From positions 77,578 through 117,844 of IMG/VR virus record IMGVR_UViG_3300042352_001190: a stretch of 40,267 nt of DNA; one strand, written 5' to 3'. The notes beneath the pieces were generated by a model. That model ran no database searches, was not told the DNA's origin, and was given only the letters and a program-made list of their open reading frames with translations. Each line of letters opens with the position of its first letter. Position 1 is the first letter of the stretch. The stretch comes from a virus (taxonomy: Duplodnaviria; Heunggongvirae; Uroviricota; Caudoviricetes). Positions 1 through 40,267 of the stretch are shown in pieces. A program made the translations under genes and the position numbers.

Positions 1-270
1 TTGATTAATTTTTAGATTGGATATACCAAGCTTTTCATGTAATTCTGTATCAAGATGCCACTTTTCTGTAAAGTAGTGATTTACGGCTTTAATTGAAAAC
101 TTGATAAGGTCTTGGCCTTGAAGAGTAATCGACTGTGCAATATCTGTATCGTGAAAATAGAAATATTTGTTACCGAAGGCTCCATAAAACGAGTTAATCA
201 AGATTTTTAGAGCATTTTGCTCAAGATTAAGACGTTTGATCTCTTTGTCTAATTGTTCTTTAGTTTGCAT
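1..270 (-). CDS. gp43: Family B DNA polymerase, C-terminal subunit (gp43B-like), 5' part only; runs off the left edge
   Basis: Manual translation from ATG at 270: MQTKEQLDKEIKRLNLEQNALKILINSFYGAFGNKYFYFHDTDIAQSITLQGQDLIK... contains PolB motif B (KxxxNSxYG) and the downstream A-x-x-I-T-x-x-G; open to the window edge; absent from the ORF track. Confidence 0.93.
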   Translation of the reverse strand, partial: MQTKEQLDKEIKRLNLEQNALKILINSFYGAFGNKYFYFHDTDIAQSITLQGQDLIKFSIKAVNHYFTEKWHLDTELHEKLGISNLKINQ

Positions 271-325
271 ACATAAGTGTTTTACTCGGTTGGTGTTCTT
301 AGTTTAACCTACTAGTATAATACTA

Positions 326-332
326 ATAAATA
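326..332 (+). promoter_or_regulatory. Putative late promoter (ATAAATA, T4 gp55-type TATAAATA variant)
   Basis: Intergenic, 12 nt before ATG at 345. Confidence 0.5.
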
Positions 333-344
333 ATAAAAATTAGC

Positions 345-959
345 ATGGCATTGGTAGCACAAGACAGAACCCTATCTAAAGTTTACGCAAATTATCCCTT
401 TTTGCGAAATTTTCCATTCCAGGACTTTCAAATTGAGGCAGAGGAGCTAAAAAGACCCCAATCTGATGACGGGGAGTTTGCTTCGGCACCTTCTTCTATC
501 ACAAACCCATTTGTTATTAACTTTGTCTATACAAGAGAGAAACAAAAGACTGCAATTTCAGTTTTTGATAGAGAATTGGACTGGTTGAGCACTAGAGCTG
601 ATCTAATTACTGAACTAGATGATATTGTTCATATTATAAATGAGTCCTTGCCATCTGGAGACATTATTAAGAAGAGGGATGCTGTACTTGTGATTGAACA
701 TTGGCTCAAAAAGATCGCAGACGATCGTGCCACCCTAAATTATAGTACATTTAATGATATTTTGATGCGCTTGATCGGCGTAACACAGCTCAAGGAGACT
801 GTTCAATTGATAAATAATATTAATAAGCTATCCTCTGGTGCAAATGTAATAAAAATGGATAAAAAGCAATACGATATTATTATGACGTATTATGATTTCC
901 AAATGATTTATTGCAAATTGGTGCTTGGGATAATTATTGCAGCAAAAATATCGCTTTAA
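345..959 (+). CDS. Hypothetical protein (204 aa)
   Basis: Long ORF after an A-rich leader and ATAAATA; no recognisable motif. Confidence 0.8.
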   Translation: MALVAQDRTLSKVYANYPFLRNFPFQDFQIEAEELKRPQSDDGEFASAPSSITNPFVINFVYTREKQKTAISVFDRELDWLSTRADLITELDDIVHIINESLPSGDIIKKRDAVLVIEHWLKKIADDRATLNYSTFNDILMRLIGVTQLKETVQLINNINKLSSGANVIKMDKKQYDIIMTYYDFQMIYCKLVLGIIIAAKISL

Positions 960-960
960 T

Positions 961-1227
961 ATGTCGCAAATCGACCAGTTTTTAAATTACCTGTCCACGA
1001 TTAACGAATCAACGATTCAATTGACCAAACAGGACTACCAAAAAATTTGTGCGATTAGAGATAAGGTTACTGAACTAGCGGTTAAGGTATCTCAAAGCCA
1101 AACTATCATACATGGTACCTCAACTCAAATAAAGGAAACTAAAAAGGTTTCAATATATCAAAAAATGAATGAGTCTGGTGTTCTTCAATTTGAAGAATAT
1201 TCTAATTTACGCAAGCCTACTAACTAA
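961..1227 (+). CDS. Hypothetical protein (88 aa)
   Basis: ATG at 961 follows the upstream stop by 1 nt and is preferred over the overlapping 937 start; TAATG overlap with the next gene. Confidence 0.7.
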   Translation: MSQIDQFLNYLSTINESTIQLTKQDYQKICAIRDKVTELAVKVSQSQTIIHGTSTQIKETKKVSIYQKMNESGVLQFEEYSNLRKPTN

Positions 1228-2009
1228 TGAAGCATATTAAACTATTTGAAAATTTTAGCAGAGAATATCTAAAGACTAATAATAATTCTTTAGTTTCCTT
1301 TTATGCAGATAAGCTTGGAGATTTTTGGTTAGAAAAAGAATTACTTGAAAAACTAGAACAGTTTGAAGCAAGAGTAGATTCGCTTTTTTCAAATGACTGG
1401 AATCTAAATAGAGGCCGTAATCACTACAATGGAGACTTCTTTGCCCTAAATGTAAAAGTTTATAATTACCCAGATGAAGATGAAGTTCAGGCAAAGGTTG
1501 GCATTGAACTTGATGAGGAACGACTTTCTGATATTTGGTATAGATGGTTGCAAGATCAAGCTGAAATGTTTCAAGAAGATATTGAACAGTCTTACGATTG
1601 GGTTGGTCATGTTGGTTGGGGCGGAAATAGCGGCGGATGGCTACACCTTTCACCAGACAATGGCGCAGATAGATTATTAGAATATGCTGAAGAGACTATT
1701 CAAATGTATTTAGATACTAAAGAATGGTATGAAGAAGATGTTATTGCTGATGTAGCAAAGGCAATCAATAGTCCTGAATGGAAACGCCTTGCTGAACTTG
1801 GTTTGGTTGAAGACGAAGATGCAGTAAAAGAAATTACTGATAAATTAACTGAATCTATTAATTGGTTTAAGGCTGAACTTGCTAAACTCAATCAAATCGA
1901 AGAAGATCTTAAAGATATTCAGCGTCAACACAGATCATTTGAACAAAATGCAAAGAAATATTTTCTAGAATTCTTAGAAGAAGAGATTGCAGATGGCCAC
2001 TTAGGTTAG
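1227..2009 (+). CDS. Acidic protein with N-terminal capsid-targeting-like motif (putative internal head protein)
   Basis: N-terminus MKHIKLFENF resembles the T4 internal-protein CTS (MKTYQEF). Confidence 0.7.
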   Translation: MKHIKLFENFSREYLKTNNNSLVSFYADKLGDFWLEKELLEKLEQFEARVDSLFSNDWNLNRGRNHYNGDFFALNVKVYNYPDEDEVQAKVGIELDEERLSDIWYRWLQDQAEMFQEDIEQSYDWVGHVGWGGNSGGWLHLSPDNGADRLLEYAEETIQMYLDTKEWYEEDVIADVAKAINSPEWKRLAELGLVEDEDAVKEITDKLTESINWFKAELAKLNQIEEDLKDIQRQHRSFEQNAKKYFLEFLEEEIADGHLG

Positions 2010-3568
2010 CCTTTAATAAACTTACTTAAATCATAATTGTGCTTAGACACAATCCATTTTTCCTTTTCATAAATTTTCTCACGAACCTTACCGTGTTTTA
2101 CAATATAACCATTTAGATCGTCAATTAGATCATAAATCGTTACTTTGCTTTTTCCAGCCAATTTACGCATGCCACGACCTACTGCTTGGCGAATAGTAAT
2201 TTCAGACTTATAACTTTCTGCAAAAATAATGCTCTGCACATTTTTTAAGTCAATACCAGTTGCAAAGGTTGCATAGCTTGCAACTAGAGTTACGTTAGAA
2301 CCTGCTTCCATTGCATCTTTATATTCAGCTCGGTCATCTCCGCTTACTTCACCATCAATATAGAATGAGTTTGGATTCCACTCAGAAATTCTCTCTTTAA
2401 TTCGTTGACCGTATTTGTCTTTCACATTAATAAAAAGAATTAGGGTATTTCCACCTAGCTTTTTAACTAGTGATGAAATAAAATCTACACGAGGTTCGTA
2501 TGAAATAATAAAATCCTTTTCCATTTGGAACATATTCTTTCCATAGTCTTCAATACGATGGAATTGACTTTTACCGTGTTCCTGCATATATTTGTAGTTT
2601 TGAATAAAAGGCTCGTTCTCTGGATATTTTAGGGAAAGTATCTTAATAAACACGTCTGGCGAGTGTTTGTTTTCAATTAAGAAACTAGATTTAAGAGTCA
2701 TGCTTAGAGGGCCAATGTACTCTTGGATTTTATAGAAATCAGAAAAATCCTCATCGACTTGAATTGTACCAGAAAGTCCTAACTTATATTCAACATTAGT
2801 TGAAGCTAAGAGAATATCTTTAATAGTATCACCTCTTGAAGTATGACACTCATCTACACAAAGCACAGTAAATTTTTTAAAGAAGTCTCCATCGCGTTTA
2901 GCTAAACTTTGATAAGTTGAGATAACTAGATCCGCCTCTTCAAATTTCTTGTCTGAATATTTGTTCTTACCGCCAACTTCTAAAATATTCCAGTTAATTA
3001 GGCCAGTATGATAGTCCTTTACAAATTTTTCTGCAGTTTGACCAACTAATGAAATATTAGGAACTACAATAAGGGCTTTTTTATCTTTACCATTGATAAT
3101 TCCCTTACGCTTAAGAAAGCTTAAATATAAAAATAGGATTAGAGTTTTACCAGCAGAGGTTGCCAATTCCTGTGCACTAAACTTAAATTTAAGAGCACGG
3201 TATGCAGCTTCCATTTGATAATCATATGGAGTAAGATCGACTCCATCTAATAGGACACTTGCAAATTTATCAAGTTGATCCTTTGTAAATTCAAGATTAA
3301 GTAGAGAATCTAATCCATCTAATTCAATCTCATGACCGTAGATTTGACTAAACTGTTTGATTTGATACCATAAACCGACTCCGATTCGATTTTCGCGATC
3401 TATAAACTTATCATAGCCATCCCAAAGACGACGCTGAAATAGTGGACTAAAGTGATAGCCCTTGGCTCTTTTCTTAAAGAAGTTCTTAAGATCGACTACC
3501 TCTTTCTTAAGATCATTATGTATTAATTGAAAATATCTTTTATCTGGTGTTAACTTAAACTTTAGCAA
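2006..3568 (-). CDS. uvsW: UvsW-like SF2 DNA helicase
   Basis: YQ motif, ATSAGKT (Walker A), DECH, GLSGT, YATFATGID, QAVGRGMRK; next to a UvsY-like gene. Confidence 0.9.
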   Translation of the reverse strand: MLKFKLTPDKRYFQLIHNDLKKEVVDLKNFFKKRAKGYHFSPLFQRRLWDGYDKFIDRENRIGVGLWYQIKQFSQIYGHEIELDGLDSLLNLEFTKDQLDKFASVLLDGVDLTPYDYQMEAAYRALKFKFSAQELATSAGKTLILFLYLSFLKRKGIINGKDKKALIVVPNISLVGQTAEKFVKDYHTGLINWNILEVGGKNKYSDKKFEEADLVISTYQSLAKRDGDFFKKFTVLCVDECHTSRGDTIKDILLASTNVEYKLGLSGTIQVDEDFSDFYKIQEYIGPLSMTLKSSFLIENKHSPDVFIKILSLKYPENEPFIQNYKYMQEHGKSQFHRIEDYGKNMFQMEKDFIISYEPRVDFISSLVKKLGGNTLILFINVKDKYGQRIKERISEWNPNSFYIDGEVSGDDRAEYKDAMEAGSNVTLVASYATFATGIDLKNVQSIIFAESYKSEITIRQAVGRGMRKLAGKSKVTIYDLIDDLNGYIVKHGKVREKIYEKEKWIVSKHNYDLSKFIKG

Positions 3569-3583
3569 ACTCTTTGGATGTTT

Positions 3584-4033
3584 TTACACACCCAGCATCT
3601 TTTCAATATCAAGTCTAGTTTTAATTCCGAAAAGAGCGGCGTCTACTGTCTTGATTGTGTCTTGATAAAATTGAGTTTGGCTTTCGATCTGATCGATCGT
3701 TTCTTTGATGTTAGACGTTTTTCCGTCGACGATAGTAGTCTTTTCGTTAGAGTTGTATCTTAGCTGGGATGTTCTGGAGACTGCTTCCCACTCGTCTCCT
3801 TTTTGTTCTCTATATTTCTTTTTATAGCGATTGTAGTGTTCAATTAGGGTATGGTTTTCCTCAAGCAATCTTTGGCGTAAGCTTAAAAAGTAAACCTGAG
3901 CATCAGCAAGGCGCTTTATATTATTCATATAACCAACTCCTTCCTGTACCTCTTCAGACACAGCTTTACGCTTTGCCGAAAAAACGTCAGACAAACTCTT
4001 TTTAACTTCTGGTGATTGTTGTTCGAATTCCAT
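3584..4033 (-). CDS. uvsY: UvsY-like recombination mediator
   Basis: About 150 aa, helical; C-terminal FYQDTIKTVDAALFGIKTRLDIEK fits the UvsY C-terminal pattern; adjacent to uvsW as in T4; SD-like AGAAGGT upstream. Confidence 0.6.
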   Translation of the reverse strand: MEFEQQSPEVKKSLSDVFSAKRKAVSEEVQEGVGYMNNIKRLADAQVYFLSLRQRLLEENHTLIEHYNRYKKKYREQKGDEWEAVSRTSQLRYNSNEKTTIVDGKTSNIKETIDQIESQTQFYQDTIKTVDAALFGIKTRLDIEKMLGV

Positions 4034-4064
4034 ACCTTCTTTTACTTGGTACTGGACCTAAGGT

Positions 4065-4526
4065 TTAGACAAAAGTGTAACAAGTACTCTCAACTTTAAA
4101 GTAATAACTTTCAAATTCTTTGGGATCTAGCGTTGTGTAAATATCAGTTCCGATTGAATGGTGGTCGCCATTTTTATAATATGAGCTAATTTGACCCGCA
4201 TAGAGGCAAATAATTGAATCAATATGGTACTGTTTTAAACTACCAATTATCATATGTTTAAAATCTGAATCAGGAACGTCAGATCCAACATTTGTAACAA
4301 AGATACTTGGGTATATTAATGGATAGCCTCCCATCATATGATTTGTCATAAATGTTTGACGTACATAAGGTAAGGCTCCGAATTTAGAAAGATCGGTTAA
4401 GAATTGGCGGTAAATCTTTGGGTTACTGAAAGTAAAGACGGCAAAGGGCTGCTTTCTCTGGACAGTTTCTCTAACCAGATTAACTCTGTTACCCTCGTAT
4501 TCGCCTTTTATAAACTCTAAGTTCAA
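4065..4526 (-). CDS. Hypothetical protein (153 aa, TTG start)
   Basis: ORF fills the gap and is co-oriented with uvsY/uvsW. Confidence 0.7.
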   Translation of the reverse strand: MNLEFIKGEYEGNRVNLVRETVQRKQPFAVFTFSNPKIYRQFLTDLSKFGALPYVRQTFMTNHMMGGYPLIYPSIFVTNVGSDVPDSDFKHMIIGSLKQYHIDSIICLYAGQISSYYKNGDHHSIGTDIYTTLDPKEFESYYFKVESTCYTFV

Positions 4527-4551
4527 TTTTAGTATAATAATATTTCAAAGT

Positions 4552-4558
4552 TATTTAT
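4552..4558 (-). promoter_or_regulatory. Putative late promoter (ATAAATA) for hyp-uvsY-uvsW
   Basis: In the divergent intergenic region, 25 nt before the 4526 start. Confidence 0.4.
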
Positions 4559-4563
4559 TTCAT

Positions 4564-5094
4564 ATGGAGCAAGTTTTAAATGTCGTAGATTTTGATGAAA
4601 CCTTATTTAGGGTTCCCCCATTTACCCACGCCGGTACTGAGTTTACAAAACCTTACGAGTGGTTTGATAATCCAAAGTCTCTAAACACCAATTTATACAG
4701 ATTACAGCTAATTGAGTCTGTTTTTAATAAACTTGACAAAAACCATACGACTATTATCTTAAGTCACCGGGTTGAGGCAACCAGAAAAGCAATGGCTGCA
4801 GTTTTAGATAAGTTTGGAATTACCAAAACATTTGATCAAATTATCCTTTGCGAGCGTAATACAGATAAACCACAAATGTTACTTGAATATTTGGATAAAG
4901 TTGGTCCTAATTTTGATAAAATCAGAATATTTGAAGACTCTCTTGTTCAAATAGACCGATATGTTAAAAATCCCTATTTAAGTAAGATCACCAATTCAAT
5001 TGAATATTGGTTTGTTGATAAGACCGAATTACTCCAAATTGACGGAAATATTGGTATATTAACAAGAGAAAGAATACAACTTAAATACTCATGA
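4564..5094 (+). CDS. HAD-superfamily phosphatase (PNK 3'-phosphatase-like)
   Basis: Motif I DFDETLF, motif II LSHR, motif III K (DKP), motif IV FEDS. Confidence 0.8.
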   Translation: MEQVLNVVDFDETLFRVPPFTHAGTEFTKPYEWFDNPKSLNTNLYRLQLIESVFNKLDKNHTTIILSHRVEATRKAMAAVLDKFGITKTFDQIILCERNTDKPQMLLEYLDKVGPNFDKIRIFEDSLVQIDRYVKNPYLSKITNSIEYWFVDKTELLQIDGNIGILTRERIQLKYS

Positions 5095-5690
5095 TAATCT
5101 TTATTGAAGGCACACGTCACTCTGGCAAAACCTATTTGCTAAATCAATTAATTAAAAAACACGGTGCTGAATTAAATCTATTTTATTATAAATTTTACCT
5201 AGCTGATGAATATTCAGCAATTGTTAAAGAATGGGATAAATCCGATTCAGGCATTCACTATTTTAGTATGGGTAATATTATGACAATCTTAGATCTACAC
5301 GAACATTTTCCAGAAAAGATTTTTGTATTTGATCGAGCTCATATTACAGCTGCTACTTGGGCAACCATTTGGAATCGATTAGAATTTAATCAAGCCCAAT
5401 CTGAATTATATGGTTTAATTAAACGCCCAGGCTATCAAAATTGCAAAACTGTCATGATTGATGCACCAGATGAATTTAAACAGGACCAGGCTCGTAAAAA
5501 AGATTTATGGGATGGTCTAGTTTCAGCAAAAGAAGAAAAGCTACTTATGACTAAACTTATTGAATCTGCTCCATTTAGATTCAAAGATGGTCGCGAAGGT
5601 AATTCATTTGATCAATTTACAAATAATTTTACGCCAGACTCAGTTGATGAGTTCTGTGATCTAATACAAAAATTGGTTCGGGATAAATAA
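5091..5690 (+). CDS. P-loop kinase, thymidylate/dNMP-kinase-like
   Basis: IFIEGTRHSGKT Walker A and FDRAH (TMK-type DR motif); ATGA overlap with the HAD gene. Confidence 0.7.
   Translation: MIIFIEGTRHSGKTYLLNQLIKKHGAELNLFYYKFYLADEYSAIVKEWDKSDSGIHYFSMGNIMTILDLHEHFPEKIFVFDRAHITAATWATIWNRLEFNQAQSELYGLIKRPGYQNCKTVMIDAPDEFKQDQARKKDLWDGLVSAKEEKLLMTKLIESAPFRFKDGREGNSFDQFTNNFTPDSVDEFCDLIQKLVRDK
5683..5689 (+). promoter_or_regulatory. Putative late promoter (GATAAATA)
   Basis: 22 nt before ATG at 5712. Confidence 0.55.
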
Positions 5691-5711
5691 TCAGAAATAG
5701 GCAACTATAAA

Positions 5712-6212
5712 ATGACAAAACGTATTATTGGAGACTTTAGCCAGTTCCTAAACGAGGCAGAAGAATCAGCACCACTTAAAGGATTACCTTTTCAAGAGCT
5801 TATGGATCAGTTGGTTAAATTAACAGATCTTACATCAGATAGTTTAAGCATCGGAACCCCAGCTGATATCTATGGTCACTCAACTTCATATAAAACAGAT
5901 CTTTCTGAGGTTCAAGCTAGATTAGCTGATGTTGACCACTACTATGCAACAAAAATGAAGCAAGAAGTTAGATTCTTTTGTTGGAATATCAATTGGAAAG
6001 ATTACTCTTCAGGTAGAGAGCTTGAAAAGAAGCTTCCTGAAGGAACTATCCAGGCATATCAAAATATCGATTTAGCAAAACTTATTACCTATTTTGAAGA
6101 AAATCCAGAAGATGCTGGTTTGTTAAAAGGAATTAACCTTAGCGTTTCTTCAAAAGCTGGACAAGAGTTTGCGAAAGATATGGGAGCAGGAAAATACGGA
6201 TCTTTAGACTAA
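5712..6212 (+). CDS. Putative internal head protein (CTS-like N-terminus)
   Basis: MTKRIIGDFSQFLNE|AEE: CTS-like motif followed by an LxE protease-type site; follows a late promoter. Confidence 0.65.
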   Translation: MTKRIIGDFSQFLNEAEESAPLKGLPFQELMDQLVKLTDLTSDSLSIGTPADIYGHSTSYKTDLSEVQARLADVDHYYATKMKQEVRFFCWNINWKDYSSGRELEKKLPEGTIQAYQNIDLAKLITYFEENPEDAGLLKGINLSVSSKAGQEFAKDMGAGKYGSLD

Positions 6213-6228
6213 TAACAATTTAAATTTT

Positions 6229-9123
6229 ATGGCAGGATTAAACCACTTAAAAGACATTTACGAAAAGAAGGGCAAAGAATTTTTAGAAGCTCTTCTTAAT
6301 AAAGAAGTTATCGTTAACGAAAAAATGGACGGTGCATTTTTTGGTGCACAAAGAAACTGCGGAAACTCAGAAGAACCATTTGACTTTTTTAAACGTAATA
6401 CTAAATTAACTGGAGTTGATCGTGTCCTAAGTTCATACTATAATCCAGCACTTAAACATTTTGATGAGTTATCATCAGAAGTAACTGAAAAACTTCCATG
6501 TAACTATCACTTTGGGATGGAATATTTCAGTTCCCCAACTGCTCAATCAATCCAATATGATAGACTACCAAAAAATCACTTAATCTTAAGCTATATCCAT
6601 ATATTGGACGAAGCTGGCGAACAGGCTGAAACTATTCAAGATAAAGCAGATTTGGACAAGTGGGCAGATATTTTAGATATTGAGCGCCCTCCAATTATTT
6701 TTCAAGGAAAACTAACAGACGATCAAAAAGAGAAAATTTTAGATTTTGTCTATACTCCACTTGATGAATTAGTTGGAAAATTTAAGACTGCATCATTTAC
6801 AAAATACATTATTAATGTCTTAAATCCTGAACTTAAAACCTCTTTTTTAAGAGATACTGCAGATAAAGATATTGAAGGAATTGTATTTAGATTTTATGAG
6901 CCAGGCGGAGAAGATTCAGTATTTTTGGCAAAGTTAGTGGACCCAGTTTTCCAAGCAAGAGCAAAAGAAAAGGCTCAAGCTAGAGTTGAGGCACCAAAGA
7001 CTGATGATTATATTTGGATCATGACTGCAGACCTAATGAATTTTATTGAAACCTATTCACAAGCAGATCTTGATGCAATTAAACCAAATGGTACAACATT
7101 TGAAAGACGTTATATTCAAATTATAAATGCAATTTTTAAAGATTTTGTTCAAGAACATGGTAGCAAATATCGCGGACTTGAAATTACAACACCAGAATTC
7201 CTAAATAAGCCAGAATTTGACGTTAACCGAGCATTAATTAGTGATGATATGGTTATCAACCTAATTGATTCTGATAAAACTCTTAAAGAACTCTATCGAG
7301 TTTTCTTAAATACTTTTAGAAAAAAGAATATTAGAGTTAGCTCAACATTTTTCAATAAAACTATGAAAGAAACTCTAAAGTCCCAAATTGCTAAGGTTCA
7401 ACTTGCAGCAGAGGACAAATTAAATGAAGCGTTCTTCCCTACCTTTAATCAATTTTTTGGAACAGATGAAGATGCAACTGATTTTTTCAGTCAATTTCAA
7501 ACTGACCAAAATAAAAAAAAAGATATTGAGGTAGTTGTCTATTTAGACAAATTTCAGCCATTAAGTAAAGAACACGAAAAGGTTGCCTCAAGTATCAAGG
7601 GAAAATACGATGTGCCTTGTTTAATGATTGCATATCACCCAGGTCAAAGAAGTTCAGCCTTTCCAATGTCACCAGAAACTGTTAAAAGTTCAATTGATAG
7701 GTTAACTAAAACTTCAGACTATGTAGTTGGTGGAGGAACAACTGATTCAATCGGAATAGATGAATTAATTAAGTCAGCTGGACAGGGATATTCAATTAAA
7801 GCAATTGCAACAAATTCTGAGTTTGTGCCAGATTTAGTAATCGATCTTAACCGAATTAACAAAAAAGCTCCATATGCAAAAATACCATCTCAACTTAGAG
7901 TGGTGGAGGTTCCTAAAATCGAATTAGAAAGCGATCTTATTAATTCAGTTAAAAACCAAGATTTTGTTCAATATAAAAATCTAACAAGTAAACCTTTACA
8001 TTCAGAGTTTTATAATATGACAAAGGAGATTGAAGAATCCCTTTTAAATGAATCAATATCAGCTGCAGATTTGGATAAAAGAAAAACTGATTTGCTTGAT
8101 TTGATTATTGATGCTCCATACAATGAAGTTCTTTATAAAAAGATTGAAAAGCTTTTAAAGAGAACGCATAATGATTTAACTAAGGATTTGTTTGATATTC
8201 TTAGCAAAACTAAAGGTTATAAAGATTTAGCAAAAACTATTGTTTCAATTGCTGATGATTTAGATCAAGATGATGAACTCCTTGCATATCTAGAAAATCC
8301 AACTGTTACGTTTGAAGATGTTATAAAATCGCCAAATGGTAATCTAAAAACCCTATTTAATACAACTGGCCTTAGCACAGAACTATATGATCAATTATTC
8401 AATTTAATTGGCTCAGTTGGTAGTGTAAATATTGGTCGTGGAGAAATTTTAATGTCAATCCTAATTAAAGATGCAATAAATGCAGATAATAAAACTAAAG
8501 GCGACGTTAAAATTGGATCAGACTCTATTGAAATTAAATCAAGTGGAGATAATTTTAGATTAACTGGTCAAAGTGGTACTGGAATGGGAGCCGATACTGG
8601 AAACTATATTAGAAAAGGTCTATCTGACCTATTTACTGCAGCCAAGCAGGAAGTACCAGAATATTTTGAAAATTCTACGGCATTTGCGCCATCAGCATCA
8701 GCAAATCCACGAAAGGAATATTTTAGCCAAGGAATCACAGCAGCAGTTCAGGCATCAAATAAAGCCGAGGTTGTTGAAATTTTAGCTTCTGGTTTTAATT
8801 TAATTTACAAAAACTATAAAGAAGAACTGGTTTCAGTTTTTAATGCTGCAGTTGCCGAAGATGGCGCATTCAATAATAGAGCATATTTAGATGGTGTTCT
8901 AAAGATTGAATTTGACCGTTATTTACAAGATGGCACATATTTTATGGCTGTAAGTAAGCACACTGGCGACTATGTCTTGATTAATGGAAAGATTACAGAT
9001 GATCAGCTTAAATACTTTAAAGTTGAGCAAGCTAATAATATTAGACCTAAATCAACTTCTTCTGACTCTCTATTGGGAATCGATATTAATATGGATTCTT
9101 TCTCTACAGCTCCTCAAGAATAA
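6229..9123 (+). CDS. 964-aa multidomain protein: ATP-dependent ligase-like nucleotidyltransferase + degenerate cytidylyltransferase-like domain + PD-(D/E)xK nuclease-like domain
   Basis: EKMDG (K32), GMEYF, EGIVFR and AKLVD ligase motifs; VYLDKFQPLSKEH resembles GRFQPxHxGH; GRGE(739)...GD(759)...IE(768)IK(770). Confidence 0.65.
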   Translation: MAGLNHLKDIYEKKGKEFLEALLNKEVIVNEKMDGAFFGAQRNCGNSEEPFDFFKRNTKLTGVDRVLSSYYNPALKHFDELSSEVTEKLPCNYHFGMEYFSSPTAQSIQYDRLPKNHLILSYIHILDEAGEQAETIQDKADLDKWADILDIERPPIIFQGKLTDDQKEKILDFVYTPLDELVGKFKTASFTKYIINVLNPELKTSFLRDTADKDIEGIVFRFYEPGGEDSVFLAKLVDPVFQARAKEKAQARVEAPKTDDYIWIMTADLMNFIETYSQADLDAIKPNGTTFERRYIQIINAIFKDFVQEHGSKYRGLEITTPEFLNKPEFDVNRALISDDMVINLIDSDKTLKELYRVFLNTFRKKNIRVSSTFFNKTMKETLKSQIAKVQLAAEDKLNEAFFPTFNQFFGTDEDATDFFSQFQTDQNKKKDIEVVVYLDKFQPLSKEHEKVASSIKGKYDVPCLMIAYHPGQRSSAFPMSPETVKSSIDRLTKTSDYVVGGGTTDSIGIDELIKSAGQGYSIKAIATNSEFVPDLVIDLNRINKKAPYAKIPSQLRVVEVPKIELESDLINSVKNQDFVQYKNLTSKPLHSEFYNMTKEIEESLLNESISAADLDKRKTDLLDLIIDAPYNEVLYKKIEKLLKRTHNDLTKDLFDILSKTKGYKDLAKTIVSIADDLDQDDELLAYLENPTVTFEDVIKSPNGNLKTLFNTTGLSTELYDQLFNLIGSVGSVNIGRGEILMSILIKDAINADNKTKGDVKIGSDSIEIKSSGDNFRLTGQSGTGMGADTGNYIRKGLSDLFTAAKQEVPEYFENSTAFAPSASANPRKEYFSQGITAAVQASNKAEVVEILASGFNLIYKNYKEELVSVFNAAVAEDGAFNNRAYLDGVLKIEFDRYLQDGTYFMAVSKHTGDYVLINGKITDDQLKYFKVEQANNIRPKSTSSDSLLGIDINMDSFSTAPQE

Positions 9124-9139
9124 GTCTAGACTCGCTCGA

Positions 9140-9146
9140 ATAAATA
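9140..9146 (+). promoter_or_regulatory. Putative late promoter (ATAAATA)
   Basis: 19 nt before the GTG at 9166. Confidence 0.55.
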
Positions 9147-9165
9147 TCTTAAAAGGGCGAAACTT

Positions 9166-9345
9166 GTGAATTCTTCTCAGAAAAACTATAAAGATTATAT
9201 CCAGGGTAAAGCTAGATTGGAAAATGCAATCATACAGCACCCAAGCGGAGAAAATCCAATTATGGATCTTTTAAAGAAGGAAACCAATAGAACCTTCTGG
9301 GTTAAACCATTCGCCGATTGGAAAAAACAAACTACAAAGAAATGA
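9166..9345 (+). CDS. Small 59-aa protein not in the ORF track
   Basis: GTG start with AAGGG upstream; MNSSQKNYKDYIQGKARLENAIIQHPSGENPIMDLLKKETNRTFWVKPFADWKKQTTKK; ATGA overlap with the next gene; fills the gap. Confidence 0.7.
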   Translation: MNSSQKNYKDYIQGKARLENAIIQHPSGENPIMDLLKKETNRTFWVKPFADWKKQTTKK

Positions 9346-9761
9346 TTCCATTTGAATTACAAAGCGGAATGGACGAGCCTCAAACTGAGGGCATGGACGT
9401 ATCAACGTTTATGTTAAGTCTATTACAAATCAGGGACCAGGCACATATTTTACACTGGCAAACAACTAATGAAGCTCAGCACAATGCATTTGGAGCTTTT
9501 TATGATGATTTCTTAGGATTAGTTGATGAAATTGCTGAACAAGTTATTGGAAAATACGGCAGATTTAAAGTTGGAGGTTGTGCTATTTTGGTTATGGACT
9601 ATGATCAAGCAATGCCAATTTTTATCCAAAATATTGAAAAAGTATTTCAACAAGATTTTTGTGAAATCTTTGATCAAGAATCAAATACTGAATTGTATAA
9701 TTTAAGAGATGAATTTTTATCACTTAAAAACAAATTAGCTTACAGATTAACCCTAGACTAA
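9342..9761 (+). CDS. Ferritin/Dps-like four-helix protein
   Basis: HW-x7-H-x3-G-x2-Y-x7-D-x2-AE resembles the Dps ferroxidase pattern; ATG 9342 preferred over TTG 9318. Confidence 0.65.
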   Translation: MIPFELQSGMDEPQTEGMDVSTFMLSLLQIRDQAHILHWQTTNEAQHNAFGAFYDDFLGLVDEIAEQVIGKYGRFKVGGCAILVMDYDQAMPIFIQNIEKVFQQDFCEIFDQESNTELYNLRDEFLSLKNKLAYRLTLD

Positions 9762-11374
9762 TGCTTAAATTTAAACACATAAATATCCTTGAACAGCTTC
9801 TATTAGAATCTGAATTAATTATTATTGGAAATGAAGTTTCTGATATTATTGCATTTGCAAAAAGTGGCGGTCAGAAAGAAGAGGATATTATGAAAAAGGT
9901 TGATGAGTTTTTATCAAAACTTATTGAGAACGACCTTTTAAATAAAGCTAAAACTGATCCTCAGGTTCTTCAACAATTAAGCCAAACTTTCCTTAATAAA
10001 GAATGGATTGATATTCTAAATAAGTATATCGATTTTGTATCTCAAGTTCTAAAATACGAAACTGAAATTCTTGATGAAATGATTAAGAATGGAGATGATG
10101 TTGAATTACAATTAGAAAGAATTAGAGCATATAAAGGAAGAATGGGTATTGTATGGGAAGCCTATCATACAATCGAAGAAAGTAATTGGACCGAAGAGGT
10201 TAACAGTCTACTTGATAAAATCAAAATTTCATTTACTGGTCAAAAGAAAAATGAATCTGAAGTTTCTAAAAATCTTATTGCTGCGGCAAAGGAAAAAATG
10301 GAAAATACTTCAGCTGATTCCGAAGATTTTAAAAAGACCGTTGATGATACAATAAAGGTTGCCTATATCATCTCAGATTTTTCAAACAAAGATGAAGATA
10401 AAAAGAAGCCTGAGCCAGATGTAATCGACGTTGAATGGGAAGATGTTAAGGAAGAAATGGACAAGGACGTTGATGATTTTAGAAAATCTACTGATGACTT
10501 TAATAAAAGAACTGAAGGTAAAGCCGAAACCATTACTAAGCGTGATGTTATTATCAAAAATGCAATTGAAGAATTAAGAAACTGGACTGATTTAAATACG
10601 CTAGAATCTCAATTTGTAAAGGTTCGTATTATGATTATGACAGACGAACGAGGTGAAGTTGATCCTATTACTAAGCGTAGAATTCCATTAGTTAAATTAG
10701 ATGACTCTGCTAAGAAACAATATATGGTTGAGGCAATTGAGGCATACTTAGAAGCAAGAGCACGTCTTGGAAAATATAAAACTGATCTTGATCTAAAGAA
10801 ATATAAAGGAGTTTCATATTCACCTTCAATATCTCTTCCTCTATTTGAAAGAACTAAAATTCCTATTACATCTAAACAGATGTTAGATTCAAGTAGAATT
10901 AACTACTTATTAAAGATTGGAAATTATTTAGGAACAATTTTAGCCGATGTTGAATGGCTCGGAGACGAACAAAAACATTTAGGAGCACTTATTGCAAAAT
11001 TTAGAAAAGCCACTTTACCTATTGTTGGAAGAACTATTTCAAGAACTGCCAAAATAACTGGCGGCAAAGAAGCTCAATTAAAAGCTGAAAAATGGACTAG
11101 ATTTCTATTTACAAGTCAAGAAAGTGGATTAGACGCTCCACAAAGTAAAATTAAAGGAGCAACTAAAGTTGGGTCAGGAACAGTTAAAGAAGATGCAATG
11201 GCGCCTGGCGTAGCGTTTCAAACTCCAGCAAGTATAGGTGGAATGGGAGATGCAATTGCACCAACTCAAACAACACCTGGTTCTGGTGATAATTTCCAAC
11301 CAAGAAAATCTAAAAAGTCAAATAAGAATATTATGGACTTTGCAAGTTTTTATAAAAATTTAGGTAAAAAATAA
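9761..11374 (+). CDS. Large helical virion/head-associated protein (537 aa)
   Basis: N-terminal KHINILEQLLLE|S, late VKE|D site and C-terminal KNIMDFASF motif; in the late operon. Confidence 0.65.
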   Translation: MLKFKHINILEQLLLESELIIIGNEVSDIIAFAKSGGQKEEDIMKKVDEFLSKLIENDLLNKAKTDPQVLQQLSQTFLNKEWIDILNKYIDFVSQVLKYETEILDEMIKNGDDVELQLERIRAYKGRMGIVWEAYHTIEESNWTEEVNSLLDKIKISFTGQKKNESEVSKNLIAAAKEKMENTSADSEDFKKTVDDTIKVAYIISDFSNKDEDKKKPEPDVIDVEWEDVKEEMDKDVDDFRKSTDDFNKRTEGKAETITKRDVIIKNAIEELRNWTDLNTLESQFVKVRIMIMTDERGEVDPITKRRIPLVKLDDSAKKQYMVEAIEAYLEARARLGKYKTDLDLKKYKGVSYSPSISLPLFERTKIPITSKQMLDSSRINYLLKIGNYLGTILADVEWLGDEQKHLGALIAKFRKATLPIVGRTISRTAKITGGKEAQLKAEKWTRFLFTSQESGLDAPQSKIKGATKVGSGTVKEDAMAPGVAFQTPASIGGMGDAIAPTQTTPGSGDNFQPRKSKKSNKNIMDFASFYKNLGKK

Positions 11375-11375
11375 A

Positions 11376-11729
11376 ATGCAAAAAATTAAAACATTCGAAT
11401 CATTTTCGCAAGAAGATTTCGAACCTACTCAAATACAGCCTTTTCAAGAAAAGCCTGAAGTCGATCATACTGAAGATTCATACAGCGATGGTGCAGAATA
11501 TGAGCACTATATGTTCTTTAATAATTTAAAGACTATCCAAAGAAATATTGAAGAATTACTTCAATTGGATGCGCATGAAGTAAATGAAATATTGTCAAAT
11601 GGTCATGCATGGGCAGATGATCATATTGCAACTTCATCGGATGATATCGAAGAAGTTAAAAACTTTTTGGTTAATGAATTAAGCGGCTCTAGTGAGAACT
11701 TAATTCAAGAAGAACCAACTCAATACTAA
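11376..11729 (+). CDS. Putative internal head protein (CTS-like)
   Basis: MQKIKTFESFSQE, very close to the T4 CTS. Confidence 0.7.
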   Translation: MQKIKTFESFSQEDFEPTQIQPFQEKPEVDHTEDSYSDGAEYEHYMFFNNLKTIQRNIEELLQLDAHEVNEILSNGHAWADDHIATSSDDIEEVKNFLVNELSGSSENLIQEEPTQY

Positions 11730-11759
11730 ACCAAAAACAAAAATAAAATAATTTTAATT

Positions 11760-11978
11760 ATGACACAACATCCATCAGATTTAGCATTAGCTAGAGGACT
11801 TAAAGTAGTAACGCCAGCTGTTATCACAGCAGATGTAGAAAAGGCAGTTAAAGCAGCTGAAAAAGCAGCAAAAGACGCACAGAAAGCGGCTGAAAAAGCA
11901 GCTAAAGAAGCAATTGCAGTAGCAGAAGCTGCAGCAGAAGCAATCGTAGAGGCAACAGAAACTAAAGACGCAGAATAA
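11760..11978 (+). CDS. Small Ala/Lys/Glu-rich helical protein
   Basis: 72-aa ORF with KAAEKAAK twice and highly biased codons. Confidence 0.7.
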   Translation: MTQHPSDLALARGLKVVTPAVITADVEKAVKAAEKAAKDAQKAAEKAAKEAIAVAEAAAEAIVEATETKDAE

Positions 11979-11981
11979 TTA

Positions 11982-12509
11982 ATGTCGCCTAACCTCCAAT
12001 ACCATTTAAATGAAAATTTGTGTATCGCTGAATCGGTTTTTAGACCAGGCAGCGATGCACATATTTCTTTATTGACTGAGGCTAGGTTTCATTTTGAAAA
12101 TGGGGTTAAATTAGACCCAATTACAGAAGAATTATTCATAAAAACTGATTTAGGTTTTATTGGAGAATATCATGGAGAACCAGTTCCACTAGATTTTCCA
12201 ATTGAAGAGATTAATGAAGCTGAATACCATGGCAAAGAAGTTGATCTTAATTATCCACGAAGAGGTGGTACTAAGAAATACCATGTCTATGTTAAAAATC
12301 CAAAAACTGGTAAAGTCCTTAAAATTGCATTTGGCGATATTCATGGAGGACTTACGGCAAAGGTAAGTAATCCAAAGGCTAGAGCAAGTTTTGCAGCTAG
12401 GCACCAATGTCATCTTAAAAAAGATAAAACCAAAGCCGGTTATTGGGCATGTAGAATTAATAGATATGCTCACCTATGGGGAGGTAAAACTTATCCAGGT
12501 TATTGGTAA
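11982..12509 (+). CDS. Conserved T4-like phage protein with basic C-terminal domain (FG...SFxARHxC...YWxC)
   Basis: INE|AEYHGKEV...KIAFGD...RASFAARHQC...YWAC, a pattern I recognise from uncharacterised phage proteins. Confidence 0.7.
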   Translation: MSPNLQYHLNENLCIAESVFRPGSDAHISLLTEARFHFENGVKLDPITEELFIKTDLGFIGEYHGEPVPLDFPIEEINEAEYHGKEVDLNYPRRGGTKKYHVYVKNPKTGKVLKIAFGDIHGGLTAKVSNPKARASFAARHQCHLKKDKTKAGYWACRINRYAHLWGGKTYPGYW

Positions 12510-12517
12510 TTAATATT

Positions 12518-12802
12518 ATGAATAAAGTACTTTCATATTCAGAATTTATCACAGAAGCAAGAAAAACCAAAAACTCACCAGATTGGCATGACTCAGATGC
12601 TCCTGATGCAAATGGTAAATTTAAAAGCCTTGGAATTAAAGCCCTAGCTTCATGGTTAATTAAAACCAGAAAGGGTGATATGAGAAAAATTACAGGTAGC
12701 CTTAACCAACAAATTGTTTTTAACCGCAATGACAATCCATCCTATGCTAAAAAGATGGAAAAGGTTAGAGAAGAGGTAAAAAGACAACTTAATAAAAAGT
12801 AA
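12518..12802 (+). CDS. Basic putative internal head protein (CTS-like)
   Basis: MNKVLSYSEFITE|ARK; ATG 12518 preferred over 12503. Confidence 0.7.
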   Translation: MNKVLSYSEFITEARKTKNSPDWHDSDAPDANGKFKSLGIKALASWLIKTRKGDMRKITGSLNQQIVFNRNDNPSYAKKMEKVREEVKRQLNKK

Positions 12803-12808
12803 TATCAT

Positions 12809-13285
12809 ATGTACGTAAAGCCATTTAGCGAATATGTAAGTTTGCTTGAGAAAAAGTCAAACCCAGAAAATCCTGCACAATATAAAGCTCCAGAAGGAAG
12901 TTCTAGAGATAAAAAATTGGATAAGGCTAAACGTTTATTGGATAATGGCAAAAAAGAGGCTGCTTATAAACTTAGAGATGAGATGGAAGCAGCGGAAAGA
13001 AAAAAATCTGGTTGGAAAAATACCCCAAGACCAGATTCAAAAGTAACTGAGGCCAGCAAGAAAAAATCATCTAATCTTAGCAAAGAGACCCTAGCTAAAA
13101 TTAAGGCAGTTGCTGATAAAAAAGGTTATTCATTTGCCGATTTAAAACGTGAATACACCAAAGGTCTAGGTGCATTTTACTCGTCTGGTTCCAGACCAGG
13201 AATGACTGCTCATCAATGGGCAATGGCTAGAGTAAATGCGGCAAGTCCAAGTAAATCTTGGGCCGATGTCAAAAAGACTAAGTAA
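12809..13285 (+). CDS. Basic putative internal head protein (CTS-like), two small domains
   Basis: MYVKPFSEYVSLLE|KK, internal VTE|A site, C-terminal GLGAFYSSGSRPGMTAHQWAMARVN. Confidence 0.7.
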   Translation: MYVKPFSEYVSLLEKKSNPENPAQYKAPEGSSRDKKLDKAKRLLDNGKKEAAYKLRDEMEAAERKKSGWKNTPRPDSKVTEASKKKSSNLSKETLAKIKAVADKKGYSFADLKREYTKGLGAFYSSGSRPGMTAHQWAMARVNAASPSKSWADVKKTK

Positions 13286-13286
13286 C

Positions 13287-13553
13287 ATGCATCCATACAA
13301 AGATATATCATCTGGCGATAACTGGGTAATACGAGAATTCACCCAAGCGGTCGACCCAATTGAACTATTATGGCATAGAGATGATGAAGACCGTGACCTT
13401 GAATTAATTGAGGGAAGTGGTTGGAAGATCCAATTAGACAATAGCCTACCTATAGAGTTAACACAAACCCAAAGAATAAATATTAAAAAGCACGATTGGC
13501 ATCGATTAATTAAAGGCGATGGTAATCTGGTTGTAAAAATCTATAAATCATAA
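13287..13553 (+). CDS. Small cupin-like phage protein
   Basis: WHRD...G.GW..Q.DN.LP...WHRLIKG double-His cupin-type pattern; ATG 13287 preferred over 13236. Confidence 0.65.
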   Translation: MHPYKDISSGDNWVIREFTQAVDPIELLWHRDDEDRDLELIEGSGWKIQLDNSLPIELTQTQRINIKKHDWHRLIKGDGNLVVKIYKS

Positions 13554-13554
13554 A

Positions 13555-14274
13555 ATGGCATTCGAAATCGGGGATAAAGTTAAGCTTAGATTATCTAAAG
13601 ATACAATGGATCGTCTTAACCTAGTTGGCGCTCCAATTGATAATAAAATTGTTACTATTGGCAAAGTTTATAAAATGGATTATGCTCCAGATCAAACTCT
13701 TTATATGGTCGATTTAGACGAGCCAATTAGATTTGAAGAAACTACCTTTGATGAAATCTACGATCTCCGCGATGCAGATCTAGACCTAATTGATGCGAAT
13801 GAGACTCTTCCAGAAAATAAAGTATTAAGATTTTCTTCCTTTTTAAATGAAGCAAAGGAGCCAGCCAGCTGGTACTTTGGAATTGCCGATTGTCACGGTA
13901 TAGAATCTTTTAATAAAGAAAATATCGATCATACATATTTAAATCAATTAGACAGAATTCACGATTTAGGGTTAGCTGACGAAACAGCTCCGACCAGAAA
14001 AAGTGTAATGAAAGAATATAATGGTCAATTGAATATGATGATGATGCGTTGCAGATTCAATGAACAACGTCACCCAGTAGTTTATAGAGTTTTATTAACA
14101 GATGATGTTGCTGACTATATTCAATCATTAGTTGATCAACGCGATTATATTGGCGCACTAAATGCAATCAAAGATCACTCAACAGAGATTCAATTAGCAC
14201 GAGGTCAAGGCGCAAACCTAGAAAGACGCTGGAATATGATTCCTAATCCAGATCTTGATCCATTCCACGGATAA
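13555..14274 (+). CDS. Two-domain protein: N-terminal SH3/KOW-like barrel plus a domain after an internal CTS-like site
   Basis: FEIGDKVKL start; internal NKVLRFSSFLNE|AKE. Confidence 0.6.
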   Translation: MAFEIGDKVKLRLSKDTMDRLNLVGAPIDNKIVTIGKVYKMDYAPDQTLYMVDLDEPIRFEETTFDEIYDLRDADLDLIDANETLPENKVLRFSSFLNEAKEPASWYFGIADCHGIESFNKENIDHTYLNQLDRIHDLGLADETAPTRKSVMKEYNGQLNMMMMRCRFNEQRHPVVYRVLLTDDVADYIQSLVDQRDYIGALNAIKDHSTEIQLARGQGANLERRWNMIPNPDLDPFHG

Positions 14275-14312
14275 TCCATTACTTAGTATTACGAACTCTC
14301 CAACTATCACAA

Positions 14313-14319
14313 ATAGATA
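14313..14319 (+). promoter_or_regulatory. Putative late promoter variant (ATAGATA) for the baseplate module
   Basis: One mismatch to ATAAATA, 18 nt before ATG 14338, inside an inverted repeat. Confidence 0.4.
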
Positions 14320-14337
14320 ATAAAAAAGAGAGTTACA

Positions 14338-16203
14338 ATGGCAGGTAATGAAATTCCAGTAATAAACACTAAAACCGGTGCTCCGCAATCTTCTGGCGCA
14401 TCAACATCTCTTCTTAATGCGTTCTATGTATTTAAGTACAGTGGTGGTGTTCAACAAATTACAGCGGAAAACTATACTACTAATGCTATAACTAGACACG
14501 GCGCAGCCCCTAAAGTTATAAGTAATCCAACTGCTAATGCAATCGTAGAATGGTCAAAGACACTACCCGAAACAACAGAAAACTTATATGGACTAAAGGA
14601 CTCTCCTTATACATGGTCTGATTTTTTATTTTGTAAATGGTATGGAATTATTCCAAATAATCGATTACTAACACTAAGAAAATTTCCTCTTGCAGTAAAT
14701 GATGCAGCAAGCGTTAAGCGAGCAGACAATCCACAAAACGTTCCAATTGCACAAGCTGTAACCTGGTTCGGCGGTCCTAGCGGAAATGATTTAAACTCTA
14801 TTTGGCAAAATACCTGGGAATTGGCCTGGAAAAAAGATACAGTTGATGCAAAAAACGTACAAGGAAATGAAATTGTAAACTTTACACAACAACTAGCAAA
14901 TGCACTTCCTGAAGGTACTGATAAATTTGTTAAGCAAGCTGTTTCAACACTTAGCGCAGTTGTTGATGCAAAGTCAACTGCCGGTGGAAAAACAAAAGAT
15001 GAATTAAGAAAAGATTGGATATTAAGTGTAGGTAAGGGAGAAATTGAAAAAATGAAACAGGATTTTCAGAAAAGTCTATTTACTGATACTGGTGCATTTT
15101 GGAATCAAATTAATGGGCCAGTAAATGTTAAAAATACATTTTTAATTAGAGATAGAGGATTAAGTTCAAGAGCAGTTGATGACAATTGGAAACTTGTATT
15201 TGAATATAGAACAGATTCATATTTTGGAATGAGTCAACGTAGAATTGCATTAGATATTATTGCAAATATGCTAGAATTGACATACTCTTCTGGTGAATGG
15301 CTACAATCATTAAACATTTATTATAAAAATATTGGTCTTGAGCTTGGAGCAGATGACCAAGCACTAATTGAAGGCTGTTTCGTAGATGGTACTCTTAATG
15401 CAGAAGAACTTGCAAAGAATTTTATTAAAATCGCAGAGACAAAGGTTGATGGTATTATCCAAGAAGCTATTAAATTATCAGCTGCAGCAGGAAAGGCTCT
15501 TGCAAATGGAGTATTCCAAGGCGGAGCAGCTATTTTAGCAGGTTCAGGTAAGGTTGATTGGAACTTATACAATGGAATGTCCGATGCACAAAAAGGAACG
15601 CTTAAGGATGCTATTCAAATTGAATTAATAAAGGCCTTAGCTGGAGCATTTCCGAAGTTTGTTCAACAAAGAGCAAATGTTGCAGATATTGAAACTGGAA
15701 ACTGGCACCTTACCGTAGGTAATCCAATGAATCCTATTATGAGAATTGGTAGCTTAATTGTAAGAAGCTGCGTAATGGAATTTGGAGAAGAACTTGGACC
15801 AGATGATTTTCCAATTGAAATGAAGTTTACTGTAACACTTTCACCAACTAGACCAAGAGATTCAAGAGATATTAGACAAACATTTAATACTGGTAGAATA
15901 GACTATGTTGAAAGTTATATTGGACATACGTATGATCAATCAAATACTTATGGAGTTATTAATTCAAGACATAGCGCAATAAGCTCAGGTAATGGCGGTC
16001 AAGCTAATATAAAAAATCAACAGGCCTCCACTAACCCAGCACACGATAGCATTAGAAACTGGATAAACACTAGATATGGTACAAATACGGTTAAGGAGAA
16101 TGATAAATTTTTTAATGATGTATATTTCTATGTACCTAAGGATAGCGAAACCTATGGTCCAGCTTTTGGTGGAAATGCAAAAACCACTCCAACAAATCCC
16201 TAA
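14338..16203 (+). CDS. Probable baseplate/tail-tube-initiation protein (621 aa)
   Basis: First gene of a run ending in a gp5-like gene; beta-rich C-terminal segment; exact T4 homolog not identifiable by eye. Confidence 0.5.
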   Translation: MAGNEIPVINTKTGAPQSSGASTSLLNAFYVFKYSGGVQQITAENYTTNAITRHGAAPKVISNPTANAIVEWSKTLPETTENLYGLKDSPYTWSDFLFCKWYGIIPNNRLLTLRKFPLAVNDAASVKRADNPQNVPIAQAVTWFGGPSGNDLNSIWQNTWELAWKKDTVDAKNVQGNEIVNFTQQLANALPEGTDKFVKQAVSTLSAVVDAKSTAGGKTKDELRKDWILSVGKGEIEKMKQDFQKSLFTDTGAFWNQINGPVNVKNTFLIRDRGLSSRAVDDNWKLVFEYRTDSYFGMSQRRIALDIIANMLELTYSSGEWLQSLNIYYKNIGLELGADDQALIEGCFVDGTLNAEELAKNFIKIAETKVDGIIQEAIKLSAAAGKALANGVFQGGAAILAGSGKVDWNLYNGMSDAQKGTLKDAIQIELIKALAGAFPKFVQQRANVADIETGNWHLTVGNPMNPIMRIGSLIVRSCVMEFGEELGPDDFPIEMKFTVTLSPTRPRDSRDIRQTFNTGRIDYVESYIGHTYDQSNTYGVINSRHSAISSGNGGQANIKNQQASTNPAHDSIRNWINTRYGTNTVKENDKFFNDVYFYVPKDSETYGPAFGGNAKTTPTNP

Positions 16204-16209
16204 CTGATA

Positions 16210-16779
16210 ATGATAAATCTAAAAAGTTTAATAACTAAACCGTTTTTTGAAGAAAGTTTTACTAGAAAGGTCTTAAGCAAACAGACTGTAAATTTTTCTG
16301 ATTCACCATCAACCAATGATTTTTCATGGCATACTGTTGATATTAGTGAAGAAATGCGACCAGATATTATAAGTGCTCAATATTATGGGACTGGAAACTA
16401 TGTTGATATTCTATGTAAATATAATAATATATCAAATCCATTTAGTTTAGAAAGAGGACAGGTTCTTAAAATTCCAAAATATCCAGATTCGTATTATGTT
16501 ACAACTGATGACATTATTGATAAGGGCTCAATTAAAGCATCACCTAATCTAATTCCAGTTAGCAACAGAGATACTTCTAGACTTAATTATTTAAAATCGT
16601 TAGGAACATCTTTAACTCAGCCAAACTTAAATTTACCTAATGATAAAAATATTAAGGTTGCAAATGGAAAAATACTATTTGGTGCAGATGTTACTAAAGT
16701 TAGTAAGGCAGATTGCCCTACCCCAATATCAAGGTCTAATGTATTAAAAAATCTAATTGAATCAAAAATATTTAAATAA
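16210..16779 (+). CDS. Baseplate wedge protein, gp53/LysM-like
   Basis: RPDIISAQYYG...DILCKYNNISNPFSLERGQVLKIP fits the gp53/LysM-type pattern. Confidence 0.7.
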   Translation: MINLKSLITKPFFEESFTRKVLSKQTVNFSDSPSTNDFSWHTVDISEEMRPDIISAQYYGTGNYVDILCKYNNISNPFSLERGQVLKIPKYPDSYYVTTDDIIDKGSIKASPNLIPVSNRDTSRLNYLKSLGTSLTQPNLNLPNDKNIKVANGKILFGADVTKVSKADCPTPISRSNVLKNLIESKIFK

Positions 16780-18305
16780 TGGCAACTGATCCAAATTCAA
16801 TATTGGCAATTACTCAACCTAGGTTAGAAATTAAGACGATTTCCCATACAGATATTGATAATCTTAATGCTGGAATGAATCCAAATCGGCCTAACAATGC
16901 TGGTCTTGCAACCACACTAGGTTACATTGCGCCGTATATTGAAATCGACAATTATATTATTCAACAGGCTAATATACATTCAATTTCTATACATCAAAAT
17001 GGGTTTTTGCCAGAAATAACTGTAAACTTTTTAGATTCAACTGGAGCATTTTCTGGAAGATATTTTCCAAAAACCAATCCCATTATGAAAGTTTATATTA
17101 AGTCTCTTTCACCAACAGTTAAGCCAGTTAGATCAGACTATTTAATTACAAATATATCAAGTTCAGAAATAGGAAATAGCTATACAAGCGAGGAATACAC
17201 TCAAACTATGTATACGGTTTCTGGCACACTCTATATTCCAGGAATATATGGAAATAATATCCAAAGTATTCCAAATAAAAAATCATGGGAAGCTCTTAAA
17301 TATATTGCAGATTCTCTTAAATTAGGATTTGCAACCAATGAAACCGCAACTGATGATTTAATGACTTGGATTAATCCAAATGATAGTGTTGAGCAATTTA
17401 TTAAAAATATATGTAGTCGTGCATATAAAAATGATAAAAGTTTTTTTGATTGCTTTATTGATATTAACTACATTTTAAATTTTGTTAATTATGAAAAGTC
17501 ACTAAGCAAAGAAACTAAGAATATGGAAGCACCGACTGATTCAAATGTTTATCAATTGAGTGATATTGGTAGTACTGATCCGCTTGTAACTAAAGACAAT
17601 GCGCCAAATTCTTATGCTATGCAGCCAGTTATATTAAAATCATCTATGCAAAATTCTGGAACTGGATTTAATATTGTATATTATTCAATGCACTCAGAAC
17701 ACGGTGAAATTTTGGCAAATCAACTTTTTAGAAAAAGTATCATTTGGCACGATCGAAAATATTATCTAGAAAATAAAAAGGAGCTTGAATTTTATCTTGA
17801 GCCGCTTAGCGAAAAAACAATCGATAGTAAAGACACAGTTTATCAAAAACCTAAGCCTACTAATTTTGAATTGGAAAAATCTAGTAGATGGGTAGGAATA
17901 GACTATAATAATGGACACACTAATTATAAATTTTCTAGACTATTAAATTATCATAATTTAACTGAACTTAGTAAAAATTACTTAACCGTTAAACTTCCAG
18001 GAGTAGTTCAATCAATATACAGAGGTGGAAAGCTTACAGTTATTATTAGTAGATTGGCCGATGCTAACATAACTGGTATTACTGCTGATTCAAAGTTTGG
18101 TACAAACTCCAGTAACTTAACAGATAACCAAGAAGAGATTGATCTATATGCATCTGGCCCATATGTTGTAAAAGATATTATGTATGGCTTTGATTCATCG
18201 CCAATTGTTAGCGAACTTAGATATTATACTGAATTAGTATTAGTTCGTAGAGAGTGGGTTGAATTGGGAGATGGTAATAAATTACAATCTGAAATAACTA
18301 AATAA
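16779..18305 (+). CDS. Probable baseplate hub protein (gp27-like)
   Basis: 508 aa, between gp53-like and gp5-like genes; hub-like pattern including C-terminal SGPYVVKDIMY...YYTELVLVRREW. Confidence 0.55.
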   Translation: MATDPNSILAITQPRLEIKTISHTDIDNLNAGMNPNRPNNAGLATTLGYIAPYIEIDNYIIQQANIHSISIHQNGFLPEITVNFLDSTGAFSGRYFPKTNPIMKVYIKSLSPTVKPVRSDYLITNISSSEIGNSYTSEEYTQTMYTVSGTLYIPGIYGNNIQSIPNKKSWEALKYIADSLKLGFATNETATDDLMTWINPNDSVEQFIKNICSRAYKNDKSFFDCFIDINYILNFVNYEKSLSKETKNMEAPTDSNVYQLSDIGSTDPLVTKDNAPNSYAMQPVILKSSMQNSGTGFNIVYYSMHSEHGEILANQLFRKSIIWHDRKYYLENKKELEFYLEPLSEKTIDSKDTVYQKPKPTNFELEKSSRWVGIDYNNGHTNYKFSRLLNYHNLTELSKNYLTVKLPGVVQSIYRGGKLTVIISRLADANITGITADSKFGTNSSNLTDNQEEIDLYASGPYVVKDIMYGFDSSPIVSELRYYTELVLVRREWVELGDGNKLQSEITK

Positions 18306-18309
18306 TATA

Positions 18310-19950
18310 ATGGCAAAATCAAGATCTGCAGTAAGTTCAATATTAGATAAAGACACAAAAAGTCTTCCTAATATTATTGGTGCATTTAGAAATGGTAGAA
18401 CTGACCAGGTAGGGTATGACGATCCAACTTATTTTGGATTTGCAATCGATATTCATAGCACGGAAGAAGAAGCAAAGGGCACATATAATCCATGGACAGG
18501 CCTACGAGGCAGTCCGTTATTTTATTTGCCAACTTGGGCAACAGCTGGCTTAAATAAGGATAGTGGGATTATGGCAAAAAATGACACAGGTAAGAACTTT
18601 CCAGAACTATTAGCTGATGCAAGCGAAGCCTGTGCAATACAATATTTAAATAGTTTTGGACTTGATTTAGCGGAAACCCCTGATGAATTTGAACCAAACC
18701 GAGTAATATTAAATTCTGCAGCAGCAACTTTAGCAAACGGTAAGAGACCAGGCGGAAAGTTAAATAGAGGCTTCTATTTAATGGAATTTATTAAAATACT
18801 AAATTTAATACAGGATAAAACTCCATGGATATTTAAAGAAGTAGATGGAATTTCTGAATTATGGAAAGCCAGCCATGAAGCAACAGATCTAAAACCAGTA
18901 TCATTGGGAATTACTTGTGATGAAACTGTCGATCTTAGAATAACTCGTCTTGCTGAGGCATATCGAATGCTAAGTTATGATGCATTTAATCACAGAAAGG
19001 TATTACCACCTAATCTTGAAAAATTTTCAATGGATGTTTATTTTATAGATCTTAGATTTCTAAGAAACGCTAAAAATACTTCAGATGGATCAAACCCACT
19101 AATTGGTGGAGGAGGCGCAATTGATTATGACAATGAGTTTAGCGCACAAGTAAATTTTGGTGGAATTGCATTTAGATGTTTTGGTTGTAAGTTTGATTTT
19201 TCAAATTTATTAGAATCATCAACTGCTGTAAAATCTTCACTTAGTGATTCTTCTGGGTTTCAACCTAAATTTAAGATTAATATTGATAAAGTAATGCCAG
19301 CAAGTTATTTTGGAGATTTGGCATTTGGAACAAAGGGTCTTACTGAAGATATTAACTTTATGGACGGTGGCATGGGTAATGCACTAGGTGGAGCATTGGA
19401 CTTAGGACCTTTTACTGGAGGAATTACTAGAGTACTATCAGCCGGAAGAAGAGCCTTAACTAATATTTTAGGAAAACCGCAAAGAGCCCTAAATGATGCA
19501 CTTCTTGGGATAGAGCGAAAATTTGATGCATATATTGATAAAACACTCGATGAAAGTGGATTAAGTTCAAGACCATTTGATAGATGGACACCTACCACTC
19601 TAGAGTCAGTTGTTGCTGAACGAGGAGGTAGTGTCGCAAGCGAGGATCTTTATCCTGGAACAGTTTTTCAGCAGATACAACAAAGAAAAGCTGGCGGTAA
19701 AATCAGTAGAGATATGTTCCCCGGAACAGATAATAGAACTACACTTCCTATTAAAAACGATATTTTTCCCGGAAAAGATACTAGAACCAAAGCTCCAATT
19801 AAAAATGATATTTTCCCTGGACCATCTACTCAGCCAACTGGTAATATTGACAATGATGTTTTTCCTGGAGATGTGCCAATTTCATATGTGCTAAACCAAA
19901 GAAAATCTGGAGGTAAAATAACTAGTCAAAACCCATTTAAGAAACCATGA
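18310..19950 (+). CDS. Probable baseplate-tube junction protein (gp48/gp54-like) with C-terminal DxFPG repeats
   Basis: Baseplate context; tube-like beta pattern in the centre; low-complexity repeat tail. Confidence 0.45.
   Translation: MAKSRSAVSSILDKDTKSLPNIIGAFRNGRTDQVGYDDPTYFGFAIDIHSTEEEAKGTYNPWTGLRGSPLFYLPTWATAGLNKDSGIMAKNDTGKNFPELLADASEACAIQYLNSFGLDLAETPDEFEPNRVILNSAAATLANGKRPGGKLNRGFYLMEFIKILNLIQDKTPWIFKEVDGISELWKASHEATDLKPVSLGITCDETVDLRITRLAEAYRMLSYDAFNHRKVLPPNLEKFSMDVYFIDLRFLRNAKNTSDGSNPLIGGGGAIDYDNEFSAQVNFGGIAFRCFGCKFDFSNLLESSTAVKSSLSDSSGFQPKFKINIDKVMPASYFGDLAFGTKGLTEDINFMDGGMGNALGGALDLGPFTGGITRVLSAGRRALTNILGKPQRALNDALLGIERKFDAYIDKTLDESGLSSRPFDRWTPTTLESVVAERGGSVASEDLYPGTVFQQIQQRKAGGKISRDMFPGTDNRTTLPIKNDIFPGKDTRTKAPIKNDIFPGPSTQPTGNIDNDVFPGDVPISYVLNQRKSGGKITSQNPFKKP
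19645..19869 (+). repeat. Five degenerate D-[LMIV]-[YF]-P-G peptide repeats
   Basis: DLYPG, DMFPG, DIFPG, DIFPG, DVFPG; the last four are spaced 16 aa apart. Confidence 0.85.
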
Positions 19951-20750
19951 TTTTAAATCGTGACATAGATATTAGACGTAGGTCTGACTCTACCGTAGAT
20001 TATTTTATTAAAAAATATATGGGAACAGTCGTAGATGCAAATGATCCATTAAAACAGGGTCGTTGTAAAATTATGATACATGGAATTTTCGATACTCTTA
20101 AAACTGAAGATCTTCCATGGGCAAATCCTGCAACAAAGCCTACTTTTTTTGGAAAGGAGGGTGCTGCAAGTATTTCTATTCCAAAAAACGGTGCACTTGT
20201 AGTTGTAACATTTGACCAAGGTGATATTTACTCTCCGGAATATTCTCAATTACAGGAACTTGCAACAGATTTACAAGAAGAATTAAAAAAGGATGGCGAA
20301 TATCTAGGTTCGCATTTTATTCTATGGGATGGTGATGAACAACTTAAATTGTGGTTTACTGTTGGAAAGGGCTTAACCTTTGAAAATAAGAAATCAAGAA
20401 TCAATATTGCCCAGGATTCAACTATTACAATTGAACACAAAGATACCGAATCAATTATTGAATTAGAGGGTCCAACCATTAAAATTGTTGCAAATTCCAC
20501 TGTCGATATTACTGCAACCTCTGAGGTTAGGGTAACTTCTGAACAGGTGTGGCTCCGAGGAGACTTTACTCGTCTTGGTGCAAGCGGTTTAACTGAACCT
20601 GCTGTTATGGGAGATGCACTTATGGCAACAATTGAATCCCTAGCCTCTATGATTGATGGTAAACTTCCATCTACCCCAGGCCTAGCTAAAGGCGTCGTAA
20701 GTTTAGCAAAACCGTTAATTTTATCAGATACTGTTACAGTAGGTAAGTAA
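19947..20750 (+). CDS. gp5: gp5/VgrG-like baseplate spike protein (OB-fold plus short beta-helix, no lysozyme domain visible)
   Basis: [20 protein letters not shown]......LPWA..., SIP..GA.V.V.F..GD, then TxTIxH/VxIxA beta-helix-like repeats. Confidence 0.8.
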
Positions 20751-20769
20751 TTTAGGTATATTAATTATA

Positions 20770-21633
20770 GTGAAAGACTATTATAATATACTAGGCATAG
20801 AGCGTGGATGTAGTCAGGATGATATTAAAAAAGCTTACCGAAAGTTAGCAATTAAATACCACCCTGATAAAAATCCCGACGGCGATTCCAAATTTAAGGA
20901 AATCGCTGAAGCATATGGTGTATTAGGAGATCAGGAAAAAAGGGCCAGTTATGATCGAGGAGGTTCGGCAGGGTCTACATTTGAAGATCTTCGAGATATG
21001 TTTGGCGGATTTGGTGCAAATGATATTTTTACCCAAAACTGGGGAATTGACCTGGATATTGTAGTTAACCAAAAGATTGAACTTAAGGATCTTTTAGTTG
21101 GAAAAACTATTGAGGTAGTTTATAATAAAAAAGGTGATTCTACTCCAAATAGATTTAGTGTAGATATTAAACCGGATCAAACTAAGCATCAACTTATTTT
21201 TGATGGTAAGCGAGTATTTTCCAGACTAACTTTCCAAAATATGGGTAATCAAGGTAAACTTGGTGGAGGTAGTATGTTTAATAGAACATTTATTGGAAAT
21301 CTATACGTTTTATTAGAAATTGTATTGCCAGCTGGAATTGAAATTGACTCAGTTGGAAATATTGTAGATAATAGAAGTGTAACACTTGATGAATTAATTA
21401 ATATCGAAAATCTAATCTTCGAGTCTGTTTCTGGAACAAAGTTTAAAATTAAATCTCTTAACGCTAAGTCCTTTAGTGATATTCAAATAACTATTCCTGG
21501 TCGAGGATTAGGCTCTCCTGCTGTAAATAAAGGTTCGTATATCTTTAAAATTCACACAAATGTGCCTAATTTTGATAAACTAACTGATCTCGAGAAGCAA
21601 GATCTAATAAGCCTAATAAATAAGACTAAATAG
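20770..21633 (+). CDS. dnaJ: DnaJ-family co-chaperone (J domain, short G/F region, C-terminal domain; no zinc finger)
   Basis: DYYNILG...[17 protein letters not shown]...[13 protein letters not shown]. Confidence 0.92.
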
Positions 21634-21676
21634 GTGTCAACTTGTCACTTGTTGCGAATTATTTGTATCAATACGA

Positions 21677-21684
21677 TATAAATA
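21677..21684 (+). promoter_or_regulatory. Late promoter, exact T4 consensus TATAAATA
   Basis: 20 nt before an in-frame GTG at 21705; a second ATAAATA lies at 21616-21622. Confidence 0.65.
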
Positions 21685-21704
21685 ATAAAAAAAAATCAGG
21701 CAAC

Positions 21705-23738
21705 GTGGTCCTTACAGGCGTAAACGAAATTACAAATACTTCAGATATGCTCTTCATTATTGAAAGAGTAAATGAAGGTTTAAACACAGCTAAGTTAGAA
21801 AACGGAGACATTGTTATGGAAGGTGTTTGTGCAGTATTTGACACAAAGAACAATAACAACCGTATCTACGAAAAAGCTGAGTATCTTCCCCACCTAGAAT
21901 ACCTAAACGAGAAAATCGAAAGAGGTCAATTATTTGGTGAGTTAGACCACCCTCAAAATTTTGACGTTTCACTTAAGAATGTTTCTCACGTAGTTGAGAA
22001 ATTATGGTACGATCAAGATTCTAATAACGTAAAAATTAAAGTACGTCTGCTAAATACACCAGCTGGCCAGATTGCAAAAACTCTAGTTGAGTCAGGCTGT
22101 ACTATTTCAACTTCTTCAAGAGCTGCTGGTCAGGTAATGAATGAAGGTAAAGTAAAAATCCAAAGAATATTCACATATGACTTAGTAGCTGAACCTGGTT
22201 TCAGTGAAGCAGTTCTTAGAAGATCAGTTAACGAGAGCTTCCAAAGCAATTACTCTATGCTTTTTGAATCTTTGGACAATATTAAATCAACCTCAATTAT
22301 AAACAAGTTAGTCGATATCTCTGAGAGCTTAAACCTCGCAGAATCGATCAAAGTTTATAAGATAAATAATGAAGAGATAGTAAAACCTATGGAAAATAAT
22401 AACAAACACATGACTAATGAGTTTGTAACGAAAGAAGCATTCAACCAATACTCTGAACTTGTTAAGAGCAAGTTCGACGCGCTTAAAGAGAGCGTAGATA
22501 AGATGGTTGATAACTTCGCAGTTACCGAAGACGACCAACCTACTGATGCTCCAGTGGTTGAAGATCCAAATGCTGAAAAAGAAGAAGAAAACGCACCTGC
22601 TACCAACGAACAGTTGGTTGAGTACGTTAACTATCTTTCAAGCGAGCTTGGCAAAGTAATTGAATATAACAATTACCTTTCTGGCATGTTAAACAAATCT
22701 ATTAATTATTCTGAGCATGTTGCTGAGAAAGTTAATAAGGTAATTGATTACTCTGATTATCTTGCAGAAAAAGTTGAACAAGGTATCGGTTACTCTGAAT
22801 ACGTTGCTGAAAACTTAAATAGTGCAATTGACTATTCTGAGCATATCGCAGAAAACGTAAACAAAAATATTAAATACACAGAGTACTTAGCAGAAAACCT
22901 TGATAAAGGAATTCAATATTCTGAGTATGTTGCTGAAAAATCAGAACAAGGTATCAGATACACTGAATACGTTGCTGAAAACTTAAAGCACTCTATTGGT
23001 TACGCTAACTATCTTGCTGAGAACCTTGAAAGAGGAATCAAATATTCTGAGTATATCGCAACTGAATTAAATGAAGGTAAAGTAGGTCTTTCTACTAAGT
23101 CTGCCTCTGCATTTAGCCAAATCGAAAAATTAGACGAATCTGTAAACTACCAAGTTTCTGAAGGTTCTAATGTTAATGATATTGTTGGTTCAGTTAATGC
23201 AATTGTTAAGCATATCAAAGATAATTCAGCTAAATCTGTATTAGAAAGCAGATATCCTTTCTTAAAGCTTCTTAACGAAGATAATAAATCAAGATTCTTT
23301 AATTTAGATCAAACTCAAAAAACTGCTATCATTGAAGCTCTTTCTGGAGCAGTTTACTTCAAAGAAGAAGATGTTATTCAAATTATTGAATCAGTTCTTA
23401 ATAAGCAACAAGAAAATATTCCTAACTTAATTAAGTTCATGCCTGCTAAATTCAAAGATATTTTTGAAAGCATGACTCCTGCTGAAAAGAGCCGTTTAGA
23501 AGCACAAGCTTCTTTAACTGTTCTTAATACTCCTTACCAAGTTAAAAACTTCTGGGAGAGCAGAGATTTAAGAGGTGTTAATGAAAGAATTTATTTCGAA
23601 AAACAAAATAAAAATGCGCAACATATCAACGAAAGCCAAGGTAGAGAAGGTTTTATCTCGATTGAGAAAGTTGCGGAACATCAAAGAGGTTATGGTAATG
23701 CATACCTCGACGCTCTAAAAAGAAGAGCACAAAACTAA
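21705..23738 (+). CDS. gp21: Prohead protease (gp21-like) fused to a coiled-coil scaffold (gp22-like)
   Basis: MEGVCAVFDTKNNNNRIY, GELDHP, VSHVV, ISTSSRAAG, TYDLVAEPGF; then 14-aa repeats. Start uncertain: GTG 21705 or ATG 21747; the track start 21642 lies upstream of the promoter. Confidence 0.88.
   Translation: MVLTGVNEITNTSDMLFIIERVNEGLNTAKLENGDIVMEGVCAVFDTKNNNNRIYEKAEYLPHLEYLNEKIERGQLFGELDHPQNFDVSLKNVSHVVEKLWYDQDSNNVKIKVRLLNTPAGQIAKTLVESGCTISTSSRAAGQVMNEGKVKIQRIFTYDLVAEPGFSEAVLRRSVNESFQSNYSMLFESLDNIKSTSIINKLVDISESLNLAESIKVYKINNEEIVKPMENNNKHMTNEFVTKEAFNQYSELVKSKFDALKESVDKMVDNFAVTEDDQPTDAPVVEDPNAEKEEENAPATNEQLVEYVNYLSSELGKVIEYNNYLSGMLNKSINYSEHVAEKVNKVIDYSDYLAEKVEQGIGYSEYVAENLNSAIDYSEHIAENVNKNIKYTEYLAENLDKGIQYSEYVAEKSEQGIRYTEYVAENLKHSIGYANYLAENLERGIKYSEYIATELNEGKVGLSTKSASAFSQIEKLDESVNYQVSEGSNVNDIVGSVNAIVKHIKDNSAKSVLESRYPFLKLLNEDNKSRFFNLDQTQKTAIIEALSGAVYFKEEDVIQIIESVLNKQQENIPNLIKFMPAKFKDIFESMTPAEKSRLEAQASLTVLNTPYQVKNFWESRDLRGVNERIYFEKQNKNAQHINESQGREGFISIEKVAEHQRGYGNAYLDALKRRAQN
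22608..23069 (+). repeat. Eleven tandem 14-aa (42-nt) coiled-coil repeats, consensus xKxIxYSEY[VLI]AEx[LV]
   Basis: EQLVEYVNYLSSEL ... ERGIKYSEYIATEL; 11 x 42 nt = 462 nt exactly. Confidence 0.9.
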
Positions 23739-23755
23739 AAAATTTTTAAAACAAA

Positions 23756-25288
23756 ATGTCTACAAAAGTATTTAAAAGACTAAACGATTCTTCTGTTAAG
23801 TCAACTTGGACTCCGGTTTTAGAAAGCTATGGTGTAAACGCAGATTCACGTCCTTGGTTAGTAGATTATTGCCACTATCACGCAATGTTCGAAAACGCAG
23901 GTGCAATCAACGAAGCTGCTGTTGCTCCAGGTTTATTCTATCAACAACCAGGTTCTATCAGTTCAATCGGTAACCCATTAGCTCCTACAACAGGTGCAAA
24001 CGGTTCTGGCGATAAATTCCCTAGCTTATTGCCTGTTGCTATTCAAGTAGCAGCTAAAACAATTGGTTTCGACCTAGTTGGTGTAGTTCCTATGGATTCT
24101 CCAGTTGGTTTCTTACCTTATTTGGATTATGTTTACCAAGGTGGTAACGTTGGATCTGAATTCGAACCGTATTTGATCAAAACTAACCTTGACGTAGCTA
24201 ACCCAGCTGCAACTGCAAACGGTACAGACTTTATCCAAGTTGGTAAATCTCGTTTAGATGGTAAATTCATCTACAAAGTTGTTACTGGTACTGACGCTAG
24301 CGTTACTGTAGCTCAAGAAGCTGTTACTGCATCTATCGCTACTGCTGTTAGTGATGTTGAATTAGTATCTGCTTTAGAAAACCACATCTCTGGTTTCACT
24401 TCATTAAGTGATGCTGATTGGGCTGATGGTTCTCCTGCAGTAACTGGTCCTTTCTTAGCTGGAACTGAGTACACTCAGTCTATGTCAAGAGGTGCTGGTG
24501 AAACTTCTAAGTTTCGTCAAATGGGTCTTAAAATGTTCACTAAGTTTGTTGAGGCTAAAACTTCTCAAGTTTCTATCTCTGCAACAGTTGAGCAAATCCA
24601 AGACCTTAACCGCGTTTGGAATTTCGACGCAATCTCTATGTTAGAGAATGTTGCTGTTAACGAGCTTGCTCAAACAATCAACAAAGAAATCGTTTCTAAA
24701 GTTAAAAACTTAGCAACAACTCACGCAACTGCAGCTGCTTCAGCTGAAGGTTACGTTAATAAAGTTTTCGTTCAACCAGGTACTGGTACTTTCGAAAACG
24801 TAACGACTTCTCAAAGAAAATTAGTTACTAAGATTCTTGAATCTGCTAACTTAATTTACCACAGAGCTCGTTTCGGTGCTGGTACTTTCGCAGTAGTTTC
24901 TGCTAAAGTTGCATCTGCTATGGCTGATGCTGCTGGTTACTCTATCGCTCCATTCAACAATGATTTAGGTTCTGCTGCTGGAACTCTTTACCCTGCTGGT
25001 AAAGTTCACGGTTTAACTATCTATGTTGATCCAAACTTACGTTTCGATGACAACACTGTTCTTATCGGTCGTAAAGGTGCAGACGAAGAGCCAGGACTTA
25101 AATTCATGCCTTATATCATGGCTGAATCTCTTCAAACTATTTCTGAGGGTACATTCTCTCCGAAAATCGGTATGAAGTCAAGATACGCATTGGTTGAAGC
25201 TGGATGGCATCCACAAACTCAGTATGTTCAGTTTAGCATCCTAAACAACTCAACTGATAACACAACTGGTATCTCTTTCTTAGGTTAA
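23756..25288 (+). CDS. gp23: Major capsid protein (gp23-like)
   Basis: WTPVLES, IGFDLVGVVPMDSP, ELAQTINKEIV, YVDP, FMPYI, PKIGMKSRYAL; probable maturation site INE53|A; strongly biased codons. Confidence 0.93.
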   Translation: MSTKVFKRLNDSSVKSTWTPVLESYGVNADSRPWLVDYCHYHAMFENAGAINEAAVAPGLFYQQPGSISSIGNPLAPTTGANGSGDKFPSLLPVAIQVAAKTIGFDLVGVVPMDSPVGFLPYLDYVYQGGNVGSEFEPYLIKTNLDVANPAATANGTDFIQVGKSRLDGKFIYKVVTGTDASVTVAQEAVTASIATAVSDVELVSALENHISGFTSLSDADWADGSPAVTGPFLAGTEYTQSMSRGAGETSKFRQMGLKMFTKFVEAKTSQVSISATVEQIQDLNRVWNFDAISMLENVAVNELAQTINKEIVSKVKNLATTHATAAASAEGYVNKVFVQPGTGTFENVTTSQRKLVTKILESANLIYHRARFGAGTFAVVSAKVASAMADAAGYSIAPFNNDLGSAAGTLYPAGKVHGLTIYVDPNLRFDDNTVLIGRKGADEEPGLKFMPYIMAESLQTISEGTFSPKIGMKSRYALVEAGWHPQTQYVQFSILNNSTDNTTGISFLG

Positions 25289-25313
25289 TCTTAATTGACT
25301 TAATAATAAAAGT

Positions 25314-25343
25314 AAAGCCCTCTTCGGAGGGCTTTCTTATTTT
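25314..25343 (+). terminator. Rho-independent terminator with cUUCGg tetraloop after the capsid gene
   Basis: AAAGCCCTC-TTCG-GAGGGCTTT followed by CTTATTTT. Confidence 0.9.
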
Positions 25344-25353
25344 AAGAGGTCAG

Positions 25354-25360
25354 ATAAATA
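25354..25360 (+). promoter_or_regulatory. Putative late promoter (GATAAATA)
   Basis: Immediately after the capsid-gene terminator. Confidence 0.6.
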
Positions 25361-25438
25361 ACTAAAATAATTGTCTAATTAGGTAATTATAAAAAGTATT
25401 TACTCTGAGACCTCTGTCGGCCTTAATTTCTTTTTAAT

Positions 25439-25516
25439 ATGAATACTCATATTGCAAGATTGAAGAGACCAGGAGTGATCAGGGAAGATCGAGTAATTAA
25501 AAAAACGAAACAATAA
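25439..25516 (+). CDS. Possible 25-aa peptide MNTHIARLKRPGVIREDRVIKKTKQ
   Basis: ATG..TAA ending 1 nt before the next ATG; no SD; short enough to be chance. Confidence 0.35.
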   Translation: MNTHIARLKRPGVIREDRVIKKTKQ

Positions 25517-25517
25517 A

Positions 25518-25871
25518 ATGGCAAACCCAGTATTGTCTTACACAGAATTCCTAAACGAAAAAGTTAACCAAAACTTAGCAGTTATGCCTGCAGCAGGTGC
25601 TAGATTAGGAAAAAGCGTTGATCCTAAAATGGCTAAATTAGATATGCCTAAAGGTTCTAGCATTAAAAAATCAGTTGATGCAAAAATGACTGATCTTAAG
25701 GCTGCTAAAGGTTCTAAAATCTCTAAGTCAGTTAATTCTAACTTTGCTGAAGCAACCCCTAAAGGTAAAGCTATCACTAAGTCAGTTGATCCTGCATTCG
25801 GTAACTTAGTTATCAAAGGAAAGGCTATCTCTAAGTCAGTTGACGCTCAGATGGCTAAGAAACAAAAATAA
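25518..25871 (+). CDS. Basic repeat-containing putative internal head protein (CTS-like)
   Basis: MANPVLSYTEFLNE|K, then KSVD...KG.xI repeats. Confidence 0.75.
   Translation: MANPVLSYTEFLNEKVNQNLAVMPAAGARLGKSVDPKMAKLDMPKGSSIKKSVDAKMTDLKAAKGSKISKSVNSNFAEATPKGKAITKSVDPAFGNLVIKGKAISKSVDAQMAKKQK
25611..25859 (+). repeat. Five 18-19-aa Lys-rich repeats (KSV[DN]...KG[SK]xI[KST])
   Basis: KSVDPKMAKLDMPKGSSIK / KSVDAKMTDLKAAKGSKIS / KSVNSNFAEATPKGKAIT / KSVDPAFGNLVIKGKAIS / KSVDAQMAK. Confidence 0.85.
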
Positions 25872-25882
25872 TTAAAAACTCG

Positions 25883-26362
25883 ATGAGGATTACATTAAGT
25901 ATACCTCGCAGCATTGTTCAGTACATGGACGAAGTTGGCGTGCCAATGCAAGAAAGAGCAGATCTTTATGAAAGATTTGTATCGTATTCTATCGGTCTAA
26001 TGACTGGGGATGAGCTTGATCGCTTTGAGTCATATGCATCTGATCATGAATCAGAATATGCTGGCGAATCAATGACATTCGAGTCTTTTGTTGCAATCAA
26101 TGAAAAATCTAGAAATTCTCTTAAAGAATTAGTAGGTAAAGATGATGAAGAAGAACTAGATCTTGATGATGCACGTCGTATTGGAAAGAAAGTTTCTAGA
26201 ATGACTGGAGATGATCGTAAGAAATTCGTTGGAATTATTAATTTCATGGGTGCAAGCTGTAGAATATACAATGAAATTTGGGCAAACTATAAACCAGTTG
26301 ATCCAGAAAGAAAAGATTCCAATAAAGGTAAAGCCTTTAGAGGAGAAAAACCACAAGCATAA
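25883..26362 (+). CDS. Hypothetical late protein with an internal CTS-like site
   Basis: SMTFESFVAINE|KS at mid-protein. Confidence 0.7.
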   Translation: MRITLSIPRSIVQYMDEVGVPMQERADLYERFVSYSIGLMTGDELDRFESYASDHESEYAGESMTFESFVAINEKSRNSLKELVGKDDEEELDLDDARRIGKKVSRMTGDDRKKFVGIINFMGASCRIYNEIWANYKPVDPERKDSNKGKAFRGEKPQA

Positions 26363-26366
26363 TTAA

Positions 26367-27554
26367 ATGAGCGTTATTTGCGAAATTTTCCAAAGTCACG
26401 AGATTAAATGGCAAGTTAAAGACTGCGAGCCAAAATGGAATCAAAACGAACAAAAAACCGTTTTGCATAACTTTAATGTGTACCCTGATCTAGATTTCGT
26501 AGATGCATATGGTAATTCAACCTATGTCAAATATACTGGTGCTGATAAAATTAGAGAGCTTCTTCTTGAAATCCACAAAGTAATTTGTGGTCATGTTAAT
26601 TCAAAGAAGAGTACAGATTCTACTAAAAATGAAGCATTGGAACTTCCAGCAGGTGGATCAAATTTGCCTGCAGTTCAAGGAAGTAGAGAACTTGCAACTA
26701 CACAAAAGCCAGGATTACCTGCAGTAACACAAAAGCCTGGACTACCAGCAGTTACACAAAAACCAGGTTTACCTGCAACAATTCCATACGATGCAAGCCA
26801 ATATGCAAAGGATCCTGAACCAGAAGAGCAAAAACTCCTACCTGCTCCAAATGAATCTGCTTTCTACTGTTTAACAATGGAAGACGATTCTAAAGTAATT
26901 CACACAATTGAGTTTGAAGCTGGAAAAGCTGCACCGACCGCAGATTCCCTAATAGGAACTGAAATTGAAGAAAAAGGAAAGGTTAAACTTGCTTCAGGTC
27001 CTTATAAAACCTTAGAAGAGGTTGAAAAGGAGTGTACAATTGAAGAAAAGCCGGAAGAGGATTGTTGTAACTATTATGTAACAATTAAAACTGATAAACT
27101 CAGAATGATTGAAGAAGGTTCTGGCGAAAAGAATATTAAGTTTAGATACTTAATGTCTAATAATATGTTAAAGGACCTTGGTGATGATAAATTATCAAAT
27201 GCTGATAAATTCACAATAACAGTTACTCCAGCATCAACTGGTTTAACTAAATTATTTGGAGCAAGCTTTGATATGAAATTGGAAGATTTTCAAATTGACG
27301 ATCCTAAATATCCAGGTAATTTAATTGTTGCAGTTATTCCAACACTAGATCTAGAAATAAGCGGTAATGAATCGCTTGCTGCAACTCACTCAGCTAAAAC
27401 TTATAATGAAGTTAGTGCTAGAGAATTAAGACGCAGAATAAGTGAATTGGAATTTAGCGATAGAGCTAAAACCATGACACAAGAACAAAAAGATGCTGAA
27501 TTTAGAAAGCTTCTTACCAAATGGGAGGAAGACGAACGTCGAGATAAAGCATAA
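26367..27554 (+). CDS. Hypothetical late protein (395 aa) with a Pro-rich repeat linker
   Basis: Long ORF in the late operon, just before the tube gene. Confidence 0.75.
   Translation: MSVICEIFQSHEIKWQVKDCEPKWNQNEQKTVLHNFNVYPDLDFVDAYGNSTYVKYTGADKIRELLLEIHKVICGHVNSKKSTDSTKNEALELPAGGSNLPAVQGSRELATTQKPGLPAVTQKPGLPAVTQKPGLPATIPYDASQYAKDPEPEEQKLLPAPNESAFYCLTMEDDSKVIHTIEFEAGKAAPTADSLIGTEIEEKGKVKLASGPYKTLEEVEKECTIEEKPEEDCCNYYVTIKTDKLRMIEEGSGEKNIKFRYLMSNNMLKDLGDDKLSNADKFTITVTPASTGLTKLFGASFDMKLEDFQIDDPKYPGNLIVAVIPTLDLEISGNESLAATHSAKTYNEVSARELRRRISELEFSDRAKTMTQEQKDAEFRKLLTKWEEDERRDKA
26700..26780 (+). repeat. Three tandem 27-nt repeats encoding TQKPGLPA[VT]
   Basis: ACACAAAAGCCAGGATTACCTGCAGTA / ACACAAAAGCCTGGACTACCAGCAGTT / ACACAAAAACCAGGTTTACCTGCAACA. 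Confidence 0.9.
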
Positions 27555-27562
27555 TTCAATGA

Positions 27563-27569
27563 ATAAATA
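27563..27569 (+). promoter_or_regulatory. Putative late promoter (ATAAATA)
   Basis: Intergenic, 20 nt before the tail tube ATG at 27590. Confidence 0.6.
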
Positions 27570-27589
27570 AACAAAAAGGTCCAATATAA

Positions 27590-28180
27590 ATGGCAGGTTT
27601 ACCACATTTTAAAAATTCAACAGTAGGTCGTAATCTATTTGAACCGTTATACCTTAACCAGTTTACGGTAATTATTACTCCTCCTAACTCAATCAACAAC
27701 GGTGCAATTACTCCGCTATTGGTTGAACACGTAAAAGATCTATCTGGATTGCCAGAACAAGCAGGTACAGGTACTTTAGCAGAACAAAAGTATAGATTTA
27801 CTAAAAGATATTTTGCTGCAGCTGCTCCTAAAGAAACTGGTGCTAAACTAACAGTAACATTTGAAGTTAACTTAAATGATGCAAATGAAATGTATGTTTA
27901 TAACCAATTTAGAGCTTGGGCGAACCTAGTATACGATCCATTGACTGGTCGTCAAGGTCTTAAAAAAGACTATGCTCCAAACGGTGCCAACATTTATGTA
28001 GGTGTACACAATAGAGCTGGTGATATCTACAGAGAGTTTACATTTTCTCCAGTATTTGTTTATGGAGATAGTAACCTAACTGAAGAAATGAAATTGGATT
28101 ATAGTTCAGACGGTATCTACACTGCTAAGTTTAACTTTGTTGCTGATAGCTACACTGAAACTAGAAATGGACAATTCTAA
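27590..28180 (+). CDS. gp19: Tail tube protein (gp19-like)
   Basis: EPLYLNQFTV, TVTFEVNLND, FRAWANLVYDPLTG..GLKKDY; size typical of T4 gp19 homologs. Confidence 0.8.
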   Translation: MAGLPHFKNSTVGRNLFEPLYLNQFTVIITPPNSINNGAITPLLVEHVKDLSGLPEQAGTGTLAEQKYRFTKRYFAAAAPKETGAKLTVTFEVNLNDANEMYVYNQFRAWANLVYDPLTGRQGLKKDYAPNGANIYVGVHNRAGDIYREFTFSPVFVYGDSNLTEEMKLDYSSDGIYTAKFNFVADSYTETRNGQF

Positions 28181-28200
28181 AAATTTAAAACCAAAGCCAA

Positions 28201-28779
28201 ATGGATATTTTTAACCTAAAAAGTAACGACGTTAAAGACTTTAAAAGATTTATGGACATGAAAGCTCCTGCATTCGGTGGACCTAATGAAACTGAGCCAT
28301 TCGATAAATCAAAAAGAAAATCTTTAAAAGAGTGGACTAATATCGCAAAAAGAGACGCTAATTTTGAAAATGGCGGTAAAAACCATAATAATGATGGTTA
28401 TTGGAAAGCATTTCATAGTGATGTACCAAGTCGTGCTGCCAAAATTAAAATCGAAGAACCTTTAAATACACCTCCAGCAATGGGAGTTACTATTGTAAAA
28501 GAAAGTCATGTTCCTCAATTTGAAAATTATATGTTTGAAGAAGAAGTTGATGATTTAGATGATGCACAAGTAGAAGATCAACCAGAAATCGACGAAGAAG
28601 CTCTTGAAATGTTTATTGAAGAGTTTAGCGATGAACTAAAAGAAATTTTAGAAATTGCTTGCGAAAAGATGGAAATCGAAAAGGATGAGTGCGTTGAAAT
28701 ATTTAAAGCAGCTATTCAGAAAGTTTCAGAAATGCCAGAAGAGGACGAAGAAGAATCGACTGACGAAGACGAAGAATAA
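28201..28779 (+). CDS. Acidic putative head protein with CTS-like sites
   Basis: DVKDFKRFMD and VKE|SHVPQFENY; very acidic C-terminal half. Confidence 0.7.
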   Translation: MDIFNLKSNDVKDFKRFMDMKAPAFGGPNETEPFDKSKRKSLKEWTNIAKRDANFENGGKNHNNDGYWKAFHSDVPSRAAKIKIEEPLNTPPAMGVTIVKESHVPQFENYMFEEEVDDLDDAQVEDQPEIDEEALEMFIEEFSDELKEILEIACEKMEIEKDECVEIFKAAIQKVSEMPEEDEEESTDEDEE

Positions 28780-28801
28780 TATTAAAATCTATTTAAATTA
28801 C

Positions 28802-28828
28802 AAAGGAGATCAATGATCTCCTTTTTTT
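28802..28828 (+). terminator. Terminator hairpin at the convergence of late and replication transcription (possibly bidirectional)
   Basis: AAAGGAGATC-AAT-GATCTCCTTT followed by TTTT. Confidence 0.8.
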
Positions 28829-29211
28829 ATGTCTTTTAGAACGGATTGAAATTCCTTATCTGGATCAATTACAGTAAAGTCAAAATCAACCCAACTGTAT
28901 GTAGTTTTTAAGAAATTAATTGAATTTAGAATTCCAGTTGGAGAAAGCTCAGTATTTAAATAAATCAATCTAGAATATTTCTGATTTTTTATTTTTATTA
29001 CTTTATCAATTAATTTAGAAATTTCATAATTTAATAAGAATGCTTGAACTTTATTTGGAATAAAGACTTCTGTTTGAAATTTTTCTTTCATGATCTTATT
29101 AATATTAAGAACATAGTCACTTTTACATTTTTTAGAAAAGTGTTCAACGAACGTTTTATAATCTCTTACAAAAACAATAGTTAATTCTCTGGTTGCAATA
29201 TCTTCTGTCAA
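28810..29211 (-). CDS. Hypothetical protein (133 aa), alpha/beta
   Basis: Last gene of the minus-strand operon; no intact motif. Confidence 0.7.
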   Translation of the reverse strand: MTEDIATRELTIVFVRDYKTFVEHFSKKCKSDYVLNINKIMKEKFQTEVFIPNKVQAFLLNYEISKLIDKVIKIKNQKYSRLIYLNTELSPTGILNSINFLKTTYSWVDFDFTVIDPDKEFQSVLKDIKKGDH

Positions 29212-29228
29212 AATATAGATAACTTTTT

Positions 29229-29675
29229 TTATTCAGAATCTGGAACGATCTGAACTACATCAACCCCTGCCTTTTTTAAGAGATCGAGACCGGCAGAGTC
29301 TCTATATGATTCTGAATAAACTACTCTTTTAATTCCAGCTTGTAGAATTAATTTACTACATTCTCTACAAGGAGACATTGTAACATATAGAGTAGAACCC
29401 TCAGAAGATTGTGTAGATTTTGCAACTTTAGCTAAAGCATTTGATTCAGCATGCAAAACATACCATTTTGTTTCATAATTTAAAAAATTACCCTCTTCAT
29501 CGAATACTGGATTTTCACACTCATTTTCAAAACCAGATGGAGTTCCATTATAACCATCGGCAATAATAGTATTATTCTTTACAAGAAGGGCTCCAACCTT
29601 TTTTCTTCTAGCATTAGATAACTGTCCCCATTCTGAGGCCATTTTCATGTATACAATATCGTATCTAGTTATCAT
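29229..29675 (-). CDS. cd: dCMP deaminase
   Basis: KVGALL, GYNGTPSG, HAESNAL, YVTMSPCRECSKLI zinc motifs. Confidence 0.93.
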   Translation of the reverse strand: MITRYDIVYMKMASEWGQLSNARRKKVGALLVKNNTIIADGYNGTPSGFENECENPVFDEEGNFLNYETKWYVLHAESNALAKVAKSTQSSEGSTLYVTMSPCRECSKLILQAGIKRVVYSESYRDSAGLDLLKKAGVDVVQIVPDSE

Positions 29676-30550
29676 GCTTCAAATTGATTTACAATCCAAG
29701 TTAATAGATCATCTTTTTCTTGTAAAATTAAAATATCATCTTGACCCTCTTCGATAAATTCAAAAATATCCAAAAACTCTTGTGTTGGATGGCCTGACAT
29801 AGAAACCAGATTTGTCTTAATTGAAGGAAGTCTGCTTGGAACAAACTCTCCTAATAACATACGACTAACTAAATCATAGTGCCTATCATAAATATGATAA
29901 GAATTTGCATGATGAGTATATGTACCTAATTCCAATTCTGGATAAAATTCTCTAAGATGAGCAAGTGCTTGCATTTGAAGTGAACAGAAAAATGCAACAT
30001 CAGTTGGCGTACCCCAAATTGCATCATTAGATCTCATATAAACACTAAAATTTAGCTTATTATGTCTAATATGAAAGATTCCATACATTGTACACACAAA
30101 ATCTTTATTTCCATTATATTGATGCTCTGGTGTATTAAAGTGTAAAATTGCTTGACGGCTATCTTTATCTTTAGCCAAAGACGCAATTGCCCATTCATAT
30201 TGAGTAATTCCGCCTAGTGATTTAGGTTTAAAGATTAGATTGCCATATGCAGAATTTGCAGTTCCATTGGGATTTTGGATTTGTTCCCAAAATTTTGCAT
30301 ATTTTGAAATAAATGCTACATCATTACGACCAGCATAATACCATAAAAATTCAGCTGCAATATATTTAGTCTGGGTAGATCTAGACATATTTGTATACAT
30401 GCACTGGCTTGGGTCAGTTATTTCAAGAGAAACATTTAATAATTCTCTACTAGTCGTTCCTCGTGTTTCGCACAAGTCACCGTTATCCATTAAATCAATT
30501 AATGACTTTTGATAAGCTTCCGCAAATGATGTTCCTTTGTAAGTATGCAT
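29672..30550 (-). CDS. Thymidylate-synthase-family enzyme with dCMP-type specificity residue (dCMP hydroxymethylase-like)
   Basis: AEFLWY, DSRQA, KDFVC153T, R173SNDAIWGTPTD184, SYHIY; Asp occupies the position of ThyA Asn177. Confidence 0.85.
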   Translation of the reverse strand: MHTYKGTSFAEAYQKSLIDLMDNGDLCETRGTTSRELLNVSLEITDPSQCMYTNMSRSTQTKYIAAEFLWYYAGRNDVAFISKYAKFWEQIQNPNGTANSAYGNLIFKPKSLGGITQYEWAIASLAKDKDSRQAILHFNTPEHQYNGNKDFVCTMYGIFHIRHNKLNFSVYMRSNDAIWGTPTDVAFFCSLQMQALAHLREFYPELELGTYTHHANSYHIYDRHYDLVSRMLLGEFVPSRLPSIKTNLVSMSGHPTQEFLDIFEFIEEGQDDILILQEKDDLLTWIVNQFEA

Positions 30551-30559
30551 AGTTCTATA

Positions 30560-32224
30560 TTAATTTACTCTTATATCAGAAAAATGGTCTTTGTTTTCGA
30601 CAAATAACTTAATATCGAAAAACTCTTCTGGTAATGGATCATGGGAGATCACAAATACTGTCATGTTATGCTTTTTAGCAAATGTTTTTAATAAATCAAC
30701 TACTTTGTAAATACTTACAGAATCTAGAGAAGAAAAGATCTCATCTAAGAAGAGTAGATTAATTTTATTATTTTTCATTTTAATTAATTCCAATATACAT
30801 AAAAGAACAATTAGATTCATTTTCTTTTGTTCGCCAGCTGATAGAGATTCTGGTGAAATCTGCATACCAAGGTGAGTAATAATTGGATTAAATTCAAGAT
30901 CAAACTCAAATGCAAATTTAAACTCAAGCAATTTAGAAGTTCTTAAAATATTCTTATTAAGAAGTGGAATAATTTGATTCATTAGGATTCGTTTCATTCC
31001 ATTATCAGAAAGAATTACTTCAAGCTCCTGATTAACTGATAGTTCCTTTTCTAGATCTCCAATTTCAGTTTTGGTTGTTTCAATTTCTTCATTTAACTGA
31101 TCAATAATTTTTTGAAGATATTGTGTCTGTTTTTCTGAATCTTGAGATTGAGTTAGCGAATCAAGTTCTCTTTTTGCTGAATCTATTGCTGATGATAATT
31201 TAGCATGATCATTTCTAAATTTTTCTTGAGATGATTCAAGTTCTCTAGAGCTAGATTCGATTTCAGCAATCTTAGTTGCAATTGGGGAAAGATCTTCTTG
31301 AAAGCGCGATCGATTTTCCTCTAATTGCTGTTTAATTCCTGCATGTACAGTATCGGTAAGATCACTTAAACAGTGCGGGCATTTATTCTTTGCATAGATT
31401 GCTAGTTTCTTATCGATTTCTGCAATATTAAAGGTGCAAGACGATTTAGATTCCCTAGCAGTTTTTAATTCATTTTTAGCAGAGTCTAATTTTGTTTTAA
31501 GATCAGCATACGAAACCTTAACCTCATCCTGTTTAGTTTTGGCTCTAGTTAAGATATCAGTTAATTGAATAATTCGATTTTCCTTTTCTTGAGTTAAGTC
31601 TTCTTGTAAATTAGATAACTGTTGTACTGACTGTTCTAATAAATGTTGATTTTTAGTAAGAGCAGTTTGGCTAGCCGTCTGTTTTCCTCTAACTGTTTTG
31701 GCATCTTCCTTAACCAATTGATTCATATCATTAACTAAGTCTAAACCAAAAATCTTATCAATAATTTTACGCTTGTCGGCTGGGCTCAGCTTAACAAAAC
31801 TTTTAAAATCATTTACAGAAAGAGAAATTGTATTAGAAAAAACGTTAAATGGAATTTTAACTAGTTCTTCTTCAATAAATTCATCAACTCGTCTTTTATC
31901 TGGTAAATTATAATCATTGCCATTAATTAATATCTTAGAAAAGTTAGGTTCAATACCTCTTTCTATTTCAACTTCATCTCCATTGTTTGCAACAAATTTT
32001 ACTGAAGTATAAGCATTCTTATTAATTCGATTAGGTATCTCTTTGATTTTCCTAATACCAGATTTTCCATAGATTGATACAGTTAGGGCATCTGATATAC
32101 TAGACTTACCCGATCCATTTGTACCCTGGACTAAAATTAAATTTGGATCATCTGAAAATTTAAAAGTCTGAACCTTATTTCCATATGAGCAAATATTCTT
32201 AAATGCAAATTCCTTTATTTTCAT
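30560..32224 (-). CDS. gp46: gp46 / SbcC-Rad50-like ATPase
   Basis: GTNGSGKS, coiled coils, CPHC zinc hook, LSAGEQ signature, FLDE, ISH. Confidence 0.93.
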   Translation of the reverse strand: MKIKEFAFKNICSYGNKVQTFKFSDDPNLILVQGTNGSGKSSISDALTVSIYGKSGIRKIKEIPNRINKNAYTSVKFVANNGDEVEIERGIEPNFSKILINGNDYNLPDKRRVDEFIEEELVKIPFNVFSNTISLSVNDFKSFVKLSPADKRKIIDKIFGLDLVNDMNQLVKEDAKTVRGKQTASQTALTKNQHLLEQSVQQLSNLQEDLTQEKENRIIQLTDILTRAKTKQDEVKVSYADLKTKLDSAKNELKTARESKSSCTFNIAEIDKKLAIYAKNKCPHCLSDLTDTVHAGIKQQLEENRSRFQEDLSPIATKIAEIESSSRELESSQEKFRNDHAKLSSAIDSAKRELDSLTQSQDSEKQTQYLQKIIDQLNEEIETTKTEIGDLEKELSVNQELEVILSDNGMKRILMNQIIPLLNKNILRTSKLLEFKFAFEFDLEFNPIITHLGMQISPESLSAGEQKKMNLIVLLCILELIKMKNNKINLLFLDEIFSSLDSVSIYKVVDLLKTFAKKHNMTVFVISHDPLPEEFFDIKLFVENKDHFSDIRVN

Positions 32225-32730
32225 TCTTCTTTAGGTTTAGGTAAGTTAATTATTTGATCTGGTAAAATTTCAGTCGTTGCAACCACTTGCCAAGTTTTTA
32301 TAGATTCATTCCATTCAACATCGGCATTTGGAAAGTCTGCTACTGTATACAGAGAAACAAACCCAGTCAAAAAGTCCATCCAATGGAACTCATTTAATTT
32401 TCCAATAACTTCTTCACTTTGAGTAAGATTTTCTAAATCTTCTTGAGAAACAAGTTCACCCGACTCTAAAAGTTCTTTTCTTTTAGCAGAGACTATTTCC
32501 TCTAATGTAGAGTTTAGTTTTTGAATTTTTACTGGATTGGGTTTAAGACAGTTTGCAAATGCACGAGATATTTTAAATATCATTGCACCCTCTACTAGAT
32601 TTACGTCATGGGCACAAACTGTTTCAATCGGTTCCCCTTGAAGAATTCGACTTGTTGCAATCGCACGAGGAAAACCGTCGGTTGTATTTAGTTCAAATTT
32701 AACCTTATTTGAAAGTCCTATATTAAGCAT
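32221..32730 (-). CDS. Degenerate SET-domain-like protein
   Basis: AIATSRILQGEPIE and GFVSLYTVADFPNA...VATTEILPDQII align with SET N- and C-terminal motifs, but NH is replaced by TV; ATG 32730 preferred over 32766. Confidence 0.55.
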   Translation of the reverse strand: MLNIGLSNKVKFELNTTDGFPRAIATSRILQGEPIETVCAHDVNLVEGAMIFKISRAFANCLKPNPVKIQKLNSTLEEIVSAKRKELLESGELVSQEDLENLTQSEEVIGKLNEFHWMDFLTGFVSLYTVADFPNADVEWNESIKTWQVVATTEILPDQIINLPKPKEE

Positions 32731-33844
32731 AATCTTTCTCTTGTTTTGCTCTCTCCTGTATTTCAAAGAATTTAGTAACTAGATCCTTTTTCATACTTTG
32801 AGTGTATTGTTTTGAATTTAAATATGTTTTAAAGATCTCAAATGCATCAAATTTATCTGAACTTGATAGATCTAGAGAAATTTCAGTTGGTGTAGTATCA
32901 GACGAATCGCTAGTGTATGTAAAAAATTCAACCTTTCTATACTTAACTTGTTCTAAAACAGTTAAGAACTGGCTGATTGGAATCTTATTGGATAGATTAA
33001 TTTCAATCATAACATCAACAAAATTATTAGTCAAAAGAGAAGTTAACTGATTAAGATTCATATCTAATAATTCGCAGATATCGTATTTGACATAATTTGG
33101 TGATGTCTGGTTCTCTATAAAGGTTTCTTTAAAGTTATCTTTAGCATCTATTATGTAATAACCCTTAGTGTTCCCACGATCACCCCTGTCCATCTGGTAA
33201 GGAGTTCCAGTATACAATATATTATCTTGTTCTTGCCTATGATGGATGTGACCAGAGTAAACCCTATCATACTGGGATAGTGCAGTAATCTCTAATCCAT
33301 GCTCAACTTTAGTCCATCTATTAAACTTAAGGCCTTTAATATCTGCATGGCAAACAATACGCTTACACATACCTGCATAATCTGCAACATAACTACCTAA
33401 AGTTTTGGTGTCTTCAACCCAAGGAAGCATTAACCAATTTTCAGTATCGTTTATAGTTAAGATTTCTGGGCTCTCAAACACATGAATATTTTCAGAAAGG
33501 TGTTTTAGGTGTCTAACTGAATTAACTTGGTTAGAATCTTTATAATAAACATCATGGTTTCCTAAAATAATGAAAATACCTCTTTTAAATACCTTAGAAA
33601 GTTTTTCAAAAATTTCCATTGAATCGTTTTGAATACGAACATTAATAGATTCTCTGGAATGAAAAATATCTCCTTCTAAAATAAGGATATCTGTTTCTGG
33701 ATTAAACCCATTTTCTTGAGCAGTCTTAGGCAAAACCTCCAAAAGAAATTCTTTTTGGATATCTGCCCACTCTACTGAATTATTTCTAATTCCTAAGTGT
33801 AAATCTCCTACTAAAAATATTTTGTTTATATTGTTTAACTTCAT
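32723..33844 (-). CDS. gp47: gp47 / SbcD-Mre11-like nuclease
   Basis: GDLHLG, GDIFH, GNHD, CHADI, GHIH metallophosphoesterase motifs. Confidence 0.93.
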   Translation of the reverse strand: MKLNNINKIFLVGDLHLGIRNNSVEWADIQKEFLLEVLPKTAQENGFNPETDILILEGDIFHSRESINVRIQNDSMEIFEKLSKVFKRGIFIILGNHDVYYKDSNQVNSVRHLKHLSENIHVFESPEILTINDTENWLMLPWVEDTKTLGSYVADYAGMCKRIVCHADIKGLKFNRWTKVEHGLEITALSQYDRVYSGHIHHRQEQDNILYTGTPYQMDRGDRGNTKGYYIIDAKDNFKETFIENQTSPNYVKYDICELLDMNLNQLTSLLTNNFVDVMIEINLSNKIPISQFLTVLEQVKYRKVEFFTYTSDSSDTTPTEISLDLSSSDKFDAFEIFKTYLNSKQYTQSMKKDLVTKFFEIQERAKQEKDYA

Positions 33845-34515
33845 TAAAATAGTTTTTTAAATCGAACCTTACCGTCTAGTATTCCAAATTTATTATTAAG
33901 TTCTAATAGGAGAACTTCTTTGTGCTCATATTCAAGAGATTCAAATAATCTTTTAAAATCCATTTGAGAAATCATTGAAACAAAATCTAATACATCAATT
34001 GGTCCAATAAACGTAGTTTTATTATTTTCTCTAACTAGAGTACATAATCTAGAAAAAGCAAGATTGATTTCAGGTTTTGTAAACTTTCTGCCCTCAAGTG
34101 AAATTCCCATTAGGTTAATTAGAACTTCATCATTATTTGCAATAGTATTTAGATCCCTTTCAATAATAACTTTATCCATGTACTTATCATATGAAGCCCC
34201 ATCTAATAGGTGGCTATCAGTATGACCAGGATCCAACCGAATTCCAGTGTTATGATACATTTCATCGCTTAAACCCTCTCCACTATTCCAAGAGTTATTA
34301 AAGATCTTATCTTCTCTCTTTAGTTTTAAGTGTTGTTGGTATCGAGCCTCATCTTCATCATCAATTGACTCTTGATCGATATGACCAAGCTCATCAGAAT
34401 CTTCATCATCTCCTTCAACTTGATCCAATCCATCAAAATCATCTCCATCTAAAGCTGACCACTCATCGCCTTCGTTGATGAATAGATCCTCTTCTTTAGT
34501 TTTTTTCTTCCACAT
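33844..34515 (-). CDS. Hypothetical protein with acidic disordered N-terminus
   Basis: TAATG-coupled to gp47; D/E-rich first 60 aa. Confidence 0.75.
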   Translation of the reverse strand: MWKKKTKEEDLFINEGDEWSALDGDDFDGLDQVEGDDEDSDELGHIDQESIDDEDEARYQQHLKLKREDKIFNNSWNSGEGLSDEMYHNTGIRLDPGHTDSHLLDGASYDKYMDKVIIERDLNTIANNDEVLINLMGISLEGRKFTKPEINLAFSRLCTLVRENNKTTFIGPIDVLDFVSMISQMDFKRLFESLEYEHKEVLLLELNNKFGILDGKVRFKKLF

Positions 34516-34530
34516 AGTATTGTAGTTTTT

Positions 34531-36018
34531 TTATAAATCTCCTAAAATATCTTCATGTTCACCAAACGTTTTGATACTAGGAGCAACTGTCAACTGTGGT
34601 TTAACTTGGACATTTGCATATTGTTGACGCAAATCATCTTCAATTGAAGAAATATCGTCGTCATCAGAGTAGTATTCGCTTGCTGGATCAGTTTCTTCTA
34701 CAAGTCTAGAAAAATCATAGAACATTCGATACATTTTAAAGCTTTCTGTGTAGCCTTCATCACGGTTAGCAATAACCTTGATTTTAATTCTTTTTTCCAT
34801 TGGACCTCTCATCAATCCATAGAGAGAGTCAACTGTGTGAACCAGACCAAATGATTCAGCAATATCTGACATTCCAATATCTTGATCATCAACCGCATCA
34901 CGTTTAATTTGGGTTGCAGTAATAATAGTCCATTCATTTCGTTGAGCAACTGCACGCAATTCTTCAGAAATTACTTTAATCTTTTCATAAGTATTTCCTT
35001 GCTCACGCATAGGTCTCATCAAGTTAATATAGTCAACCACTACAACTTGTAATCGTTTGCCTGTACTCTCTTGAACTTTTAAGAAATAGTTTTCGATATC
35101 AACTGCAGTTGCACTACCTGTTGCAAACTCCTTAACCCAAAGTTCTCCTGGCTGAGATCCACTTTGCTTAAACTGTTCGATCTTTGCTTCAATTAATTGA
35201 GTTCGATCAGTTGAGGTAATTTCATTGTATTGATTATATGGGATATTTAAGATGTTTGATCCTAAACGTTTCATGTATTTAGTATCAGCTAATTCAAGTG
35301 TTGCAACGCCAGTTTGACAACCTGACATAAATGCTCGAGCTGCAATATTTGAAAGAACCATCGACTTACCTACTTTAGGACGACCTTGGAAAACAACTAA
35401 TGTTTTTGGGTTCCATCCACCGCCTAGGGTTTTATCAAAGAATGGAAATCCAGTTGGAGTACCAGTTTTAGAAACCTGAACGTGATCGACTGCATTAAAG
35501 AAGTTTAGACCTGATTCAGCATTACTAAAAGATACATTTAGGTTTGTATTTAATTTAGTTCTTACCTGATCCGTAATAATATTAACGTTCTCTGGACTAA
35601 TTTCAGTAGTCTTTAAGAAAGATAAAATATCAATAATTGAAGAGTTAAGATTCTTAATTAAGATAAAAGACTTTGTGTATTTAGTTAAAAACTCGTAATT
35701 GTATTCTCCTAGATTTACACCAAGCAAAGTATTAAAACTATCATCTGAAATTTCATAACCAGTTAAGTTAAGCATCTCACGAATTTCAGTTTTAGATGGA
35801 ACTTTATGATATTCCTTATAGTAGTTTTTTACAACTTTAAAGATATTACCAAGATCATCGTTATTAAAGTATTGAGTCTTCATTTTAGGAATTACTTCCC
35901 TTATGTCTAGCGCCTCCACATTCTTTGGACGAATCAGGGTCTCATTATTATCATCCATTAGAATAAAGTTAAGAATAACTTTCTCTAGTAACTCAATGTT
36001 TTCTTTAAAGTCTATCAT
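34531..36018 (-). CDS. gp41: gp41 / DnaB-like replicative helicase
   Basis: TGFPFFDKTLGGG, GRPKVGKS, TLEL, VVDYINLM, TATQ, AESFG. Confidence 0.92.
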   Translation of the reverse strand: MIDFKENIELLEKVILNFILMDDNNETLIRPKNVEALDIREVIPKMKTQYFNNDDLGNIFKVVKNYYKEYHKVPSKTEIREMLNLTGYEISDDSFNTLLGVNLGEYNYEFLTKYTKSFILIKNLNSSIIDILSFLKTTEISPENVNIITDQVRTKLNTNLNVSFSNAESGLNFFNAVDHVQVSKTGTPTGFPFFDKTLGGGWNPKTLVVFQGRPKVGKSMVLSNIAARAFMSGCQTGVATLELADTKYMKRLGSNILNIPYNQYNEITSTDRTQLIEAKIEQFKQSGSQPGELWVKEFATGSATAVDIENYFLKVQESTGKRLQVVVVDYINLMRPMREQGNTYEKIKVISEELRAVAQRNEWTIITATQIKRDAVDDQDIGMSDIAESFGLVHTVDSLYGLMRGPMEKRIKIKVIANRDEGYTESFKMYRMFYDFSRLVEETDPASEYYSDDDDISSIEDDLRQQYANVQVKPQLTVAPSIKTFGEHEDILGDL

Positions 36019-36023
36019 ATTTT

Positions 36024-36371
36024 TTAGTTATACAGTTCGTTAAATACTGCTTGGTTAATATACAAAAATTCTCCTTTTTTAAGCAGAGTTTCTGCATCCA
36101 TTAATTTTTTAATTACAATTCTGAGTTTATCCTTAAATCCAGGAGTTACCTCATTTTCATTAAATACGTACTTAAGAGTTTTTGCAGAAAATTTCAATTC
36201 AGAAGGATTAAATTCTTTATTTTTTATTTCGCAAACCTTAATAATATATTGAATAATATCAACTACGAAATCGGTTTCCGTAGGATAACTTGGTAGCACC
36301 CTATGTAAACCTAATTCGTACTTAATTGGTAACTCTGGCTTAAGTTTATAATTAATCTTCTGATCCATCAA
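36024..36371 (-). CDS. Hypothetical protein (115 aa) in the T4 gene-40 position
   Basis: Between uvsX and 41 and overlapping the uvsX 3' end; sequence not recognisable as gp40. Confidence 0.65.
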   Translation of the reverse strand: MMDQKINYKLKPELPIKYELGLHRVLPSYPTETDFVVDIIQYIIKVCEIKNKEFNPSELKFSAKTLKYVFNENEVTPGFKDKLRIVIKKLMDAETLLKKGEFLYINQAVFNELYN

Positions 36372-37545
36372 ATTCAGTCATTTCGTTTAATTCATCTGTT
36401 TCCATATCATCAATACCATCCTGAGTTTCAGGGAACTTAAAGGTCGGTTTGATAATTTTTTCATCCAATTCTTTTAGGACCTCATCAGTAAAGAGTCTTG
36501 ATGAGAAGAATTCCTTAACTGGAACAGCATCACCGTTATGACGAACGATATAAGATTTGCCGAGCTTTTTAGGATAGAAATAAACCTGCTCTCCATTTAA
36601 CTGAAATGGCGATAGTATTTCCTGCTCGTCAGCTTTCATTTTTTCAAATTCCTTTTGTGTTACAATAACACCACGACCAACTCCGCAAGTTTCCCAACTT
36701 ACATATTGTTCCAATCCAACAAATGGATTCATACCTTTATGGAATGAAATATGGAATTCAATATCAAGAGGGCGAGCTAAACGATTCTTTTTGGTTTTAC
36801 TACGAACAATAATACCAGTAGTCGTTTTGTTTTCATCACGAAGAGTTCCTTTGCTTAACATTAAGATAATTGAAGCAGAGAATTCTGGACCACCTCCACC
36901 TGACATTCCTTTTGGAGTGTATTGGTCCATTGATGCATAGGTGTGGTTTGTAAAAATAAATGGAACTTTGTGATTTGAAAGGTCTAGCGTTAGAGATTTA
37001 AATAAGGATCTCATCTCTTTTGCACGAAGACCCATATCCGCTGCATTTTTACCCTTGTCCATGTCAGTTTTACTTTTATCAGTATCTAACATTCCAACAG
37101 AGTCAACGAATAGTGCAATTTTAAGACCTGGATTTTCTTTGATTGTATCAATTAGGTCATTAACGAAGAATTTTACTTCACTAATAAGACCCATACGCAA
37201 GTACTTAAGTTTAGTTAAGTCTACACCAAATTTTACATAGTCTGAAGAGTCAATTGCACCCTCAGTATCAATGTAAAATACCATGTAATCTTTTTTCTGT
37301 AACTCACGAACAGCGTTTAAACATAAGAAGGTTTTACCTGCTCCTGAATCTCCAGCGATTCCAATACTTCTTGTGTTTGGATATCCACCAAATAGAGAGC
37401 CTGACATTTGGGCGTTTAGTAGATAATTTCCGGTTGGAATATACTCCTCAATATCGGAGAAGCCACGAATTTCAATTTTAGATTTTACTTTCTTTTCAAG
37501 TAAATCATTAAACTTTGCGAATGCATCTAATGTAGATTTTGCCAT
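36352..37545 (-). CDS. uvsX: UvsX / RecA-like recombinase
   Basis: TGNYLLNAQMSG, GDSGAGKT, YIDTEG, VDSVG, GGGG, KNR; acidic tail. Confidence 0.93.
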   Translation of the reverse strand: MAKSTLDAFAKFNDLLEKKVKSKIEIRGFSDIEEYIPTGNYLLNAQMSGSLFGGYPNTRSIGIAGDSGAGKTFLCLNAVRELQKKDYMVFYIDTEGAIDSSDYVKFGVDLTKLKYLRMGLISEVKFFVNDLIDTIKENPGLKIALFVDSVGMLDTDKSKTDMDKGKNAADMGLRAKEMRSLFKSLTLDLSNHKVPFIFTNHTYASMDQYTPKGMSGGGGPEFSASIILMLSKGTLRDENKTTTGIIVRSKTKKNRLARPLDIEFHISFHKGMNPFVGLEQYVSWETCGVGRGVIVTQKEFEKMKADEQEILSPFQLNGEQVYFYPKKLGKSYIVRHNGDAVPVKEFFSSRLFTDEVLKELDEKIIKPTFKFPETQDGIDDMETDELNEMTEFDGSED

Positions 37546-37599
37546 AAATATTTAATCCTTTTGTTATACCCTCTTTTACACAGCAGGGGATAAAGGATC

Positions 37600-37950
37600 T
37601 TAGGCAAAGTATGATATAGTTAGGAAGCTAGCCGCAAGTAATTTTGAGTTTGAGTATTCGCCTTGCATTACTTTATAGAAAGGAACTCTGGTTAAATCTG
37701 AGTCGTGTTTTAGCCCGCTAATATTAACAGCGAAACAAATATCCTTATCTATTTTTCCTAATTTAAATATTCTAGATTGTTCTAAGTCTTCTACCCCAAG
37801 CTCTTGATACATGCGTTTGATTGCAGAAAAGCTTGATGCATCTTTAGCATGATCGATTTTTATTGTAACTGGTTCACCATCTGGTGTACAGTAAATTGCT
37901 CGTAATTTTTCTGAGTCAGAAACTTCAATTGGTAAAATAATTAGCTCCAC
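37600..37950 (-). CDS. Hypothetical protein, degenerate Nudix-like fold
   Basis: ASSFSAIKRMYQELGV aligns with the Nudix box, with most catalytic Glu lost. Confidence 0.55.
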   Translation of the reverse strand: MELIILPIEVSDSEKLRAIYCTPDGEPVTIKIDHAKDASSFSAIKRMYQELGVEDLEQSRIFKLGKIDKDICFAVNISGLKHDSDLTRVPFYKVMQGEYSNSKLLAASFLTISYFA

Positions 37951-38540
37951 TATTTAGAATCAAGTTTTTTCAGCAAGGCATCTTTAATATGATCTGCTGT
38001 TATTTGATTATTTATATGGTTTGCTAATTCTGTTAAAAATTCTGATTTGTTCTGTGAGCTCTTGTACATCATCTTCAATAGGTTAATTGAAGGAAGATTT
38101 ACTCTTAAATTTAAGTTTAGGAGAGACTCTTCAGTTGCAAACATCTCAAAAATGCCTGCAGATTTTGGATTTGGTTGAATTACTACTTGAGCCGGAGCAG
38201 CCTGTGGCGTTTCTTGAACTGGAGCAGGTTTAGTTTGATCTATAACTGGGCCTCTAATTGACATACATTCAGCTTTAGTTAAAGGATCTTGTCCATCCAT
38301 AATTGCCATTAGTTTAGTATTAAGTTCATCTAAACTTACACTAGAACCATCTGCTAATTTAACAGCCATTAGGCCACCTCTACTAAATACATCAACTACT
38401 CTAGTAACTGTTGAAATTTTAGTATCATCTGGGGTATTTACCCATTGGTAATCTTTGCCCATAATGAAATCTCTAGTTTGGGCAAGTGCATCAATATCGT
38501 ACATATATTTGTTTATTTTGTTTTTTAACCATTTTATCAT
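37950..38540 (-). CDS. Hypothetical protein (196 aa)
   Basis: TAATG-coupled to the PolB N-half; Pro/Gln linker. Confidence 0.75.
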   Translation of the reverse strand: MIKWLKNKINKYMYDIDALAQTRDFIMGKDYQWVNTPDDTKISTVTRVVDVFSRGGLMAVKLADGSSVSLDELNTKLMAIMDGQDPLTKAECMSIRGPVIDQTKPAPVQETPQAAPAQVVIQPNPKSAGIFEMFATEESLLNLNLRVNLPSINLLKMMYKSSQNKSEFLTELANHINNQITADHIKDALLKKLDSK

Positions 38541-39919
38541 TAGTTTGCTGCTTTTTTCGCTGCTTGTTTTAATTCGGTAATATGACCTTTAATATTCATA
38601 CGGCGGTCATACATGTTCTTTAAGATAACTCGAGCGGCTGAATCTTTTTTCTTAGTAAAAAGAGTACCATTTTTTGTATAGACTTCATCTTCTTTAAGAA
38701 CATGGCCGGGTTTCATTTTACCTAGATAGGTATCTGGGGAAATATTAAATTGGATCTGAACGTTAGGGTACATTGAAGAGAAGTCAAAGCATGAAACATA
38801 CTTATGGTGACCTGGAATTGGCTTACTTACATAAGCACCTTCATATGTTACCTGTTCAGCCAAATCGCGTTTATCTGAAGCCATTTTCTTGCCATCACGT
38901 AAAAAGTGGCGACACATTAGGGATTCAGTAATAAACACTGCGCTAAAGACTTTTGATACATCAACTTGTGCAGTTTTAGAAATTGCAAACGCAACTTCAA
39001 GAAGACTTAATTTGTCTTCGATTAATTTAACAAGCATAACGTCAATTGCGTTATACTTTACGAAGTTTTCAACATCTTGTTGAGCTTCCATCATTGAACC
39101 ATAATCATGATGTAATTTACTTACTCCAAGTACAAGTTGAGAAATATAGTCGAGTTTGTAATTTTCAACAACTTTAATTGGCTTAAGGTTTGTAAATACT
39201 TCAAGGTAATCGAGCAAACCTAAGTGGACTGGTGATTGACCTTTGCCGATTAACTTGTCACAAACCATAGATTCCATAGGTTTGATATTAAGGCGTTTAC
39301 AACGATTAATTAAGTATTTCCAGTCGAATTCAATTACGTTCCAGCCAGTAATAAAAGGAAGTTTAGGAAGTATTCTATGAAAAAAGGTTGCCATTAAGTC
39401 TTCTTCTTTTTCAAAGAACATATACTTAATAGTAAATACTTGACCTTGTGCACTTAAATACTCATTGATTTCAGATTCCATTTTAGAAATAGCTGCATCA
39501 TCGAGCTTTTTCATAGTAGACAAAATGTAGGTCACATTATCTGGACCACAAAATGAAATAAGGTTTACTGGCATTGCAGCTTTAGCTGGATCAGGAAACT
39601 CGTTTGAAGTTAACTGAATCTCGATATCGAGAAAGTATTTCTTAGGATTATGATCAGAATAGATTTGAGCAAGCTCTTCTTCAGAAAAACGGGTCTGAAT
39701 CAACTCTTCAATTCGGAATCGACTTAACCATTTACTTTTGCTTTTATCAACAAACTTATTATCCCAATTTCGATACTCTGAGGGGCGACCTGTGAGCTTC
39801 CAATTAAATTGATCAGCATCATGAATATGCTTTACTGCGTATGCAACATTACCGGCTTCATCATAATATGAAACTACTAGTTTAGAATCGTCTTGTTTAA
39901 ATTCAGAGCTTATTATCAT
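38540..39919 (-). CDS. gp43: Family B DNA polymerase, N-terminal subunit (gp43A-like: 3'-5' exonuclease plus motif A)
   Basis: FLDIE (ExoI), GWNVIEFDWKY (ExoII), YNAID (ExoIII), YEGAYV, DFSSMYP (motif A), NISPDT; stops after the first finger helix; no motif B or C. Confidence 0.95.
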   Translation of the reverse strand: MIISSEFKQDDSKLVVSYYDEAGNVAYAVKHIHDADQFNWKLTGRPSEYRNWDNKFVDKSKSKWLSRFRIEELIQTRFSEEELAQIYSDHNPKKYFLDIEIQLTSNEFPDPAKAAMPVNLISFCGPDNVTYILSTMKKLDDAAISKMESEINEYLSAQGQVFTIKYMFFEKEEDLMATFFHRILPKLPFITGWNVIEFDWKYLINRCKRLNIKPMESMVCDKLIGKGQSPVHLGLLDYLEVFTNLKPIKVVENYKLDYISQLVLGVSKLHHDYGSMMEAQQDVENFVKYNAIDVMLVKLIEDKLSLLEVAFAISKTAQVDVSKVFSAVFITESLMCRHFLRDGKKMASDKRDLAEQVTYEGAYVSKPIPGHHKYVSCFDFSSMYPNVQIQFNISPDTYLGKMKPGHVLKEDEVYTKNGTLFTKKKDSAARVILKNMYDRRMNIKGHITELKQAAKKAAN

Positions 39920-39948
39920 TTTTATCTTACTTTGGGTTAATATACCAA

Positions 39949-40266
39949 TTAATTTGTTCCAGTGGAACCAAATCCGCCAGAACCTCTTTCGGATTGAGAT
40001 GGAAATACTTCAGATTCGGCTTGACACTCAATTAACTTTGCTTTAATAATTGGAGTTAAAATAAACTGCACAATTTTATCTCCTGGGGAAATTATTTGAT
40101 CAATTGTTCCGCAATTGTAATGATGTAAATGAATTTCTCCTTGGTAGTCGCAATCTACTACTTGGGCACCAACCTGGAGTCTCTTTTTTGTAGCAACCCC
40201 ACTCTTGTTAAATGCAATTAGAGCTGTATGCAAAGGTAGCCTGGCACGAATACCGCTTGGAATTAA
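39949..40266 (-). CDS. dut: Trimeric dUTPase (3' part; runs off the right edge)
   Basis: LIPSGIR, NKSG, VDCDYQGEI, GDKIVQ, ERGSGGFGSTG; frame open beyond 40233. Confidence 0.93.
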   Translation of the reverse strand, partial: LIPSGIRARLPLHTALIAFNKSGVATKKRLQVGAQVVDCDYQGEIHLHHYNCGTIDQIISPGDKIVQFILTPIIKAKLIECQAESEVFPSQSERGSGGFGSTGTN

Positions 40267-40267
40267 A

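Follow-up and report, generated by a model that had tools for sequence, protein, structure and literature searches.

The window, i.e. the whole 40,267-nucleotide stretch of DNA analysed here, constitutes the final 40 kb of a 117.8-kb IMG/VR contig from an uncultured freshwater jumbo phage. Open reading frame (ORF) and profile analysis revealed that its family-B DNA polymerase (PolB) is encoded by two separate genes, referred to as the N-half and the C-half, which are cut at the tip of the fingers, are located 38.3 kb apart on the minus strand and together encode 935 residues. The features are as follows (coordinates in the window, strand, description):

1..270, minus strand: PolB C-half, first 90 codons, second finger helix with motif B; the remainder lies outside the window, to the left
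271..344, no strand: divergent intergenic region of 74 nt upstream of the C-half (sequence inspection)
2006..3568, minus strand: UvsW-type helicase, within the interval between the halves
4564..28779, plus strand: opposite-strand, mainly structural block separating the halves
19947-20750, plus strand: baseplate hub, in the structural block
21642-23738, plus strand: prohead protease, in the structural block
23756-25288, plus strand: gp23-like major head protein, in the structural block
28810..37950, minus strand: replication/recombination/nucleotide block downstream of the N-half, comprising the next six genes
29229-29675, minus strand: dCMP deaminase
29672-30550, minus strand: thymidylate-synthase family
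30560-32224, minus strand: Rad50/gp46-like
32723-33844, minus strand: Mre11/gp47-like
34531-36018, minus strand: DnaB/gp41-like helicase
36352-37545, minus strand: UvsX/RecA
37950..38540, minus strand: gene of 196 aa, no assigned function, its ATG overlapping the N-half stop (TAATG)
38540..39919, minus strand: PolB N-half, 459 aa, N-terminal domain, 3'-5' exonuclease, part of the palm and first finger helix
39949..40266, minus strand: dUTPase, cut by the contig end, 29 nt upstream of the N-half

The N-half has the composition given in the first-pass annotation, with Exo I (DxE), Exo II and Exo III (YxxxD) followed by motif A (DFSSMYP) in the first part of the palm. It matches the exonuclease domain PF03104 (52 bits, cut-off 23) and positions 30-147 of the PF00136 profile, and the alignment with RB69 gp43 covers residues 100-490 (E 3e-33). 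The stop comes 11 residues past the last RB69-alignable residue (490), corresponding approximately to RB69 501, inside the first finger helix. Residues D98, E100, D199, Y289, D293, D379 and Y384 are invariant across 31 relatives.

The minus-strand ORF running from 270 to 1 begins, as had been noted, at the second finger helix with motif B. In the parent contig the full C-half is 476 aa (L001:340-1770:-, with the ORF start at window position 270), and extending the sequence leftward (G000:C1:76417-77577) adds the rest of the palm with motif C (as YTDTDS) and KKxY, and the thumb. It matches PF00136 positions 144-237 and T4 gp43 residues 540-753 (E 1e-7), with C-half residue 5 pairing with T4 residue 540, such that the C-half starts at approximately RB69 539. 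Invariant across 19 relatives are K22, N26, Y29, G30, D100, T101, D102, K174, K175 and Y177. Taken together, the two genes hold the exonuclease motifs, motifs A, B and C and KKxY, with similarity over both halves, as in the T4/RB69 gp43-type of family B. The proposal of a PolB split at the fingers into two genes about 38 kb apart with no intein is hence borne out by the ORFs, the Pfam domains and the gap.

The profile search detected no PolB on the 117.8-kb contig other than the two halves. Since the genome to which the window belongs is 46% complete, the absence of a second polymerase is deduced from complete relatives with 62-63% identity: in five relatives scored 100% complete by CheckV no other polymerase was recognisable, PF00136 matched only the two halves, PolA and PolIII-alpha were absent, and an intact full-length PolB was found in none.

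Two genes could still yield one polypeptide if the halves were joined after transcription or translation, by RNA trans-splicing or by a cryptic split intein, and split inteins are in use among the relatives (in the LR756500 C-half at motif C and in ribonucleotide reductase). In the present case, however, the N-half continues for just 11 residues beyond its RB69-alignable end, and the C-half has 21 ahead of its motif-B lysine. These residues are all predicted finger helix touching the partner and are without a terminal Cys/Ser/Thr-Asn signature, which agrees with the earlier remark that the junctions lack split-intein residues and leaves no room for intein blocks. Moreover, Rfam and tRNA scans of the window gave no match, with no Rfam family, group I and II introns included, at gathering score. 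The contigs from RNA libraries are without joints or loose ends at the C-half start. An intron-interrupted gene is likewise rejected, in view of the Rfam result and of the halves not being co-transcribable. We therefore regard such joining as very improbable.

The N-half is located only 348 nt from the contig end, which, together with the incompleteness of the contig, might suggest that the split arose in assembly, or that the gene is a decaying pseudogene and the phage depends on another polymerase. This is contradicted by independent assemblies of other samples. The 38.3-kb gap recurs in a 95%-identical contig from a different sample, four complete relatives of approximately 270 kb have a 43.2-kb gap that is consistent across circular permutations, and in 15 further contigs the N-half lies upstream of the C-half on the same strand, with gaps of 11-67 kb; misassembly is thereby excluded. 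The layout (same strand, N-half upstream, gaps of 11-67 kb) is accordingly repeated in 20 independent contigs, and a series of lake metagenome runs contain the sequence. In addition, neither half shows any change in its catalytic residues among relatives down to approximately 30% identity, and the complete relatives have no other polymerase. An artefact or pseudogene appears to us even less credible than joining of the halves.

Outside these 20 contigs, the identical cut point is found in Lak-A2 and in huge phages (460-640 kb); the break point is shared by LR745206, LR756500 and Lak-A2, and in LR745206, LR756502, LR756504 and Lak-A2 the halves are 100-280 kb apart on opposite strands. N-halves ending in the first finger helix account for 111 of the 138 near-full-length proteins among the best 150 representatives, and judging from the more than 100 protein clusters formed by N-halves of this type the split is less singular than the first-pass annotation assumed. 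Unsplit, adjacent, nearby and distant states are all represented among the relatives, and gap sizes are graded (1-7 kb, 11 kb, 36-67 kb and 100-280 kb), consistent with the idea that the halves have drifted apart. The length of the N-half tail co-varies with that of the C-half lead (Spearman 0.62, n=20, phylogeny not corrected for), and in the tree with T4-like outgroups, which relates to the question of splits versus re-fusions, the outgroup branches are long. The C-half was not found on the two fragmentary contigs G010 and G019, which are 47% and 38% complete, respectively.

As to its origin, the break is presumably old and at a site that is recurrently broken in this polymerase family, and insertion of a homing endonuclease is the probable cause. 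Neither half is flanked by an endonuclease gene in the window, and we infer this origin from the relatives: in LR756500 a homing-endonuclease-like gene is located directly 3' of the N-half, a split intein accompanied by a free-standing endonuclease gene interrupts the C-half a second time, at motif C, and the ribonucleotide reductase is broken likewise. Later genome rearrangement would have left the halves of the window phage in separate transcription units 38 kb apart.

Our data make it highly probable that the sole replicase of this phage is a T4 gp43-type family-B enzyme made of two polypeptides that are predicted to assemble non-covalently. In this enzyme, the exonuclease, the first finger helix and the palm portion carrying motif A would come from the N-half, and the second finger helix (motif B), the palm parts with motif C and KKxY, and the thumb from the C-half. 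Co-folding gave an ipSAE of 0.83 vs 0.00 for the best of three controls, a mark that 51 of 78 solved complexes but just two of 108 mismatched pairs attain; the runs share at least 94% of contacts with a partner pLDDT of at least 84. As single-chain gp43 structures have been solved, this result may simply reproduce them, and it is a sign of resemblance to gp43 and not of binding. The first-pass annotation envisaged a heterodimer held by the two finger helices, and these are in contact in the co-fold, but most of the interface is formed by the palm, which is divided between the chains (N-half 359-395 vs C-half 97-109 and 152-175), and the finger helices add a second contact. The active enzyme would then form through completion of the shared palm and an antiparallel hairpin of the two finger helices, without the approximately 37-residue fingertip loop that is present in RB69. 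Contigs from RNA libraries of four studies map to the C-half ORF, although such libraries can carry DNA, and the N-half is seen in RNA runs only as a word share of 0.32 (X17); shares in the other RNA runs are small (0.04-0.18) and were given zero weight. As a sign of expression this is weak.

The genes between the halves had been summarised as a capsid/baseplate block. Such genes are present, but the interval also includes those for UvsX, the gp41-like helicase, gp46/gp47, thymidylate synthase, dCMP deaminase and UvsW. The 196-aa gene following the N-half has no match in Pfam or PHROG; in relatives, a gene with a similar N-terminus comes after the N-half, and the order dUTPase then N-half is also found in the huge phage LR756500. 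Because approximately 24 kb of opposite-strand genes intervene, the halves belong to separate transcription units, from which the separate promoters proposed earlier follow. Judging from its position, the 74-nt region (271..344) must house a putative promoter of the C-half's own; it contains a TTATTTATT(T/A)GTA-like element, found on inspection to be common to nine relatives. A sigma-70 promoter and terminator scan of positions 1-1000 gave no excess over shuffled expectation. A common promoter for both halves was considered and dropped, since the loose pattern T[TA][GA]GTA... upstream of both has 15 matches on the 118-kb contig vs a shuffle mean of 16. The narrower DGTATATTA is enriched on that contig (8 vs 2.05 in shuffles) and also precedes structural genes.

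The first-pass annotation added the idea, which supplements the heterodimer model and does not replace it, that the ratio of exonuclease to polymerase could be regulated independently. The halves would then differ in timing or dosage, and free N-half would work by itself as a 3'-5' exonuclease. The separate transcription units forced by the opposite-strand genes would allow this, as would the positions of the N-half in a dUTPase/UvsX/helicase block and of the C-half beside its own divergent intergenic region, and an N-terminal fragment of T4 gp43 has been solved as a stand-alone exonuclease fragment (1noy). Yet the N-half includes half of the palm, which according to the predicted structure would be exposed if the partner were absent, and all 20 contigs keep the halves in one order and on one strand, with no hint of regulatory divergence; we consider separate tuning unlikely. 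Slightly more doubtful still is that the uncoupling has been adaptive, and not neutral drift, across a very large clade of jumbo and mega phages. If it were, the halves would be timed or dosed separately, maybe with free nuclease early and polymerase later, or co-infecting phages might reassort them as interchangeable modules, and the fingertip would be a recurrently used, selectable break point and not a scar.

For the two-polypeptide replicase, the implication is that an essential enzyme can stay functional very long as two genes without genomic linkage, and split PolB, far from being peculiar to one phage, is the common condition in a large lineage of mostly uncultured phages to which Lak and other megaphages belong. 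As PolB is a favourite phage marker for phylogeny, completeness and annotation, half-length genes in these phages ought not to be annotated as truncated or as pseudogenes, and tree building requires the N-half and the C-half to be joined first. The lineage also provides natural material on how a family-B polymerase is assembled from parts, and it shows homing endonucleases and inteins fracturing essential genes.

Among known split polymerases, the closest parallel is the bicistronic gp43 (43A/43B) of Aeromonas phages 25, 31, 44RR and 65 and Acinetobacter phage 133 (Petrov et al. 2006, 2010, via PMC3061061 and PMC2988022). In these phages the subunits are made independently and homing-endonuclease or other insertions are implicated; 43A and 43B of phage 25 co-purify and are active (PMC2988022). 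The gp43 family, the fingertip break between the two finger helices and the absence of an intein are common to both. In contrast, the 43A/43B cistrons are 2 bp to 3 kb apart in one locus, while here 38.3 kb and an opposite-strand structural module lie between the halves, and those of related huge phages are up to 281 kb apart on opposite strands. Nor is the window phage close kin of the 43A/43B phages, its nearest named relatives being cyanophage gp43 proteins (27-31% identity). In the chimallivirus PhiKZ, DNAP-N (gp82) and DNAP-C (gp50) come from distant genes and form a stable, interdigitated 1:1 complex (cryo-EM preprint, PMC13648687), and there too a family-B phage replicase has motifs A and C on different chains, the complex being a predicted one in our case. 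In PhiKZ, however, the polymerase is interrupted within a large palm insertion specific to its lineage, the fingers are retained entire in DNAP-C, and the enzyme is much larger, at 1369 residues; a PhiKZ-type split was ruled out given the fingertip break and 935 residues, which leave no extra domain. The split PolB of Methanothermobacter thermautotrophicus, with genes 85 kb apart (Kelman et al. 1999, as cited in PMC3061061), likewise has two distant genes and a break without an intein, but it is archaeal and broken in the palm, approximately 83 residues C-terminal to the fingertip position. Pfu polymerase retains wild-type kinetics when it is engineered as two fragments, with the cut close to the finger tip, and these are made separately and then reconstituted (PMC3061061); that split is artificial and archaeal, with the fragments expressed from one bicistronic clone or mixed in vitro. 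In fractured genes (Dassa et al. 2009, PMC2677866), a split intein occurs together with a homing endonuclease that is free-standing, an arrangement that LR756500 matches at polymerase motif C and in its ribonucleotide reductase. The fingertip junction, in the window and in LR756500, is without intein halves, and this identity was rejected for it on account of the 11 and 21 flanking residues being finger helix. In the literature searched, the coverage of which is incomplete, we found no paper that reports, for jumbo, mega or Lak phages, a PolB cut at the finger tip with its halves far apart; the split polymerase described in such phages by Iyer et al. 2021 is PolIII-alpha and not PolB, and the Jug-phage paper has polymerase genes split by endonucleases and lacks the distant-halves layout. 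The finger-tip split with distant halves is thus confirmed as real and widespread, and it joins two features each already known, i.e. fingertip splits (T4-like phages) and uncoupled halves (Methanothermobacter and PhiKZ).

The family-B DNA polymerase of this phage is encoded by two separate genes on the minus strand, an N-half with the exonuclease and motif A and a C-half with motifs B and C and the thumb, which confirms the first-pass annotation of a polymerase split at the fingers with its parts about 38 kb apart. The two genes and those around them are, in the order in which the minus strand is read:

Upstream of the N-half: dUTPase
38540-39919, minus strand: PolB N-half, 459 aa; PF03104 (family-B exonuclease domain), 52 bits; PF00136, positions 30-147 of 453
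37950-38540, minus strand, directly after the N-half: gene of 196 aa matching neither Pfam nor PHROG, its ATG overlapping the N-half stop (TAATG)
After the 196-aa gene, minus strand: UvsX/RecA; DnaB/gp41-like helicase; Mre11/gp47-like; Rad50/gp46-like; thymidylate-synthase family; dCMP deaminase
Block after the minus-strand replication genes, plus strand: baseplate hub protein; prohead protease; gp23-like major head protein
Last in the interval between the halves: UvsW-type helicase
From 270 and out of the window (L001:340-1770 in the parent contig), minus strand: PolB C-half, 476 aa; PF00136 from position 144

Motif C, predicted to lie beyond position 1, is present in the parent contig as YTDTDS, and the C-half also carries motif B (KILINSFYG) and KKKY. 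Compared with solved structures, the N-half matches residues 100-490 of RB69 gp43 (E 3e-33), RB69 residue 490 being opposite N-half residue 448 with the stop 11 residues beyond, and T4 gp43 residue 540 and RB69 residue 559 are opposite C-half residues 5 and 21, respectively. These alignment ends place the break at the tip of the fingers. Approximately 37 residues of the RB69 fingertip (about 502-538) have no counterpart in either half, and the halves sum to 935 residues, near the 898-903 of T4/RB69 gp43. When the contig was searched for PF00136 and PF03104, only these two genes matched; neither a third PolB open reading frame nor an intact full-length PolB was found in it.

The window is the final 40,267 nt (G000:C1:77578-117844) of a 117,844-nt IMG/VR virus contig, which is classed as linear and has a GC content of about 34% and a CheckV completeness of 46%, corresponding to a whole genome of about 250-270 kb. 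The population appears to be a persistent freshwater one: at least half of the sequence words of the N-half (38540-39919), and 80-100% of the sampled words, were found in each of 16 lake-water/freshwater metagenome runs (14 study codes, released 2017-2024).

Nothing points to misassembly between the halves, and the layout is repeated in independent assemblies. A contig of 216.8 kb from a different sample (95% protein identity) places the N-half (140057-141430) and the C-half (179705-181132) on one strand with a gap of 38.3 kb. Four genomes of about 270 kb (62-63% identity; all rated 100% complete, with direct terminal repeats in one of them) carry a single N-half and a single C-half each, which share a strand and are 43.2 kb apart, a distance that in two of the four is seen only after reading the linear record as a circular permutation. 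Both halves also occur in 15 more contigs (115-374 kb); in every one they share a strand and the N-half is the upstream partner, with gaps of 11.0, 11.7, 36.1, 37.8, 45-48 (six), 52-54 (three) and 66.9 kb. At 57 loci the sequence continues for 8 kb or more downstream of the N-half, and in only four of them does the C-half lie within 10 kb (1.1, 4.2, 4.8 and 7.1 kb). In GenBank the closest phages are huge and uncultured. In LR745206 (635 kb), an N-half of 513 aa and a C-half of 474 aa have an identical break point, are separated by 101 kb and lie on opposite strands, the halves in LR756502 and LR756504 are 132 and 281 kb apart, and in Prevotella phage Lak-A2 (541 kb) the N-half ends in the first finger helix with the C-half 221 kb off on the other strand.

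When the N-half was searched exhaustively with HMMER, 191 representatives of 50%-identity clusters matched at E up to 1e-30. Of the top 150, 138 cover most of the query; 111 of the 138 are N-halves of 447-631 aa (mostly 450-520) ending in the first finger helix, and 27 run more than 150 residues beyond the N-half match. In a large uncultured lineage, a split PolB with distant halves is the norm. PF00136 matches are limited to the two halves in five complete relatives and no family-A or PolIII-alpha polymerase was detectable, so the split enzyme is their only recognisable replicase. The enzyme is read as essential and selected for: the catalytic residues are invariant, both in 31 N-halves down to about 28% identity (Exo I D98/E100, Exo II D199, Exo III Y289/D293, motif A D379/Y384) and in 19 C-halves (motif B K22, N26, Y29, G30; motif C D100, T101, D102; K174, K175, Y177).

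How two such genes give one enzyme was considered at the protein and RNA levels. The N-half tail is 11 residues long and the C-half has 21 ahead of its motif-B lysine, lengths too short for intein halves, and all of these residues are predicted by co-folding to be finger helix touching the partner chain, which bears out the earlier reading of a junction without an intein. No Rfam family reached the gathering score in the window, and hence there is no group I or II intron; a common transcript is impossible because approximately 24 kb of opposite-strand genes separate the halves.

Co-folding of the full-length halves gave a predicted complex with ipSAE 0.83 in three of three runs (best of three controls 0.00; at least 94% contact agreement, partner pLDDT at least 84), passing a mark that, in the calibration of the tool, 51 of 78 solved complexes and two of 108 mismatched pairs also pass. 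Because single-chain gp43 structures are solved, this pass may merely echo them, and it shows gp43 likeness, not binding of the two halves. The first-pass annotation had the heterodimer held by the two finger helices. These do touch in the model (N 429-458 against C 2-32), but not alone, since the palm divided between the chains is also predicted to join them (N 359-395 against C 97-109 and 152-175). As a weak hint independent of the co-fold, the N-half tail, measured from the conserved Arg, and the C-half lead, measured up to motif B, covary in length (Spearman 0.62, 20 genomes, kinship ignored and start codons set by eye). Published split polymerases support assembly of the halves as plausible: 43A and 43B, the bicistronic gp43 halves of Aeromonas phage 25, co-purify and are active (PMC2988022), and Pfu polymerase cut close to the finger tip was like wild type when its fragments, purified separately, were put back together (PMC3061061). 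Overall, we regard the putative two-polypeptide heterodimer as well supported by comparative evidence; independent regulation of exonuclease and polymerase is speculation. Weak evidence for expression comes from RNA libraries, which can contain DNA: contigs from four studies fall on the C-half (397-1827 of L003, a stretch around this gene) at 90-100% identity, and 32% of the N-half sequence words occur in one RNA run.

The interval had been described as a capsid/baseplate block, and the baseplate hub, prohead protease and gp23-like head protein are indeed there; the description is incomplete, as replication, recombination and nucleotide genes and UvsW lie there too. The 196-aa gene is translationally coupled to the N-half via TAATG, and in most relatives the gene after the N-half has a similar N-terminal YDIDAL/YDIE motif; it could encode a polymerase accessory protein. 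The mainly structural block also encodes a 964-aa protein (6229-9123, plus strand) without a PHROG match, which carries an RNA-ligase domain at its N-terminus (PF09414, 31 bits). Directly downstream of the C-half, and just outside the window on the left, is a gene (L001:2-334, minus strand; G000:C1:76079-76411) whose product opens with a CPFCGDSK…C…C zinc-ribbon that recalls the zinc finger of a primase, with no Pfam match for the first 111 residues.

The sequence GGTATATTA occurs four times in the window (5053-5061, 20755-20763 and 4310-4318, plus strand; 39938-39946, minus strand), three copies being 15-38 nt upstream of open reading frame starts (5091, 20770 and the N-half at 39919), and the degenerate DGTATATTA occurs eight times against 2.05 expected; this may be a promoter or leader element. 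A TTATTTATT(T/A)GTA(n)ATTAAAC-like element, 30-50 nt upstream of the C-half start, is conserved in nine related genomes (window 271-344 and matching regions of G002, G006-G008, G014, G021 and G022); the window copy is apparently interrupted by about 12 nt.

With respect to the origin of the break, LR756500 (462 kb) has a 647-aa homing-endonuclease-like gene directly after the N-half, and the C-half is 10.5 kb downstream with no intein at the finger junction. This C-half is broken again at motif C by a split intein (N-intein after YIDTD, C-intein ending ...VHN before SCYLAF), with a related free-standing 567-aa endonuclease-like gene between the pieces, and the ribonucleotide reductase of this phage is broken likewise (a 614-aa piece with an N-intein at its end, a 376-aa endonuclease-like gene, and a 390-aa piece opening with a C-intein). 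Both are textbook examples of 'fractured genes':

1784-5184 and 9360-13531 of L072 (LR756500.1 247000-265000), minus strand: intein-broken genes of LR756500

Five relatives (P0064, P0113, P0117, P0143 and P0148) with unsplit fingers terminate after motif C in an intein-like tail (…DHSLIVFR…), and are fractured there, not at the fingertip. Read from end to end, the unsplit relative P0025 (869 aa) aligns first with the N-half of LR756500 and then with its C-half, which puts that break at about P0025 residue 493-496. Trees built from the N-half region intermix split and unsplit forms, with at least 13 state changes forced by well-supported branches, and an AU test rejects a single split clade (log-likelihood difference 1205, p 0.00018, for a group defined after a first tree), indicating that the fingertip site was broken or re-fused many times; split/unsplit sister pairs share 38-61% identity (seven of eight 45-61%). 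The clade of the window (support 96) has nine representatives, all of them split; here and in the 19 related contigs the halves keep their order and strand, which points to one old fingertip break, after which the interval between the halves would have grown.

Finally, fingertip-split gp43 is established for the T4-related phages 25, 31, 44RR, 65 and 133, with cistrons 2 bp to 3 kb apart, according to PMC3061061 (citing Petrov et al. 2006, 2010), which also places the halves of Methanothermobacter PolB 85 kb apart with the break in the palm; PhiKZ gp82/gp50 are genomically distant halves broken in a lineage-specific palm insertion and form a 1:1 complex by cryo-EM (PMC13648687). Within the limits of the searchable literature, no published description of a fingertip break with distant halves in such phages was found. 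The window thus has the break site of the former phages but with halves 38.3 kb apart, and the distant layout of Methanothermobacter and PhiKZ but with the break at the fingertip, not the palm, and so combines two features each known separately.

Follow-up and report, generated by a model that had tools for sequence, protein, structure and literature searches.

In phage T4, the scaffold protein gp22 and the core proteins gp67 and gp68 are degraded by gp21. The capsid targeting sequence (CTS) of the same phage reads MKTYQEFIAE (PMC8442874), with residues 4 and 7 directing targeting and residues 8 and 10 processing (PMC9026906). A second set of described systems is that of the giant phages phiKZ, 201phi2-1 and SPN3US, whose ejection or inner-body proteins bear long cleavable propeptides—mostly >100 residues, family-specific, and with the motif A/S/G-x-E; in these phages many head-internal and ejected proteins are processed after Glu by a T4-related prohead protease, and the propeptides have been credited with bringing proteins into the prohead (PMC5694885).

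Here we analyse a 40,267-nt stretch of viral DNA (‘the window’; IMGVR_UViG_3300042352_001190:77578-117844), in which a first-pass annotation had reported a CTS-like peptide in a dozen otherwise unrelated proteins. We place the probability that this motif is a T4-type CTS, serving as both packaging and cleavage tag, at roughly 0.75; targeting, cleavage and injection are each what we infer by analogy. T4 already provides the principle; what is new is the scale, together with some of the details.

Tag consensus and enrichment

Our scoring model (PSSM) was trained on 47 strict tags from three related phage genomes, and yields the consensus M-K-x-[ILV]-K-x-[FY]-[ST]-Q-[FW]-[ILV]-[NT]-E; gene starts follow a simple longest-ORF rule, such that some N-terminal positions may be a few residues off. 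The peptide spans ~11 residues around the core Ar-x-x-Ar-h-x-E (Ar, aromatic; h, hydrophobic). Columns 0 (F/Y) and +3 (F/W) have information contents of 3.2 and 3.3 bits, the strong class has I/L/V at +4 and Glu at +6, and the columns found to be informative beyond the regular expression are I/L/V at -3, K at -2, Q at +2 and N/T at +5.

The core is found at the N-terminus of 7 proteins of the window's contig and of 12, 16 and 19 proteins in three relatives, its per-position rate there being 4–12 times the internal rate; for h-[KRQH]-x-Ar-x-x-Ar the N-terminal enrichment is 18–28-fold, and bare Ar-x-x-Ar shows no enrichment at all. The loose pattern h-x-x-[FY]-x-x-[FYW] is 3.8-fold enriched at N-termini (21 of 162 contig genes vs ~5.5 expected; p 3e-7), but with 96 further matches inside proteins of the contig, a single internal match is meaningless. 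The strong scores (19.6–23.6), by comparison with 60 proteome shuffles, are unequalled. Each record contains ~8–21 strong tags, as against 3 in T4, with the loose pattern extending to ~40 genes per complete genome; ~10 further tagged genes, overlooked in the first-pass annotation, lie elsewhere on the same contig. In this uncultured ~250-kb phage and its relatives, about one tenth of the proteins bear a peptide closely resembling the one by which T4 loads its head. The tag is absent from 41 kb around the capsid gene of pT24, a cultured distant relative; the system would thus be specific to the window's clade.

Comparison with T4 and the giant phages

MKTYQEFIAE itself scores 14.0 on the clade's PSSM (false-positive rate 2.8e-6 per position). 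Four fixed motif positions correspond to Tyr4 and Phe7 (IPIII targeting) and to Ile8 and Glu10 (processing), bearing out the likeness to the T4 CTS originally proposed. In both systems a short N-terminal peptide, with aromatics three apart and then I/L/V-x-E, is common to otherwise unrelated, fast-evolving proteins; both also have a gp21-family protease gene beside a gp23-family capsid gene and, among the tagged proteins, a basic one of internal-protein type. Tagged genes lie in variable islands in both, and in both they are linked to a TATAAATA-like late motif. The window's phage nevertheless belongs to a very distant lineage: its clade's tag is longer (first aromatic at residue 4–10) with extra conserved positions, the cargo includes sizeable predicted enzymes, copies of the tag are conserved internally and C-terminally, and the protease is, by sequence, fused to a scaffold of repeats bearing the tag core.

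Descent from T4 IPI, IPII or IPIII was rejected, with no Pfam Ip match among 20 tagged or tag-like proteins of the contig and 47 of relatives; the likeness to T4 internal proteins is confined to the tag. A long propeptide of the phiKZ/SPN3US type was likewise rejected, as we see one common ~11-residue tag with I/L/V before x-E.

Tagged proteins of the window

All twelve peptides originally listed are present in the ORFs and at the positions reported (Table 1; genes are referred to by their first nucleotide), five of them at chance level by their own PSSM score. Four of these are rescued by their orthologues, namely 28201, 25883, 9761 and 6229, the site in the last being conserved but uncertain. 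The peptide in 9166 is not supported as a tag: FWV.PF..W is kept in 4/4 orthologues, h-x-E in none.

Table 1. Coordinates of the tagged proteins, candidate tags and head genes in the window; a slash marks the predicted cut
Feature	Coordinates (nt)	Strand	Tag or site (nt)	PSSM score	Remarks
260-aa protein	1227..2009	+	degenerate N-terminal tag MKHIKLFENFSRE (1227-1265)	4.7 (weak)	no Pfam family
166-aa protein	5712..6212	+	strong N-terminal tag IIGDFSQFLNE/A (5724-5756)	22.4
RNA-ligase-like 964-aa protein	6229-9123				Pfam RNA_ligase, aa 25-235
Internal site of 6229 protein	7417..7455	+	LNE/AFFPTFNQF	-4.0 (chance)
Peptide near C-terminus of 59-aa protein (9166-9345)	9298..9321	+	WVKPFADW	1.6 (chance)
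537-aa protein	9761..11374	+	C-terminal tag remnant IMDFASFYKN (11330-11359)	-9.7 (chance on own sequence)
117-aa acidic protein	11376..11729	+	N-terminal tag MQKIKTFESFSQE (11382-11414)	8.8 (moderate)
94-aa basic protein	12518..12802	+	strong N-terminal tag MNKVLSYSEFITE/A (12518-12556)	19.6
158-aa DUF5824 protein	12809..13285	+	gapped N-terminal tag MYVKPFSEYVSLLE/K (12809-12850)	3.0 (ungapped; weak)	Pfam DUF5824, 3.4e-10
239-aa fusion protein	13555..14274	+	internal tag KVLRFSSFLNE/A (13819-13851; aa 93)	23.6
Prohead protease-scaffold fusion, 698 aa	21642..23738	+			Peptidase_S77, aa ~37-185; helical C-terminal domain
Eleven 14-aa repeats of protease-scaffold protein	22617-23078		I-x-Y-S-E-Y-V-A-E-N-x-x-x-G		aa 326-479
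Major capsid protein, gp23 family	23756..25288	+	putative maturation site A-I-N-E53/A (23903-23914)		Pfam Gp23 (PF07068), 1.5e-47
117-aa very basic repeat protein	25518..25871	+	tag MANPVLSYTEFLNE/K (25527-25559)	21.0
159-aa protein	25883..26362	+	internal gapped tag MTFESFVAINE/K (26072-26104)	-0.5 (chance on own sequence)	tag before conserved C-terminal domain
192-aa protein	28201..28779	+	internal tag remnant VPQFENYMFE (28510-28539)	1.2 (chance)

Among the genes with N-terminal tags, 5712 has GATAAATAA 22 nt upstream, 12518 begins at an ATG within a TTG-started frame at 12503, and 12809 has an orthologue only in a close relative (G001). The tag of the basic protein 25518, just downstream of the capsid gene, belongs to the most conserved tagged protein: V5, Y8, E14 and K15 are invariant in 17 relatives, and the gene adjoins that of the capsid protein in most relatives down to ~57% capsid identity. 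It looks like the counterpart of the T4 basic internal proteins.

In two N-terminal tags the targeting half has kept its form and the cleavage half has not. That of 1227 has a Ser at the hydrophobic position before x-E, reading S-R-E rather than I/L-x-E, with full tags in its orthologues of two relatives (MVKTFTQFITE and TFSQFILE in G002 and G003); that of 11376 reads S-Q-E, with orthologues VKTFEAFEQD and VKTFENFLEG. Cleavage of both is doubtful, since the hydrophobic residue before x-E is missing.

Tags away from the N-terminus had also been proposed, and conserved copies in the families of 28201, 25883 and 9761 uphold this. In ~30 distinct orthologues of 28201 a perfect tag, I[KL]RFEQFVNE/N, stands internally at aa ~108 (PSSM 20–30); the window's own remnant, flanked by a conserved N-domain and an acidic C-domain, belongs to a subclade with an 8-residue deletion at the tag site. 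Orthologues of 25883 have Ar-x-x-Ar-h-h-x-E/NSLKD at the N-terminus in 100-aa forms and internally, behind unrelated extensions, in three subclades. The strong internal tag of 13555 stands, albeit with a different history: the protein comprises a small N-terminal domain (aa 1–85), the tag and a conserved C-terminal domain, and its halves are separate genes in G002 and G003, where the tag is N-terminal. In the window's phage the downstream gene, N-terminal tag included, has fused to a small ORF upstream of it. In the RNA-ligase-like protein 6229, h-x-E followed by FP[TS]F..F is kept in G002 and G003, possibly a cleavage site at a domain border with no clear tag.

At the C-terminus of 9761 we see, in order, VKE/D, a copy of the capsid protein N-arm (aa 472–512; 46% identity to capsid protein aa 48–88), a run of Lys, and the tag remnant, which in the window's copy is without Glu. 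The family has a C-terminal tag in 32 distinct tails, most of them with Glu (e.g. VLGFADFIKE/QNNL and IMNFSQFLNE/N). C-terminal tags occur in two families, and are probably uncut because Glu is often missing. The claim that the tag works at any position overstates what these arrangements allow one to extrapolate.

Proposed targeting, cleavage and destination

In the mechanism that we favour, the first half of the tag (h-K-x-Ar-x-x-Ar) would bring a protein into the scaffold core of the assembling prohead, and the second half ([ILV]-x-E) would be where the gp21-family serine protease, itself scaffold-fused, cuts. Cleavage would release the mature protein into the head interior, from which it would later exit with the DNA. 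Most copies of the tag are N-terminal, and a few conserved families have it internally by way of gene fusions or polyprotein-like chains.

The tag could instead be a protease processing site or propeptide only, with head entry or maturation achieved by other means and the aromatic half serving, for example, to keep enzymes inactive until cleavage. Glu is the most invariant tag residue, as this would have it, and h-x-E is common to the capsid protein and the scaffold repeats; moreover, the mature 80-aa domain of 12518, found behind the tag in the window's genome, recurs at the C-terminal end of longer tagged proteins (402 aa in G003, 443 aa in G002), where it follows a plain V/I-S-E/KK without aromatics. 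Against this, the PSSM columns show no weaker conservation in the aromatic half than in the cleavage half, and the aromatic half outlasts the loss of h-x-E (in 1227, in 11376, and at the C-terminus in the 9761 and HAD families) and corresponds to the residues that are the targeting determinants in T4 (PMC9026906). We consider a role in processing alone improbable.

Less probable still is that the tag sends proteins somewhere else, such as the lumen of the tail or baseplate or, once expressed, the host membrane, or to another partner, such as the phage DnaJ-domain protein and host chaperones. One cargo protein does match a ‘phage tail lysozyme’ family, a DnaJ-domain gene is directly upstream of the protease gene, and the tag resembles a short amphipathic helix. 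Yet the match to the T4 CTS extends over the targeting as well as the cleavage positions, the best conserved of all tagged proteins is basic, internal-protein-like and adjacent to the capsid gene, and the tag lacks a hydrophobic core usable as an export signal. The tag does not fit a Sec, Tat or lipoprotein signal peptide, as no hydrophobic core of ~10+ residues follows a basic N-region and its residues alternate between charged, polar and aromatic and end in Glu; true signal peptides of the same contig (e.g. MKKLIISSIFTLLSTGVYSQ) differ clearly from the tag.

Diversity of the predicted cargo and a late-promoter-like motif

The proposal of a portable peptide common to unrelated proteins is borne out by 62 tagged proteins that fall into 42 BLAST families, with never two from one genome in a family. 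Predicted cargo includes lysozyme and CHAP wall hydrolases, NUDIX and HAD hydrolases, an Acb1-like 2H phosphodiesterase, a basic internal-protein-like repeat protein and many proteins without assigned function. Under the CTS reading, these phages probably inject many different preformed enzymes alongside their DNA. An alternative is that the shared N-terminus reflects only paralogous genes, or a feature that translation starts have at the nucleotide level. In its favour, the consensus codons (AAA, ATT, TTT, CAA, AAT and GAA) are AT-rich, Lys at position 2 is common in many genomes, and tagged genes cluster in islands. We consider it very improbable, given that similarity between mature parts within a genome is undetected by the BLAST families, that codon choice at residues shared by the tags follows the genome's synonymous usage (0.53 vs 0.51), that the second aromatic is often Trp (TGG), and that perfect internal and C-terminal tags are conserved with no start codon nearby. 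Selection on the peptide itself is also suggested by the mature domain of 12518, which stands behind a tag in one genome and behind V/I-S-E in others.

The first-pass annotation had named replication proteins as the comparison that could overturn its reading; none of the replication or nucleotide-metabolism genes of the window is tagged, their N-terminal PSSM scores being all <=0.6 and mostly -8 to -17. The motif ATAAATA lies <=50 nt upstream of 32/62 tagged genes vs 130/937 other genes (odds ratio 6.6, p 2e-11), and also precedes the protease-scaffold gene; it resembles the T4 late promoter, and may act as a promoter. An early-like TAGTATAAT motif is found at 2/62 tagged genes.

Protease-scaffold and capsid proteins

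The protease domain matches Pfam S77 (PF03420; 5.4e-12, 46 bits against a cut-off of 27) as well as S80 (1.6e-8), and its candidate catalytic residues, H103 and S158/S159, are invariant in 21 relatives. The eleven scaffold repeats carry the 7-residue core of the tag and are kept in ~50 relatives down to 44% identity; an AF2 model places long helices at 322–400 and 406–477, with low confidence. The predicted scaffold is likened by architecture to gp22, gp67 and gp68 of T4: it is helical, and its numerous h-x-E sites would allow it to be cut into small peptides. It differs in being fused to the protease and in its exact 14-residue repeats whose core is that of the cargo tag.

A tentative extension, which we hold to be possible though doubtful, is that the tag on each cargo protein amounts to a single copy of the 14-residue scaffold repeat, such that an N-terminal, internal or C-terminal unit would join the helical bundle and the fused protease would release cargo while dismantling the scaffold repeat by repeat. 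A model built from the repeats does not find the tags above shuffle expectation, and the link between repeat and tag is only suggestive. If true, phages of ~250 kb would pre-load some 20–40 proteins, ~10% of their genes, for injection, with wall hydrolases and counter-defence enzymes (an Acb1-like cyclic-nucleotide phosphodiesterase, NUDIX hydrolases) among the cargo.

The capsid gene adjoins that of the gp21-family protease. Across ~50 relatives, aa 51–53 of the capsid protein read [ILV]-[NF]-E in nearly all and M-N-E in one, a conserved APGLF.QQPGS following the column of the putative maturation site. The protein shares ~26% identity with cyanophage capsid proteins; among named phages, its closest relatives are from Lak and Tenacibaculum phages.

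The head module and its relatives

The source contig (IMG/VR; 117,844 bp, CheckV completeness 46%, G+C about 33–35%) carries a T4-like head module within the window, its bases 77578–117844, where genes of nucleotide metabolism and replication/recombination occupy the minus strand from 28810 onward. Among GenBank phages, the closest capsid proteins come from uncultured huge phages and Lak phages of Prevotella, at about 36% identity, and from Tenacibaculum phage pT24, at 31%; a Megablast search with a 20-kb piece of the window gave no match to phages in GenBank. To go by these capsid proteins and the character of the signal peptides, the hosts of the clade are probably Bacteroidota. At least 138 related stretches are present in IMG/VR, some of them on contigs of 250–271 kb, and three relatives were retrieved whole: G001 (216.8 kb, with a capsid protein 80% identical to that of the window), G003 (252.6 kb) and G002 (270.1 kb, rated complete). 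These and the window's own contig are the four genomes compared here. A gene for a J-domain protein (DnaJ) sits between a baseplate gene and the protease–scaffold gene, an unusual position for a co-chaperone.

Features of the window, the contig and the relative G002 referred to in the text (window coordinates unless marked)
Feature	Coordinates	Strand	Match or note
RNA-ligase-like protein, 964 aa	6229-9123		
Dps-like protein, 147 aa	9318-9761		PHROG 858 ('starvation-inducible transcriptional regulator'), 3.4e-14
Protein with capsid-arm tail	9761-11374		
Tail of that protein, aa 472-537	11174-11374		capsid-arm copy with 46% identity to capsid aa 48-88
Parts of fusion/fission island	11982-12509; 13555-14274		
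Island used for comparison	G002 136312-137259		
Protein starting at 12809	12809-		DUF5824
gp5-like baseplate OB-domain gene	19947-20750		
J-domain protein	20770-21633		Pfam 2.8e-26
Protease-scaffold protein, 698 aa, directly upstream of capsid gene	21642-23738		N-terminal part gp21-type prohead protease; Peptidase_S77 5.4e-12, S80 1.6e-8
Major capsid protein, gp23 family	23756-25288		Pfam Gp23 1.5e-47
Mature N-arm of capsid protein	23897-24019		
Acb1/2H-phosphoesterase-like protein	contig 12705-13244	+	Pfam Acb1 3.7e-8; both H-x-T motifs present
Cys-rich acidic protein, 405 aa	contig 68253-69470	+	
Tail-lysozyme-family protein, tagged	contig		2.5e-22
Nucleotidyltransferase match in a tagged protein	contig		weak

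A short aromatic peptide at protein N-termini

The first-pass annotation had proposed that at least a dozen otherwise unrelated proteins share a tag resembling the capsid targeting sequence (CTS) of T4, and all twelve strings that it quoted are found at their ORFs (named here by start in the window or, where marked, on the contig); the weight that they carry depends on how the motif is defined. Two aromatic residues (Ar) spaced as Ar-x-x-Ar occur at N-termini no more often than in protein interiors. The pattern originally described, h-x-x-[FY]-x-x-[FYW] (h, hydrophobic), does stand out at the N-termini of the contig's genes (21 of 162 against about 5.5 expected; 3.8-fold, p = 3e-7) and is enriched 3.5–4.5-fold at those of the relatives, but it also has 96 internal matches on the contig, so that a single internal match is weightless. 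With the stricter Ar-x-x-Ar-[LIVM]-x-E, 7, 12, 16 and 19 proteins in the four genomes open on the motif, 4–12 times the internal rate, and h-[KRQH]-x-Ar-x-x-Ar reaches an N-terminal enrichment of 18–28-fold.

A position matrix built from 47 strict tags of the three relatives has the consensus M-K-H-[ILV]-K-x-[FY]-[ST]-Q-[FW]-[ILV]-[NT]-E-[SNA], with columns -3, -2, +2 and +5 informative beyond those fixed by the regular expression. Run over the window's contig and judged against 60 proteome shuffles—the training tags including some orthologues of the window's own—the matrix puts 5712, 12518, 25518 and the internal site of 13555 far above chance (17.5–26.9; at most 0.02 expected per proteome), together with contig 849, 55516 and 68253 outside the window, the last again internal. 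Moderate scores are seen for 11376 (8.8) and for contig 12705 (12.0) and 2722 (9.1), and weak ones for 1227 (4.7) and 12809 (3.0); the other quoted instances, 25883, 28201, 9166, 6229 and 9761, do no better than chance when taken alone.

Unrelated, probably late genes share the tag

Counting as tagged any protein scoring at least 8 within its first 14 positions, the four genomes hold 62 (8, 14, 19 and 21 per genome). Duplication of one ancestral tagged gene is rejected as the origin of the tag on BLAST evidence: with their tags removed, the 62 proteins fall into 42 families, none of which contains two proteins from one genome. An element read at the nucleotide level, or an effect of AT-rich start codons, is rejected on codon usage, residues shared between tags of one genome having the same codon in 53% of cases against 51% expected from genome usage, which argues for selection on the peptide and not on DNA or RNA.

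The tagged genes form islands (in G002, for example, six in 9.4 kb and five in 9.2 kb). In each of the four genomes, the 7-mer most strongly enriched ahead of genes is ATAAATA(A), which resembles the T4 late promoter, typically lies 18–26 nt before the start codon and is found in front of 32 of the 62 tagged genes and of 130 of the remaining 937 (odds ratio 6.6, p = 2e-11); another upstream motif, TAGTATAAT, precedes two of the 62. On the contig the late-like motif stands at 18–26 nt ahead of 13 genes, nine of which bear a tag or tag-like sequence; the remaining four include the protease–scaffold gene and the presumed tail tube gene. The first-pass annotation had named equal frequency of the motif in replication proteins as a refutation; the replication and nucleotide-metabolism genes of the window all lack the tag, and the finding withstands this check.

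The form [GT]ATAAATAA is found about 18–26 nt before the starts of 18 genes on the contig (1.2 expected) and of 39–58 in the relatives; it and TAGTATAAT look like late and early/middle promoter classes, respectively. Window examples of the enriched upstream motifs lie ahead of 5712, 21642 and 27590.

Likeness to the T4 targeting sequence

The CTS of T4 reads MKTYQEFIAE (PMC8442874); suppressor studies assign targeting chiefly to residues 4 and 7 and processing to residues 8 and 10, and Asp at position 10 blocks cleavage but not targeting (PMC9026906). These four residues correspond to the fixed positions of the clade's motif, and the T4 peptide itself scores 14.0 on the clade's matrix (false-positive rate 2.8e-6 per position). 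By analogy, a T4-like maturation cut would be expected at residues 51–53 of the capsid protein, which are [ILV]-[NF]-E in nearly all of about 50 relatives (M-N-E in one), with a conserved APGLF.QQPGS next. We consider this a genuine, clade-wide tag system, most likely CTS-like in function, with a probability of roughly three in four; the figure is held there because all functional steps rest on analogy.

The principle is already well known from T-even phages, in which a leader is common to 10 or more Ip families (PMC12373910). Compared with these, the clade's cargo differs in number, size and enzyme content, and the clade has conserved internal and C-terminal copies of the tag as well as a protease–scaffold fusion with tag-like repeats. 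A literature search found no published description of a tag system in this lineage. In phage pT24 the protease is likewise fused to scaffold, and the 41 kb around the capsid gene contain neither the tag nor a 14-residue repeat.

Internal and C-terminal copies

The tag had been said to work at any position. Internal and C-terminal copies are real and conserved, but the tag is overwhelmingly N-terminal: the four genomes have 15 strong matches elsewhere, three of them miscalled starts, against about 2.6 expected by chance. Orthologues clarify several of the individual cases. The relatives of 1227 have full tags (MVKTFTQFITE and TFSQFILE). ORF 13555 is a gene fusion, its residues 87–236 matching G002 and G003 proteins that open with the tag (MQMQNHIKPFKAFNE/S and MKYANSFKSFNE/S; slash, putative cut) and its residues 1–79 matching a separate small gene. 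The conserved C-terminal domain of the 25883 family is always preceded by Ar-x-x-Ar-h-h-x-E/NSLKD; the tag is N-terminal in the 100-residue forms, and three subclades have it internally, behind N-terminal extensions unrelated to one another and, in one subclade, with no Met nearby. About 30 distinct orthologues of 28201 have a perfect tag inside the chain, at residue ~108 (VEEGK-I[KL]RFEQFVNE/N, scores 20–30), which an 8-residue deletion in the window's subclade has reduced to the remnant VPQFENY-MFE.

At the C-terminus, 32 distinct tails of the 9761 family consist of a Lys run and then the tag, mostly VLGFADFIKE/QNNL and in some IMNFSQFLNE/N, the window's copy being a version without Glu (IMDFASFYKNLGKK); a single-sequence search retrieved close relatives only, and an alignment query reached further. 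A HAD/cytidylyltransferase-like protein (contig 69607) ends in VKSFSDYLSDK, with VK[ST]F[SN]D[YF] conserved in its G001 and G003 orthologues. Those C-terminal tags in which Glu is absent or replaced by Asp or Gln fit the T4 finding that targeting can do without cleavage. ORF 6229 has a conserved h-x-E and then FP[TS]F..F at a domain border. The string in 9166 is not counted as a tag: FWV.PF..W is kept in orthologues, h-x-E never present. Conserved internal and C-terminal tags would broaden the design rules by which phage heads are loaded with foreign proteins.

Tagged domains also recur in larger proteins. The mature domain of 12518, 80 residues long, reappears as the C-terminal domain of a tagged protein in G002 (443 residues) and in G003 (402 residues), where it is preceded by [VI]-S-E/KK, the module being present twice in the G002 protein. 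The Cys-rich protein of contig 68253 lies behind a late-like promoter and contains the strict tag core three times (aa 56, 254 and 320) as well as further h-N-E sites; one segment is a free-standing 62-residue tagged protein in G002, and the whole resembles a polyprotein made up of head-internal modules.

Genes have often fused or split in the island of 11982 and 13555: in G002 the C-domain of 13555 is joined to the 11982 protein, and in the window a small upstream ORF is joined to the tagged 13555 domain. The 6229 protein has conserved h-x-E at domain borders, at aa 400 and at the aa 608 site of the first-pass annotation; its G002 orthologue ends at about aa 615 and hence lacks the C-terminal third. 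The tail of the 9761 protein copies the mature N-arm of the capsid protein, including APG...PGSI..MG...PT....GSGDNF, with its own h-x-E (VKE/D) before the copy and the Lys run and tag after it, a layout kept in the 32 distinct relatives; the tail could mimic the capsid arm and dock on the inside of the shell.

Repeats in the scaffold

Eleven exact repeats of 14 residues, I-x-Y-[ST]-E-Y-[VLI]-A-E-N-x-x-x-G, make up residues 326–479 of the protease–scaffold protein, and about 50 relatives, at identities down to 44%, keep 6–11 copies of Ar-x-x-Ar-h-x-E at period 14. In an AlphaFold2 model of the whole protein (mean pLDDT 52), used for secondary structure only, the repeats form two long helices (pLDDT 32–45). 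The repeat core is that of the tag, seven repeats scoring 3.7–9.9 on the tag matrix; since the repeats are copies of one another, this counts as roughly one observation. In the reverse scan, a matrix from the eleven repeats gave proteome matches not above shuffles (two N-terminal at a score of at least 6 against 0.57 expected), with contig 68253 (VEYNEYVAEA) ranked first, 25518 second and 12518 eleventh, and the link is thus suggestive only. We hypothesise that the tag mimics the scaffold repeat; the shared core offers a concrete, testable idea of the tag's binding partner, unsettled even in T4. A complex prediction pairing scaffold residues 300–490 with the N-terminal 40 residues of the 25518 protein (with alignments, without controls) scored 0.00 and speaks neither for nor against binding.

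Predicted cargo

All three T4 internal proteins are inhibitors of host restriction systems (PMC12373910). If the clade's tags act as in T4, the injected proteome of many uncultured jumbo phages could be listed from sequence alone. The Acb1-like protein of contig 12705 opens with MKTIKDFITE/K, and its G002 orthologue is also tagged; this suggests pre-packaging of an anti-CBASS-type enzyme. Tagged cargo in the relatives includes two NUDIX proteins, a phage lysozyme, a CHAP domain, an Acb1-like protein and a HAD hydrolase; tags on Acb1-like phosphodiesterase, NUDIX and wall hydrolases suggest that counter-defence and entry enzymes are delivered ahead of phage gene expression. ORF 25518, the next gene after that of the capsid protein, codes for a very basic repeat protein in which tag residues V5, Y8, E14 and K15 do not vary across 17 relatives; it looks like a counterpart of the T4 basic internal proteins. 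The majority of cargo has no Pfam family, and PHROGs placed ten window proteins in unnamed families only, apart from the Dps-like protein, whose gene sits among the tagged, presumably late genes.
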